NCBI GenBank assembly: GCA_017499595.2
Contig: CM039000.1
Span: 2,170,001-2,234,000 of the forward strand
Reading direction: 5' to 3'
DNA from: Psilocybe cubensis
Lineage: Eukaryota
Length of the DNA: 64,000 bases
Made by a program: the position numbers and the translations under genes. This document shows, piece by piece, positions 1 through 64,000 of this stretch; positions within the stretch are counted from its first letter, which is position 1; the number at the start of each line of letters is the position of its first letter. The notes beneath the pieces are model-generated. The model worked only from the letters and a program-made list of their open reading frames with translations. It had not been told where the DNA came from and searched no databases.

Positions 1-4
1 AATG

Positions 5-672
5 CTATCGTGCAAGTGTGACCAAAGATAACACGAAGTCTACTAACGCAGACAGTCTTTGTGCACCGCTGGTCTGTGGATTCGTTGTCGGTGCTTTCAT
101 GCAGGCTAATGCTTTACAAAAAACAGGTTTTTCGGGATTTTGAATGGCCTGGTTTGATTCACTGATTGAATGAAACTAGGGGTTGTTAGTGTCGTCAAAC
201 TTCATATTGGCATCCGGCCTCACCTTTTGGTCGCAAAATCAGCTAAAATTCTGTCGCGCCCCCCGAGGTTTACCAATTCTTGGTGTTTTCCTTTCTTAAA
301 GACGACAATATCACCCTTCCAATTGCGCACTCTCCATCTCCGAATGCTTCTGTTAGGGGGGAGCCTGCAATGGTTCTTGACAAAGACATGAAACTGCGCA
401 ATCTTCCCTCTATTCGAAATTGAAACAATAGCATCGTGGATGTATGGCTGCAGGCGTTTCCCTCCCATGACCAGGTCGAGACGGGGGCTTCTGCCGCTTG
501 TGTTCTGAAGGGTGTGTATCGCTTTGTTCACGGGTCTTTCTGCGTGCGCGCCATAGTAGCGCGCTCTTAATGATAGCGAGGTGTCCTGGAATCCTTAAGA
601 AGAACGTCAAGTATCCTCGCGAAATTGCTCACCCTAGTCCGTGGGATATATTTAGCAAGTGCAGAAACCATA
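5..672 (-). CDS. Multi-exon hypothetical protein, TE-associated type
   Basis: ORF 220-531 (LQPYIHDAIVSI..FHVFVKNHCRLPPN..WKGDIVVFKKG) extends upstream in frame (LRARYYGAHAERP) and is bounded by GT-AG signals. Ends are approximate. Confidence 0.4.
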
Positions 673-1007
673 GTTTGGCGGGACTGAATGACGGTAGAGG
701 GTGAATGTGGGTGTATAGGGTTGAAAGAGAGGTTGAAGGTACAGGACCAGTGAGTTTTAACATAATCATTCACGACGCCTTTGATACAAAGAAGTTGTTT
801 GGCCCAGGTTTCCATCAAAAGCACTCGAATGGGCATGCGCTCGCTTCCTTCAATCCGCGCCGGTTCGGCGCGGCGCATTTAACAAAGGAAGATACGGTGT
901 GTTCACTTGCTCGTCCTTTGACAAAGAACCTGGCATGGCTTATACTTGATCGTCAGTATTTCCATCTTGTAAGAGCGCCACTCCCAATCATCACACCAGA
1001 TCCAAGC

Positions 1008-4000
1008 ATGGACGACGCTTCGATGGAAAATCTCTCTCTGCCGGGAGCCTTCAACAGCTCCCCTACAGAGCAAATGGATATCACCTCCAGCGACGACGTC
1101 ACCCGCAATCATCCAGGACCGTCCCAGACTCCCCAATCCCCTACAGAGCAAATGGATATCACCTCCAGCGACGACGACGCCCGCAATCATCCAGGACCGT
1201 CCCAGACTCCCCAATTACAGTCCCAGATTCTCAAACCACAAGAATCGGGCAAGCGAAAAAGGAGTGATCATGAAGAGATATCGTCGAGAAAGTTAATTGC
1301 AGTCGAGCCTGAGTATCTTCAAGAACTCGAGTTCGCGGTAACTCACTTCAATTGCCGTCTCAAATTTTAACTCAACATACCGTTGTATTCAAGGTTGATG
1401 AGTTGACTAAGAAGCTCAAATCGAAGGATAAAGAAATAAAGCGCCTTCAGAGCATAGAGCCGAGCGTCAACGATTTGAAAGATGCTGAAATTCGACACCT
1501 TCGCGTTGTAGAGCAAAAGGTTGAGACTTTGATTATTGGAAAGATATATGTACTAATAGTAATGTATCATCCAGATATCCAAAGAGAAATCGGCGTCTGA
1601 TGGGGCATATAAGACCTTACAATCCCAATTCGAAGACTATAAACGAGTACGTTTCCCAGGCTTCATGTTATCGTACCTGCGTTTAAGCATCGAACAGGAC
1701 GTGGATCGCCAACATAAAGAAGCATCCCGTGCTAAAGAGCACGAAATGTCTGAGGTATGTAGTCTACCAAAAATCAGAAGCATCAGCCTCTCATTGCTAG
1801 CTGTTTTCAAGCTGGAAGCAAAGTTCAAACAACAAATCGAAGAACTCCAAATTCATCATGACCGTACGGTGGAGGAATTAAACAAAAAGGTTGAATCCCA
1901 GTCTCTTCAGATTTCATCTCTGGTGGAAGACAGTCTTGAAGAATCAGAAACTGCGAAAATATTGCTAAATGAACCCGATGGAGAGGGGTCCAATATCTTG
2001 GAAGAGGACATGTCCCATATCAAGGAGCTCGAGGATTCGAATATGGCGTTTACGGAGCGAATAACTGCTTATGAGGCTCAGATAGCGAAGCTCAATGCTG
2101 ATTTGGAGGAGCAGAAGGCGGAGTCGTCAAAGCTAACGCGTGCTGTTCAGGAGCTTGAGGGACAGTCTGTCGATGGTATCAGCAAGCAGGAGCGTATCAC
2201 GGAACTTGAAGCTCTTGTGAGGGCGAAGACGACCGAACTTGAAGAGTTGAAGCACTCTACCTCTCACGCCCAAGACCTTGAAAATCGCATCAACGAACTA
2301 CAGGGTTCTCTCCAGGAGTCTGACAGCGAAAGGGAGAAATTGATTCAAGCACAACAAGTATCAAGCCATCGCGAGAATGTTTTAGCTTCAGAACTCCAAA
2401 CTGTGCGCGAAAAGCGCAGTGAGCAAATTAAAACGCTTACTGCCCAAGTGCGACTCCTCGAAAACGAATTGTCCGGAAATCAAACTGCACTTAAAGATCA
2501 AGGTCAGGAGCTGGAGAGACTGCGCGCGGCGTCTACCCAGCGTAGGACCGCTGACGAGGCTGAGATAGCGAAGCTCAATGCTGATTTGAAGGCGCTCAAG
2601 GATTCGCAACAGTCATCCGCTGATCGTGGTGCCTTGGACGCCGACCACATTCAAAAGCTTGAAGCTCAGTTGACGGCACAGACAAATAGGGTTCAACAGC
2701 TCGAGATAATGAACGCAGCCTCTATCGAGAATGCGTCTGCTTACGAGACTCGTGTAAAACAACTTGAGTCTGATTTGGAGGCGCAGAAGGCGGAGTCGTC
2801 AAAGCTGACGCGTGCTGTTCAGGAGCTTGAGGGACAGTCTGTCGATGGTATCAGCAAGCAGGAGCGTATCACGGAACTTGAAGCTCTTGTGAGGGCGAAG
2901 ACGACCGAACTTGAAGAGTTGAAGCACTCTACCTCTCACGCCCAAGACCTTGAAAATCGCATCAACGAACTACAGGGTTGTCTCCAGGAGTCTGACAGCG
3001 AAAGGGAGAAATTGATTCAAGCACAACAAGTATCAAGCCATCGCGAGAATGTTTTGGCTTCAGAACTCCAAACTATGCGCGAAAAGCGCAGTGAGCAAAT
3101 TAAAACGCTTACTGCCCAAGTGCGACTCCTCGAAAACGAATTGTCCGGAAATCAAACTGCACTTAAAGATCAAGGTCAGGAGCTGGAGAGACTGCGCGCG
3201 GCGTCTACCCAGCGTAGGACCGCTGACGAGGCTGAGATAGCGAAGCTCAATGCTGATTTGAAGGCGCTCAAGGATTCGCAACAGTCATCCGCTGATCGTG
3301 GTGCCTTGGACGCCGACCACATTCAAAAGCTTGAAGCTCAGTTGACGGCACAGACAAATAGGGTTCAACAGCTCGAGATAATGAACGCAGCCTCTATCGA
3401 GAATGCGTCTGCTTACGAGACTCGTGTAAAACAACTTGAGTCTGATTTGGAGGCGCAGAAGGCGGAGTCGTCAAAGCTGACGCGTGCTGTTCAGGAGCTT
3501 GAGGGACAGTCTGTCGATGGTATCAGCAAGCAGGAGCGTATCACGGAACTTGAAGCTCTTGTGAGGGCGAAGACGACCGAACTTGAAGAGTTGAAGCACT
3601 CTACCTCTCACGCCCAAGACCTTGAAAATCGCATCAACGAACTACAGGCTCGTCTTGGGGAGTTCGAAAGAGAACGGGAGGGACAGTCTATTGATGGTAT
3701 CAGCAAGCAGGAGCGTATCACGGAACTTGAAGCTCTTGTGAGGGCGAAGACGACCGAACTTGAAGAGTTGAAGCATTCTACCTCTCACGCCCAAGACCTT
3801 GAAAATCGCATCAACGAACTACAGGCTCGTCTCCAGGAGTCTGACAGCGAAAGGGAGAAATTGATTCAAGCACAACAATCATCAAGCCATCGCGAGAATG
3901 TTTTAGCTTCAGAACTCCAAACTGTGCGCGAAAAGCGCAGTGAGCAAATTAAAACGCTTACTGCCCAAGTGCGACTCCTCGAAAACGAATTGTCCGGAAA

Positions 4001-6735
4001 TCAAACTGCACTTAAAGATCAAGGTCAGGAGCTGGAGAGACTGCGCGCGGCGTCTACCCAGCGTAGGACCGCTGACGAGGCTGAGATAGCGAAGCTCAAT
4101 GCTGATTTGAAGGATCAGAAGGCGGAGTCGTCAAGGCTAACGCGTGCTGTTCAGGAGCTTGAGGGACAGTTAACTGATGGTATCGACAGAGAGAACCGTA
4201 TCGTTCAACTCAACAACGATCTAGACGCGAAGACTGCAGAACTGAAGAAGTCCAGGGAGGAGTCAACCTCTCATGCCCAGCAACTTGAAAATCGCATTGG
4301 TGACTTACAGGCTCGTCTCCAGGAGTCTGACAGCAAAAGGGAGAAATTGATTCAAGCACAACAATTATCAAGCCATCGCGAGAATGTTTTCGCTTCAGAA
4401 CTCCAAACTGTGCGTGAAAAGCGCAGTGAGCAAATTAAAACGCTTAACGCACGAGTTCGAGACCTCGAAAAGGAGTTGGAACAAGCCGCGACCAACTCTC
4501 GCGATTCACTTAGTAAAGAACGGGAGCGATACCAACAGATGTCCGTTGAGTTTCAAAAACAACAAGCAGCGCTATCTCAAACAACTGAAGATCTCAGTAC
4601 TGTCAAGGCCGCTCTTGAAAAAGAATTTGAGGACCATGGTAATACCAAGTCACTGTTGGAGCTTTTACAAAGCGACCTTGTGGACTCTCAAAAAGCCATC
4701 TCAATTCTTAACAGTCAATTAGAGGCCACCATGGCTGACCACATCGAATTTGGAGAGGAAGCGCAAGATTCGGACTCGGTAATTACTTCTAATTGTATCT
4801 TTTGATGTATATTCAATGAAAACTCCATAGGCGATGGACCCGGATGCACCAGAAAGTACTCCGTCGGCGACTGGAAAATCTCAAAAAGCGGCGGGCAAAC
4901 GTCGTCAAATGTCGATGATGCCGGATACCACCCTATATACGCTTGTAAGACAATTAGCGGTGTTGTAGCTTGGCCACATGTCGCTAACAATGTCCTGCAG
5001 ATGAATGATATGCCCAAAGAATGGCCACAGCGTTCGCCCTTTTCAAGGTTATCAAAAAAACTACCAGGAAAGTGTTTCCAGCCAACACCGGATATCGTAG
5101 GCAGCACACCTGTCTATACGTTTGTAAGATACCGACTACCGCCACTTTATTTGGTATAACTGAAGTCAAATATCCTTTAGATGAACCATAGGAACGGCGA
5201 CCTGCAGGTAAATATGGAGCCAGAAAATTCAGCAGAACGACCCACCTTTTCAAATTTTTTTAACCAAACGGAATTTACTCCCACTCTCTCTACCTCTGCG
5301 AACCGTTCTTCGCCCGTCCGAGACGGTGACCTGGCCTCTTCTTCCAATCCAGGGCCATCAATACCCAACAGATTTTCAAAGCCGGGTCACTATCGAAGAG
5401 GTAGAGCTACACATCAATCTCCACCTCCACCTTCCAGTGCTATACCCAGATCTGGTCGAGACGATGTGCGAGGAGTCGAGGCTTCGACAGCCTTCCATGC
5501 AGATACTCCGGCAACGGTCGCTGACCCCTCTGTGGTTCCACCTCACTCTGTATTCTCTTCGACGCCTCCTGTCACTCCTGTTCCTCCTGTTGCCTCAGTA
5601 TCTGCTGCTGAACGTGCTTTTCAAGAAAGAATATTGAATACGCTAAGCACTCTGTCGAGTGATGTGAGAGGCGTCGTTTCGGACGTGCAAGAACTTCGGT
5701 CTAATGCAAATACACAACCTGCAACCCCTCGTAGGAGGATTCCAAACAGGAAACCTTACTCTCCTTACAAGCAAGCTGGTCCTGTTCGTCCCCGCTCAGC
5801 GGACAGAGTTCTTATTCTAGTAGTATTCTTTTCGCCTCCACATCATCCATTGACTGAATATGATTTTTTAGAATGCCAGCCGGCAGTTACAACAATATCT
5901 CCTCGGAATATCCGAAGATGACGACATCTTCATAATGGATTCCATTCACATTGCATCACCAGCCGAAGTAGATAAGTTCGAGAATTCGCTACGAGACCCC
6001 CCACCATTGGAACCTCTTCAACTTCACTTCGACCAAGTGAAAGTGAAATGGAACGCTTATCTTGCGGACCTCTTTGCTGAACAGTTCTTGCGATTACACA
6101 GCAATCTTAATGCTACTGCCGATCAAATCAAGGAACACTTCATGGCAAGAGTGCAAATGTTTCGTGAGAAATTGATTTCCATCGTTCCAAGGCCAGGAGA
6201 AACCAGCGAACAATGTTTCGATCGCGTAAGGGAGGAACGTCTAAATGCCAATCGCAGGAAGCGGCGCCGCACTAGGCAACGTAATGTATGTCAATATCTG
6301 TTTCCTTACACTTACACAATTTCTTTGCTAATGTCGGAGAAGTTGTATGTGGACCGTTATAGTAACTGCATAGATGCCGGTCGTCATGATATTGCAGATG
6401 TCGTCTTGACACTTGGCGAAGATGGAATGAGCGAAGACGAAACAGACGGAGAAGATTCCACAGTCGTCCTTTTGACGCAATGGCGCAACCCAAAGCTCCT
6501 GACTCCATTAAAGATCGCTGATAGCCTGCGACCGGCTACAAGCGTCAATGGAACCAGACGACCAGGTAGCCGACCCCTTAAACGCAGAAGACTACAATCC
6601 GCACGGGAAGGTTATCAACCAGCTCCAGATCAGCGTCCAGAAAATTATTACTATTCTTCTTGGCGGGCCTGCTTATCTCGTTATGATATAGCGCTCTTGA
6701 AAATGAAAGATGCAAAACCATTTTTCGGGGAGTAG
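1008..6735 (+). CDS. Large multi-exon protein: long repeated coiled coil, Pro/Ser-rich linker, C-terminal domain with LGEDGMSEDETD..QWR motif
   Basis: ORFs 705-1370, 1352-1600, 1665-4805, 5181-5921 and 5935-6735 are co-oriented and can be joined by short GT-AG introns (e.g. 1338-1393, 1756-1811, 4780-4830). Could be two genes. Confidence 0.65.
1059..1214 (+). repeat. 78-bp tandem duplication (26 aa, SPTEQMDITSSDD..RNHPGPSQTPQ x2)
   Basis: Units 1059-1136 and 1137-1214 are nearly identical. Confidence 0.95.
2100..4445 (+). repeat. In-frame 672-bp (224-aa) tandem repeat: two full units plus rearranged partial units
   Basis: Unit starts at 2100, 2772 and 3444. Identical antisense ORFs at 2388 and 3060 are offset by 672. 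Further sub-unit copies run to ~4445. Confidence 0.95.
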
Positions 6736-8123
6736 GCGTAGAATCACTTTTTTAAATCAACTCGGATATTTCCTGTCACAAAGATTCTAGCTGTTAATCT
6801 CATGCTTCTATGTATGTACAAAGATATATTCACAATGCATCGCACGTTATTCAGTCCTTCGTCCAAAATGCGGTTAAACCAGAAAGATCTCCGCTTTCAT
6901 AAGGACAGCCAGACAAACGGCTTCAACGGTTAATAATTGACTTTACGCTTATGTAGTCCGCGCGATACTCAGAAATATAATTGACCTGGAAAATGGGAAT
7001 TACAGGGGGAAGATCATATTAACTAGCAAATGCGCAAACGACATCTATTTTTACATGCCAACTCTTAGGCTAGGATGGGCATTGCTCTCAACATCAAGGA
7101 TCACAGTAGGTAAGCGTGCAGGCAGCATGCAAAGATCACTAAATAATAAATCAATAAGGGTTGCATCAGTTGTCTGCTCTGGGGTGTATCTTTTCTACGG
7201 AAATGGTGCTAGAACCAAATGGGATCGACCTGTAATAGGAAATGCACCGTTCTTGAGACAGATTGAAGGTCCTTCAAATATAACCAGGGCGTTGGTTATG
7301 GTAACGCATAGACTGAATAAAGAGGGGCTCACAATCTATAATCGCAGACTTGAATTCTGTCCTTGCCCGAAATTGGACTCGAAATAGCGTGCTAAGGAGA
7401 AGTTGTAGATCAAAACCTGGTGCTTAAGAAAGAGAGACAGAAGACGAAAAACGTACTCTCGCGAAATGATGACCTTCTGTATATGTCATGGTTTGCCCTA
7501 AAACGTTGATGCAACCGATGGAATGGAGAGGACACAGCAAAGGACGGGCGTTGCAACTCTGTGTGAGGAGTGAGTACTGTGCGCAGCCGTCTTCGTTCAG
7601 CCACGTACATTAATGTTGCCCCAGTTTCCCGCTCGAGCCTACACGTCTCCACGACTGAAGTACATGCGTTCGTGTCGGGCGACGATGGACCCCTCGCTGG
7701 CCATCCAGGTTCGACGACTTGCTAGCCAAAGTTTGGATGTGGCAAATCAGTGGAAGCGTCAAGGTAAGTGAACCTGCTACTTACTTGATTGGTATTTTAT
7801 CGTGCACTCTCAGCGATGCTCGTTCTGCACAGAGAGAAGGATGCGAATGTCATCCACCTGCGCAATGTGCATGGAGGATATGGGAATCAGGGTCTGTCAG
7901 GTATATCAGCGAATGCCATGGGACATGCGACGTAAACAGACTTACCCAGTCATACGTCTGCGTATACGCGCTCTACACATCATGCAATGCAATTCTGATA
8001 ACCTATTCCCATCCAGAGGGCCCTATCCGTGCGAAAGGGGTTGTGGAGTTGAGTTGGAAGGAACACCGGTATCCGAACGATGACAAGTCCGGGATCTTGT
8101 TTGCTTAATAGCGCATAGTGCGG

Positions 8124-8793
8124 ATCGTTGGTGTTCGGGATAGGAGATGGGCTATACTATGTAAGTTACTACAGAAAATTAGGTAGACAGAACGAAACAT
8201 ACCTGTGTAGAACAAGAGGAAGGAAATGGTGAAACGAACGACTTGAGTGAGAATCGTGTGCGTCTAATCGCATGGTTAGCAAACGGCGGGTACACTGGAG
8301 TTGCGACTTACCAGACATGCTTCAAAACTTTTGCGATGTCTTGTTCGCTGACCTGTATCTGCGCTGAATGACTGACCCAATATACAACACTGTGCAGAAA
8401 ATTGTGTTACTTACGGCGAGCGTAGAGATCTCATACGTGCTTAACATCTGTGTTGGCACTTCGATTACACCTCACGCACAATATCATTCGGTCCCCATTT
8501 CGCTCCCTGTAGTAGTATTTGTATTATTTACATGGTACACTACGCTAGACTGCCTACATGGATAGCAGCGCTACTCGGTCTATATGTGCTACTTCACCCG
8601 CTAGATGAGCATGGTTGGAACAGAAGAAGAAGAAAGCGTGAGAATATGGCCAGCACGCCAACAAGTACCGCAGAAGTTCGATGCCGCTCATGCCGTCGCC
8701 AAATTGGTGATGCGCGTGATTGGTGGCACGGCATCAGCGGCATCAAACTTCTGTCCTGTATCATGGCGATTTTGTGACGGTGTGACGCCTTTC
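8124..8793 (+). repeat. Left arm of ~670-bp inverted repeat
   Basis: Reverse complement of 11474-12143. ORFs 8368-8565(+) and 8532-8777(+) are identical to 11702-11899(-) and 11490-11735(-). Confidence 0.97.
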
Positions 8794-8967
8794 ATCCTGT
8801 CCCTCAAATGCGGCGCGTTGTATCGTATGTAAATTGGTTAAATGATGGACACAATTCATGTGCTAGTATTATACGGAAGCGTAGGTCAGAACTGTATTTG
8901 CTATCAGCGGAGAGAAAATAGTGTTTCCATTCATGATACGTTATTGATCCATCCACCGAAAATGAGT

Positions 8968-9437
8968 TTAAAATAGAAAATGAAGTCTGGTAGATAAGTC
9001 CCCGCTTTCATACCGTATTGAATCTTCCAGCATCCCATCCAAATAATCGACTTCAAAATATCCAGGCATATGACCCCGCGTACACTTAGGAGTTCCCCCA
9101 GATTTTCCAGCCGACGGACTCGCATTTCCCTTTTCTTTGAACGAAAAGAGCACATTCTTTAACGCATCCTTGACCTACGAGAATGTTCGTCACGATACTT
9201 GTAAGGACAATCAAGAAAAACACTTACAGCGAGGTATGGCCAAAATATTAATGAGTGATCCACCTCCAAGTGTTCTCCCTGTTGCGAAAGAAACCGCGAG
9301 CGTCGGATGAACTTGATTTCTTCCGGAGGGTTTCGCGGAACACATAGGGGTGAGAGCTGAGAAAGTCGAAATTCGATTCTCGGAGTGATGAGTGGAAGTG
9401 GCGCTTTATTGAACATTTTTGCTATGAGAGGTGCCAC
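8968..9437 (-). CDS. Small hypothetical or degenerate gene in the inverted-repeat spacer
   Basis: ORF with PLPLITPRIEF followed by possible intron(s). No recognisable domain. Confidence 0.25.
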
Positions 9438-11473
9438 AACTGGGTTTGGGGCAGTCTGTAAGTTGCGATGGAGGTGTATGCAATCAAGGATTCACGACGC
9501 TTTATAAGAAGCAAGAACAAAGGCAATCTCCGCGACAAAATATCCTGACCAATCTTGACAAAGGTATTAACTAAATGAGCGCTTTATTCGCTCAACACCC
9601 ATCTGAACATAGAAAATGACCTACCAATGAGATATATAGAAGCTAGAGAAGGTCATGTATTTCTACATACCCACACTTACCCCGGAATGCGAGATTTTGG
9701 GAAGGTGATTTCATGATTTCAACTGGCGGAGATCATCAATGATCAATGGGATAATATATAGTTTTAATATCCACTGTCGGTCATACCGCCATAACAACGT
9801 TTATCGTCATTATGACGGCGCCAAAGGGCGTGATTACGTGGCTGCATGAGCGACATTGGAATTGTTTGCTATGTCAAAGCGCTCCTGCGACAATGCCATC
9901 TTTATCCCCTTTCCCATAACTCTTCGACAAAGAGAAACAAGATAAGATGGATCTTTGTTCAGAAAACATTTAAAAGGTCGATAGGTTAATATGTACTCAG
10001 TACGATATTTCCTGCTGTAAGAAACTTCATGATGCCCGTGACGAGGGAAGGCCACGATGTAATTCTGAAGCATATCGTCATCGTTTCGTGGCTGATCCGT
10101 ACTAATCATTCCTACAGGTCGATAACCACAGTGATGACAATGACTATCAGAATCAGAAGCAAATGATCGAAGCAAAGTTGAAAGAACTAGTAAGTATTTT
10201 AGAACATCATTTTATTAAATCATGACAAAACTTTGCGATGACAGATTTCAATGATGCGGGCTGTATTTTGTGACACCCATGGTAGACGCGAAAACGACGA
10301 TGAAGACGGAAAAAATAGTGAACAAGACGAGCAAGACGAGGACTTGGATCCTTGGCCGGCGAACAGCAAACGCTCAAGGCGCGTTCAATGGCGGCTGGGG
10401 CGCAAAACTAAGCGATCTCGAAGGAATTTCAGGCGCAGAATGAGGGGTGCTTCGCGCTCTCCCAACAAGCTCCGCGGGTCCGACTCCGACTAGTGGGCAG
10501 ACAACGAGGTATGGGGTTGTGCGCTGGGCAATGGCCGTGTTAGACTGTTGAACGAGATTTTAAACCACCCACTGGCAGGACAAATTGGGGTTGGAAAGTC
10601 ACCGAAGATTATTATATCAAGTAGAGCTTGGGTTAATAAATTTAGTATATCAATTGCAGATATTGATGAAGCGACATACTTCATAGATTGAAGAGAATTA
10701 TTAGACGGGAACATCTCGCGTGTTCGAGAGAGTAAATTTGGCTTACAGTACGTGTAAAACAATTGAGACTGGTGCCGCTCGAATACCTGATAGAAAAAAG
10801 ACGGAGCCAATCTATAGTTGCATAAGCAGGAGACTCGACGGGAGCCATGTGCAAATCCTGTATATTCCAAGTCCCGATATCGTGAAATCCAAATTAAAAC
10901 GGCAACCTGCAAAGAGGGTACCTCGCAGACCGGGTGCTTACAGTAGGCAGCGTCGTACAAAACATAAAGTTATGGCAGCATTCAACGTTCAATTCTTGAA
11001 TGTAGGTGGGTGCGTCGTTGAATAAGTGAGGTCTGTAAAGCAATGAGGCGGCACATGTGCTGTAGAATATGTTTCCTGCACTGATAGCAAAGATGATTCC
11101 TCACCTATGTTTGTGACGCTCGAATACGGGTCTGGCAGGCGAAGAGGCGGCGGGTGTGCTGTAGAAGGTGTTCTTGGCTTGTGTTTCCTGCCTGATAGTA
11201 ATAAAAATACGATTCGCACCTATGTTTCTGCGTAATTCACTATCCAAATGAATTGTAGTTCCTCCTCGTTCTGTGTCGCTCACCCGACTATTTCCTCTGC
11301 CCTTCCAAGCCGGGTCTATGTCACTTGAACTAAAATTGTATTACTAGAGTACGCAGCTAGCTAAGTTTATGGTATTAGAGTCTACACTAAAGTGCTACTA
11401 CTACAGTAAGCTCGTATGCGAACCATCTCTACGTACGACGTGCTTCATAGGAGTGAGTGTTGAGAGAGAGGTG

Positions 11474-12143
11474 GAAAGGCGTCACACCGTCACAAAATCG
11501 CCATGATACAGGACAGAAGTTTGATGCCGCTGATGCCGTGCCACCAATCACGCGCATCACCAATTTGGCGACGGCATGAGCGGCATCGAACTTCTGCGGT
11601 ACTTGTTGGCGTGCTGGCCATATTCTCACGCTTTCTTCTTCTTCTGTTCCAACCATGCTCATCTAGCGGGTGAAGTAGCACATATAGACCGAGTAGCGCT
11701 GCTATCCATGTAGGCAGTCTAGCGTAGTGTACCATGTAAATAATACAAATACTACTACAGGGAGCGAAATGGGGACCGAATGATATTGTGCGTGAGGTGT
11801 AATCGAAGTGCCAACACAGATGTTAAGCACGTATGAGATCTCTACGCTCGCCGTAAGTAACACAATTTTCTGCACAGTGTTGTATATTGGGTCAGTCATT
11901 CAGCGCAGATACAGGTCAGCGAACAAGACATCGCAAAAGTTTCGAAGCATGTCTGGTAAGTCGCAACTCCAGTGTACCCGCCGTTTGCTAACCATGCGAT
12001 TAGACGCACACGATTCTCACTCAAGTCGTTCGTTTCACCATTTCCTTCCTCTTGTTCTACACAGGTATGTTTCGTTCTGTCTACCTAATTTTCTGTAGTA
12101 ACTTACATAGTATAGCCCATCTCCTATCCCGAACACTAACGAT
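11474..12143 (-). repeat. Right arm of ~670-bp inverted repeat
   Basis: Matches 8124-8793 with only isolated mismatches seen (ttcaaaac/ttcgaaac; ggtgttcg/agtgttcg). Confidence 0.97.
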
Positions 12144-12345
12144 TCCTACTGACATCTCTGGTTGGCTGCCACTTCACTTAGGCTACTTCTACAACTGTTT
12201 CACCTCCGTTTCGCGGCGGAGCGGCACAGAAAAGACGAGAGCATTGTCGTCCATGTGCGTCACCTCGCCAGGCAAAAGTCGTGCCCATCACGACGCAGTT
12301 CACTAGGACGCTCAGCGACATCTTTGGCGTGCTCGACTACTTAAG

Positions 12346-12548
12346 TTGGAGCTTGTTCACCGCTGCCTTCGACGAGGAACGCTCTGATTCTCTAGTGAGG
12401 TTGGCGTATGGTCTCCTCAGTGATCTGGCCAAATACTACTCGAACGGACGGCTTAAGCAGCATTCCTGTCCAATTGGCTTACATCAAACTGCGATCTGGA
12501 AGTTGTATTCCAGATGATACCATGAACACCATGCCTCGGGCATGCGAG
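12346..12548 (+). pseudogene. KAP95: Frameshifted C-terminal fragment of importin beta-1
   Basis: Across frameshifts it reads LELVHRC/FDEERSDSLVRLAYGLLSDLAKYYSNGRLKQ/FLSNWL/LRS..IPDDTMNTMPRACE, resembling the final HEAT repeat of fungal Kap95. Confidence 0.7.
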
Positions 12549-12627
12549 ATTTTTCGAGGGTATTTTTTGTATCCTTTCCCTCTTACTTACGACTTAGGCT
12601 TAGGGACTGCGGACAGTGACGTTAGAC

Positions 12628-13300
12628 GGGTAATTCGGCGGCTTTTACAACAATTATTTTTCTCCCTGTTGTTCGTATTATAGCTGTTGCTACAATCTGG
12701 CTAGGAATATTGCCATGCATAACAGTGTGGACGTCTTTTCCATGGGAGAATCCGCGTACGTACTCATCCGGGATCTCAATCTAATATCCACTTCTGATAG
12801 CTTCCTCTATCGATAGAATTCGCTACGAAGCCCCTGGGCCGCCATCCAACAGCATTTTTTCTCCAAGGTTTCTTCACATCCGGCATGGTTAGCGCCCTCG
12901 GCAGACATATTCACCGGCCTGATCATCGCATCGCTCATTGTACTCATCTTCGTTGCCGTCTTCCTCCTCCGTGAATGGATGTCGCAGAATGCTCGCCTGG
13001 GCGTATTCGAAGAGGAAGAGCTCCCCGATCTGCCCCCCGTTCACGCGCCTCCACCGCAACCACAACTGCAACATCAACCCAGGCTCGTCCGCCATTTTGC
13101 GCCGCTCGACCCTGCCAGCCTGAACCTTGAGCGTGGAGGGAACGCGCCGCTTTCAATGAGCGTCAGATCGAGGCTCTACGTATGGAGGCAATGCGTCAGA
13201 ATCTGGACACAAACATCGCCGTGGACCCCAACAGATGGCGAGCAGACGCCCAAATAGCCGCTCTTAGGGATAGGAAGAAAAAGATGAATGCCAAAAGCTT
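12628..13300 (+). pseudogene. DOA10: Internal fragment of ERAD E3 ligase Doa10/MARCH6, RING absent, frameshifted
   Basis: RRLLQQLFF/VRIIAVATIWLGILPCITVWT/FSMGES, a retained intron at ~12758-12800, then ADIFTGLIIASLIVLIFVAVFLLREWMSQNARLGVFEEE. Right end approximate. Confidence 0.8.
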
Positions 13301-14249
13301 CAACCCACATCATACGGTACGCGATGAAAACCAGGGAGAAACGGACCAGGAGGATGTACAATTTGAATTAGAGCAAGCGAGGAAGAAAAAATTCAACCAA
13401 CATGTTACAGTGGCGCAGGACGGGGACGAGCCTGGGTTAGTAAGTCCCAGCGAATCGGACGATACAGAGGATGATGAGGACGATTTCCATGAAGACGATG
13501 AAGTCGACAATGAGGGACATGGGCATGGAAACGGGCGTAGACATCGACGTCCACATCCTCTCCGACGGCCTCATTTCGAAGAAGAAAAAGACGACGAAGA
13601 CGACGAGGAAGACCAGGCAAAGTTGTGCAGTGGGGTGCTACCACCACCACCAACCCCTTTTTGCGGGTTTTCGATTCGACTGTTGACTCTTTGTTTGACT
13701 TTGCCTTTCGATCTGAAGCGGGGAGAATGGCGTGGTATACCCACTGCCCACTTACACCTACACCAACACCGTTTATCGACTATCGACCTTCACATTGGCT
13801 TTTGGTTTGCCAACCCAGTTTGTGTTCTACGGTTACACCCTACGCCTACACCGACGCTGACACTAGCGCCTCAGCTCATCTTACCTCACACCGACTTGCA
13901 GTACGCTCTGAACATCTTACACTGTTACACACCACATATCACACCATAGCATAGCATATCTTACACAACACCCACCAGACAAACTCGAATTCCGACTTAT
14001 AAACCCAAACCCAAACACGAAATCAAGACGAAATGAAAGCACTAGACACGAACCTGTACACTCCCATCATCTCATCATCTCATCGTGGCGCTTTTGGTTT
14101 TCCCCACTGTATGATGTCTGCGTCTACTTTAACCATTCACTTCGTCCCGCCCACACCGACGTCATCGTCGTCGTCTTCATCCGCTGCATCGTCCGCGTCG
14201 CTATCCACGCTGCCGACATCGTCGAATCCAACCCCCGCTCGTCGACTCT

Positions 14250-14301
14250 CACCACCACCACCACCACCACCACCACCACCACCACCACCACCACCACCAC
14301 C
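14250..14301 (+). repeat. (CCA)n microsatellite, ~17 units
   Basis: Directly visible. Confidence 0.95.
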
Positions 14302-14399
14302 CGCGCCGATCTTTCTATCTCTACCACCACCACCACGGCCGCCGCGCACCTACTCCCATGCACCGACCACCATCACCTGTGATAACAAACACGACACTG

Positions 14400-14620
14400 C
14401 ACACACCAGCACCCACACACAACCTCACGCTCATACGCACCGCCGCGGAGCTCATCGAACTCGACGTGAAACTGCGCAGTACGCACCCGGGCCTCAAAAT
14501 CCCATCGCTGCCCATCGACCCCGCCGGTCTGCCCCTCGCGCAGCAGAAGAAGGGGAAGGAGAAGAAACGAAAGTCGACGTTTTTGAACACGCTTTCGCGG
14601 CTGGCGTCGCCTGGGGGTGG
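14400..14620 (+). pseudogene. Gene fragment, possibly PX-domain-like
   Basis: HNLTLIRTAAELIELDVKLRSTHPGLKIPSLP resembles the PX pattern R..xF.xL.xxL...P..xP.LP. Embedded in low-complexity DNA. Confidence 0.3.
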
Positions 14621-15667
14621 CAAGGGGATGGGGATGAGTATGGGCATTGGGATCGGGAAGAAAGGGGGGAATACACCGCTTGTGATGGCTCCTGCCAAGT
14701 AGGGCCCGGATCCGTTTGGCTCGTTTGGTGCGATGACGCTTAGTTGGAGTGTTAGTGGGAGTATTGGAGGGGATGTGAATGGGTGGTCTGCCGCGCCGTC
14801 CATGACGAATCTAGCGTCGACTGCGTTGTCCACTGACGCGCTTGATAGGGATGGGGTCATCTCGACAGACAGAGAGAAAGAGGACTATTGATCACCCGGA
14901 AGGCGAGGACGCTCATGGTCGTGTGGCCGGCGGTATTATCGAAGAGGATGAAATGGAGGTGGAGAATGTTAGCTCGCAACGTCAGCAACATCTGGCAAAG
15001 TTGAATAATGCACTCAAAACGACCACCATCATCGGCGGCCTATAGGACGCGCGCGGGTTCATGCGCGTGCGGCTTGATGAGGTGAGGCAGAAGATGGACG
15101 CCGAGGAACAGGCGAGGGATGTGTGAGTGTTTTTTTATTTTATTTTTTTATTTCTTTCTTTCTTTCTTTTCTGGTTTTTGGGGTTTTTTGTTTTTGGAGT
15201 GTGGTTTTTAGAGAGTATGTTTTTTGGATTGTTTTTTTTGTGGGTTTATTTGGATAGATTTCGGTGGAATGGACAGATTCCAGTTTCGGAGGTTCTCTAT
15301 TCCATCCATCTTGCAGAGGTACTTTGAACGAGCACGGTTCTGGTTCTTGTTCATGTTGTTGTTTGTTCGAGGGTGTATCCTTCGCCTTCGTCTTCATCTT
15401 CGCATAGATCGTTTTGGCCGATGCATGCATGTACGGGTTGATTGATACGGGTGGATAGATGGTTCAGGACGGATAGCAGGATGGATAGAAGAACCGTCGG
15501 ATGGGCTTTTGCTTTTACTTTTATTTTCTTTGCTTTTATTGTATCCCATTCTTTTTTATCCTATTCTATTCCCATTCTTATCTCTAATTTTCTAAACACA
15601 ACTAACACCCCTTTTCCTCTTTTCCCTCCCTTCCCCTACACTTATTTAACTTACTACAACCTACAAG

Positions 15668-15803
15668 CCTCCGCACTCAATTCACCCAAACACACGAAGA
15701 CATCGCAACATCCTCCTCGCGCTGCTCCCGACGCTCTCGGAGCAGGTGCTGCGCGCGATGGATGTGGATGCGGTGAAGCGGGAGTTGCAGGCACGGTCGC
15801 GGG
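15668..15803 (+). pseudogene. PEX3: Peroxin-3 N-terminal-region fragment, frameshifted
   Basis: LRTQFTQTHEDIA/ILLALLPTLSEQVLRAMDVDAVKRELQARSR matches the Pex3 pattern LRRRFxQxQED..LALLPTL..QIL..MDVE....ELQ. A pyrimidine-rich intron end precedes it. Confidence 0.7.
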
Positions 15804-16549
15804 TGGGTAAAGGGAATAGGGAGCAGCAGGTGTTGGGGATTGGGAATGGGAATACACCAGCACAAGCACCGGCGAATAAGAGGAGTGTGTACCCACTTGC
15901 ACCGTACCCTTCCACTCCACCTCCGCCCCAGCCTCGTCAAACGCCTCCACAACAGGCTCAGGCTCAGCCCCAGCCTCATCAAACGCTTCACGCACCTGCT
16001 CACCATCACCCACACCAGCGCCCGCACCGTTCACACTCTCGCCGCCCGCACCCGTGTTCGTGCCGCGCGCCGCGTCGTTGCATTCCGCGTCGTTGTACCC
16101 GTTCGCCTGTTTCTTTGCACTCGCCGTACCTTTCGCTTTCAGGGACAGAGTCAGAGTCTATTTCCATCTCGCACGACACGCAGGAGATATCGTCGTCGTT
16201 TGTATCGGACAACGGGTCTGTGAGTCGTAGTTGGGTCGTTGAGGGTTCGGGTGAGGGTTCCGAACAAGGAGGTGCAGGGGAGAGAGCGCCATCGCCTGCT
16301 TTGAGCTCTGTTTCTGGTGTTTCCCGTTTCGCATTCGAATTCGACGGATGAAGGGGAAGGTGGGGATGAAGATGAAGATGGTACGTCACTTCTCTTTCGT
16401 TGTGGGAGTTTGATTTTATCTGATTAAGAAATGTGTATATGTGTAGGCAGAGAATGTGATTAGTGTGTATACGGACACTGATGCGGATGCTGTTGCGGTT
16501 GCGGATGCTGGAGCGGGAGGATCGGGATCGGATCGGGAGGAGCGGGCGT

Positions 16550-16840
16550 AGATGCGTTGATCACCTTCGCAGTGCCCTCCGATTCCCACAGTTCTCTTGC
16601 TGTTACTTGCGCCGGGCAGGGAAGTAGATCCAGTGCCCGGACTAGGTCTCTCAACCATCCTAACTATCGCTCTCCGGGGAGGGATGTCGTAACGTAGTAC
16701 TAGGATTAACCGCCTATATTTAATGGGAAGTACTCCTGTTTCAGAATAAAGAACTGCCGTTATCGACCTCGGACCCAAACCCAGTATTCGTCGCAGACAC
16801 TTGATCTGCACCTGTTCCAGGAGTCGTAGCAATGACCTGC
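16550..16840 (-). mobile_element. Non-LTR retrotransposon (LINE) fragment, post-RT region
   Basis: LEQVQIKCLRRILGLGPRSITAVLYSETGVLPIKYRRLILVLRY, then WLRDLVRALDLLP in another frame. RT catalytic core absent. Confidence 0.8.
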
Positions 16841-17352
16841 GATCGCTCCTTCTGTAAGTTCGCATATTGTCTGCGCTTTTTTGTTCGAAGCTGAATTTTG
16901 GAGCAGCTGGTGTATCCACACGACTGGCGCGAAGATGACTTTGTGGTCTTCCACAACCGTGGAGTTCTGCACACTGTCGTCGGTGCATGCCCTTGACCAG
17001 GTGCGCGCGTTCCACCAGTGCAACCTCGCTGCATAGGATGAGCCCATGGGCCCTTCAGCCGAAGACGTCCAAACCTATGCTTGAGTTAAGGCGGGTAATT
17101 TGCAAGACTTTCGTAGTCAATGGCATACCATTCCTCGATGTCTGGGTCGTGTCGTTTCCTCAGCATTTCTTGGAGCCTGAATTCCCCGTACCTTGTCAAG
17201 ATTGATCATCCCACTTGGGGAGGATATAGACACAGATGTTCCCGCTGGCATCGTCGAAGTCTATCGTGTGTTAATTGTATTGCCAAATAATAGACAGAGA
17301 AAAACATACTGCAAGGGTTATTAAAAAGTTGAGAGGAGATGTACCATCGTCG

Positions 17353-18170
17353 GCTTGCCGATAAGCAAACAGGGAAGACGAGTATTGGGAATATCTTCAT
17401 TGGTATGTAATTCTTTTCTCTTGCCGCGAAGGTGTTGAGCTGATGTCATCTTTTAATTACTTGCGTATAGCCGGTCTTGGGGCTGGAGTGACGGAAGCTG
17501 TTGCCATCGTGACGCCCATGGAAGTGGTGAAGATTCCTCTGCAAGCTCAACAACATTCATTGGCCGATCCTCTTGAAGCGCCTCGGTACCGTAATGCTGG
17601 TCATGCTGTGTACACCATCATTCGTGAGGAAGGAATCTCGACATTGTATCGTGGTGTCTCTTTGACGCCACTGAGACAAGCTACGAATCAGGGTACGTCT
17701 TCATTCGTGAATAGCCGAAGAACGCCTTTCTTAAGGCTTGTGTGTCCACCTTAGGTGCCAACTTCACCGCGTACCAAGAAATCAAGAAGCTCGCGCATAA
17801 GTACCAGCCAGACTTGGTCGAGCTACCATCCTACCAACACATGATGATTGGTCTTATCTCTGGAGCTATGGGTCCGTTCTCAAATGCACCAATAGACACT
17901 ATCAAAACTCGTACGTCCCTTTTTAACTACACTTTCTTAGCCTCTCTTACTCAAATCAATTATATCAGGTCTACAAAAAGCCAAAGCAACTCCAGGCCAA
18001 TCCTCCTTCCAGCGCATATTCGCGATCGCGGCAGATATGTGGAAGATGGAGGGCGTGCGGTCATTCTACAAGGGCATCACCCCCGCGTGCTGCGCGTGGC
18101 ACCCGGGCAGGCGATCGTGTTCGCGGTTTATGAACGCGTGAGCGGCGTTATTGAGACGATCAGCCCAAGA
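17353..18170 (+). pseudogene. SFC1: 5'-truncated, intron-retaining copy of mitochondrial succinate-fumarate carrier
   Basis: AGLGAGVTEAVAIVTPMEVVKI.LQAQQHSLADPLE..LRQATNQG/ANFTAY..GPFSNAPIDTIKTRLQK..PRVLRVAPGQAIVFAVYE with three introns. First carrier repeat missing, KIR>KIP substitution, and a 1-nt frameshift near 18080. Confidence 0.9.
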
Positions 18171-19259
18171 GTGAGAGAAGATCTCATCTCCACATGTATC
18201 CCTGCATGGTCATCCACTCTTCCTCCAACCCATGTTATCTCCATGGCTTCCAACGACAGGAGCGCGTCTTCCGAGACGATGATGTAGTCAATGACAGAGC
18301 GGCCTCCGTTGGCCTGACTGGAGGTCCACTGTGGGAACGGCGTTCGGTCGATTGGTGTCCCATTCACGACATGCAGAGAATTCTGCCCCATGATTTCCAG
18401 TAGGCGATTCCCTCTAGCAATGCAGGTATTATCTGGAGACACTCGTACTAAGTGCGATCCCGCTGCTTGTTGCAGGCCTATACGCGCGTTCAGGTCGCCT
18501 ATAATCATGTATGCCTTGGATCGCAAGACACAAATATTCGATAGCCTCCCCCAGCCATGTCTTAGGGTCCACATGCGTCCAAGATTCCCATCTGGAGTTC
18601 TCTGGCACAAGATACGAGCAGATTAGGATTAGGGATGGGAGCTCAAGGACCAGTATATCTGGGTGCATGATCTCGTCGCATATTCTATATTTTACAGTGT
18701 CCCGTATAATTACAGTGACGCCGCCCAGGGGGTGCCGCCATGGTCGCGATCGTGCCACTGGATGAAAACCGCGAGGTAGATCCAGAATATCCTCTTGCCC
18801 TGGCGCCATGTGTGTTTCCTGGAAGAAGGTAACATCATTAGATAGTACGAGATCCCTATACATTGGCGTATGGATTGATGCCGCGAGTCCTCCGTTGCAG
18901 TTCCAGGAGGCTACGCTGAATCTGGCGCTGTTTGTTTCTATCAGTGCCCGATGTGTGGAACCCGTCATCGCCGCTCTGCTGTTTGCGTATGCCCTGAAGT
19001 CCTGCGCATCCGCATACACCCGAAATCGGAGCCTGATGCGTCTCGCTTTCCTGGCATGCGTAACTGATACCAAACGTTCCATAGCTAGCCCATTGTCCTG
19101 CATCCATTCTCGCCCCATCCGCAGACGCTCAATTCTTTGGCATTGTAGTGGCCCCCGGAGAACATCTGTAAGATTGACGTCTCTTTCTTGCTGAGTTGCT
19201 TGTGTTGACGACATGCGTGGTGTGATTTCTGTTAGGACCGCTGTGAGTGGAGTTTCCAT
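18171..19259 (-). mobile_element. LINE fragment: AP-type endonuclease domain, frameshifted
   Basis: SWNCNG..FFQETH..YLVP../IIGDLNARIG..SVIDYIIVS..DDHA, split across ORFs 18429-19259 and 18128-18610. Confidence 0.9.
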
Positions 19260-19944
19260 GATAAGAAGAATTTGTTTTTGGTGATGGTGCGTGTTTTATC
19301 TCTTTTTTTTTCCTTTTCTTTTTTTTACTTCTTTCTCTATGTGCGTGTTTTTATTGACATTGACAGTCTTTTTTTTTTTCAATAGGATACCTTCCTGGAC
19401 ACGGAACCCGTACTGGGAGAGTTCACAGAGGAGGATCTCGAGCAGGAGCAGGATACCTACCAGAAGCCGCAGACGGACGCGGACCGCACGGATGGCGAAG
19501 GGTACGAGACAAACACGGCGCCGTCGCAGTCGCGCAGCTCGTCGATACGCATGGTACAGAGTCAGAGTCAGCTGCAGCAGGGACAAGGGCAGGACTGAGT
19601 CAGCAGGTGCCGGTGCAGCAGGTATCCAAACGGCAAACGCGCGTTAATTTGCCTCTAAAGGTGCTGACGACGCTTGTTTGGTAATAAAAAAAATGTTGTT
19701 TCAAGCTTCATGAAATAACATAGGCCACAGATGTCCGCGAATGTTAAGGAGTTTTATTATTCAGAAATGAGATTATGAGTCTTCAATGAGTATGATACAA
19801 ATATAGCGAATCAAATGGTAAAATTCAGGGATATATGTACAATAATACGAAGCGATAGCGATAAACCGAAAGCAACAAGAAAGCAACAAGAAAGCAACAA
19901 GAAAATGAAGAAAAGATAACAACAAGAAAAACCCGCCGGGGCGC

Positions 19945-20488
19945 CTAGTCGGTGCGGACAGGAGCGACATCGTATGTCTCGCACATTGCGAGATACAGGG
20001 CTCGCGCAGGGTAGGTGGCACGTATTTGGGCCTCGATCGCGATATCGTTGAGAACTTTCTTGCGCTCAAGTTCGAAGCGGTCGAGCTGAATTTCGTGCGC
20101 TTCCGATGTACCAGGCCGAGTACGTGCGCTTCGATTGTCGAGAATTTTTTTCAGGGTTTTAATCTCCTGGCGAACGCGGATGAGTTCCTCGAAATCGGCG
20201 TCGTTGGCTGGTGAGTGTTGAGCCTCCATGTCGCTGATCAACTTTCCTCCTGAAAGGAGCGGTAAGACGCTGTTCAAAGCTACAAATACTCACTGGCATA
20301 CCGCTACGATTTCGCAGAACAACTGGCGCTTCGCTATTTTTGTTGATGTAGCGAGCTATCGCCCCGAAGGCGGGCCCTCCGTACGTGCATAACCACTCCA
20401 CGATCTCGCATCCCGACGCGAATCCGTATTTGATGCCGTTGACGAAGGAAACGATGGTGGAAAAGATGTTGGAGACTATTGTGGACAT
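19945..20488 (-). CDS. Small two-exon orphan protein (~165 aa)
   Basis: MSTIVSNIF..NRSG joined by a GTATGC...TTTCAG intron (~20301-20250) to GKLISDMEAQ..VAPVRTD*. The reading frame is preserved across the splice. Confidence 0.55.
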
Positions 20489-21022
20489 GGTACGAATATC
20501 GATGTTGATAGAGGGCGTGATGAGCGAGGACGATGAATGAATGTGTTTGAGCGAGTGAGAGCGAGTGTGGTGAGTGTGGTGAGTGAGTGTGAGTGAGTGT
20601 GGTGAGTGAGTGGGAGTGTGGTGAGTGATAAGAGACTGCGAGAAAGTTGTTCTGAGAGACATCAATTCATAGAAGGCAATGGCAAACGATGGCAAACGAA
20701 TAAAATACATTGATGTGAGTATATACATTGCTACTACAGTGAAATAGAGACTCAGGTTCTAGAAATAAGAAGGGAGAAAAGCAGCTTTGACTGTGTAGCA
20801 TTTGTCAATTTATGTGTATGGTAGTAGGACACACCCGAGCCCAAAAAATACATATATTTCACTCGAAAATACGTTTTTTCTCGCTGAATAAACATGCGTC
20901 ACTGATACAGCGTTATTGAATGAAGAGCGTGTTCTCGTCGCTGAATACACAAGCGCCTAAGTAGCGTTGGTGAGGTGTGTCGCTTATCACCGAGACGCCA
21001 AAATAGCCGTAAAATCGCTGGG

Positions 21023-21097
21023 CGTGTCGCTCAACGCGCGCCGATCGCGCGTCAAGCGCGCGCTGATCGCGCGAGGAGGCGCGCGCTGAGCGGCACG
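21023..21097. repeat. GC-rich imperfect hairpin/palindrome
   Basis: CGTGTCGCTCAaCGCGCGCC ... GGCGCGCGcTGAGCGGCACG, with internal GATCGCGCG repeats. Confidence 0.8.
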
Positions 21098-21113
21098 ATG
21101 AGCGTGTCGATGT

Positions 21114-21515
21114 CTGTTTGACAATCTGTTTGATTTCAAACAGATATTATGTTTGATTTCTTACACAACTTATGTTTGATGTTTATGGTCGATAACATAC
21201 AGAATATACGGATGATTTCATGCACAAATTATCAAACAGGAGTTATATTTGGAATCAAACACTATTTATCAAACACAATGTACGTTTGTTATCTTACAGC
21301 GAACTTGACAGATTTTCTGTCAAGCCCGTGTTCTTTGACAAACAGGCGTCAAACATACGTTGTGTTTGATATCACATGCCTATCAAACATAACTTATGTT
21401 TGATGCTTGTTTGTCAGCAAACACAACTTATGTTTGACATCAAACATCGTCTTCTTACATAATATGTGTTTGATTGACGATGTTTGACATCAAACATGTA
21501 TCGGAGCCCGCAGTG
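21114..21515. repeat. Subterminal-type array of TGTTTGA/TCAAACA motifs in both orientations, ending in CAGTG
   Basis: About 17 motif copies by manual count. Palindromes ATCTGTTTGA-tt-TCAAACAGAT (21124-21145), ATCAAACATAA-c-TTATGTTTGAT (21382-21404) and TGTTTGA-ca-TCAAACA (21431, 21481). Confidence 0.9.
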
Positions 21516-21674
21516 ATACAGTGAAAAGTTGTTGGAAAGTTGTCAAAAGCGGTAGACAATGGCGGCAGAGCAGCCGTAGTGCGTGGGAAACGATCGACGG
21601 TAGCATTTGGTTCGATGGCGTTGACTATAACTTGAACCTTCTTGAACCTCAACCATGGCACCCCCTTCTCCGCA

Positions 21675-24395
21675 ATGGCGGACTCCCAGATTGTAGTGGC
21701 CCCTGCCAATACAGTCACTCCCCCTACCACTCCTATCAACGCTGCTCCTCCGCCCACTGTTGAGCAAACACCGCTCGCTTTCAAATCTACTGCCAACGCT
21801 TTCGCCATGGAAGAACCACTTCTAGACGACGTCTACCTGGAAATCTCTGAAGAAACTAGAGGCCATTATCTTGTTGGAATCTCTCCTCAGAATTTTCTCG
21901 ACAGCTTTTTACCTTGGAAACAACCCACACCAGAAGATGCCCCAGAGCCCGATCGGGTCTCGCTTTTGCAATCCGTGCCACCTATCGAGAAAGCCAGGAA
22001 GGAGGAAGTGATGTATAAACCTTTTGTGCGTCTTGAAATCTTTCGATGTACATGACTGCTTTACTTACCTTACGTTCTAGGTTGACGCTCTCAATGGATG
22101 GGTTACCGGAACAGATAATCAACAGTCTCTTGTCTTCAAACGTTTCAACAATCCAGACAGTACATGCGGCCGTATGAATGTCGATATAGCTACCTATTGG
22201 GAGAAAGATACACCATCAACGTCCACGTCATTTGCGCATCAACAAACCCACGAAGAATTCAAGGTTAGCCATCGATATGACGCTTTCGCGCACGCCCTTG
22301 ATGAGGGTCCGGAAGAGGAAGAAGAGGATACAAGTCAAGAAGATGCAGATCCAGCTGCCGTAGCGGGTCCTCAATTAGAGGATGATGATGACGTCGGACT
22401 CTTTGAAGTCAAGACTGAGGATGTAGACGACAAACTGCCCGACCTGACAGCTGATGTCGAAAAGGATACCCAGATTTCCAACCAAACCCGTGGTCAAATT
22501 GCAGCGTATGCTGGTGTCGTGCTCTCTATGGCCTTTCGATCGCATTTCTTTTCTATGTTGATCATCGGTAAATACGCTCGTTTCATACGCTGGGACCGGC
22601 GCGGCGCCATTGTCACCCATAGATTTGATTACACTAAATCCCCCACTTTAATATTCAGCTTCTACCGCCGTTACGGACAGCTCACTCATAGAGAGAGGGG
22701 TTTTGACCTGTCTGCCAAACCATGGCAAGGTGCTGTTCCTCAAAACGTTTGCGAAGCATTCGACAGTTATTATCGACGGTCATGGCACGGTGGATCAAAA
22801 TTTAATCACCGAACAGGCAAGGACGAGCCTGCCGAGCCTGCCTCTCGACAGCGTTTCTTTACGATAGCAGTCAAAGATAGAAATCCTGATCCCACTGCTG
22901 CACATCTGGAAGAAATATACTTTGTCCCGGCCCCTGCGTTCAGACGCACATGCCTCTCTCCCTTTACTCGTGCAACCCGACGCTGCCTTGCTTTTTTTGA
23001 TGCGCCAGACAAGAAGGATCAACAAATGTGCTTTATGAAGGATTCATGGCAGGAAACCAGCGCTCGATCAGCTCCAGAGGCTGACATCTACCGCAGACTA
23101 CATAGTCATGGCGTGGAGAACATTGCTTCGATGCGTTTGGGTGGCGACGTTGACGACCTCGTCACCGTTACGCAGGATTGGTTTCACGTACTCTCGCAAT
23201 CTGGAAAATACCAGAAGATGGGACATCTGGTTTGCCATCGCCTTATTCTGAACACTGTCGCCCGTGATTTGTCGACTTTTGTTTGGTGCAAGGTTCTGCT
23301 TTCTTGCCTTGCTGATGCTATGGAAGGTGCGTTTCTTTGTCTGGATGCAGCAGCTACGTATTCTGATTTTCTTGGCCAGCTGCTCAACAAGCTTACAAAG
23401 CTGGAGTTCTCCATCGTGATATCAGCGCAGGCAATGTAATGATTGTTAGAAATCACGAAACTGGTGAATGGAAAGGCATACTCATAGACTGGGATATGTG
23501 TCTACTTTGGGAGGAACAGAAGCTTATCGGAGAAGTACGTACTCAACGAACTGTGAGTACCCTCTTTTCTCGTATCCCAGAGGATGTCCGTTAATGGTAT
23601 GTCTAGGGTACCTGGGCTTTTATCGCTGCAGAGCTATTGATGCTCCCGGAACCAGGAGCAGCGCCAGTTATTCATTCTCTATGGCATGATATGGAATCCT
23701 TTTTCTGGGTTCTTCTCTACCAGGCTTTACGTTATCTTCGACACAACCTTCTACCCGAACAAACATATCGTCGCATGAAAGCATTGTTCCTTGATCCAAT
23801 GCGAGTTGGCGGACGGACCTATGGGGGTGACGAAAAAGAAAACACTCTCCAGTTCTGCTCGCTGAAGACGCAACGGAAGAAGGTAGCCTCGTTTACGATC
23901 TCTGGGCTAAACGACTTTTTGGAAACCGCTGGCCATTTTCTACATTCCCGTTACCAACCCAAAAATGAACTTCCCGACTGTGATCTGAATAATCCAGACG
24001 ACAAGTGGCTACCTAATCTTCTTCGTTCTACCGCTGATAGCATGGCGCCCTTAAATGTGACCCGGACCGCATTAGCGTCTCCTACAAACGACTCTCAACC
24101 CCCAGCTGACAGAGCCCTGTGGAAGAATGCAAGTGTAAAGGACGCAAGTATCGACTTCTTCATCAACACCTGGGTAGCGGATACCAAGGACACCAAGGCG
24201 GCTCATAACCGCCACTTTCAATCAGTATCAAACTCAGTGATCAATTTTTTGGATGGTCTTCGTGTTAGCCACAGTAGTAAACGTGCACGCGACGACATTG
24301 ACGACACGCCAGATACCAAGGCAAAGACAGAAGTTAGGCCCACGGTCAAACTTGAACATGTTCCTCCTTCGACCAAACGGGTTCGACGTCGCTAG
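21675..24395 (+). CDS. Fungal-type protein kinase (FunK1/Pkinase_fungal), 4 exons
   Basis: RGQIAAYA, RFIRWDRRG, MKDSW, HRDISAGNVMI, LIDWD, RTGTWAF, HDMESFFWVLLY. Introns ~22026-22080, 23327-23379, 23553-23606. Confidence 0.92.
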
Positions 24396-25177
24396 ACTCG
24401 CAAGGATGAAAGGTTCTATTGATAGATGGTATGATTCTTTGCATATCACGTCCAGTACTACTAGTCAGCTTTCATGTTATCCTTGCATCTTTATTTCCTC
24501 TATGATATACCCACTTGATATGGAATTGGCGCGATCAAATATTGTGTAGCTCAATAGGAAAAATGTAGTTCAGGTACTTCGTAATCGCAACATGTCGCGA
24601 AGAAATCTTTGTGGAAGCAACTTACAAGATCCCCTTGAACACGGTCACATGACTAATAATTGCAGAAACGCGTACACGGGCAAGCAACAGACTAAGCGCA
24701 CAGTCACTCGTCATTCCTACTGAACCTTACAAACGAAGCCCTTGAACCGTCTGGAAGTGCTACCTTGCTGTTCCGTGTTAAAAACCGCACTGATTTAGGC
24801 ATTTTTTGCAACATTATTGATAGTAAATTGGTAGTATTATGGCAATTATTGATCAAGCCTTATACCTTATTAGTAGTATTGAGATCCGGTGCTTGAATCG
24901 CTGCGAGCATTAACTTCTAATATCCTGAACAGATGTTGAACAGATATCTCTATCGTTGTTCAGAGCAGACAACGAACACTGCACGCAGCGTGGGAAATGA
25001 TGGGCGGCACCATTCTCATCGCGGGGCCTGATGTAAGTTTGGTTGTCTTGATCATGCATTCCTGTTCCTCCCAATGGGGCACTCCGTGCCCTTATAAAGC
25101 TTTAAATGCACTGAATTCGAGCTGCTTCAGTCTGCATCTTTACTCCTAATATTGCCAATAAACCAATCACTTTCCCC

Positions 25178-27742
25178 ATGTCAGAATCCGAAGATTCAAG
25201 TTTCCTGGACGGTACATATTTGAGTATCGCTCAAGAAACTCAAGGGCACTACCTCGTTGGGATAACACCACAAAAATTTCTGGACACGTTCTTACCATGG
25301 AAGAATTCCATACCAGAAGAACTTCCGGATGCCGAGCGAGTATTACTTTTAAAATCAGTCCCGACTATCAAGGGAAATGAAGAAGAAGATACAATGTATA
25401 GGCCATTTGTATGTATTGTCTTCCGCCAACCTTGTTTATTTGCTATACAAACCTGATGATCTAGGTCGAAGCACTCAATGGATGGGTTACTGGAACAGAC
25501 AATAACCAACCTCTGGTTTTCAAGCATTTCAACAAACCAGACAAGTTGTGCGGTCACCTCAACGTTGATGTCGCTACCTACTGGTTGAAAGACGTTCCAT
25601 CTAACTCGACATTATTTTCGCACCAGCAAACTCATGAAGTGTTCAAACCCAGTTGTCGATACGACGCGTTTGAACACGCCCTTGATGAGGGTCCGGGAAA
25701 TGATGAAGAAAAGAAAGACAGTGAACAAGCTGATAGTCCACGAGTATCAGGAGAGTCTGAAATGGTCACTGACGATAGATTCACGGAAGCCAAGGCTGAG
25801 GAAAAGCTGTCCAAGCTGAATATAGGCGTTGAAAAGGACACCAAAATCGCCAACCAAACCCTTGGTCAAATTGCGGCATCTGCTGGTGTTGCGTTATCCA
25901 TGACATTTAGAAATCATTTTTTCTCATTGTTGATTCTTGGGAAATACGCCCGCTTTATTCGCTGGGACCGTAGGGGAGCCATTGTCACCCACCGTTTCGA
26001 CTACACCGCTTCCCCGGCCTTGATTTTCAGCTTCTATTGCCGATATGGACATATGACTCGTGGGGAAAGAGGTTTTGATACCCACGCTGAACCATGGCAA
26101 GGCGAACTCCCAAAAAATGTATGCGAGGCATTCGATGCTTATTACCAACGGTCATGGCATGCGGGGTCTCATTTCAACCATCGGCCTCGCAAGAAGGAGC
26201 TTGTTTCCCCGGCTTCCAAGCAGCAATTTTTTACTTTGACAGTCAAAGACAGCAAGCCTGGTTCTGTGGGGAACCAACGTGAAGAAGTATATTTTGTTCC
26301 TGCTCCTGCGTACAGGAATGCATTCACATCCCCATTCTCTCGTGCGTCTAAGCGATGCTTGGCTTACTTCGATTCTGTACATGAGAAGGATCGGCAAATG
26401 TGTTTCTTAAAAGACTCATGGCAAGACCCAAGCACGCGATCAGCGCCAGAGGCCGATATCTACCGCAGGCTACATGCGAAAGCTGTTGAAAATATAGCTT
26501 CGATGCGCCTGGGCGGTGACGTAGAAGGGCTCGTCACCGTTACTCAAGATTGGTTTCACGTCCTTTCGCATAGTGGACGGTACAAAAAGTTTGGCCACTT
26601 GGTCTGCCATCGTCTCGTCTTGAACACTGTGGCCCGTGATCTATCAACTTTTGTATGGTGCAAAGTTTTGTTGTCTTGTATTGCTGATGCTATAGAAGGT
26701 ATGACTTGTTCGTTCGTAGAAATTAATCGTTGCTGATTTGTCTCCTACGCCAGCTGCCCAGCAAGCATACAAGGCTGGGGTTTTGCATCGTGATATAAGC
26801 GCGACCAACGTGATGATTGTCAGGAATAATGAAACTGGTGAATGGAAAGGAATACTACTAGATTGGGATATGTGTTTGCTCTGGGAAACACAAGATGGGC
26901 ATCATCAGCGAGCGGTAAGTACCTTTTTATACCCAACTACAGACAATTGAATATAATGATCTGCATAGGGGACCTGGCCTTTTATCGCTGCCGAACTTCT
27001 GATGTACCGAGAGCCAGGTGAAGCACCAGCGGTCCAGTCATTATGGCACGACATGGAATCCTTCTTTTGGGTTCTTGTATATCAAGCTTTGAGTTGTCTC
27101 CCTCACAATCTTTCCCCAGAACTATTGTCTTACCGAATGAAAAGACTATTCTTTGATTACTTGTGCGAAGAAGATGGAAAATTCTATGGAGGAAATGACA
27201 AAGAAAACGCGCTCTCCTTTTGCTCTCTGAAACTCTCCCGCAAGAAGATCGCTACGTTCACCATTTCTGGACTCAACAAATTTTTGGAAACTGTTGGTCA
27301 TCTCCTCAATTCTCGGTATGAAGAGGAAACACAACTTCCCGACTGTGATCTGAACAACCCGGATGACAAATGGTTGACCAGCCTTCTTCGATCAACTGCA
27401 GATGCCATGGCGCCCATGAATATCACACGTACCGCTCTGGCGTCGCCTACAAATGATTCTCGACCTCCAGCAGATAAAGCTTTGTGGAAAACTGCGAATA
27501 TCTCTGCAGCCCCTGCTGATTTGCTCATCGTGGCTTGGCATTCTCAAGGGATGCCTTTCCTGTCAAAATCAAAGGAGCTTCAAAACCGTCAGTCCTATGC
27601 AATCACAAGCTCAATTATGAACTACATAGATGGCCTCCATGGTAGTCATAATAATAAACGTGCCCACGAAGATATTGACGAATCTGCCAGCGTCACAAAA
27701 AAGACTGTCATTGAATTGACCAAGAAGTCAAGGCGCCCTTAA
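25178..27742 (+). CDS. Fungal-type protein kinase (FunK1), tandem paralogue, 4 exons
   Basis: Same motifs (HRDISATNVMI, LLDWD, GTWPF, HDMESFFWVL) and equivalent intron positions (25409-25464, 26699-26753, 26915-26968). Confidence 0.92.
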
Positions 27743-28272
27743 TTTCTGTATAACATCAATAGCATAATCTATGTCCCTCTCCTGTACATACTCCACTTCG
27801 CGGCGAATGCTCTGCTCTCCCACATACCGACGTTTTACACGATCCATGCTCTTTCTGACAAGATATCTGTTTTACTATTCGAATTGTATGTTCCTAGTAG
27901 ACCATATATTGAATACTTTCATGAATTTCCGTTACTACAAATCAAATTGTAATACGTATACGTATATCCAGCTCCTTACATTATTATATTATCAATAACC
28001 TCGTAAGCTTAAGCGCTCAGTATTTACGTAAAGGTCTAGTAAATGTTGCTGGATGCCGTCGTCATATTCACTTAGTTTTTCCCACTCAGACACGATAATG
28101 ATAGTACATGAGGAAAATTGTTTTATTTTAGCTTGCGATTAGCAGAGGCTGCGTAGATAATAGTAATGCGTGATGAGAAAACCGTGATAAAAATGCAAGA
28201 TGTACAGCAATGAAAGTATGTAACACAAAAACCGAAAGCGAGAGGTATGCATCAAGAAAAAAGAAAAGAAGT

Positions 28273-30637
28273 CTAGTCAATCTCCTCCATGGCCGAGGTA
28301 GAGGCAGGCTCCGAAGGAGCAGGGGCCTCTGTGGAAGCAGCAGGAGCCTCCTCCTCATCGTCGACGTCAAGACCGAGAGCGATCATCCTGTAGATGCGCT
28401 TGGCGAACGATGTGGGCTCATCGAGAGTGAATCCAGAGGTGAGGAGGGCAGTCTCGAAGAGGAGGTAGGTCAAGTCACGGACAGACTTGTCAGCCTTGTC
28501 CTCCTTGACCTTGCGCTTGAGCTCCTTGACGATGGCATTGGTGGGGTTGAGCTCGAGGGTCTTCTTGGAGGCCATGTAAGATGACATGGAAGAGTCACGG
28601 AGAGCCTGGGCCTTCATGATGCGCTCCATGTTGGACGACCAACCGAATTGACCAGTGACGAGGACACAAGGAGAATCGGTGATCCTGTTGGAGACAACGA
28701 CCTTCTCGACCTTGTCACCGAGAGCATCCTTGACGGTGGAGCAGAGCTCAGCAAAGTCAGCGGCCTCGGTCTCACGAGCCTTCTTCTCCTCCTCGGTTTC
28801 CTCGAGCTCGAGACCTTCCTTGGAGACACAGATAAGCTTCTTGCCGTCGAACTCCTTGAGTTGGGTGATGGCGTATTCATCGATAGGGTCGACGAGCAGG
28901 AGGACTTCGAAGCCCTTCTTCTTGAGGACCTCAAGGAAGGGAGAGTCGCGGGTAGCAGCAAGAGACTCGCCAGTGAGGTAGTAGATGTTCTTCTGGACCT
29001 CGGGCATGCGAGTGATGTAGTCTGTAAGAAAAGTATTTAACGAGAGGAGTCAAAAAATTTGATTGAAAGAATACGTACCCTTGAGCGAAGTCTGCTCCTC
29101 AGTGGACTTGGTAGAGAAGAAGCGGAGGAACTCTGCGAGCTTGCTGCGGTTTTGGGCATCCTCGTGGACACCGAGCTTGATGTTCTTGCCGAAAGCCTCA
29201 TAGAACTTGGCAAAGTTGTCCTTGTCCTCAGCGATTTCACTGATGAGGTCGAGGGACTTCTTGACGAGGTTCTTGCGGATGACCTTGAGGATCTTGTTTT
29301 GCTGGAGAGTCTCACGGGAGATGTTGAGGGGGAGATCCTCAGAGTCGACGATACCCTTGACGAAGTTGAGGTATTCGGGGATGAGGTCCTCACAGTCGTC
29401 CATGATGAAGACACGGCGGACATAGAGCTTGATGTTGTTGCGCTTCTTCTTGGACTCGAAGAGATCGAAGGGAGCACTACAAATTGCAAAGTCAGCAATG
29501 CGCCCATGTCTGAAAATTGTAAGAGAAAAAGACGCACCGCTTGGGGATGAAGAGGATAGCCTTGAACTCAAGCTGACCCTCGACGGAGAAGTGCTTGACG
29601 GCGAGATGGTCTTCCCAGTCGTTGGTCAAGCTCTTGTAGAAGGAAGAGTATTCATCGGGAGTGATGTCAGAAGGGTTGCGAGTCCAGATGGGCTTGGTCT
29701 TGTTGAGCTCCTCGTTGGAGGTCTCAGTCTCCTTGACCTTTTTGGTCTTCTTCTTCTTGTCCTCGTCCTCGTCGACTTCCTGGATCTTGGGCTCCTCGCC
29801 CTCCTTGACTTCCTCTTCGTCGTCTTCAACTTCCTATACCAAAGATCAGACGCCATGAAGAGATGGGCATGAAGAAAAGTCACGAACCTTCTCAACCTCC
29901 TTGGTCACAGTGAGCTGAATAGGGTAGGAGATGAATTCAGAGTGCTTCTTGACGATCTCCTTGATCTTCTTCTCCTCGAGGTATTCAAGCTGGTCCTCCT
30001 TGAGGAAGAGTCTGATTTCGGTACCACGTCCAAGAGGAGGGTTGACGGTGTCGGGGGTGATGGTGAAGGTTCCGCCGGCGGCAGACTCCCAGATGTATTG
30101 CTCGTCATCGTTGTGCTTGGAGACAACCTGGACGCGCTCAGCAACGAGGTAAGCGGAATAGAATCCGACACCGAACTGTCCAATCATGGAGATATCGGCA
30201 CCGGAGCTCAAAGCCTCCATGAAGCCCTTTACGACGCGTCAGAAATGAATGCCTTTAAAGGAAAGAGAAAGGTGATACCTTTGTGCCAGACTTGGCAATT
30301 GTACCGAGGTTGTTGACCATGTCAGCCTTGGTCATACCGATACCGGTATCGCGGATGGTGAGGATCTTGTTCTCCTTGTCGGGGGTGATACGGATGAAGA
30401 GATCCTTCTCGGTATCGAGCTGAGAGGGGTCTGTAAGGGAGGCGTAGCGGATTTTGTCGAGGGCATCAGAGCCGTTGGAGATCAATTCTCGTAGGAAGAT
30501 CTCCTTGTTCGAGTAGAAGGTGTCTGTGGACGAAAGATCAGCAGAGATTCTGGTCGATGAAAAGACATGAACGCACTAATGATCAAGTCCAGGAGCTGGC
30601 TGATCTCAGCCTGGAATCCGAAGCTTTCTGTGGCCAT
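28273..30637 (-). CDS. HSP90: Cytosolic heat shock protein 90
   Basis: [58 protein letters not shown]-terminal MEEID. Confidence 0.99.
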
Positions 30638-30838
30638 TGCGACTCTGGATTATATTAAGATTAAAAAACGCGGGGAAGGGTGGGGGCAATACAGACTTTT
30701 GGTGGAGATAGAGTAGATGAAAGTAAGAGACTTGGAGGTGAAAAGAAACGCAGCCAGTGCGCGCTTTTATGTATCCTGAAAATTAGTTCTCGAAGAATCC
30801 TAAACTTTCCTTTTGCGGTAAATCTCATGGATCCATGT

Positions 30839-30853
30839 GGAAACTTCTGGAAC
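30839..30853. promoter_or_regulatory. Heat shock element upstream of HSP90
   Basis: Perfect three-unit gGAAacTTCtgGAAc about 200 bp upstream of the ATG. A second TTCtcGAA lies near 30787. Confidence 0.85.
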
Positions 30854-30955
30854 AACTTTGCAACAAACATCATAACAAAGAACAATCCTTCTATGCGTTA
30901 GAATTTGGCATCATGTCATATTAAAAAGTACAGATAGTCGCAGTATGTGGTATGT

Positions 30956-33872
30956 TTAATGGAACGGCCGTGGTGAAAGAATCGGACTCGCTCTCGGTTC
31001 AGAAATCAAGCTTTGGCGGCTATGCTGTCCTTTCAACAGTTGCACCATCGCCTGCAGTTCTTCCACTTCGTCTTTCAGTACTTGATTTTCTTCGCGAAGT
31101 TTCGTGTTCGTTTCACTCAGAGCAACTTTTTCCAGTTGCAGTGCAGCCATGCCTTCAACAAATGGCGTACGCGAATTTGTTGTCACCTTGCGTCGCATCT
31201 GAGCAAGTTGGGCTTCAAGAGTCTGAATCTGTCGCCGGTAACCCCTAAAAACATATTAAAATTTTCGTCCAGATTGCAAAGGTATCCCGACTTACCGTGC
31301 GAGTTCTTCCAATTCAACCTGTGCCGCTTCCATGCTCTCCAACCGCAATGTCATCTGCTTATACTGGCTTCGCATAACACTGATGTCGTTCTCTTGTTCT
31401 TTGAACTTTGCAAAATCCTCATCCCTGCAAGCATTTTCAGCGTTCCTTATTGACTTGGTCAAGTGACCGCTCCATACCACATGCTTTGCACCTTGATGTG
31501 TTGCTCAATCTGGCGTTCATAATCATGCAGTCTGTCGATTTTGTGTTGGTTCTCTTTCTTTTGAGTAGAGAGATCAAACACTTGTTTTGAGGCCTCGGCC
31601 AGCAGTTTACCTTGTGCGTCGAAAAGAGCCTGATATATAGGGGTTAGCAATGCTGATGCGGTATTAAAAGACCACAAACCCTGGCTTCTTTCTCCGCAGT
31701 GCGCAGTGTCGCCGCCTCCAAAAACCAACTCTTTTTCTCATCACGAAGTTCTTTCAATTTTTTCTGCAGCTCCGCATTCCAATCTGCATATTTATTCTTT
31801 GCGTTAGAGGCTTGCATTTTATGGTCCCGTAGCTCCTTTTCGAGCCGAGTAACTTGAGTACGATACTTGCGAAGCTTGTTATACTGATGCTATTGTTAGC
31901 CTGGGTATCTGGTGTCAAATAAATAGACGCTCACCAAGCCTTGACGTTCTGTTTCAGCAGTTTTCATGAGAATCCTGTCTTGATACAGACGGGCAATATG
32001 TTTCGCATTCTCGCGGGACAACCAAAGTTCAAAATTGAGGTCATTTCTCAGTAGAAGAACTTCACGCTGAAGCCCGGATATAGCCTGAGCGACATGTAAA
32101 GAATTAGGATCTTGTTCGAGGGTTGCCATAGGAGGTAGGTCGTTTGGCTCTGGAGACGATACGCCAATTGCCGAGAATAGTGAGTGAGGCCACTGAGACG
32201 TAGGTTGGATAACTTCTAAATCGAGTTTAGATTTCAGAGCTATTGTAGTATCAATCATATCTTGCAGCGAAATAACTGCCTTCCCGGAGGAAAGATCGAT
32301 TGGCTTTATGGAATGTGATTCGGGAGGAGGTCTTGGATCTGATGTTGTAGACGATGATTCTGGTGGGTTCAGGGAAGGTGACGGCCGTCCTGATATATAA
32401 CGTGCTCTAAGGCCGACAGCAAGATTTCGGATGTCGAGCATGGCTGCTTCGCTGACTATCCGCGATATGTCATACTTCATCCAGAATTCCCGTTGTTCAA
32501 GTTCAACGATAGCATCTCGCCAAATCAGCAGAGGGTGACAATTATGTTCCCTAACCAAGTTCTACAGGATATGTCATATGAGAGGGCAATTTCTACAGAC
32601 ATAAAATACTCACCTCACTTCGTCGCCGAATTTCGTCCTGATCCAAAGCATCCTTCCAACTTTCAAGATACGGACTTGGAGTGTTGCTGTCAGTCAGATA
32701 TTGAGCGGGGTCACGAAGGAATTTTAAAACATTGGAAGGATATAGATAATAGAGTATAGTGAAGTAAGGTCTCGATGAAGGTGGCATTGGTGTCGCAACA
32801 TTGAAAACCATTTCTAGTCGGTCCCATGTTATTTCGGGCGAGATAGTGAGCACAGGATTTGTTTCCTGCTCGAGTTCCTTCTCGAAATCGACGTCGACTT
32901 CATCTCCCGTGGGGACTCTGTCTTTCGATGCTCGCCTCTGTTTCCAGCACATGATCCTTGCTAATATAGCAAGCAGTTTGGGTAACATGCTTTTGAGATC
33001 CTCTCGGGCATGAACGGCAAAGAAAGGTAATAGTTTCACAATCAACGTGACACCGAGAGTACAAGCGGTCGATGAATTATCCAAGAATAGAGAGAGCAGT
33101 AGGCTCTGCATGAGGGGAAGTTTGGGAAGTATTTCAGCAGCGGTGGCGAAGTTCGGGGCGCAACTGAAGACATTTAATAAAGTAAGCAGTTGCAATCGTG
33201 AGGACCGAGTAGCAAAATGTTGATCAACTTCATTAAGAAGGTCCTTGCACCCATCGCATATTAGAGATGGATAACATTGCAAGTTTATTACCAGCATACC
33301 TCGGGCCTTTCGTTTCCGAACTTGACCAAGATGTCTTCGAGGTTGTGTTTCCAGTGCGTCCGCTTTATTCGCTCTTCTTCATCCAAACCTGCCCACTCCA
33401 AAACATCATCACCAGAACTTTCATTGAAAGCATCCAATAAGTAGAGTTCTAATAGACGCCTCCGGAAGTCCCTGACTTTATCAGCATATATTTCGTTTGC
33501 TTTTTGTAGAGCCGAGATGATGAGTTCTTTGGCGTGACTGACAGCTTGAGTGGGTAGCTTTGGCTCACGCAAAGCAGGGCGAAGGACAAGATCAAACCAA
33601 GAAATGACAGATATCGACGATAGAACAGGTCCTAGGTGATACAGGATGGCCAGGAATATCTCCGTTTGCTGGAGACACGAATGGTCAACGACTTCATCAT
33701 ATATTGATTGCAAGTCCTCTCCGAGCTGATTAATTTCGGGTTCCTGATCCTCCGCAGAGGCACAGTCCAGAACAAACTCGTCAATAACGGACAAAAGGTC
33801 ATTCAATGACAGTGCATCTGGTGCGTTCTCTAGGGTAGAACGCACTAGACGGGGTAGCGCAGGATTTGGCAT
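30956..33872 (-). CDS. TSC1: Hamartin (tuberous sclerosis 1 homologue)
   Basis: Helical N-terminal domain with YFTILYYLYPSNVLKFLR, then LQREVLLLRNDLNFELWL and a C-terminal coiled coil. Confidence 0.8.
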
Positions 33873-34160
33873 CAGACTGAGGGGCTTCCTGCCGCGGAAG
33901 CCAGCATCAAGGTACCGGACTTTGACTCTGAGTGATTAGCCAATCAAACCACATCAAGACCAAATAATTTCTCTCTGCTCGCTATTCGACACGTCGAGCT
34001 CGCCGTCAGCAGCACCCTCCACGCCTCTAAAATAAAGGTGAGGCCGAATTTATGCCCTTTTCGACCCCAGTAGGAATAGATATAACGTTCGGGAACGTTT
34101 CCGAAGGGTGGATGCGCGTTCTGTGTGTAGGATGAACACTGACGCGTCACCTCATGTCAG

Positions 34161-34919
34161 ATGTCCGCCCATATCGAGGAAGTTGCATCCGACCACTCTG
34201 ACCACGAAGGTCACGACCACCATGACCATGACCACGACCATGACCATGAGGAAGATCCCACGTCTGCAGCTGCCCTTGACAAAATCCAATCTCGCTCAGA
34301 GCGCAAGGCCAGGAAGGCTCTCCTTGGTCTCGGATTGAAGAAGGTTCCTGGTATCACCCGGGTGACATTGAGGAGACCCAAAAATGTACGCGTTTTTACT
34401 TTCTGATTAAGCCTTGTTTCTGACCCTTGACTGCGCGAATAGGTTCTCTTCGTCCTTGCTTCCCCAGAGGTGTACAAGTCGCCAAACAGCGACTGCTACA
34501 TCGTCTTTGGTGAGGCTAAGGTGAGGTATCCAAATTTGTATTATGTGCTTTATTCTAAGTAAATCTGCAGATCGAAGACATGAACTCTCAGGCCCAGATG
34601 TCTGCTGCCCAGCAGCTCTCATCAAGCGGTGCCGGCGCTGCTCCCACCCTCGAGGAATCTGGCGCTGGTGGAGACGACGACGACGACGATATCCCCGACC
34701 TGGAGGCCCCAGAAGATGATGGCCCTGTGGACGAGACCGGCGTTGACCCCAAGGACATTGACCTCGTTATGCAACAGGTCAACTGCTCCCGCGCTAAGGC
34801 CGTACGAGTTCTGAAGGAGAGTGGAGGAGACTTGATCAACGCTAGTGAGTCGAAATATAAGTTGTTCATGTTGATATCTCTAATATATATCTTTTTCAGT
34901 CATGGCGGCGAGCGAGTAG
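34161..34919 (+). CDS. EGD2: Nascent polypeptide-associated complex alpha subunit
   Basis: [40 protein letters not shown] domain [18 protein letters not shown]. Confidence 0.97.
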
Positions 34920-35036
34920 ATTCCCTGTATTTAGTTGTCGTCGCACTATTTCCGGATATTCATTCCGTTGCTTTCGTTGGTCTCGTTTGCTCTAAGAATT
35001 GTGTGACGAATTATCCGGCGGAAGTAAGATATTAAA

Positions 35037-36001
35037 TCATATTTGCCATCGCTGCAGTTCAACATAATAATTGGATCGCTCCCACCCATCCTGTACAATC
35101 TCAATCCCTTGCGTATCCTTTTCGCCTTGTGGGGGCTTTTGCCCTACCTGCAAACCCAACTCTGCAGCAGCTTCTAACACAAGGCCAGACAGCTCTCCCT
35201 TGGCGAACATATGATAGTATCGATTGAACACTTGAGGCGAAGTTTGTGTTTGAGGATTATTTGACAGTACCCAAGGAACGATGACATCTTTTCCCGAAGA
35301 TGAAAGTATCTCCTCATCCGCGACGACCTTCCTCTTGGAAAGTTCGTCTTGTTCGATTGCCCACACATAGATCAGTAGACGTCCATGCACAGGCGAAGTT
35401 GATTGTATTAAACACTAGATAACAGCTTCAGCAATATTTTTATTTGACTTGAAAACAACATTATCACCTGAACGGCCATTCGCCTTCTTTCGTGGGTTGC
35501 AAGGTGGTGAATAGTGGCAATCGATATCGCGTAGTCCTGATCCTCGTTGAGCCGTGATCATTTACAAAATAAACGTTCTTACAAAAATCCCCTTTCTCCA
35601 TGGATTGTCGAGGACATTCCCCAACACTACTTCACGAAAAATATTGGCATTTCCTGCTGTCCTTGCAATACCTAGAAGATTTTTACTCCGATCAAGACCA
35701 ATCGTCCAGATATCTCCCGGACGGTCAAGAGGTAAAGGCAGATATTTTCCGTTGCCAGTTCCAGAATCAAGGCCAATGGATCCCGTAGTTAAACTCTGAA
35801 GAAAAGCAGCAATTATGGGCCATGGCTATCCTGACGATTGTTGAGTGGGGGTCTAGAGATTCCATGAGTTGCAAAATTCACCTTATATCGCGTAGAGGAA
35901 AAATGGGAGGCAATTTCATTATAAATTGCGTGAACATTCTGGTCTTCATAGGTCTGAGGATCTCCTTCTACCTTTGCTGCTTCTAAAGCACGGAGAGTCA
36001 T
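35037..36001 (-). CDS. TRM9: tRNA wobble-uridine methyltransferase (Trm9/ALKBH8-type)
   Basis: VHAIYNEIASHFSSTRYKPWP, LDSGTGNGKY, ISIATIHHL, LIYVWA, RYYHMF, ERSNY. Confidence 0.9.
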
Positions 36002-36087
36002 GTTGAGATGATGGAGGCTTGAAACAAAAACTTGAACTAATAACTCGATCAATCGTCTTCTTTCTTGTATCTAATTCATCCATATAA

Positions 36088-36706
36088 TCAAATGAAACCC
36101 ATTTCTTCATCCATAATTCTTGCAAACCGGCTTCCATCAAATGCAGGAAATGGTTTGACGTCAGACGGATCGAAATCATTAATGGTCTTCGCCAAATTTC
36201 TATAATCCATTTTAGAGGCGAAACAGCTGGAAACCGGGCAACACTTACTCGACACTCGTTGATTTAAGATAACCCATTTCTTGCAAAGCTAAAGCAAGTT
36301 CTTCTTGATGGTTGTCGAGAAGAGTAGGATTTGGAACCACTATCATAGGTTTGCCCATTCGGCGGACGTCCAGGATTGTACCGGAACCTGGTGGCCATTC
36401 AGCAAACTCCAACCGATAACCACAACATTACAACCAACCAGCATGGCTCACGACGAGATCTGCTTTTTCGTAATCTTCTTGTAAAGATGGTTTGAACTTA
36501 TAAAATTCAATGTCAACCCCAGCCCTTTCCATCCTATGAGTTTGATTGTCCTGGATAGCCGTAGAAAACTCAAACGCAGAGTTGCCACATTGCACGACAA
36601 GGTTCGTATAACCCTTGGTGCGAAAGCTCAACAGAACTGTTTTTGTGAAGATAGCGGATATCAATGAATCGAAACGAGTGGACCCGACAGTTACGAAGGC
36701 AAGCAT
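36088..36706 (-). CDS. ALG13: UDP-GlcNAc transferase subunit Alg13
   Basis: [41 protein letters not shown]. Confidence 0.95.
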
Positions 36707-36837
36707 GATATTTATGCACGTTAATTTGCCTTACTCAGGTGTTGATACATAAAATGGATAACCGACAGAAAAAATCAAGCAGAATTGGACACAACTAGTA
36801 ATCTCTGCCATAATGATCGTCTTTCTAACCTAACACT

Positions 36838-38167
36838 TCAATTGACTCCCGGATCAATCTTGACAATTACTTTACCCCGAGCTCTCGAGGTCATGATTTT
36901 GTCATATGCAGCTAAAGCATCGTGCAACTCGTACACGGAATCGACGACAGGCTTGACTTTACCTGCATCGAGGAGTGTCAGAATTACGTGAGTAAGTGGC
37001 CTCGCGAGATACCAACCATCCGCTACTAATTTTTGAATTGCATTCAAATCATCGGGGTTGTTTTTTGTGAAGATTACACTAGGTTTTATCGAAATCATTG
37101 ACTCGGAAAGGTTTCAATTATAAGAACCAAAAGGGCTCACGAATATCTTCTGTTTATCCCTCCGAGAACGGCAGGCGTGAACATAGCGAGTAAGGTTTTT
37201 ACTAATTTCCATGCCTCGCCAATGGATATCTTTGTGGGCATAGGTCCAGATGAGATGAAAATGCCATTCGGTGCCAAGTACTTTTCACTATAAGTAAAAA
37301 GAGACGGGTCAATTACACCGACTGCGTCGTAAATGACATGATATTTTGTCGTCGGTGGGTTTTCGAGTAACTGGGCGTAAAGCGGTTTTTTCGTGTAATC
37401 AATGAACTGCGCAATGGCAATCAATACGATCCTGCTCAAGAACCTGAAATGTTATACTTCATCTGCGCCTAATTCACGGACAAGATCTTCATTTTTTTCG
37501 GACGCAGTGGCGATGACTTTTGCGCCTTTCGCTTTGGCAAATTGAATGGCATATGCACCTAATGAGGAGCTACCTCCGTTGATGAAAACTGTTTGGTCTG
37601 CCTCGAGTTTGGCAATGTGAAACAAAGCCTGATATGATGTTAGCGCAGCGACGGTGATCCCAGCAGCTTGGGTAGGAGTAATGTTGGGTGGTCGCTTTAC
37701 AAGTGCGCTAGACGGAACACGCGCGTACTGGGCCAGTGCCCCTTGTTGAGTTTTCCACTGTAAATCTGCGCACAACGTTTATTAGATGTAATCTCCATTG
37801 CTATATGGCACACCTGCAGGTATCCACCCGAATACTGCTTCGCCATCTGTAAACTGTGTGCTATTTTCTTTAACGACGACGCCGGCAAAATCGAGCTCGG
37901 CAACGTGGGGTCGCTTGATTAAAAAGTTGGGTACTGCTACCATCAATTTCCAGCCACTGAGAGCAACAATAAAGTATAGACTTAATCCAGAGAATTTTGC
38001 TTGAAAGCGTACCCAGGATTTAAAGCAGCAGCTTGTATCTTTACAAGGACCTCGTTGTCTTCAAGTTTTTTTGGAACTGGCCAATCCGTTTTGAAAGCCA
38101 AGGCTTTGATAGGAAACCCTTGACGAGTAACGACCCAAGCATGCTGTTCACTAGGTATGGACTCCAT
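36838..38167 (-). CDS. MDR-superfamily NAD(P)H quinone/enoyl reductase (zinc-type ADH-like)
   Basis: VLVKIQAAALNP, ELDFAGVV, VFINGGSSSLG, KPVVDSVY, RARGKVIV. Confidence 0.9.
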
Positions 38168-39122
38168 GAGAGAAGTGAGTAGGTCACAGTCGTTTGCCAG
38201 AAACTTGAATATGTTAGACAGATTCCGTCAGCGCTCGATGCACTGTCGTCATTCTATCTTCTTAATAATCATTAACCATGTTTGGTAAATGACCATGACG
38301 GAAAGTAGTCTCAAGGCGGCAAGATATCAGGGAGTGGAAAGATAGATACAAAGATACAACAAACAAAACGAAAACGGGCGTAATCCAATTACAGTGTTAT
38401 GTAAATTTATAATAGCGAAGAAAAACGCTAAGAACGAGGTATTTATCCAAATTGTTCTCCACGCTCAGCATGTTTCTTGATGTGATTAGGCATCCTTTTA
38501 CGAGTAGACAGGCAGTCATATTTGAGGTTATAATTGCGCCAGTGAAATGAATTCGGAGCAACGGATTGCCGCAATCAGAAGAATTCCCGAGTCAAGCTGT
38601 ACCCCATGACCAATGAGTTACACAAATATCACATAAGATGTACAGCGGAAGTAAAGAATAACGAAGAAATATAACATGGTTTGTGATTCATTTCCCCAAG
38701 ATTGTGTCGGAAAGGCAGCCATAAAAGTTACAGACATAGATATGCTTCCAGCTTGAAGCATTATACAGGTCCATCCAGTTTGATTACAGTCGACAGAACT
38801 AGAGAGTTGAGCTTGAAGCAGAGTTCTTTCTATGAGGCGTGGGGTGTATGGGGCGTATGTGGGTGTGCATGGAGCTTGCGGAAGGTTACGATACCCAGAT
38901 GACAAGCTGAAGGAATTGATGACCAATACAAAATTAAAGCTCCGCTTGACCTGCATTGTCGTGATCCCGTGATGTGATTGCCGCCTCTAGAACAGAACAG
39001 AACTCGACGTTGAACGATCGCCCTCTGCCCAACTCCAACGTTGTGCCCACTGCCGCCTCTGATCTTCCCTTTCTCCCTCTCTAATCCGTATACACCAACG
39101 CACCTCTTGGAAACACCACATT

Positions 39123-42100
39123 ATGGAAGTACGTCGTGCTTTATGATCGTTTTACTGGCCGATTATGTTCTTACTAATCTAATTCAGGTTCTACTTGATT
39201 TCTCAAGAGATTTCGATGTCGGTCTCATGGACAAAGTTGTTATGGCGTTTTACACGGGAGCTGGTCCAGAAGTACGTTCAATCCCACCGCGTCATTGTCT
39301 CTCTGGTCTGATCTGTGTATCCTCTAGCAACAACTAGCCCAGCAAATTCTCACCCAATTCCAAGATAATGCTGAGTCCTGGACAAGAGTACCAGATATCT
39401 TGGAGCATTCTTCATTCCCTCAGACGAAGGCGAGTCTCTTACCACTGCGATTTCTTTGAGCATCTGATTACAACGTCATTTTTTAGTATATCGGTCTTCA
39501 AATCCTGGAGAAGCTTATCATGACGAAATGGAAAACCCTGCCGGAGGGTCAGCGCCAAGGTAAAAGATCTTAACCATCGATATTGTTTCCTTTCAACATA
39601 GGCACTCATCTTGTTCAATAGGTATCCGGAACTTCATTGTCGGTATAACAGTTAAAGTCGCCTCCGATGAGGTCTCCTTCCGAAAAGAGAAGACATATAT
39701 CAACAAACTCAATCTTGCTCTCGTTCAGGTACGTTATCCATCTTCACAATGTGCCTCATGTTACTCACTACCATTTATAGATACTCAAACAGGAATGGCC
39801 ACATAATTGGCCCACATTCATAACCGAGCTTGTGGAATCATCCAAAACCAACCTGCCTCTCTGTGAAAACAACATGGTCATCTTGAAGCTGTTGTCGGAG
39901 GAGATTTTTGATTTCTCAGCGGAACAAATGACACAAACAAAGATAAAAAATCTTAAAAACCAGATGTGCGGTGAATTCTCAGAGATTTTCAAGCTTTGCT
40001 CAGAAGTGCTCGAAGAGGCACAAAAAGTATCTCTCATTAAAGCCACCCTTGAGACCCTTCTTCGATTCCTCAATTGGATTCCTCTTGGTTATATTTTTGA
40101 AACTACCATTATTGATTTACTTCTTAATCGGGTGAGTCCTCTTCTTCTATGGCAAGTATGCAATTGCTGATGGTGTTACGCAGTTCCTTGAGGCGCCCGA
40201 GTTCCGGAATATCACCCTCAAATGTCTTGCAGAGATTGCTGCACTTAATGTCGGAGCCGAATACGACCCCAAATTTGTTATTCTATTCGCTATGGTTATG
40301 ACAGCTGTGAATCGTATGATTCCTCCCAGCACAAATATTGCGCAGGCCTATCAGAATGCTGGTGACTCTGGTCAAGAGCTTGTTCTTAACCTGGCACTTT
40401 TCCTCGCCAACTTCCTTTCTAATCACCTTCGCGTCGTCGAATCGGAGCAGAACCGTGATGTTCTGCTCAATGCTCATTTGTATATGGTCAAAGTATCACA
40501 GGTCGACGAACGCGAGATTTTCAAGATCTGTTTGGAATATTGGAACAAGCTGGTCGCGGAACTTTATGACGAAATCCAAAGTCTGCCTATCGGGGATTCG
40601 GGACTCTTAATGGGGTTGAGCCTAGGGGGCACAAATGGCGCCCAAAACATGCTAAACGGCATGTCTTTGCGCAAAAATATTTACAGTGATGTCCTCTCTA
40701 ATCTGAGGTTGGTCGTCATTGAAAGAATGGTCAAGCCGGAGGAGGTTTGTTTTCAAGCGTAATACACAAACTCAATTTACTAATTTTTTGACCAAGGTAC
40801 TCATTGTCGAGAACGATGAAGGAGAGATTGTCAGGGAATTTATGAAAGAGAGCGACACCATTGTTCTTTACAAACAAATGCGCGAACTCCTGGTCTATCT
40901 TACGCATTTGGACGTCACGGACACGGAAACCATTCTAACCGAAAAGCTCGCTAAACAGGTTGACGGTTCTGAGTGGTCCTGGAACAATTTGAATACTCTT
41001 TGTTGGGCAATTGGTTCAATCTCTGGAGCCATGAGTAAGTGACTTGACTATGCGGCGGAGATCTTACTCACATTCATTTCAGATGAGGAGACTGAGAAAC
41101 GATTCTTGGTCACTGTTATTAAGGATTTACTCGGGCTATGCGAGATCAAGCGCGGCAAGGATAACAAGGCGGTCGTCGCGTCGGATATCATGTACATCGT
41201 CGGACAATATCCTCGTTTCCTCAAGGCTCACTGGAAATTTTTGAAAACTGTTGTTAACAAGTTGTTTGAATTTATGCACGAGACGCACGAGGGTGTCCAA
41301 GATATGGCTTGCGATACTTTCATCAAGATTGCGCAAAAATGTAGACGCCACTTCGTCATGCAACAATCTGGTGAACAGGAGCCATTTGTGGATGAAATTC
41401 TGCGCCTTCTTCACAGGATTACTGTAGATCTTTCCCCCCAACAGGTAAATAGTTTTCTGATGTATTTCCTTGACGCACAAGTCTAATTTTATCACAGGTC
41501 CACACATTTTACGAAGCTGTAGGATACATGATCTCCGCCCAACCTAACAAACCCCAGCAGGAAAAGCTCATTGCTAAATTAATGGACTTGCCCAATAATG
41601 CTGTACGTTTAATCAACACCTGTTGCTCTTTCTGTCATGAACTTAAAATTCGTTGTAGTGGGACTCGTTAATGGCACAAGCCGCGCAGAGCATGGACGTC
41701 CTGGCGAGCAATGACAATATTAAAATCCTAGCCAATGTCCTCAAAACCAATGTTTCCGCCTGCACTTCAATTGGAAGCTTTTATCTACCCCAACTTGGTC
41801 GTATCTTCCTCGACATGCTCGGTCTCTACAAGGCTGTAAGCGGCATTGTTAGCGAGACTGTCCAGAAAGAAGGTAGGCTTCATAGTATTTTTATGGTTCA
41901 ACTAGATAAACCTAAACTTTCATCAATCAGGGGTTATTGCCACCAAGACGCCCAAAGTTCGACAACTTCGCACTGTGAAAAAGGAAATCCTCAAGCTCAT
42001 GGAAACTTACATCAAGAAGGCGGAAGATCTGGACGCTGTTAACAACAACTTCATGCCTCCTTTGTTGGATGCCATCCTCGGAGATTATAGTCGTAATGTT

Positions 42101-43206
42101 CCTGCCTCTAGGGATGCAGAAGTCCTGAACGTGATGGCCACTATTATTCAAAGACTCGGGGTATGTCTTATCTTATGCCGTGTAAATACCTTGTAGCTGA
42201 AAATGCCTCAGCCCCTTCTAACACCACAAGTTCCTGCAATCCTCGAAGCCGTCTTCGAGCCTACTCTGAACATGATCAATCAGGACTTTTCAGAGTATCC
42301 CGAGCATCGTGTGGGCTTCTTCCGACTGCTCCGTGTCATTAATCTGAATTGCTTCCCTGGTACGCGTACCATTTTTGCCACTGGATGAACTCCGTCTCAC
42401 TGTCACTCTTTTTATAGCTCTCTTGACCATTCCACCAAACAACTTTAAGCTTTTCATGGATAGCATAATTTGGGCCATCAAACACACGATGCGTGATATT
42501 GCTGACATTGGTTTGAACTGTATGTGGCATTTAATTGGAATATTGAGTATAGGACGGCGATTAACTGTCCTGTTTCCATTTAGTGTGTCTCGAAGTCGTC
42601 AACAATTTTGCTACAGCTGCCGATCCTGCCGTTACAAATGCATTTTTCCAACAGTACTTCCTCAGCATAGTCCAGGATATCTTCTTCGTCCTGACAGATA
42701 CTGACCACAAGAGTGGTTTCAAACTCCAGAGTGTTTTGCTTGCACGCATGTATCAACTTATTGAAATGAACGTCATCCAAACGCCGCTGTTTGATCCGTC
42801 TCAAGTATCTGACCCAGGAGTAACCAACACGACATTCCTGCGTGAATATACGGCAAATCTATTGAAGACCGCTTTCCCTCATGTTCAAAAGTACGTGTTA
42901 TTTGTCCCCTTTATCTCCACTGAATTAACCCACTTCTTTCTCTGGTTCGGTTTTCACAGCTCACAAGTTACCGTGTTTGTCAATGCCCTTGTCGAGAACC
43001 ATAACGACATCAACCGTTTCAAATTGGCACTCCGTGACTTTTTGATCCAACTCAAAGAGTTCTCGTCGGGAGACAATACAGAACTCTTCTTGGAGGAGAA
43101 AGAGATGGAGACTCAGCAAAAGGCAGAAGCGGAAAGACAGGCCGCGATGCGGGTTCCTGGAATGCTCAAGCCCAGTCAGCTTGATGATAACGACACAGAT
43201 ATCTGA
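39123..43206 (+). CDS. CRM1: Exportin-1
   Basis: [61 protein letters not shown]. Many short introns. Confidence 0.99.
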
Positions 43207-43743
43207 TCTAATGGACGGTAAACGGGACCGGTTGCATCTCTCATGTTTTCTTTCTTTCTTTTTATCCTTCAGGTTTACCCACTTTTACAATGTACAACGA
43301 TCTGATACGTAAAGCCAACACAGCACGCCCCCCTCTTCCCCACCTTACCATTTCCGTAATCTTGTACAGCTTGTCTAGCTTTGCTATCGTTTCCTTTGAC
43401 TTTCTATCTCTCTAACGCTCTCGAAAGCATTGTCTTTTTTTATGTACCAATACCAAACGAGAAATAATGTAGAAGTAATCTTACAAACGCGTCAATCAAT
43501 TGATATTGTCTCGTTTACTTCGCAAGCAAAACCACAAGTGCAAGTCGGCAGTTTGTTCATTTGCTTTTGCGAGTCAACTTGGACAAAAATAGTCACGCCG
43601 AAACATGTAATACGCAACGCGCTTCCTGGTCACTGATTCTTCATTTCATCACCACCATTAACTTGCACCCCATATTTTGACTTCACGCTTGAATCAAGTC
43701 GGTTCATAGTTCAGTATCATATATCTGGCAATCGGGTTGTAGA

Positions 43744-44551
43744 ATGTTCAAAAAGTAAGTTGCTGACCTAGATTATCTAGCCGGTTCATGTGGTTCTGAT
43801 AATAATGATAGATTCTCAGCGGCCACAGATATCGCAGGCCATACTCCTGTTAAATCTTCAGTGCAAAGACAAATCCGAGCTGCGGTCCTTTCCCAATGGA
43901 AGATAGAACCTGAGACTTTGGAAGCGATCTGGCCAAAGAAAGAGGGACTCGTCCATGTCAAGTGGTCCGTTTTAATCAGTACTTTGCATGGGATCGGGGG
44001 ACCGCCATTCTGACGTATTTCGCCATTGCATAGCAGAGAGCACGTCTCAGTGTACACAGTGAACTCCGAGCCGCTATTTTTCCAGCATTTCGACGGACCA
44101 TTCTATCCCACACTGCGCCTTCTGCACAAGTGTATGTGTCCATGTCCATCGTTTGGCCCATCCGTGGATTTGAATTGCTCTTTTTCTTGCTCTTCTTGCA
44201 TCATTCTACACAAATCCTTTTGTTCCGACTAACGTGTACTTTTTTACTTTGACATCAGATCCTTATATCCTTCCCAAAGTTCAAGTTGATCGTGGGGCTA
44301 TCCGGTTCCTTTTGGCAGGCGCCCATATGATGTGCCCTGGAATGACATCCAAGGGCGGGCGCCTTCCTCCTGCGGAGGAGCAGATACCTGCGGAAAACAT
44401 GGTCGCGATCCACGCAGAAGGGAAAGAACACGCAGTCGGGGTTGGGATTACAAAACTCAGCACCGAAGACATGAAGAAAATTAACAAAGGCGTCGGGGTC
44501 GAGACCGCGACATATCTGGGAGATGATCTGTGGTCGCTGACGACCTTATAG
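43744..44551 (+). CDS. TMA20: Translation machinery-associated protein 20 / MCTS1 (PUA domain)
   Basis: [51 protein letters not shown]. Confidence 0.95.
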
Positions 44552-45297
44552 AGCCCATGTGTGGATGGAATTACTCAGGTAATCGATCTGTGAAGGTCGT
44601 GTGTATGTGCCTCCCAAGTTTCCCGACATGGATGCGAAAAAAAATATTATGATCTTCGTTTTGGTCTCGAAAGTCTCGCAGACGTTGATATCACGAAAGG
44701 CTCCATAACACGGGGTGCCGTTGCGATCTATATTCAGAATTCAGAAAATAGGAGATATTGTCAGAAGGCGACACCCTGTGATCAACAGAGGTCAAAAAGC
44801 GCTCATAATGCCCCTCTCTGACTCACAGTGATTTATATGTGAATGCATTCAGTTCTTTGAATGATGGTTGAGGGGAGGGAGATTCTCCGCAGGCACAAGG
44901 CTAATCATCATTGGTCGCAGCCTCTTCTTTCGCAGTTCACGAGTTATGGGTCTGTGAATATCTACTGGAGTCGGTGCCGCCGACAGCACGAAGCTACCAG
45001 CGCTTCCGACAAAAATGTGCATGGATATGATATGATATTGCGAATGACTACAACAATAGCGACGTGATCGATTACACTTGAACTTCTACCCCAGAACGTG
45101 CTGATGGAATGACTATGGCTGAGTTGCGCAGGATGACGATAATTGCCCTCTAAAAGGTTGAATAACGAGCCTAATTACGACAGGCGAACCGGTTCGCGAA
45201 CTCGGTTAGGTAATTAGAGTGGGCTTGCTTGGGCGTGTTTGGATGGACCAAGTGAGTTATTACTCCATCCCATCCCACTTGTGCTTATTTGGCGGAT

Positions 45298-46683
45298 ATG
45301 ATGAACGCTCATTCATTTGCTTATTCGGACTTTATTCCTGTCAAATCCAGGAAAAACAGAAATCGCAAAGGCAAATCATCTCCCCCGCTATCCACCCTGT
45401 TGGCTGCCCTGCAAGAGCAGCTCAGACAGGAGGAATGGTTCGCGCAATGTTCACGTCCGTGTGCCTTCAAGTCCGCTCAAATCCCCGTTTCCATCCTGAC
45501 GTCCGTCTGTTATTGGTAGGAATATTAGATAGCTCGTGGAGTGGCTTCTCTGCGCAAAAACCGGCGGTACTGTGTCTTGGTTTGGGAAGCCCGAGCTCGT
45601 CTCTGGTTGCCCGCGTCCAGCTCGCGTTTCTGACGGAGACTTGTAAGCGGCTTGACATTGTAAGTTCTGAGCCCTAATATCCATCATCCGTCATGATATC
45701 TCGTGTCATCGTGCGCTTCGGTATCATACCTGAACAACTTTACTTGAATGTCCATCCCCTACGGCGTGCTACCTCGCCGGAACCAAACTCATCCCTTGTT
45801 TCTCACAGGCCGCCGATAGCGTATCACTCTATGATCCTATATTCACCACGGAAGATACCGCTCTCTTCGAAGAGCTCCAGATGAATGTCTTGTCCAAAAA
45901 CAGAGCACGTATCTTTTCTGCCGTCATCGTCTACGCACCCTTCTTCTGAGACGAAAGTCATTGACCGTTTGCCTTTGTGCGGAATTTTGTCTTTGCCTTT
46001 CTCTTATTTCAGGACACGGAATCTTATAGTTTGTCCGTCCCAACAATATGCTTCATGCCCCACTGTGACATCGAGCTTTACGACACCCTTCTCCGAGCCA
46101 ATTGGAATAAAGAAGGCCTCTCGAACCTCTTTCTACTCGGTAACCAATTGCAAGAGTATCTAGACAAGTGAGCTCATTCCTACTCCCTATTTCTCTTCCC
46201 GTATTGCTCTCCAACGCACTATTGGCAAAGGATGATGTCAGTTTACTCATATCATTCCCTTTTTTTTTTAAAAAAAAAACTTCTCCACCGCGACTGTTCG
46301 TTTCCCGGAACTAAAGCAAACCAGCAAGCGTGCTGGAGACGAGTGTCCCGTTCCTGTTGCGAGCTGGTGAGAAATGCGACTTATATGTCATGGTCAATCT
46401 CACGCGACCCAATAATCAATTTATTGTAGCCCCGGCACTTGATAGCCAGCCGTTTCCTATTGCAAGCGCTTGGCCTACCGCGTTCAATAACATGTCTGCC
46501 CAATGCGTCTCGCAGTCCCGTCCCGGCATCGTAGACTTGCTGCTAGCTGCTCCTGCTTCTGCAGCTGCAGCTGGTGCCTCTTCGAAGCCCGAAAAGGACA
46601 ATTCATCGGAGGAAACATTGGAAGGGGAAAGCTGCCGCGGTATTTTAGAAAGCGCTCGAGCATCATCTCCTCGGCCGACGTAA
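45298..46683 (+). CDS. SRR1-domain protein
   Basis: LCLGLGSPS..ARVQLAFL, YDPIF, FMPHCDIELYDTLLRANW, LLGN, AFNN. Confidence 0.8.
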
Positions 46684-46979
46684 TGAAACCAATATAATTT
46701 CCCTTTGCCACACGACCGGCGTCCGGTATCCGTCGGAGTTTTTTTTTTCACACCAAGTGTTGTATACAAGTGTTGTACCGTGTATTGACAGTGTGCTCTC
46801 CGTTTCCGGCGTTCTCAGGAAGGATACCAAAAAAACCCCTTATCAATTGGGAATTGGAAACAAGCCTAGGTGGTAATATACGATAAGACATGCAACGATG
46901 GTGGGCATATGTAACTGAGAGACAAGAAGAAAAGACTAAGCGGAGCGAGACGATAGGGAGTAATAATATGAAAAGGGAA

Positions 46980-47900
46980 CTAACACTCTTGATAATGATT
47001 ATACGAAGTATGAACGTGTTCATCTGGGAAGGGAAGGGGATCAAACTCGAAAGGATGGAAATAAGAATCATTGGAGTCGACATAGACACGGGGGCTGGAG
47101 TAGCGCAGTCTACTGCGCTCAGGGGGAAGGGGGATTGAAGCTGCATCTACCAAAGACAGAGAAGAGCTAGACATGCCAATAGAGGGTGTGGTTGGCGCGT
47201 CAGATTCATCGTCCGAGGTGTCTTCTATAGCGTCAGGCACAGGCAGGTCTTCTATGTCGTGGGTGTCATAATAAGGAAGAGGGTCTTCATAGGGAGCTGA
47301 AACAGACGGAATAAGAGGATCAAAATGTGAGTCGAAATGGTAAGCATGGATAAGAGAAGATTGATAAGGAGGATATGGCACAGGATATGGTACAGAAATG
47401 GAAGGCGGATAATAAGCAGGCTGATTCGGAAGGTCGTCGGACGAAGACATGGGTGAGCCCAGGGGACTATACAACGGAAATTCGTCGTCTTCGACGGTTA
47501 TGGTTGCACTATGAGTGTCCGAGTCGACAGCGAATTCGTCGTCATCCTCATCGTCGCCTAGTTCCTCTAGCAGAGAGTCGAGCCACTGGGCCTCCGCGCC
47601 CCGTATACCGGAAGAGGCAGACGAAGGAACAAGCTGGCCCGCGTCTGGAAACATGAACGCGTCAGTTTCCATTGACCCCAATACCTCTTCTGACTCATCA
47701 TCCTCGCTGTCGTCTGTGGGATAGGCAGAGTGTATGTCAGACTGGGTAGCGAGTAGTGTGCTGGTGGTCAGCGCAGGGGAGGAGACGATGGAATTTTTGA
47801 GTAGAACCCAGCGGTGCAGGCTGCAGCTGTCTCGACCAGAGGTGGAGAGATGCAGCTTGGAGCGGGTCAAAAGCGAGAGAGCAGACGAGTCTGAAGACAT
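46980..47900 (-). CDS. Intronless acidic/Pro-rich protein with N-terminal Ecm13/SERTA-like motif
   Basis: Long ORF with LSLLTRSKL..SLHRWVLLKNSI. TATAAA on the minus strand at ~48254-48259. Confidence 0.75.
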   Translation of the reverse strand: MSSDSSALSLLTRSKLHLSTSGRDSCSLHRWVLLKNSIVSSPALTTSTLLATQSDIHSAYPTDDSEDDESEEVLGSMETDAFMFPDAGQLVPSSASSGIRGAEAQWLDSLLEELGDDEDDDEFAVDSDTHSATITVEDDEFPLYSPLGSPMSSSDDLPNQPAYYPPSISVPYPVPYPPYQSSLIHAYHFDSHFDPLIPSVSAPYEDPLPYYDTHDIEDLPVPDAIEDTSDDESDAPTTPSIGMSSSSLSLVDAASIPLPPERSRLRYSSPRVYVDSNDSYFHPFEFDPLPFPDEHVHTSYNHYQEC

Positions 47901-48373
47901 AGAGCAGTTGGTTGATGAAGTCTGTTGCAAAGCAAAGGGTGAGATGGATACGGAAGCTGGTGGGAAATGAGTACGCGAGAACACAAAAAAGAGGTAGAGA
48001 GTGGAGACGTACGTTGGGGAGAGTTGTGTGGGTCACCAGTGGGGTATGCGGTAGACAATTTCAGGTTCAAAGAGGAGGGAGCCGTTCTTGGAGGTGCGAA
48101 CGAGTTTGTTGACCATTCTCGACGGTGGTTAGGCGCCAGGGATGCTGGGCAATGTAGAGCGGACTTGGTTGAACAAGACTAGGCGGACATTGTGCTCGTG
48201 GTCGTTGTGGTTGAGGTCGTGGTTGGGGGCAAGACACGAACAGCGGACGGCCATTTATATCCAAATAGTACCAATGACTCACAGGTCACATAAACGAACC
48301 GTTACTGTGACAGCGAATCGAACCGAGCGAGTCGAATTAGACTAGACTAACTAAGTATGTACATAATTGCAAG

Positions 48374-51259
48374 CTATCCTTCGTCCATCTGCTCGTCTCC
48401 CTCGTCCTTCACAGTCTCCAGCAGCTTTTTGATCTTGCTGATGCTCTTTGGAGAGATGTCCCGCGCAGCAGCCAGCGTCTGAGCAGACTTGACCACATTC
48501 CCCAGCAGTCGGTATGCCTTGGCCAGCTGGAACACCACATTCGATTCGTCGGGCGTCGTGCTTCGCAGCAGCTCCAGGTCCTCGACCGCCGCCTGCAGCT
48601 CCCCGTCAGCAGACCGTCTCTCCAGGGACACAGAGTCTGAATCCCACTCACTGTGTACTTCCGCATCGAGACATAGATTTTCGCTCTCCGATATCTAACC
48701 AGAGCATTATCAGGTGCTATTCGGATGGCCTCGTTGAATAACGAGAGTGCCGTTTCTCGGTCGCCCCTCCGCTCGACAGCCTGTGGGAAAAAAGAAAAAA
48801 AATTAGCACAGATCGTCATAGCCCAGAAATTTCGCATCCCGGGCCCGTCTCAAAAAGACCGCCTGTCGATGACTCTGTACGCACCATTCCTACACATCCC
48901 AGCAGGACCGCATTCTTTGGGTGTATCTCTGATGCCTTTCGAAAATGGTATTCCGCTAGGCGCACTTTACTCATCCTCAGATAACAAGTTCCCAGGCCGT
49001 ACCTGTGTGATCATATCAAAGATAAGCACTTTCGTCCTAGAAAAGGGTGCGTACCATGCATTATAATGGCGGGCATCTGCACGTAACGCCGACTGGAAGA
49101 AGTTGATAGCCTTATTGAGGTCTTCGTCTATTGACTCATGACCGCTAAGTGTGTACGCGTACGCACAGGTGGGATCAAGCTGGATGGCGCGCCGGAACGA
49201 AGTCAACGCTTGTTGGCGTTCCTTCTGTAGAGAAAATAGGTTTCCGATCGTGATCCAGGCCTGAGGTGACTGTGGGTTGATGTTGAGGAGTTCCTGCGCT
49301 AAGAACGACAGTTCGACGCTTCGCTGCAGGTGCCATAAAAGGGAAGAATACACTTCCAAATCCCACAATCGATAGGGGTCTTCTCTCCGTAGTGTTTTGA
49401 ACGCCCGTTCCGCCTGCAAACAGTTTATGTCAATTGATAACGAATTCCTGATATGAAATACACGCACAGATGAAAAATCCTGTCTCTCATACTGCGCCCT
49501 ACCGACCATCGCTAAAACAGTGCACGAATTCTGGTGTACATGCGGCAGTTGCTCCAGTTCGTCTAGGCATTTTTGGCAATCGTACAGGGCCAGAGCTCGC
49601 GTCGATCGAGCAAAGGATCGGACAAGCTCATATATATAATGTTCAGCTTGCTCGTGTTCATATTCTTCCTGAGCAAGTTGTTCTTGCGCTGAAGTCCAAT
49701 TACTCGGAGAAGGCGAGGCTTCAGACCGTGGTGAAAGTGCGGCAGGTGGTGAGGGTGAATAAGCCACTTCCCCACCAACAGTCAGCCCTTCGTCTTTCTC
49801 AGATTCGGTGTTAGATTGCGTCCGCGAATGCGTGGTCGGTCGTCGTCGGTCGCGTGTAGAGCTCTGCTAAATTTAAACATTGACAAAAAACATTCATGAA
49901 ATTAGTCCATGTCCTTAGTCGGAAGCAAGCTCAAAAGAAAAAGCATTACCTTGGAATGAAGCTGTTTGGGTCCGGTGCCTGTTTGCAAACGGGTACTCCG
50001 TCGTGTAGCGATATGGCCAGTAGCAGGTTGAGCGTTACTCTTCCCTGGCGCAGCATTTGTCCTAGAGGAAGTCGTTGGCTGAGAACGACGACCGGAAGAT
50101 GAGAAGATGTTAGCAAATGACAAGGCCGGGCGTGCGCGTGCCTTTTTCAAGGGATCGTCCAGACTAGACTTGCTCGCTTTTGCTTTGAGGCCTTCAGGTT
50201 GTTGCGTAGTAGATCGCATCCTTTTCTGCACAGGTCCCGCTTCATCTGCTGACGAAAGCGGTCTAGAAACCGCCTGAGCTAGGCTGTTGCTTGTAGGTTG
50301 TGGACGGCTAACTAGGTACGAGTTATCTTCTGGTGAAAAAGGGTAAAATGTATGGCTACACGACCGTAATCAGAGTCAATACGCGTTTGGGATAGACTAA
50401 ACTCACCTCGGCTCTGGAGGTGGAGCCATGCGAAATGGTTGTGGTTGTGAAATGTCCGGTTTCCATTGGCGAAAGAGGTTTCCCCCATTGCCAGTGTCGG
50501 GAGTGAAAAATCCAGCACCTGTCGCCACCGGCGCAGATTTCGGTGGGATGTCCTCTGGTGGCCCCCGTTTTACGGGTGGCGGTCGGGGTGGAAAAAGCTC
50601 ATCAATATCGGGGATGGTGCCTTGTATTTGAACAAAGGATAAATTACAGAACTATCACACAAAGTCATTTCACGCACCGAGAGCACAAAGACCCTCAAAG
50701 GCTTCCCAAAGGTATGGATTGAGAGCTAAAGCGTCCTGAAAGCTACGCGATGCTTTCTCAGGCAAATTACCTTTGAAAGCTGTCGTGCCGGATCGACATC
50801 GTAGGACAGCTTCTTCAGGAAACGAATGTGCGATTCGGCTGCTTGATGACGCTGGAGCGACGTGATATATTAGCGGGCATATCGAGGGGATTGCGGGGGC
50901 ACATTGAACGGACCTGAAGACACGTAGTTTGTATCGCGTAGTGTACACTCCAGTGCTTCACGCGCCTGTCTATGGCGGCCGAGTTTCATGGAGCAGCTAG
51001 CCTTAATCTCTAGACACCCTGTACAGAGTTCGTCATGTGCGCCATTGACAAGATGGAGGGCAGAGTAAGTTTGGCCTTCGCGCAGAAGGGAAGTGGCGTA
51101 GAGATGGCGCGCTTCGTGGTTGGTGCGATCCATGGAGAAATATCTCTCAGCATGAAAGACGGCAGACTTTGTAAGATCTGCGTCGAGACATGACCAAACG
51201 AGAGACTGGAATCGTTGGCGCAGGTGTGGATAGAAGCTTGTGGTTGATTCTGACTGCAT
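48374..51259 (-). CDS. CDC27: Anaphase-promoting complex subunit Cdc27/Apc3
   Basis: AVFHAERY, ALALNPYLWEAFEGLC, TPR region YSSLLWHL, AYAYTLSGHE, RHYNAWYGLG. Confidence 0.95.
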
Positions 51260-51576
51260 GGAGAGCGTATTATTGGATATAGGACATGGAACCTTGCAGA
51301 CGCAAAATGTCGAGACACAGAACCAAGTTCACGCGGCGGGTAGAGCCAGGAGATGGCTGGTTGAGGCTGGCGGCGAAACGCCAGAGAGGAAATACCAAGT
51401 AAGAGTAGAAAGAGACTTTCAAGCCAGCCAATTCAGACTTGACTCTGTTGATCTACAACACGACGACACGTGACGTCTACGCGTCCACATCATGACCATT
51501 ATCACATTCTCATCTCATCAATTCTGCAATCTTCATTAACATCTCTCTACGTGCATAAGCTAGATACAGTGTCACT

Positions 51577-53657
51577 CTAATGGCCGTGAGGGTCGGGGTC
51601 TCCTTTTTGCTCTGCAATTGTACCCATCAGCATCACACGATGGTCGCGGAAATATTTTGTTTACTCACCGGGCACACACTGGATGGCATCATCAATACGG
51701 AGCAGAGAGACAGCTGCCTCATACGCTGATTTCAGACTCTTGACCTTGCTCATCGTAGGCTCCAGGATACCAGCGGCCACATTGTCCCTGACTTTTCCGT
51801 TCAGCAAGTCCAGTCCGTACCGCAAGAGGAACTTCTTAGGGTCGCCAGCAGGCGCATTTTGTGCCGCGTTGTGATATGACCGTAATTTTGCAACCAGTTC
51901 GGTCGAGTCTTGAGCAGCATTAACTGCGAGAGTTTTCGGAATAGAAAGCAAAGCACTAGCAAACTCGGCAATCGCAAGCTGTTCCCTTGACCCCTGTTGC
52001 ATTGCATTCAGTGTGTTGGTTCTGAGATGTAATAATAGTTCCGCACCAAAGTTGTAGCAAAGTTTTCCAAATAGATACTCAACGCCGATTCTACAGCACC
52101 ACCTCCGGGAACCACCGATCCGCTCTCGAGTGTGCGTTTGATAATTGATAGTGTATCATGCAGTGATCGCTCCATCTCGTCAAGCATATAGTCGTTAGCT
52201 CCTCGCAAGATAATCGACGCAGAGTTGACAACTTTCGTTCCCTTGATCAGGATAAGCTCATCGTCTGAAATGCGCTCTTGCACAACTTCATCCGCGGTAC
52301 CAAGATAGCTGGCCTCAAATGTCTCCTCTCCTTCCAAGTTAGCCAGACTGGAGATAAGCTGACCCCCAGTGGCCTTTGCTATCCGGCGAAGATCTTCTTT
52401 CCTGCAACGGCGGACAGCCATGGCACCAGCTTCAACAAATTCTTTTAAGCAAAGGTCATCGATACCCTTAGTGGTCAATACAACGTTGGCCCCAGTAGCC
52501 AGAATTTTGCGGATTCTCTCCAAAGTGATTTCAGATTCTCTGAGACAGCAGATGAATATGGCGATTAGGTTCACAATCCAAATCACAAGCTTACCTCTTG
52601 CGGATTTCCTCCAGTTGCTCGGGATCATCAACCAAGATTTGGACACCTAGTTGCATACGCGCTTTTTGCAAGTTGATATCTAGACATGCAATTTTGGCAT
52701 TTGTGATACGCTTCTTCATGGCTAATTGAATCACATTATCATAAGATTGAGTTGAAGTGCAATGGAAGGAAATGAAAGCACCTTGGCTTGCAACTGTGCA
52801 GTTGAGGGCATATCCCTTCACAAAAATGGATTCGCGAGCGCTCCTTCCATGTGCTTTGAGCACATTGACAGCTTTGACGGGATATTTGATATCACCTCGC
52901 AAGTTGATCGACTTGACCGCCTGCATAGCATCGACAGCCATAGGCGCAAATAGATCATCATCGCTAGAGTTAGTTGATTAGAAAAGATCGTATAGTGTAA
53001 TGCATTGCCTACACTTACTTTCCGATAATTTTACTCGACATTGACGTCTTGGCGACGTTAATCAAGGCATCCCTACCGAGACTATCCACCGAAATGCTTA
53101 ACTGTTCTTGCATAAATTTCACAGCCTCTTTGCAAGCAAGACGGTACCCAGTAATAATCGTCGTTGGGTGGATTTTAGCTTTGACGAGTTCATTTGCTCG
53201 ACGAAGAAGCTCCGCAGCGACGATGACCACAGACGTCGTCCCATCACCGACTTCCTTGTCCTGCTTTTGTGCGAGATCGACAAAGATTTTTCCAGCAGGG
53301 TGTTCGACTGCTAGAAGTGAAAGGATGGTTGCGCCGTCATTTGAGATCGTCACCTCCTAAGATCGTGTTAAGACGTTGCTGTCAATCAACTAATTTTGAT
53401 TAATAAAAAGCAAAAGATGCGCACTCCAATGTTATCCACCAACATCTTGTCGAGTCCTAGGGGTCCCAGAGAGCTCTTAACGATGTTTGCAATCGATTGA
53501 GCGGCGATGACTGTGAGGCATCCAATATGTCAATGAAATTTATCCCAACATGTTAGACGTTAGAGAGTGCACCATTTTGATCCCGAATATCCTGCCCAGA
53601 GACACGATCGCCTCCTAGAAACCCCCCTGCACGAGGATCTCGTTGATACATAGACAT
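51577..53657 (-). CDS. TCP1: Chaperonin CCT/TRiC subunit alpha
   Basis: [45 protein letters not shown]. Confidence 0.98.
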
Positions 53658-55149
53658 TGTTGTATCACTGGTATGAGAAAGGAAGAGTAGGTTCGGAGAT
53701 TTACTCGAAGAAGTATCAGAACGAACGCGTTCAGAAAGAGAGACGCGTATTTGGTCGCCCCTTCAAAACAGTTTCAAACAGCGCGAGCAAGTCTGACCAA
53801 TTGCATTTCATCAATCCGACATCACTGTCACTTCAACGCTAACGTCCTTAATTTCTTAGACCTCAAATACGATCCTTGGTTGTGCGATTGAGATGATATT
53901 TATAAATATGACAACAGTACAGATCCACGGCTACAGTGTGTTGTTTTGTTAGCTAAAACATGTATGCAAAGAAAAATAAAAACCTGTAGCGATAATGCAT
54001 GTGGATTGAACTGTGTAAATTGAAAAGAAAAAGACAGAACCATAAATAAGTATGTGAGAATTTGGATTTTCAAACCATGAGGAAATATGAAAAAGAATGC
54101 CAAAGGTGAAAAAAAGACGAAATGTGATGAAATGAATCAAAAATTGGAATGAGACAGTTGTATTTTATGTTTCTTAAATGTTACTGAGGTAGAGAGAGTC
54201 CTGTCAGAGCGTCCATTAGCGGAGAGCCCAATGGTGCCAATGAATAGAACCGAGAAAGTGATATAGAAGGCGAGAAAGTGTGAATGCTTATCCGGAAGGC
54301 CCACATAAAAGATGCGGAAAATAGTGAGTATTGATGATGAAAAAAAAATTCAAAAGAGATATAATCTGGAAAGAAGAAAAATACTAAGAGATGAAAATGT
54401 GAGAGGAAAAAGAGTTAAGAAAAACTGAAAGAAATAGGTAATAAATGATGAAACTGGGAGATGGAAGGATGGATACCGTGAGATGAAGAAGAAAAGTCTT
54501 TAGACGAGTCCATGTAACAGTTCAAGGGGTACGTATCGAATGACCGTATGTCATCCTAGAACCGTGGAATGCTGATTGATGGTTGATGAATTGAGAGAAA
54601 AGAAAGGGTGATGATGGATTTGGTGGTATTAACGATATCGAAAGTGTTATTGGTTTATGAGTTTGTGCTGGGTATGTGAATGTTTGTTTTTCCGTTGATA
54701 ACGCTGTACCTGAAAGGAAGATAGATAGCAGGGAAACCAATATGCTTAATGGCTCGACAGCGATGTATGAGACAAGTCGCAGCAGATGACGAAGAAGGCG
54801 AATGCAGGCAGCAATAAAAGTGGTGCATACGCGAGCAAGTCAGGCGATGAGAGTGACAAGACGAGGAACAAGAAACTGTAAATCTCAGAGACCCAGAGAT
54901 AATGAGGAGTAAATGAATGTGGTGAGATGAACGAGAGTCGAGCCATAAGGCATTACTTTGATTCTTCAATGTTGGGTCTTCACGAAATCGTACTGGCGTG
55001 GAAGAGAGATGTTGGATGAATATTGGTAGGAGGAATGGGCAGAATCTTGAAGAGGTTGAGCACAAATACAAAGAGATTCACCAATCAAGGAGAACTCCTG
55101 AAATCATGACTCGTGAGACATAGAAGGGCATAAATGGGCCATGTCATCG

Positions 55150-57548
55150 TCAATAAGGCATCCGAATTGGACCATAGGTCTCAGAGCGGACAATGGATGT
55201 GCGAACGCCTTTCTTTGCTTTGAGCGTAGTCGCCTTAATAGGTGGTGGGCAAGGGCTATCCCCCAGGTCAGTGTCCGTGTCGTCAGCGTCTGCGGTGACA
55301 TTGCCGTCTTCAGCGAGCGTCATTAGTCCAGACCCAGTACCGTTGCCGCCACGGCGACTACGAGCAGCCGTGGCTGCAGCGAAAAGGCTGGGAGGAGCAC
55401 TGGGGGCAGTGTTGCGTTTGGGTTGTTGTTGCTGCTGTTGACCAAAGGAGAGAGACTTGCCGTTGGCATCACCATAGGCGTACGACTTATGGCGGCCGAA
55501 TTTAGCCTTGCGGAATTGGTCGAGATCCTCACGCCGAGAAGTAGCGTGGTTGGGATCGTCCATAGTCACATAGCCGCATGGTTCACACCGGTGAGCAGAA
55601 TCCTTAAAGTACTGGCAATACCCGCCCTCGAGAATATAGACTTCCGGATAATGAATCTTTGGGTACACATGATTGTTCATAGCACGATCCTTAGCACGCA
55701 GATGCTTTGCACTATCCATTGCTTAGTTTAACCGTCTAAATCAATGTGCCAGATGAGGGTACTCACAAAGTGGGCCCTCTTTTGGCACTGAATTCGCAAT
55801 GGAAGACAAGGATGGTTTTCCTTGCCTTATCGCCACTTACGGACGCTTTAGGTTTAGTCAAGCTTGGGCCGAGGAGGAGCTCCTCCACGGCGGCGGTGGT
55901 GTTGATGTTTACTGCTCCAGGAATATGACCACCATTATACTCATAATCGAATCGACAATCTATGATATGGTATGCGATGATATCCTCGTCGTACTTTCCG
56001 TCCAAAAGATCGTTCAGCTATCGAGCAGCTGGATCAGTGGATTTGAGAGCTCCAGGAAAGACAAAAACGAACCGTGTCACATGTAATTCTCATTAAACCG
56101 TCCTCAGTCACTCGGTGGCAAGGAAGAAGTTTTCCATGCGCTTCGTTATCTCCAAAGCCTGGTAATCCAGCGGCCATAAATTTAGCAGAAGGACTTTCGT
56201 TTTGCACCAAGGCAGTCACACCCGTAAGGGGTCTAAAGTCCTCTGTACCATCGCAGCGTCTGATAGTCTTCACCTGCTGCCGTTTTGAGTAGGCCTGAGC
56301 AGGAGACGACATATCCTGGCCTTCAAAAGAAGTTTCATCCTCCTCAAGTTCTGTATAGACAGAAGGTGGGAGGAAAGCAGAGAAGGCACGACGAACAGGC
56401 GCAGAGCCTCTGGGACTGGGATCTTCTTCCGAATCTCGTGAAATCGAAGGGGGGGACTCTAAAGTGGGATACGCTGACTGAGCATGCTGATCATATGGTT
56501 GTACCATGGCAGAAAGTACAGGTCGACGAGGACGCCTGAGGAAGCTTGCTGAGGGTGCACCAAGACCTTGCAGTCCGGGTTTCCCTAGACGAGAGGCTGC
56601 AGCTCCAGCAGCCATTCGTTCTAACTTCGATTCGGAAGGAGAGGACGGCGGTATAGGAGAGGATGATTGATATTTAGGAGCACGAGCAGATTCGGGGGAA
56701 AACGAACGGCGTTTCCTGAGCTCTGGACCAGCAGGCGATTCGAAAGACCGACGAGGAGACATCGTATCGTGAAACAGTTGGTTGAAATCGGTAATTGTTG
56801 GCGCTGCTGACTCTGGCACAGGATCAAAGTCTGCTGGCTCTATGGCAGAATCAGCGATGTAGGATGTATCCACATCCATAGCATCATCCATCGGTGATGA
56901 AGGCTGGCGGAAACCCTGCATTGCGGAAATGTATCAGAGGCTGCCACAAGAGAAAGCAAATAAATTCACCTCTGGTGTAGGAGGCTCTGGGACGCGCGAA
57001 GTAGCGAGCCATTCAAAAGGCAAAGCAGATCTCTGTGTCTTCTTCGTACCCTGAGTCCCGCTGCTTGATTTTGTGGCCTGACCAATGGCAAGCTGTGGGC
57101 TAGACAATAGCTGGCTGTTGCTATTACTGAGGTCGTTTCCAAACAAACGAGCTCCACTTGTGAAGGCGCGTGGCCTGTGACCGCTTGCGGAGAGCCTTGA
57201 GCTGTGTTTAGCAGGAGCGGGAGAAATGTCCATGGGCTCGCAGTCAGATGCAGCCAAAGACTGATGTTCTCTAGGTGGAGAGTTTAGAGATACGTTGGAG
57301 GCAAAGGATACTTCTAGATCTGACGACAGAAATTCGTCGATCTCGTTATTGGTGGCCAAAAACCGTTGACTCTTCTTGCGAGAGGGAGCCAAGGGGGCAC
57401 TGAGGAACTGACCAGAGGGGGAAGCAAGGAAGGCCATGCTGGATTTCTGAGGTGGAGAATGAGATCGTTTCTGCCTCTTGTATGAACGACGTGTGGATGA
57501 TTCTATAAGACGGTCGAGGAAGGGCGTAGACATGGCGGAGGTGGTCAT
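55150..57548 (-). CDS. cdc25: M-phase inducer phosphatase Cdc25
   Basis: IIDCRFDYEYNGGHIPGAVN, HCEFSAKRGP (HCX5R), YPEVYILEGGY. Start codon uncertain. Confidence 0.95.
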
Positions 57549-58303
57549 GGTTGATATTTGAGGGAGGTTAATATACAAAGGCGTTGCAATGGTGATATAC
57601 AGTGGTCCAAGGTCAGGGTGCAGATGGTGATTGTACAATGAAAAGAAGCAGGAGAGAGTCAGATCTGATCAGGATAGAAGATGGTGGAACAGACCACAGT
57701 TAGTATGGCCCTAGGGGAAGCTGGGGCCGCGCCTGAAGTGAATATATGGCAAATCGGCTAGAGAGAACAATGAGAGATAAGTAGTTGCATCATCCAGTAT
57801 GGATATAGAAAGTGGTTGAAGTTGGGCCGGCTCCATTGTCCCCCGCACATGACGAAAGAGGAATCCGGGGCTCCATTGGGCCAAGAAGAAATAGGGCACA
57901 CTGACCTACGGCGTCGGCGACAGAACAATTGTCGGGGGGTGCACGGCTGAAATAAGAGACAAAGAAAGAGAATTGACACGGATGAAGAAATAGAAGCGGG
58001 ACTAGTTCTCACGAAAGATGGCACAGCTGGACGATGGGGCACCGAAAGCAAACCAGGCTTGTAGAGCGCTGTGGGCGCTGTGGGCGATGGCTAAAATACA
58101 GAAAAGAAAAGAGGAAGAAGACAGGGCTGGCCTTCAGGTCTCGCAAGAAAATGAACCGCTTTGTTCGTCCGACGGATTTGTCGCGTCTGTCTCTGAGTCT
58201 CCGCCGTTCTTTTATTTGCATAAAGTTGGTTCATGTTCAACTTGCACGTGACCGCGTCTATCCTTTGTCGAGCCTCGTGTGCTTTCCAATTTCATCTACT
58301 CTA

Positions 58304-59293
58304 CTACATGATATACAAACTCTTGGCCGGCTCGCTCAAGTCAATTTCAGCCCATCTACACAGCTCTGTTATTGCAATTTCACGACAGGTGCTTACAGTC
58401 CCAACTTACGGTGGAAAAACATATGCCAGGTTGTCGTAGTGCACCTCCGGGCATTGCTCAGTGATTGTCTTCATTAACTCGTTGTATACAATCTGCCGAT
58501 TTTCCCATGTCAAATCTCGTTTAGAGGCGACGAACACGCCCACCTTATATCCGTCTTCATTTAGATGCAGTCCGTCTCCCAGAAACTTGCTCAGGCTCTC
58601 CTCGTTCTCGCCCGCTGCGGTCCAGATCGCGTTCCACACATCCACAAACGGAACGTTCTGAGCATTGGCAACCTCTCGCACTGCCTCCGAGTAGGCACGC
58701 GTAATTTCAAACTCGCGGTCCAGCGCCAGCGGCGGATTGCGAGCCGCCAGGTCCGCGCGTCTCGCCAGCGTGTTCACTGGCGGCGGGCTGATCAATATGA
58801 TGCGTGTGTCTGGGGAGTAGCGCGGGGACTCGGGTGATTTCACCATGTCCACCATTTTATTCAAATTGCTTGAGAACTTGGTCAGCGGAACGTGTTGAGG
58901 CGATGGTAAGATGCATGCATCGTTCGCGCCGAACCAAATTGCAAGAACTCGTAGTTTGGGCGCATTTTCGTCAGAGCGCTTTGCGATGCACTGCACGGAG
59001 CGTTATTCCTCCGTCTTTGTTTGATATAGATCGCACGGGTAGTAGAGCGCACCTGCTCAAACACGGGAATGCCCCATTCAGTGTTATATCCCGACAACCC
59101 TCGATTTAGCACGTCCAATTTGCGCGCATAGACATCTAAGCATTGCGTCTGTATATCACTATTTGAGTAGTGTAGTTGTGCACTGCGACGCACGCGAAAG
59201 ACGTTGTCCAAATCCATTGAGGCCTGGCTCCCATGCTCCCTGGGTGATAGAGTCTCCAAACAACATAAATACATCCTGTACGTGAGCAGCCAT
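58304..59293 (-). CDS. IAH1: SGNH/GDSL esterase, isoamyl-acetate hydrolase family
   Basis: FGDSITQ, NRGLSGYNT, WFGANDA, DGLH. Confidence 0.93.
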
Positions 59294-59448
59294 GGTCGAG
59301 GTCGAGCGGGTAACTGCAATATCTCAGATCAATGATTACCCATGAATGTCGATGAGTCGCATTGGCGGTCGTGAACCGGCATTAGCCGCTTATTATCATG
59401 ACATAATTTTCTCGTACTCTTGGTGTTCATCGACATCAACTGCAGTCT

Positions 59449-60631
59449 ATGAGCTCAGACACACGGATTATCCCACTTCGAGTGGTAAACAAAACGGCGT
59501 ATATCTGGGATGTTGATGGTCAGTAAATTCATATCGATTTTTAATTTTGCAAATATATGAAGTGTTTCATTCAGACATCGCCATTGTGCGCTCAAAGCAC
59601 CGCATCTGCGGTATACTTGTCGGTACACTTCCGCATCTCTCCCAACAGAATGTGTTCTTGGGGGTTCCTCTAGTTTTGATGCCGGAAGAGGCTGCACTCT
59701 TAGTCAACATAGGTATACCTACTGTCCTTATCAGGTTTCTCACCGATCGTTTATTTTTTCATCGCGTTTAGGCGCCGCCGTCTTTGTTGACGATCCAAAC
59801 GCCCATCGGAATCCCACCATCCCACAACTAGAAGCATGGTCCGCGGAGCAGAGAGATTTGGCAAGGTCTCAAATTGAGCTAACTGAGACAAAGACAGCAA
59901 AAGAGAGTGCTAATCCCACGCGCGCCATGTCTGAAGACGCGCTTCGAAAACGGAGGGAGCGTGAGGAGCGAAAGAAGGCTAAAGCAGCTGAAGTCGCTGC
60001 ACAGCAAGCTGCTGCTGCCTCTGGATCCGGAGAAACAGAATTGAATCCCTCTTTGCTACTTGGCGCACCATTAATGTCCAAGCCAGAAACTATCCACACA
60101 CCCCCGACAGACCCCCTCACCCCTTCTTCGTCTGAGCTTTCCAAATCTGCCTCTACTCCTTACACCATTGTGATACCCGCATCCGCCGCATCTCAGCCAT
60201 GGTACAACGCTTCGTCATGTACATATAAAACCATTGAATCCGCCAGAGCTGCTGGGGTCTGGGATTTTCCAGCAACACTCTCCGATCGTGCTAGATCTGG
60301 CGTGTTTCATGACCTTTGGAAGCAGGGATATTTCATGGGTGGGGGCATCAAATTTGGGGGCGAGTATCTTGTATACCCAGGTACGTCTGATTGATATAAT
60401 TGTCTTGTAATTTTTTTCTCATAGAAGTTTTTTCAAGGCGACCCATTGCGTTATCACTCTCATTTTTCTGCTTCGGTGGTTGAGTCACCCATAGCTTCTT
60501 TAAGACCTATGGAAATTGTTGCCCATGGTCGGTTAGGTACCGCTACCAAAAAAGCTCATCTCCTGTGTGGATGGGATGACGAAAAACAAGAAGTCTCTTA
60601 TCTTTCCATTGAATGGGCAGGCTTTGGTTAA
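59449..60631 (+). CDS. SEN34: tRNA-splicing endonuclease subunit Sen34
   Basis: [55 protein letters not shown]. Confidence 0.95.
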
Positions 60632-60733
60632 TCTCATACGGAAATTGGATGTAGTTAGTAAGTATCGGATATAATATGGTAAAAATCATATAATAGCAAA
60701 AGATAACAAATGCTCTACTATAAAACAGAGGTA

Positions 60734-62447
60734 TTAATCAAGTTTCGGGCGACTCCCTAGCTTGACACGTCCACTCGTTGGTCTTATACCTTTCGGTGGC
60801 TTCGTAGTTGAAGTTGAAGACGATGATGAAAACGAGGGCGAATTTGTGAACGATTTCATTTCCATCTGCACAGTCCCGTCTTCGGCGATTTCATTGGGAT
60901 CCCTATACGTTTGGCTCTTAGCTGCGCCTTTATGCCTTACTATTGGGCGTCCTCCAATGACGTTTAGGATCTTCACTATAATGTCATTTATCCAGATGAC
61001 GAGGGCAAAGACAGGTATCCGTATAGGCACGAATGGTGAAGGGTGTCTGATGATATCATTGTCCGCTTTGAATGATGTTGCGGGAGGCATGGGGTTATAA
61101 GGGTCTGAAGGAACCGGACGAGCATGCATAGCCATAATGATATACTGACAGCATCGCGCCGCGTGTTAACCATTATTATGAGCGAGAACCTTTTGGTAAC
61201 TTACCACGGGGAACACGAGTGCGAAGATGGCTGCATTTGCCAAACCTGTACCCCAAGTACAAAGTGCAGCAGAAGGCAAACCTACCAATCATTTTGAACC
61301 GGATGGTAAGTTAAACCAAGAGAAACGAAATACGATTCAAGAAACAAACCAAAAGCAAAGTAATATGCCCAACGTTCTTCCAAATGACGAATTCTTTGCG
61401 AAAGTGAAAGTCCTCGGGATATCCACACAAATCTGTGAAGTAATACAAGTGGATTATTTTGATGACTTCTCATTAGGACCCCGAAGACAGACTTACTCAA
61501 AGCAGTAATACCTACAACCATCCCCATCGTCAGTTACCACTACAAATTCATACCAGATAAGAAAAAGCTTACGCATCAACCCAGCAGAGAAAGATGAACC
61601 CGGCTACAGGACCGACGAGAGGTATTCGTTGCAGAGCGAAGGACACAATGACGGATGTGCAGACCATGACTACCCTGTAAGCAGATGTTGCGACAGCCTT
61701 GAGCATACCCGTGTACGAAGTTGGCTGAGTAGCTACCGGTCGTCCGCCGTGCTGCAGCAAATATGTCCGTTTGGCAATAATTGTGCACCACGTTCCCTGT
61801 ATAACAAGAAAAGAAGATCACTCTCCTCTTCATCTAGAGAAAATTCATTTAAAATGCATGAACTTACGTTAAGATATAACGAAATTCCTACAACAGGCAA
61901 GAGCCATAACAGCTGGTAGAACCAGCCTATGTTTCGATGGAACCACTTCTGCTGATCGTGTACCAAGGGCTGCAGTAACAGGTCGAATACATAGATAGAG
62001 ATCAAGGACAGGGAGTTCAGAAGCAGAGATTTGTATACATTCGCGCGTATCTCTGAGTCCCTGCAGTTGGTCCCACAATCATGCAGAGGTTGATCACCAC
62101 AGTTGATATCAGCGCCAATTTTGGCGAGTTGAAAGCATATGTCCATGCGTGTTGTCGGTCGCATGATCACCATAGGAATGATTTAAATAAAAGTGATTTA
62201 GCATTCGGCGGTGAGCGAATGTGTATCGAAATGGGGAGATGTAATATTAAACGCACCCAGCCACAGCTGTCAGAACCGCTCCCCAGCGAAAAGAATCATA
62301 AATCCCCCTCCACGCCCAAGTAAGCTGTAGGAGCACTGAGTCCTGCACAGAGAGAAATGCTGGGTAAGTGGACCGCGACGAGACCCTCGCTGGTTGTCCT
62401 GGGTATTGGAACGACTGTGGTCGGGCTGCATATGGCGCTGCAGACAT
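60734..62447 (-). CDS. EI24 (etoposide-induced 2.4) family membrane protein
   Basis: SLLLNSL, WLLPV..LYLN, YYCFEFVW, RIRHLEERWAYYFAFGLP, IFALVFP.YIIMA. Confidence 0.8.
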
Positions 62448-62962
62448 CAGTGGGATAATGTTGTCTGGTTGGCTGCAGAGAACTGGTAGGCTACGTGGTG
62501 AATGAGGAGAAAGGCTGGAAATGCTAATATTAGAGCGCATGCTGTAGACCCTAACCCTAGATTGGGAGATGTCAAATGACTGGCAGCTCAAACACTTAAA
62601 CTCCTTCATAATTTTAAATTTTCTAGTGTTTTAGATATTCAATCTCGTACGGTAGGGGTACATAATACGAACACCCTATCATTTGACCAGGAAATGCTAC
62701 GCAGAATAGTAAAGTACGGTAGCAGAAGAAAAATGAAGTACATCGTACACCTTGGCTCCAATAAGTTAAGAGTACAAATAAAGAGAAACAGGAAGGAAAG
62801 CAACAGACAAAAGAACTAGTAAGACAAAAAGACCAAAGGCGATAACGGACACAATATCGAGTAGACAGCGGCAAAGGGAGAAGATCACCGGGATGGGATA
62901 GGCGGAATGAAAGATCATGCATTAGATGAAAAAGAGGAAAAAGGAATCCGGAGTCAAAATAT

Positions 62963-64000
62963 TTATGATCGCTTGGTCGTCTGTTTCTTGGGCGCTTTGG
63001 CAGCAGGTTTGGCGGCATCCTTCTTTGCGGGAGTAGCTTTCTTTACGGACGCTTTCTTAGCGGCGGTCTTAACCTTGGTGGTGGTAGTTTTGCCAGTAAC
63101 AGCCTAAAAGAATAAAAATAAATATGCGAAATCTAATTTAGGAGTTAAAGATGCACGAGCCTTCTTTGCTGGTGCTTTCTTGCTGGCAGCCATTGTCTTC
63201 TTTGTTGTGGATGCGGTTTTAGCTTTGGGTTTGCCAGCCAAAACTTTCTTGGGGGCGGGGGTCTTCTTCACGGCTGTGGTGGCTTTCGGTTTCGCGGGGG
63301 CAGCCTTCTTGGGAGCGGCCGTCTTCGTGGTGGAGGGTTTGGAAGCCTTGGGTTTGGCAGTAGTCGCAGAGGCCTTAGCAGCCTTAGGTTTAGACGCAGC
63401 GGCTTTGGGCTTGGTAGCGGGCTTGTTCTATACAAAGTAGATTAGCAATGAAGTGAATTGCGAAAGAAGTACATACCTCTTTGGCGGCGGACGAATCAGC
63501 AGCAGGTTTGGACTTGGGAGCAAGTTTGACTCGCCCAGAAAGACCTAAGTAACGGCGAGCATTAGCATACAGAATGATGTTATAGCCGGGTGGGCATATG
63601 CATACCCTTGGGCAGGAAGAAGACACCCTTCTCGGCGCCAGACGTAATAGCCTTGGATAACTGGTTGACCTGAGCAGCACCAATTTCAAGCTTATACTTG
63701 GTCTCAACATATCTACGAGCCGGGTCAGGCAAGTGCAATTGGATTGAATACGAAAAGCATGCACATACTTCTTGATTTGTGGGCGTGAGACTCCGATACG
63801 AGCATCCTCAGTGTTGGCAGCAATGCACTCCTATAGCAGATAGCAGAAGCGTTAGCTTATTATCCTCAAATTATATTAAAGCAGTGGGAGTGGTGCAGGA
63901 TGCATAATATAAAAACAATGATTGAAATACTAGATTTATGTGTCGATACACATACCCTATGCCCAGAGGCCAGGTATACAGTAGTAAAGATAAAAAAATA
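62963..64000 (-). CDS. Linker histone H1, 5' end uncertain or outside window
   Basis: ECIAANTEDARIGVSRPQIKKY..GVFFLPKGLSGRVKL followed by a K/A/P-rich tail. Confidence 0.9.

Follow-up and report, generated by a model that had tools for sequence, protein, structure and literature searches.

Right-hand part of a probable very large CACTA/EnSpm-type transposon in Psilocybe cubensis

The window analysed here is a stretch of 64,000 nucleotides of a Psilocybe cubensis contig. Positions 1-21515 probably (probability about 0.7) belong to a class II (cut-and-paste) transposon of the CACTA/EnSpm (Transposase_21) superfamily that is very large, probably >21.5 kb; they would form its right-hand part, with the exact right terminus at 21515. 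The existence of such an element, very large and recently mobile, is well supported by a multicopy border at 21515, by paralogues of the element's own gene, by the link of that gene to Transposase_21 in related loci, and by the termini found there. The element belongs to a superfamily that is already known to be expanded in Agaricomycetes, EnSpm/CACTA (CMC) with Transposase_21 (PMC5751038), and is not a new class. A literature search found no paper on this P. cubensis element; the supplements of PMC12730594 may already include related families. The features of the region are as follows.

1-21515, plus strand: element as far as visible, with its left end beyond the window; multicopy status is observed for 1008-6732 as well as 12151-21515 and inferred elsewhere
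1008-6732, plus strand: multi-exon gene for a giant coiled-coil protein (gene model; paralogues)
2045-4463, plus strand: 672-bp tandem repeat units in the coiled-coil gene (repeat search)
5872-6732, plus strand: last exons of this gene, with a conserved C-terminal domain (GMSSDESD...WRS...LPxNFY type) that has no Pfam model (homologue alignment)
8117-8807, no strand: left arm of an internal 691-nt inverted repeat, 99% complementary (repeat comparison)
11460-12150, no strand: right arm of the internal inverted repeat (repeat comparison)
12151-21113, no strand: collinear multicopy body with the gene-fragment mosaic (about 4-10 times single-copy depth, four runs)
15650-16348, plus strand: Peroxin-3 fragment, profile positions 63-142 of 458 (Pfam)
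17339-18284, plus strand: succinate/fumarate mitochondrial-carrier fragment, 5'-truncated, with introns (Pfam and homologue comparison)
18131-19295, minus strand: degenerate, LINE-like Exo_endo_phos/endonuclease-reverse-transcriptase remnant (every match below the Pfam cut-off)
21016-21104, no strand: G+C-rich palindrome directly inside the array (DNA fold -41.3 kcal/mol, z -3.55)
21115-21496, no strand: subterminal array of 17 exact TGTTTGA/TCAAACA heptamers, putative binding sites of transposition proteins
21503-21515, minus strand: terminal 13 nt, reading CACTGCGGGCTCC inward; exact repeat end (read/contig boundary)
21516-21518, no strand: flanking ATA, candidate target-site duplication (sequence)

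The sequence reads ...GCCCGCAGTG up to 21515 with the array just before it; the array passes into ...GGAGCCCGCAGTG, which ends at 21515 and is followed outside by ATA. Read inward, the right end is CACTGCGGGCTCC. At the one visible end the element thus has a terminus of the CACT(A/G) or CAC..GTG type, and it lies at the same position as the repeat border. Counting both strands, the window has 31 copies of the heptamer TGTTTGA, compared to a mean of 13.2 (sd 3.6) in shuffled sequences, none of which (0 of 100) reached 31. More than half of the exact copies, 17 of the 31, fall within the 382 bp at 21115-21496, nine on the plus and eight on the minus strand, which gives the subterminal array of direct and inverted short motifs expected of CACTA/EnSpm elements. 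The extended heptamer consensus is AAnTTATGTTTGAT, and three pairs form the palindrome TGTTTGAnnTCAAACA (21127-42, 21431-46 and 21481-96). It is likely that the array serves as a set of binding sites for transposition proteins. The initial annotation had proposed a CACTG-type terminus with a heptamer array of about 400 bp, and the 17 heptamers and the end at 21515 bear this out. A search of the window for the partner terminus returned chance-level near matches alone, and a scan of metagenome contigs gave no exact match to the 26-nt terminus.

The border was examined in public reads and contigs of four runs (X1, X5, X11 and X12, the last as raw reads with both directions summed). Run X1 may be the source of the window itself. 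In all four runs the depth over 12151-21515 is about 4-10 times that of the flank, where contig depth is not to be equated with copy number. Between 12151-20550 and 21751-30150 it drops from about 156 to 15.9 in X1, from about 316 to 33 in X12, from about 57 to 12 in X5 and from about 100 to 24.3 in X11. Within each run the depth is even across 12151-20550, and the level differs between runs (about 4 versus about 10 times). In X1 the unitigs run without a break over 12420-14234 and 14349-20653 at a depth of 141-158 and with 0-1 differences, simple repeats at 14242-14348 and 15125-15197 being skipped. Some joints at single-copy depth skip parts of the body (14988-19246 in X1 and X11; 13609-14623 and 14645-16355 in X11), with a short matching side of 21-40 letters. 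Roughly 4-10 near-identical copies would be present in P. cubensis strains.

The abrupt boundary at 21515 that had been suggested was found in each run, the reads or contigs of all four diverging from the window at 21515-21519. Dozens of different continuations begin there, so a multicopy repeat ends exactly at this point. In X12 the loose ends behind 21515, 21516 and 21518 comprise 504, 240 and 131 reads with low agreement (0.37-0.57), and in X1, X5 and X11 there are 2-4 contigs at each of these positions. A single-copy X1 contig ends 30 nt inside the repeat, at 21486. Depth and divergent flanks therefore agree with 21515 being the true end of a multicopy element. To the right follow two FunK1 (Pkinase_fungal) genes, HSP90, CRM1 and further housekeeping genes at single-copy depth, in keeping with the intact host-type genes that had been noted on this side. 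This copy lies upstream of a kinase gene, at a distance of about 150 bp. In X11 a single-copy contig of 38.6 kb matches the window from the HSP90 side to 21807, beyond which at least 6.6 kb differ from it; an X5 contig behaves likewise, over 2.9 kb. The insertion would thus be missing from this site in two runs, X5 and X11. A base-exact empty site was not found.

The last part of the element behaves differently from the body. The terminal 400 bp have about twice the body depth in X1 and X12 and 4-7 times in X5 and X11, and other sequences join at 21113 and 21435 as alternative inner flanks; the two 30-nt loose-end consensus sequences at these joints are absent from the window. The terminus is therefore also common to other, more numerous elements, and taken alone it is no proof that the long body moves as a unit. 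The region could accordingly be a composite of nested repeats, in which the terminus with the last 0.4-1.5 kb is a short element and the upstream 20 kb consist of unrelated multicopy repeats and genes. Besides the alternative joins, the depth in X5, which climbs towards the end (82, 160, then about 390 from 19951 onward), and the LINE-like remnants in the multicopy body would be consistent with such a composite. We nevertheless regard it as improbable in view of the even depth over 12151-20550 in each run and the collinear X1 unitigs. It is also at odds with the number of annotated coiled-coil paralogues (four), which is comparable in magnitude to the body depth of X5 and X11, and with related loci in which a domain gene, an internal inverted repeat, a further gene and a terminus follow in the same order.

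The reading as one very large element was foreseen in the initial annotation for everything upstream of 21515. It stands for 12151-21515 (at least 9.4 kb), which is one collinear repeat, and for 1008-6732, which is multicopy. What did not stand is a unique giant unit: there is a family of about 4-10 copies, with a terminus shared with more numerous other elements. Besides the exact end, no less than the last 9 kb of the element lie in this stretch, and probably 21 kb or more. The internal inverted repeat at 8117-8807 and 11460-12150, 99% complementary, was present as described. No flanking duplication was seen around it, so that we do not interpret it as a nested TIR element.

The gene fragments were likewise present: Peroxin-3, Mito_carr and Exo_endo_phos, with a weak importin-beta match in the same mosaic. 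The carrier fragment covers residues ~95-314 of 319 and has 70% identity to the Hypholoma orthologue. The idea of a cargo-mobilising unit is therefore correct insofar as host-derived sequence is carried, but the cargo consists of truncated gene fragments and not of working host genes. The mosaic occupies the slot where relatives have the transposase. Carrier and Peroxin-3 fragments in a multicopy body, with no transposase in the visible 21.5 kb and one end in view, might fit a Pack-type element.

The orphan coiled-coil gene that had been pointed out (ORF 1563-4802, with 672-bp internal repeats) is also there. The annotated P. cubensis genome contains at least four near-identical paralogues of the gene at 1008-6732 on different contigs of 3.1-4.7 Mb, which encode the same protein except for the number of coiled-coil repeats. 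One of them, the 23rd gene on a contig of 4.7 Mb, may lie close to a chromosome end. The C-terminal 270 aa of the protein form an unannotated domain, referred to below as the companion domain, for which 201 representative clusters were retrieved at E<=1e-3. In P0003 and P0006 the domain gave no Pfam match beyond weak coiled-coil matches, and 42 of 45 homologues were without a Pfam match, the other three having weak or unrelated matches alone. An Atlas search with the domain returned unnamed clusters alone. Its AlphaFold model has a pLDDT of 88.6, and no PDB match was found with it (best Foldseek E 1.9, best VIA-align Z 5.0).

Pfam detected no transposase family, either in 189 ORFs of at least 90 aa from the entire window or in 190 shorter ORFs (45-89 aa) from 1-21.6 kb. 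A tblastn search of the window for a remnant of the transposase or the third gene, using 22 related-locus ORFs and two profiles of our own, yielded nothing better than E 0.014; the best match was a single weak one at 20035-20388, which the profile did not repeat. Transposase_21 is thus not encoded in 1-21515, and because no transposase is seen in the window the superfamily has to be deduced indirectly. The assignment is based on the element's own gene, which adjoins Transposase_21/DUF4218 in related loci, and on the similar termini there.

These related loci are 25 metagenomic fungal contigs of at least 7 kb with the companion domain. Pfam places Transposase_21 beside the companion-domain gene in 12 of the 25 loci, downstream and on the same strand in 10 of these 12, and DUF4218 in four; with our own profile Transposase_21/DUF4218 is found in 15. 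Among the 123 ORFs of the related loci it is the recurrent transposase. The shared order is the domain gene, the internal inverted repeat, a further gene and the terminus. A homologue search with the third gene of the related loci found nothing in the Atlas, and its family profile collected 86 proteins, none from P. cubensis.

Several related elements end in CACTGCTGG with heptamer arrays, like the CACTGCGGG of the window. L005, L060, L001, L026 and L036 begin CACTGCTGG(A/C) where the window has CACTGCGGGC, which means that 9 of the first 10 positions match. In 450 nt there are 10-11 heptamers in L005 and L060 and six in L001; L026 and L036 are without a clear array. The array at the window terminus has the same build as in the transposase-bearing relatives. 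The pattern CACTGCNGG by itself occurs at chance frequency in the related loci (14 observed, 11-14 expected), hence only sites with context count. Both element ends were not found together in any one of the related loci.

The indirect assignment leaves room for a different superfamily: the region could belong to a KDZ, hAT or Mutator-like TIR element whose subterminal repeats are long, comparable to KDZ1 of Cryptococcus. Basidiomycetes do have KDZ elements of large size, with long TIRs and additional ORFs (PMC11343200), and Kyakuja elements also have CA..TG ends (PMC12730594). We judge this to be quite unlikely, since Pfam found no KDZ, CxC, hAT or MULE domain in 379 window ORFs or in the 123 related-locus ORFs, and the CAC..GTG terminus matches those of related elements at 9 of 10 positions. 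KDZ and Plavaka had been put forward earlier as possible parents, with Starships as a distinct system. The check revealed no KDZ or Starship-type gene in the window. Plavaka was rejected as parent, the CACTG..CAGTG terminus, which is of the CAC..GTG type, contrasting with the TGT..ACA or CATCA..TGATG ends given in PMC12730594; in the related loci Plavaka Pfam matches are weak and rank behind Transposase_21. A segmentally duplicated or subtelomeric block spreading by recombination, to which the paralogue at gene 23 of a 4.7-Mb contig and the adjoining FunK1 genes, common in variable regions, could point, is highly improbable given the base-exact border with many different flanks, the CACTG terminus with a heptamer array as in transposase-bearing relatives, and the housekeeping genes abutting the block here.

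With a CACTA/EnSpm-type element as the preferred reading, a mechanism can be considered in which a DDE transposase, possibly assisted by the companion-domain protein, binds to the TGTTTGA array, brings the two ends together and cleaves at the CACTG termini. The transposase may have been lost from the visible copy, and host-gene and LINE fragments may have come to fill the space from the internal inverted repeat to the right end, as could happen when gap repair aborts in Pack-type elements. In that case a relative with the same terminal array would mobilise this copy in trans, provided that no transposase is encoded upstream of the window. Recent mobility of the family is suggested by the near-identity of its copies, by differences in copy number between strains and by the absence of the insertion from this site in two runs.

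A wider proposal, which we offer tentatively, is that an undescribed Agaricomycetes clade of very large (~15 to >20 kb) EnSpm-like elements exists. Its members would share a three-gene core (a PF28437-family protein of ~900 aa, a GMSSDESD/WRS-domain protein and a Transposase_21/DUF4218 transposase), CACTGCTGG termini, family-specific heptamer arrays and internal inverted repeats. The P. cubensis element would then be a transposase-less derivative of >21 kb with host gene fragments, currently mobile and varying from ~4 to ~10 copies between strains, and the companion protein, fused to a growing coiled coil, might be the array-binding factor.

The DNA transposon described here is unusually large, has been active recently and resides in a cultivated mushroom. 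Since strains differ in copy number and insertion sites, it should be useful as a strain marker and is a source of structural variation. The unannotated domain is widespread in Agaricomycetes and tied to CACTA/EnSpm, which should help gene and repeat annotation of mushroom genomes. The element also illustrates, in a fungus, the carriage of gene fragments by a CACTA-type transposon; a new class of mobile element is not established.

Maize En/Spm and plant CACTA elements have CACTA or CACTG ends, subterminal motif arrays in both orientations that bind an element protein, a two-protein system and internal-deletion derivatives. In the P. cubensis element the motif is a different heptamer, and the companion domain has no detectable Pfam similarity to the plant TnpA families. 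For fungal EnSpm elements CAC..GTG termini and 3-bp duplications are described (PMC12730594). The element resembles these in its CAC..GTG-type terminus, in the A/T-rich bases outside the end, which are compatible with a 3-bp duplication, and in the companion gene beside Transposase_21/DUF4218 in relatives. It differs in that the visible 21.5 kb contain no transposase, much of the body is gene-fragment filler and the companion gene has a long coiled-coil expansion.

Pack-CACTA and other Pack-type plant elements are reported to carry fragments of several host genes between their ends (PMC6379663). The likeness lies in the apparent non-autonomy, the gene fragments and the multiple copies, whereas the host here is a fungus, the element is far larger and one intact element gene is kept. 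KDZ1-3 of Cryptococcus (PMC11343200) are 'gigantic' DNA transposons that are mobile today and have extra ORFs of unknown function; KDZ1 measures 10.9 kb, with 236-bp TIRs and 8-bp duplications. They too are large basidiomycete elements with extra ORFs, but their transposase is of the KDZ/CxC type, and no KDZ domain was found in the window or the related loci. In Starships of Pezizomycotina one end harbours a tyrosine-recombinase captain. They are similar in size class and in the carriage of non-transposase genes, but no DUF3435 tyrosine-recombinase captain was found in the ORFs of the window, where one element end is visible, and the relatives of the P. cubensis element carry the DDE-type Transposase_21.

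The core of the interpretation of this DNA, a very large CACTG-ended transposon with its end at 21515, stands. As the initial annotation described, the element finishes with a heptamer array and a terminus. TGTTTGA/TCAAACA occurs in 17 exact copies (nine on the plus and eight on the minus strand) at 21115-21496, with three palindromic pairs and the extended consensus AAnTTATGTTTGAT; then follow ...GGAGCCCGCAGTG, whose last base is 21515, and ATA. In the full 64-kb window the heptamer is present 31 times against 13.2 expected, a number reached in 0 of 100 shuffles. The coiled-coil gene, inverted repeat and gene fragments named upstream are all present, as are intact host-type genes to the right, which by Pfam include two FunK1 (Pkinase_fungal kinase) genes, HSP90, CRM1, CCT and other housekeeping genes.

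Features of the element and its right flank
1008-6732: coiled-coil gene, with an unannotated C-terminal domain encoded in 5872-6732
8117-8807 and 11460-12150: 691-nt inverted repeat, 99% complementary, bracketing 2.65 kb without clear ORFs
16419-17054, minus strand: ORF without a Pfam match
18131-19295: degenerate LINE-type endonuclease remnant (Exo_endo_phos, Pfam)
21016-21104: G+C-rich palindrome of CGCGCG type, immediately internal to the heptamer array, with a DNA fold of -41.3 kcal/mol (z -3.55)
21115-21496: heptamer array
21515: right terminus
21665-27739: tandem pair of FunK1 genes adjoining the element, copies 72-83% alike

Eleven public sequencing runs contain part of 19000-24000, and four were aligned over 12151-30150 at a likeness of at least 85%: X1 (contigs, possibly the source of the window itself), X12 (raw reads, same species label), and X5 and X11 (contigs, fraction of words present 0.65 and 0.55). 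In X12, 504, 240 and 131 reads diverge at 21515, 21516 and 21518-21519 into many different continuations (agreement 0.37-0.57), and X1, X5 and X11 each have two to four diverging contigs at the 21515-21519 border. These many continuations indicate that multicopy alignments break, as predicted for the element end, at 21515 and not at 21523, in reads and contigs of all four runs; the reading thus withstands the chief refutation set by the initial annotation. A single-copy contig of X1 terminates at 21486, which is k-1 = 30 nt inside the repeat.

Depth in the element body and in the right flank; contig depth (X1, X5, X11) is not copy number, and the raw-read run X12 shows the same pattern of depth
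X1: ~156 at 12151-20550, 15.9 at 21751-30150, ratio ~10
X12, both directions summed: ~316 at 12151-20550, ~33 at 21751-30150, ratio ~10
X5: ~57 at 12151-20550, 12 at 21751-30150, ratio ~4-5
X11: ~100 at 12151-20550, 24.3 at 21751-30150, ratio ~4

In X1 the unitig chain is unbroken from 12420 to 14234 and, once simple repeats are skipped, from 14349 to 20653, at a depth of 141-158 with zero or one difference, so that the body copies are collinear and nearly identical. Joints of single-copy depth skip 14988-19246 (X1, X11), 13609-14623 and 14645-16355 (both X11); we read these as internal-deletion derivatives, from a matching side of only 21-40 letters. Single-copy contigs of X1, X5 and X11 match the multicopy body at 12488-12863 but skip 54-60 nt at three places, and may represent the gene from which the importin-like fragment was captured, with a different intron content.

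The last 365 bp before 21515 are deeper than the body, at ~23 (X1), ~20 (X12), ~19 (X11) and ~32 (X5) times single copy after correction for the flank sharing the same bin. Alternative inner flanks are joined to the array at two points: 21113, in one contig of each of X1, X5 and X11, and 21435, in 399 X12 reads. The terminus is therefore not private to the long body, and these observations fit an inverted second terminal copy per element together with other elements that share only the terminus. Neither inner flank and no second terminus is present within the window, so the other end lies outside it.

The left part carries a coiled-coil ORF of 1080 codons with 672-bp internal repeats. ORF 5872-6732 matches seven long Psilocybe cubensis proteins at 93-94% rather than full identity because it includes an 18-codon intron. 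They correspond to four loci with two annotations each, located on contigs of 3.1-4.7 Mb. By tblastn, 1008-6732 is a single gene with several introns, and its paralogues differ from the window in the number of coiled-coil repeats but are otherwise identical to it. The 672-bp (224-codon) units at 2045-4463 are 94-99% identical and the paralogue proteins are 1271-1771 aa long; since unit number differs between them, this array changes faster than the rest of the element. The four near-identical loci make the gene at 1-6.7 kb multicopy as well; its copy number is similar in order of magnitude to the depth of the body in runs X5 and X11. With multicopy status measured for 1008-6732 and 12151-21515, we estimate a chance of about two in three that all 21.5 kb form a single unit.

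An empty site upstream of FunK1 in other strains had been named as a check. A 38.6-kb X11 contig at single-copy depth spans 30150 down to 21807 and then extends 6.6 kb or more into sequence unlike the window; an X5 contig likewise leaves the window at the site, with 2.9 kb unlike it. Because these contigs run on from the flank into other sequence, we infer that the element is absent here in the strains behind X5 and X11. The empty site is not readable to the base, since the haplotypes diverge by ~13% over the initial 640 bp of the FunK1 gene and 21516-21806 is without alignment at 85%. Within the first FunK1 gene, the 5' part (21807-22449) has 82 differences over 643 nt between the window haplotype and that common to X5 and X11, whereas 23098-30150 differs by ~0.5% in X5; a sharply diverged haplotype thus adjoins the insertion. 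The FunK1 genes of the window are single-copy by depth and hence not part of the repeat. FunK1 also lies beside the companion-domain gene (see below) in two metagenomic loci (L001:99-2003, L067:7668-10033).

By Pfam, no transposase, recombinase or KDZ/CxC domain was found in 189 ORFs of at least 90 aa window-wide or in a further 190 of 45-89 aa within 1-21.6 kb. The last 270 residues of the coiled-coil protein form a conserved companion domain without a Pfam model, with the hallmarks W-N, GMSSDESD, WRS, PG..PR.R and LP.NFY..W (alignment A1). It has 201 representative clusters at E<=1e-3 and is always C-terminal, in proteins of 270-1600 aa; 42 of 45 homologues lack a Pfam match and the other three have weak or unrelated matches only. 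Its AlphaFold model (pLDDT 88.6) matched no solved fold.

A search of metagenome contigs with a closer alignment of this domain yielded 158 relatives, and 80 loci were retained. Pfam was run on the 25 loci of at least 7 kb (123 ORFs of at least 190 aa, out of 367 of at least 130 aa). Transposase_21 (tnp2), the plant CACTA TnpD family, was found in 12 of the 25, an independent count being somewhat lower because at least one pair of contigs (L029/L030) represents a single element. In 10 of the 12 the transposase shares the strand of the domain gene and follows 0.6-5 kb downstream of it; DUF4218 accompanies the transposase in four. A third ORF family of ~800-1000 aa is seen in L001, L004, L005, L008, L027, L030, L036 (11256-14201), L058 and L060. 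It has no match in the local Pfam, its database relatives bear the precomputed label PF28437, and the named ones among its 86 homologues come from Galerina, Gymnopilus, Pluteus, Cyathus and others, with no P. cubensis protein among the 86. All 80 loci were rescanned with profiles from related-locus ORFs, where source ORFs match their own profile by construction: the transposase was found in 15, the third family in 9 and either in 19 of the 25 longer loci, and in 17, 15 and 27 of all 80. L003, L005, L031, L049 and L050 gave independent extra matches. Neither gene has left a trace within the window.

The fullest relative, L005, is an element of more than 18 kb.

Features of L005
1370: terminus
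2276-4867, minus strand: third-family gene
8677-9522, plus strand: domain gene
13740-17420: internal inverted repeat
17901, plus strand: start of the transposase, which runs off the locus at 19520

The order domain gene, inverted repeat, right terminus is also that of the window. Of six relatives examined, four (L005, L017, L027, L060) contain internal inverted repeats of 100-190 nt; the 691-nt repeat of the window has no flanking duplication. The domain gene lies between the repeat arms in L060 and L027. Since its orientation with respect to neighbouring genes varies between loci, the bracketed segment may be invertible.

The slot of the relatives' transposase, 12.2-21 kb in the window, holds fragments with Pfam matches to Peroxin-3, mitochondrial carrier and the Exo_endo_phos endonuclease, and a weak importin-beta-like piece. 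The carrier fragment (succinate/fumarate) is 5'-truncated and intron-bearing, and covers residues ~95-314 of 319 at 70% identity to the Hypholoma orthologue. The ORF at 16419-17054 reads like the C-terminal region of a non-LTR retrotransposon ORF2; it and the endonuclease remnant would then be parts of one LINE that the carrier fragment interrupts. Of the proposed giant cargo element, the end holds and the superfamily is well supported, but the cargo consists of gene fragments and not of functional host genes. Since gene and LINE fragments occupy the transposase slot, the visible copy is probably a Pack-type, non-autonomous derivative, unless the DNA upstream of the window, where the third gene would also be expected, encodes a transposase. 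Such a derivative would retain the companion gene and both cis-acting ends and, with the same proviso, would be moved by a transposase supplied in trans. By analogy with En/Spm, the transposase or the companion protein may bind the heptamer array. At L004:12300-12590 a truncated Transposase_21 ORF gives way immediately to a dense array of GGAATCC/GGATTCC, with as many as 14 copies per 400 nt, an arrangement suggestive of an internal-deletion derivative.

The L005 element begins with CACTGCTGGAAG... at 1370, after which come 10 ATTCTGC/GCAGAAT heptamers within 450 nt, and L060 ends at 14925 with an identical 12-mer and 11 heptamers. L001, L026 and L036 end with CACTGCTGGC... (mutual match 17/20), 590-950 bp past the last ORF; L001 has six heptamers, L036 a weak array and L026 none. 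The window terminus CACTGCGGGC, set independently by reads, agrees with the relatives' termini at 9 of the first 10 positions. Bare CACTGCNGG is seen 14 times in the loci against 11-14 expected by chance, so that a site counts only if it has context. Outside the six ends the bases are A/T-rich (ATA, TTT, CTA, TTT, TAT, TTG), compatible with a short A/T-rich duplication without proving it.

What is new is the element family itself, its size and its recent activity in P. cubensis strains, together with the link between an unannotated domain family and fungal CACTA elements. No paper describing this P. cubensis element was found; supplements, possibly with related consensus sequences, were outside the scope of the search.

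The superfamily, CACTA/EnSpm, is a known one. Plavaka, raised as an alternative parent, is not supported, as its termini in PMC12730594 (TGT..ACA or CATCA..TGATG) differ and matches in related loci are weak and secondary. The same paper gives Kyakuja as CA..TG, 7 bp, without TIR, and PMC5751038 describes CMC/EnSpm as expanded in Agaricomycetes. The CAC..GTG termini of fungal EnSpm, listed with 3-bp duplications in PMC12730594, are like the CACTG-type end of the window. Given the Transposase_21 link in relatives, the relatives' termini and these published fungal termini, assignment of the element to CACTA/EnSpm is well supported.

Follow-up and report, generated by a model that had tools for sequence, protein, structure and literature searches.

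The Psilocybe cubensis interval from 12346 to 18170 contains a genuine mosaic of pieces of the Doa10, Sfc1, Pex3 and TauD genes. As the stretch is present in many copies, this patchwork travels inside a larger repeat (8040-21000, at least 13 kb) that was amplified recently and of which the genome contains about 7-9 nearly identical copies. The pieces derive from at least four expressed host genes, and probably from at least seven, by copying at the DNA level. That the interval as a whole is non-coding passenger DNA, made up of gene pieces and dead LINE debris, is to us an evenly balanced call. All positions refer to the window, by which we mean the whole stretch of 64 kb that was analysed.

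The interval is a patchwork of truncated host-gene pieces

The features of the repeat are as follows, with their coordinates and strand.

8117-8807, no strand assigned: left arm of an inverted repeat that immediately precedes the mosaic (691 nt, 99%; 684 nt and 99.1% in a second comparison)
11460-12150, no strand assigned: right arm of the inverted repeat, inside which annotated chimeric gene models start
12308-12470, + strand: probable C-terminal piece of importin-beta (Kap95), on weak similarity
12630-13418, + strand: Doa10 piece without the RING-CH part, in three reading frames, about 91% identical in nucleotides to the parent transcript
13419-13606, + strand: acidic piece without a name, derived from a different expressed gene and starting exactly where the Doa10 parent diverges
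14057-14884, + strand: piece of an expressed gene, possibly with a PX domain, with an in-frame stop at 14700
14885-15125, + strand: host piece resembling an exon and interrupted by an in-frame stop, by eye perhaps the Pex3 5' end; loose ends of parent contigs at 14902 and 14987
about 15713-15817, + strand: Pex3 piece, positions 63-97 of the Peroxin-3 profile
16660-16840, - strand: putative C-terminal remnant of LINE ORF2
16828-17098, + strand: terminal (3') piece of a TauD/TfdA-type dioxygenase gene that keeps one intron (16854-16906) and has lost 2 nt at 16987
17336-18181, + strand: Sfc1 (succinate/fumarate carrier) piece, residues 95-314 of a 319-aa ortholog, truncated at both ends
18182-19300, - strand: 5' part of a LINE, with the endonuclease domain divided between two overlapping frames and no reverse-transcriptase part
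19386-19598, + strand: piece resembling a terminal exon, from one more expressed gene, as judged from sequence context, beyond the 12346-18170 range
19776-20758, - strand: gene-like piece that has a relative of lower depth at another place in the genome

An earlier, sequence-only reading of this DNA had described five truncated and mostly frameshifted gene fragments on the + strand, captured from genes elsewhere. For Doa10, an intact parent is indeed at hand: P0123, a protein of 1702 aa under a separate accession on a different, 3.52-Mb contig, matches 12630-13418 with its residues 10-282 in frames 3, 2, 1 and 3 at 42-86% identity (tblastn, E 8e-39). The piece begins at about residue 79 of RING-bearing orthologs and therefore lacks the RING-CH part. 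It breaks off after residue 282 of P0123, i.e., inside the gene, and the P0123 protein continues differently past 'HVTVAQ'. The spliced contig of the parent is collinear with 12863-13419 (51 differences in 557 letters plus 7 gaps) and the frame changes are indels, so that the intron proposed for the Doa10 piece was not confirmed. A sequence search of the Doa10 ORF against the PDB yielded low-complexity chance matches and nothing useful. From the breakpoint onwards, a different spliced contig of 3797 nt matches 13418-13606 with 15 differences and 12 gaps.

The Sfc1 piece is recognized by the Pfam profile Mito_carr with 52.3 and 42.7 bits and differs from spliced parent contigs at 14 of 592 letters. 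It retains three GT..AG introns (17403-17470, 17693-17754 and 17911-17968), as had been proposed for this gene, and the spliced parent contigs skip all of them. It has one frameshift, after 'GITP', with a 1-nt deletion near the C-run at 18080-18084, and an R of the carrier signature has become P. The TauD piece, 240 nt away and of similar age, reaches 27.4 bits with the Pfam profile TauD against a cutoff of 27. Its retained intron measures 53 nt, a loose end at 16907 matches the upstream exon, and the parent contig shows 6 differences in 192 letters over 16907-17098 plus a TT insertion. The TauD piece, the acidic piece at 13419-13606, the - strand LINE debris at 18182-19300 and the multi-copy state of the locus had all been missing from the sequence-only reading.

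Pex3 was identified by the Peroxin-3 profile of Pfam (29.7 bits, cutoff 27.6), the firm part being the roughly 35 residues of 15713-15817, which alone score 27.5 bits. A word-index search of the Pex3 ORF against longer proteins and a PDB sequence search gave nothing, and an upstream extension through 14884-15123 and 15669-15773 found no support in Pfam. Likewise, the exon-like piece at 14885-15125 had no Pfam match; its frame (14884-15123) is interrupted by a stop between the residues GGL and DARG.

The identities of the Kap95 and PX-like pieces are weaker suggestions from sequence similarity. For the former, the Pfam profile TPR_IMB1 gives 22.6 bits (E 5e-5), below the cutoff of 29.1, and importin-beta in the PDB matches at an E-value of 0.05 with residues 798-832 of 882, the expected C-terminal place. 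Furthermore, spliced contigs carry parent-type letters at 12416-12425. A phmmer search of the Kap95 ORF against 1.84 billion representatives returned seven matches, none of them an importin: three local models and four others. The two of these four that we examined, P0253 and P0256, are cysteine-rich repeat proteins and chance matches. For the PX-like piece, Atlas clusters of PX proteins at 0.84-0.85 provide a lead only, and neither Pfam nor PDB gave support in profile and sequence searches. Its parent contigs show indels at 14065, 14387 and 14390 and 27 differences in 256 letters over 14603-14858. Thus, among the five genes proposed, Doa10, Sfc1 and Pex3 stand, and Kap95 and the PX-like gene keep a tentative name. 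The common + strand orientation of the host pieces inside 12346-18170, the truncation of Doa10 and Sfc1 and the frameshifts in both were borne out.

On the - strand, the LINE piece at 18182-19300 scores 24.1 bits with Exo_endo_phos_2 and 23.1 bits with Exo_endo_phos, each just under the Pfam cutoff. The ORF at 16660-16840 carries a motif that we take to be C-terminal in LINE ORF2, and had neither a Pfam nor a PDB match. Towards the right end, spliced contigs cover 19025-19826 at a depth of 9-25, and a 707-nt contig with a depth of 50.5 matches 20111-20771 with 73 differences. The ORF at 5181-5918 had no exact match in the sequence collection.

The pieces were copied from DNA of expressed parents

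The spliced contigs used above come from the public run X13, which we guess to be RNA. They match the pieces at 89-99% identity, skip GT..AG introns that are kept in the window and derive from expressed parents. None of the 21 X13 contigs was at least 99% like the mosaic, and such contigs show presence, not absence. Since four introns (three in Sfc1, one in TauD) are retained and are skipped in the parent contigs, the copying took place at the DNA level and not from mature mRNA, in line with the sequence-only reading. The pieces qualify as pseudogene fragments, combining similarity to host genes with disabling lesions, namely the frame changes of Doa10, the truncation and frameshift of Sfc1, the 2-nt deletion of TauD and the in-frame stops; the absence of introns and the poly(A) tail of a retrocopy were not found in them.

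The mosaic is present in several nearly identical copies

As judged from read depth, there are about 7-11 mosaic copies per parent copy. Raw reads of run X15 carry the parent letter in 32 of 258 cases at 12416, 28 of 342 at 12896 and 35 of 320 at 14785. On average, the stretch is covered about 366x, compared to about 35x expected from 1632 million letters and a P. cubensis genome that we assume to be about 46 Mb. Contigs of the locus in run X6 have depths of 362-558 and parent-type contigs 50-68. These depth data span 9000-21000.

One annotation contains five Doa10-chimera accessions and at least six truncated Sfc1 models, and the two kinds are paired within 2-3 accession numbers at four loci on at least four contigs (the longest contigs listed for the models measure 4.68, 4.19, 4.15 and 3.13 Mb). 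Over 204-373 aa, the paralog models show 0-1 residue differences, and they have the arm/Kap95/Doa10 joins and the Sfc1/LINE join in common. Recurrence of the junctions in other copies, which the sequence-only reading had raised, is therefore observed, and the mosaic behaves as a dispersed multi-copy repeat. At two loci the accession spacing is identical, with one Doa10-chimera flanked by two Sfc1 fragments (n-3, n and n+10) and identical proteins, which looks like the duplication of a larger block.

The 691-nt inverted repeat is the only long one and lies wholly upstream of the mosaic. Its right arm has a depth of about 600-700 compared to about 320 in the mosaic, and the outer flank of the left arm is itself multi-copy, with 206 loose-end reads matching. 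CpG depletion was ruled out as a marker of repeat extent; the observed/expected ratio is about 1 and flat everywhere, so that the repeat has undergone no long decay. Within the literature on the P. cubensis genome and its transposable elements, basidiomycete Helitron capture and fungal Pack-MULEs, we found no description of this repeat.

Assembly in layers and possible modes of spread

Identity to the parents is 97-99% for the Sfc1 and TauD pieces and about 90% for the Doa10 and PX-like pieces, which calls for at least two waves of acquisition. We infer an order in which an older layer of Doa10, the acidic piece and the PX-like piece (about 9-10% diverged from the parents) would have been laid down first. 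TauD and Sfc1 (about 2-3% diverged) would have followed as a younger layer, now seated between the LINE endonuclease piece and the second, putative LINE-like piece. In our view, the pieces entered by repair-type copying, such as template switching or abortive gap repair, in which a break is filled with ectopic DNA. As the last step, the entire 8040-21000 block, at least 13 kb long, would have been amplified very recently to about 7-9 near-identical copies on several chromosomes. The layering view leans on the second LINE piece (16660-16840), the evidence for which is a sequence motif.

For the spread, we slightly favour a non-autonomous DNA transposon whose ends lie beyond the examined part, a reading that falls just short of even, over subtelomere-style segmental duplication, to which we give appreciable, somewhat lower credence. 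In the window, carrier hallmarks did not appear: a Pfam scan of 291 ORFs of at least 75 aa found no transposase, RepHel or integrase domain, and the flanks of the mosaic showed no inverted matches above chance within the window. Hairpin-plus-CTRR motifs occur at chance level in the 64 kb (18 on the + strand, 19 on the - strand), and amid them lie two candidate Helitron-like ends, at 12275-12306 and 21030-21067.

Duplication of a subtelomeric or other segment, in which break repair within a region rich in repeats built the patchwork and ectopic recombination, not transposition, spread it among chromosomes, is a serious though minority possibility. It would account for the large unit of at least 13 kb without a transposon hallmark in the window, for the two loci with the same accession spacing and identical proteins, and for the different arrangement of other copies at the 691-nt inverted repeat. 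Moreover, one copy is gene 25 of the 4.68-Mb contig, possibly near a chromosome end, and a telomere-like TTAGGCTTAGGG lies between the Kap95 and Doa10 pieces. However, 7-9 copies with at least 99.7% identity on at least four contigs of a presumably 46-Mb genome look burst-like, the copy in the window abuts the ordinary housekeeping genes CRM1, CCT and CDC27, and no telomere array is present within the 64-kb window.

A more specific version of the transposon reading is doubtful as a whole: a non-autonomous Pack-type or Helitron-like transposon of a mushroom-forming fungus would have serially captured co-oriented pieces of at least seven housekeeping genes and then undergone a very recent burst to 7-9 copies, its Sfc1 and TauD pieces being able to feed RNA silencing against their parents. 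If this were true, their 97-99% identity to expressed parents would suffice for transcripts of the repeat, whether read-through or antisense, to have that effect.

Less probable still is the maize model, a non-autonomous Helitron that picked up pieces through bypass of its 3' terminator. In its favour, all host pieces of the interval point the same way and are short, with introns in some; a hairpin with CTAG ends at 12306, directly before the first host piece, and a GC-rich hairpin with CTGA followed by T lies at 21030-21067. CT[A/T]G ends with subterminal hairpins exist in Agaricales, according to the portion of PMC4289320 available to us. Yet the 18 + strand motifs in 64 kb match chance, CTAG at 12306 is followed by G and not T, RepHel is absent from the window, and the Pleurotus helitrons, in that same portion, carry whole genes and not host gene fragments.

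A simple segmental duplicate of parents that neighbour each other in the same order elsewhere is very improbable, because the junctions lie inside genes (Doa10 after residue 282 of P0123, Sfc1 from residue 95) and the ages of the pieces differ, their divergence from the parents varying about fourfold; only the similar age and 240-nt spacing of TauD and Sfc1 would fit. Consistently, 80 fungal Sfc1 loci (36 with at least 3 kb of upstream flank) were matched by the Sfc1 ORFs alone, with no Doa10, TauD, Pex3 or Kap95 match nearby, a comparison of low power for short pieces. Retrocopies or LINE-mediated transduction of mRNA, suggested by the LINE debris beside the younger pieces, are equally improbable given the four retained introns, the lack of poly(A) tracts at the piece ends and the antisense orientation of the host pieces to the LINE pieces.

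Comparison with known systems

In plants, Pack-MULEs, Helitrons and CACTA elements are known to give rise to chimeric genes and small RNAs. Such plant-type carriers of gene fragments are well known, and fungal ones are seldom described. The present case is young, has several copies, datable layers and living parents, and would let one ask how a patchwork is assembled and whether it affects parent expression. In practical terms, at least 11 spurious gene models were called from its copies in one annotation, some of them named 'succinate/fumarate mitochondrial transporter', and such models inflate gene counts and gene families.

Subtelomeric duplication patchworks consist of near-identical blocks on several chromosomes with gene fragments and repeat debris. 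The blocks described here share the multi-chromosome near-identity and the telomere-like motif at one junction, but the copy in the window, unlike those patchworks, adjoins ordinary housekeeping genes.

Non-autonomous Helitrons of maize, as described in the accessible part of PMC3288121, similarly combine unrelated, co-oriented, intron-bearing fragments that are added stepwise, amplified as a unit and non-coding. The P. cubensis repeat differs from them in its basidiomycete host, larger unit, LINE debris and 691-nt inverted repeat; convincing Helitron termini and a RepHel partner were not found in the window. With Pack-MULE, Pack-TIR and Tgm-Express (CACTA) elements it shares DNA-level transduplication in a mobile repeat and chimeric gene models across pieces, to go by excerpts of PMC8277862 and PMC1947982. 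The terminal inverted repeats that, together with target-site duplications, define these elements were sought around the pieces and not found in the window.

Fungal cases described so far have mostly whole-gene cargo, as the available text of PMC4289320 states for Pleurotus. The HELPO helitrons of Pleurotus ostreatus, also from Agaricales, reach 13.7 kb and likewise transport and multiply sequence of host origin; that text gives their cargo as whole genes of unknown function plus RepHel, unlike the gene-fragment capture of plants and animals, whereas fragments of named housekeeping genes are found here. Transduplication in Pyrenophora and the transposon-mediated amplification of a housekeeping gene in fungi, in the passages at hand of PMC3538342 and PMC6710886, differ in concerning ascomycetes, usually a single gene and an identified carrier. 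They resemble the P. cubensis mosaic in that a fungal repeat amplifies host gene sequence to many copies.

Host-gene pieces in the mosaic

The Doa10, Sfc1 and Pex3 pieces that the sequence-only reading had named within the mosaic (12346-18170) were borne out by protein comparison. The Doa10 ORF finds its best protein matches, 98-99% identical, in P. cubensis, and the piece at 12630-13418 aligns with residues 10-282 of the intact P. cubensis Doa10 protein P0123 (1702 aa), passing through frames 3, 2, 1 and 3 with 86% identity in the last block. As orthologs with a RING-CH domain align only from approximately residue 79, the RING part is absent from this piece. The Sfc1 exon (best protein matches 100% and 99% identical, P. 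cubensis) shows two Mito_carr repeats of 52.3 and 42.7 bits in Pfam. This piece corresponds to residues 95-314 of a 319-residue ortholog and ends at 18181/18182, the point where likeness to the orthologous genes of 80 fungal metagenome loci stops. Pex3 scored above the Pfam cutoff (29.7 versus 27.6 bits), although only ~35 residues are firm. We also found the 3' end of a TauD-type dioxygenase (27.4 bits, cutoff 27), which was absent from the earlier list. Two further proposed pieces are graded as weak: Kap95, a reading of 36 residues with 22.6 bits for TPR_IMB1 (under the Pfam cutoff) and an E of 0.05 to PDB importin-beta at the correct C-terminal position, an importin match that phmmer did not recover over 1.84 billion representatives; and the PX-like piece, an Atlas lead of 0.84-0.85. 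Neither a DNA contig of lower depth (70.7) nor a spliced contig contains a 124-nt stretch of the mosaic (16317-16442); the spliced contig has 9 other letters in its place. Two LINE-related features accompany the host pieces:

18182-19300, - strand: LINE endonuclease part, frameshifted
~16660-16840, - strand: possibly a second LINE remnant (no confirming match in Pfam or PDB)

Evidence for copying at the DNA level

Four public runs were compared with 9000-21000 at a likeness of at least 80%. In X13, a run labelled RNA by guess, 0 of 21 contigs were at least 99% alike to the window in this range, and contigs skip the GT..AG intervals 17403-17470, 17693-17754 and 17911-17968. We therefore take them to be spliced transcripts of the parent genes (i.e., the intact genes from which the pieces were copied), and the Sfc1 piece thus retains three introns, in line with what had been proposed. 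The TauD parent contig begins at 16907, while its loose end matches the upstream exon of the window across a 53-nt GT..AG interval (16854-16906); hence this piece retains an intron too. The retained intron proposed for Doa10 was not confirmed, the parent contig being collinear with 12863-13419. With three introns in Sfc1 and one in TauD, the claim of DNA-level capture rather than retrocopying is supported: the template is DNA, or at least other than mature mRNA. The match to the Doa10 parent breaks off at 13418/13419, where another contig, of 3797 nt, continues it; this places a junction within the Doa10 coding region. For Doa10 the expected intact parent exists elsewhere, its accession being unrelated to those of the mosaic models and its contig 3.52 Mb long.

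Ages of the pieces

Divergence of pieces from their parent contigs (letters differing; identity)
Sfc1: 14/592; 97.6%
TauD: 6/192; 96.9%
Doa10: 51/557; 90.8%
PX-like: 27/256; 89.5%

By our estimate, unequal constraint on the parents perhaps explains ~1.5-fold of this spread, short of the fourfold observed. As the spread exceeds the constraint effect, the pieces were probably gained in at least two waves. The younger pieces (Sfc1, TauD) are flanked on one side by the LINE endonuclease piece and on the other by the putative second remnant; this layout would be compatible with an older LINE having broken and been filled with ectopic DNA.

The mosaic lies in a multi-copy block

The block is a repeat present in about 7-9 near-identical copies on several contigs. 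Mean depth is ~366x (29063 reads of 151 nt over 12 kb), against ~35x expected from 1632 million letters and an assumed genome size of ~46 Mb. In run X6, k-mer depth is 362-558 for contigs of this locus versus 50-68 for parent-type contigs. Raw reads of run X15 carry the parent-type letter in a minority (32/258 at 12416, 28/342 at 12896, 35/320 at 14785), although highly mismatched parent reads may be undercounted. Within one annotation, five accessions are a predicted chimera of repeat arm, Kap95 piece and Doa10 piece, and at least six are a predicted truncated Sfc1 model; such models are gene-caller predictions, distinct from proof of RNA. The two types lie 2-3 accession numbers apart at four loci, the longest contigs listed for the models measuring 4.68, 4.19, 4.15 and 3.13 Mb. 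Over 204-373 aa, 0-1 residue separates the paralog models, and the joins arm/Kap95/Doa10 and Sfc1/LINE are common to them, so the check on whether the same junctions recur in other copies was positive. Since the sequence to the left of the inverted repeat listed below is also multi-copy (206 loose-end reads) and depth remains high at 21000, the repeat unit spans at least 13 kb, with ends beyond the measured range.

Across 9000-21000, X15 reads differ from the window at 220 places, with a strong bias (C>T 62, G>A 70, T>C 12, A>G 18). Where paralog models differ in a residue, 6 of 7 changes are likewise of C-to-T type. This pattern suggests deamination in other copies.

8117-8807 and 11460-12150: arms of a 691-nt inverted repeat, 99.1% identical, enclosing 2652 nt

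Depth over these arms is roughly double that of the mosaic. Two gene models from other copies, P0243 and P0251, join exons matching 9416-9001 (- strand) with exons from 11884 onward (+ strand), so that in those copies the inner segment is flipped or the left arm absent.

Mode of spread

No transposase, RepHel, integrase or reverse-transcriptase domain was found in 291 ORFs of at least 75 aa in the window. A search of the window also revealed no inverted repeat around the mosaic. A HelSearch-like scan returned two sites of note: a hairpin with CTAG that ends at 12306, where the first host piece is about to begin, and, at 21030-21067, a GC-rich hairpin with CTGA, then T. As sites of this kind number 18 on the + strand of the window and 19 on the - strand, we treat both as leads only. 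The stretch around the second lead, 21030-21090 at the right of the high-depth block, contains GC-rich palindromes (CGCGCGCCGATCGCGCG and similar) followed by CTGA and T, resembling a Helitron 3' end. At 21115-21497, a TGTTTGA / TCAAACA cluster (17 of 31 window occurrences within 500 nt) with several short palindromes looks like a DNA-transposon subterminal repeat region or MITE; the window contains no second cluster.

We tentatively favor a transposon-type spread of the block, at a confidence just short of even. A larger-block or subtelomere-type segmental duplication is a serious and only slightly less favored possibility. Two loci have identical proteins whose accessions are spaced alike (n-3, n, n+10), and other copies are arranged differently at the inverted repeat, as such a duplication might leave them. 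It would also suit one copy that is the 25th gene of its contig and the telomere-like dodecamer TTAGGCTTAGGG at 12594-12605, between the Kap95-like and Doa10 pieces (3 window matches with one mismatch allowed versus 0.17 expected from shuffles). In favor of a transposon-type burst, 7-9 copies on several contigs are nearly identical, the host pieces are co-oriented, and nothing indicates long decay (CpG observed/expected ~1). Duplication of parents that are adjacent elsewhere is argued against by junctions cut within genes, by the differing ages of the pieces and by the 80 Sfc1 loci (other species, at most 75% nucleotide identity; 36 with at least 3 kb upstream, 21 with at least 8 kb), in which only Sfc1 ORFs were matched, the full Doa10 protein found no match near Sfc1, and the short TauD, Pex3, Kap95 and PX pieces, for which power is low, gave E ~1 or worse.

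Genomic setting

The right half of the window is ordinary gene space rich in introns, whereas the left half is lineage-specific and repeat-like.

34-64 kb: NAC, GT28, ADH, CRM1, PUA protein, SRR1, CDC27, CCT, rhodanese, GDSL lipase, EI24, histone H1
Left half: coiled-coil ORF, the 691-nt inverted repeat, two fungal-type kinase genes, HSP90 gene
1563-4802: 1080-aa open frame, coiled-coil protein from 672-nt tandem repeats (up to 99% identity)
5872-6732: ORF of an uncharacterised family confined to Basidiomycota (Atlas clusters 0.95-0.97), with DUF8263 in a minority of members
21843-24130 and 25226-27495: Pkinase_fungal tandem pair (~69% DNA identity), each broken across several frames
28276-30575, - strand: HSP90 coding sequence over five ORFs, two overlapping in different frames; the frame changes could be introns or a frameshift

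Comparison with known gene-fragment carriers

The main texts of the literature, to which our search was confined, yielded no description of the mosaic repeat. Judging from partial accounts of known systems, its anatomy resembles the gene-fragment carriers of plants, both maize Helitrons with their stepwise capture and the Pack-MULE, Pack-TIR and Tgm-Express elements. Pack-type elements have terminal inverted repeats, however, whereas none were found around the pieces within the window. Excerpts of a study on Pleurotus describe helitrons with entire genes as cargo and contrast them with plants and animals, where fragments are captured (PMC4289320), and the mosaic differs from these in its cargo of gene fragments. 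By this comparison, a gene-fragment patchwork in an agaric would be a fairly unusual example among known fragment carriers.
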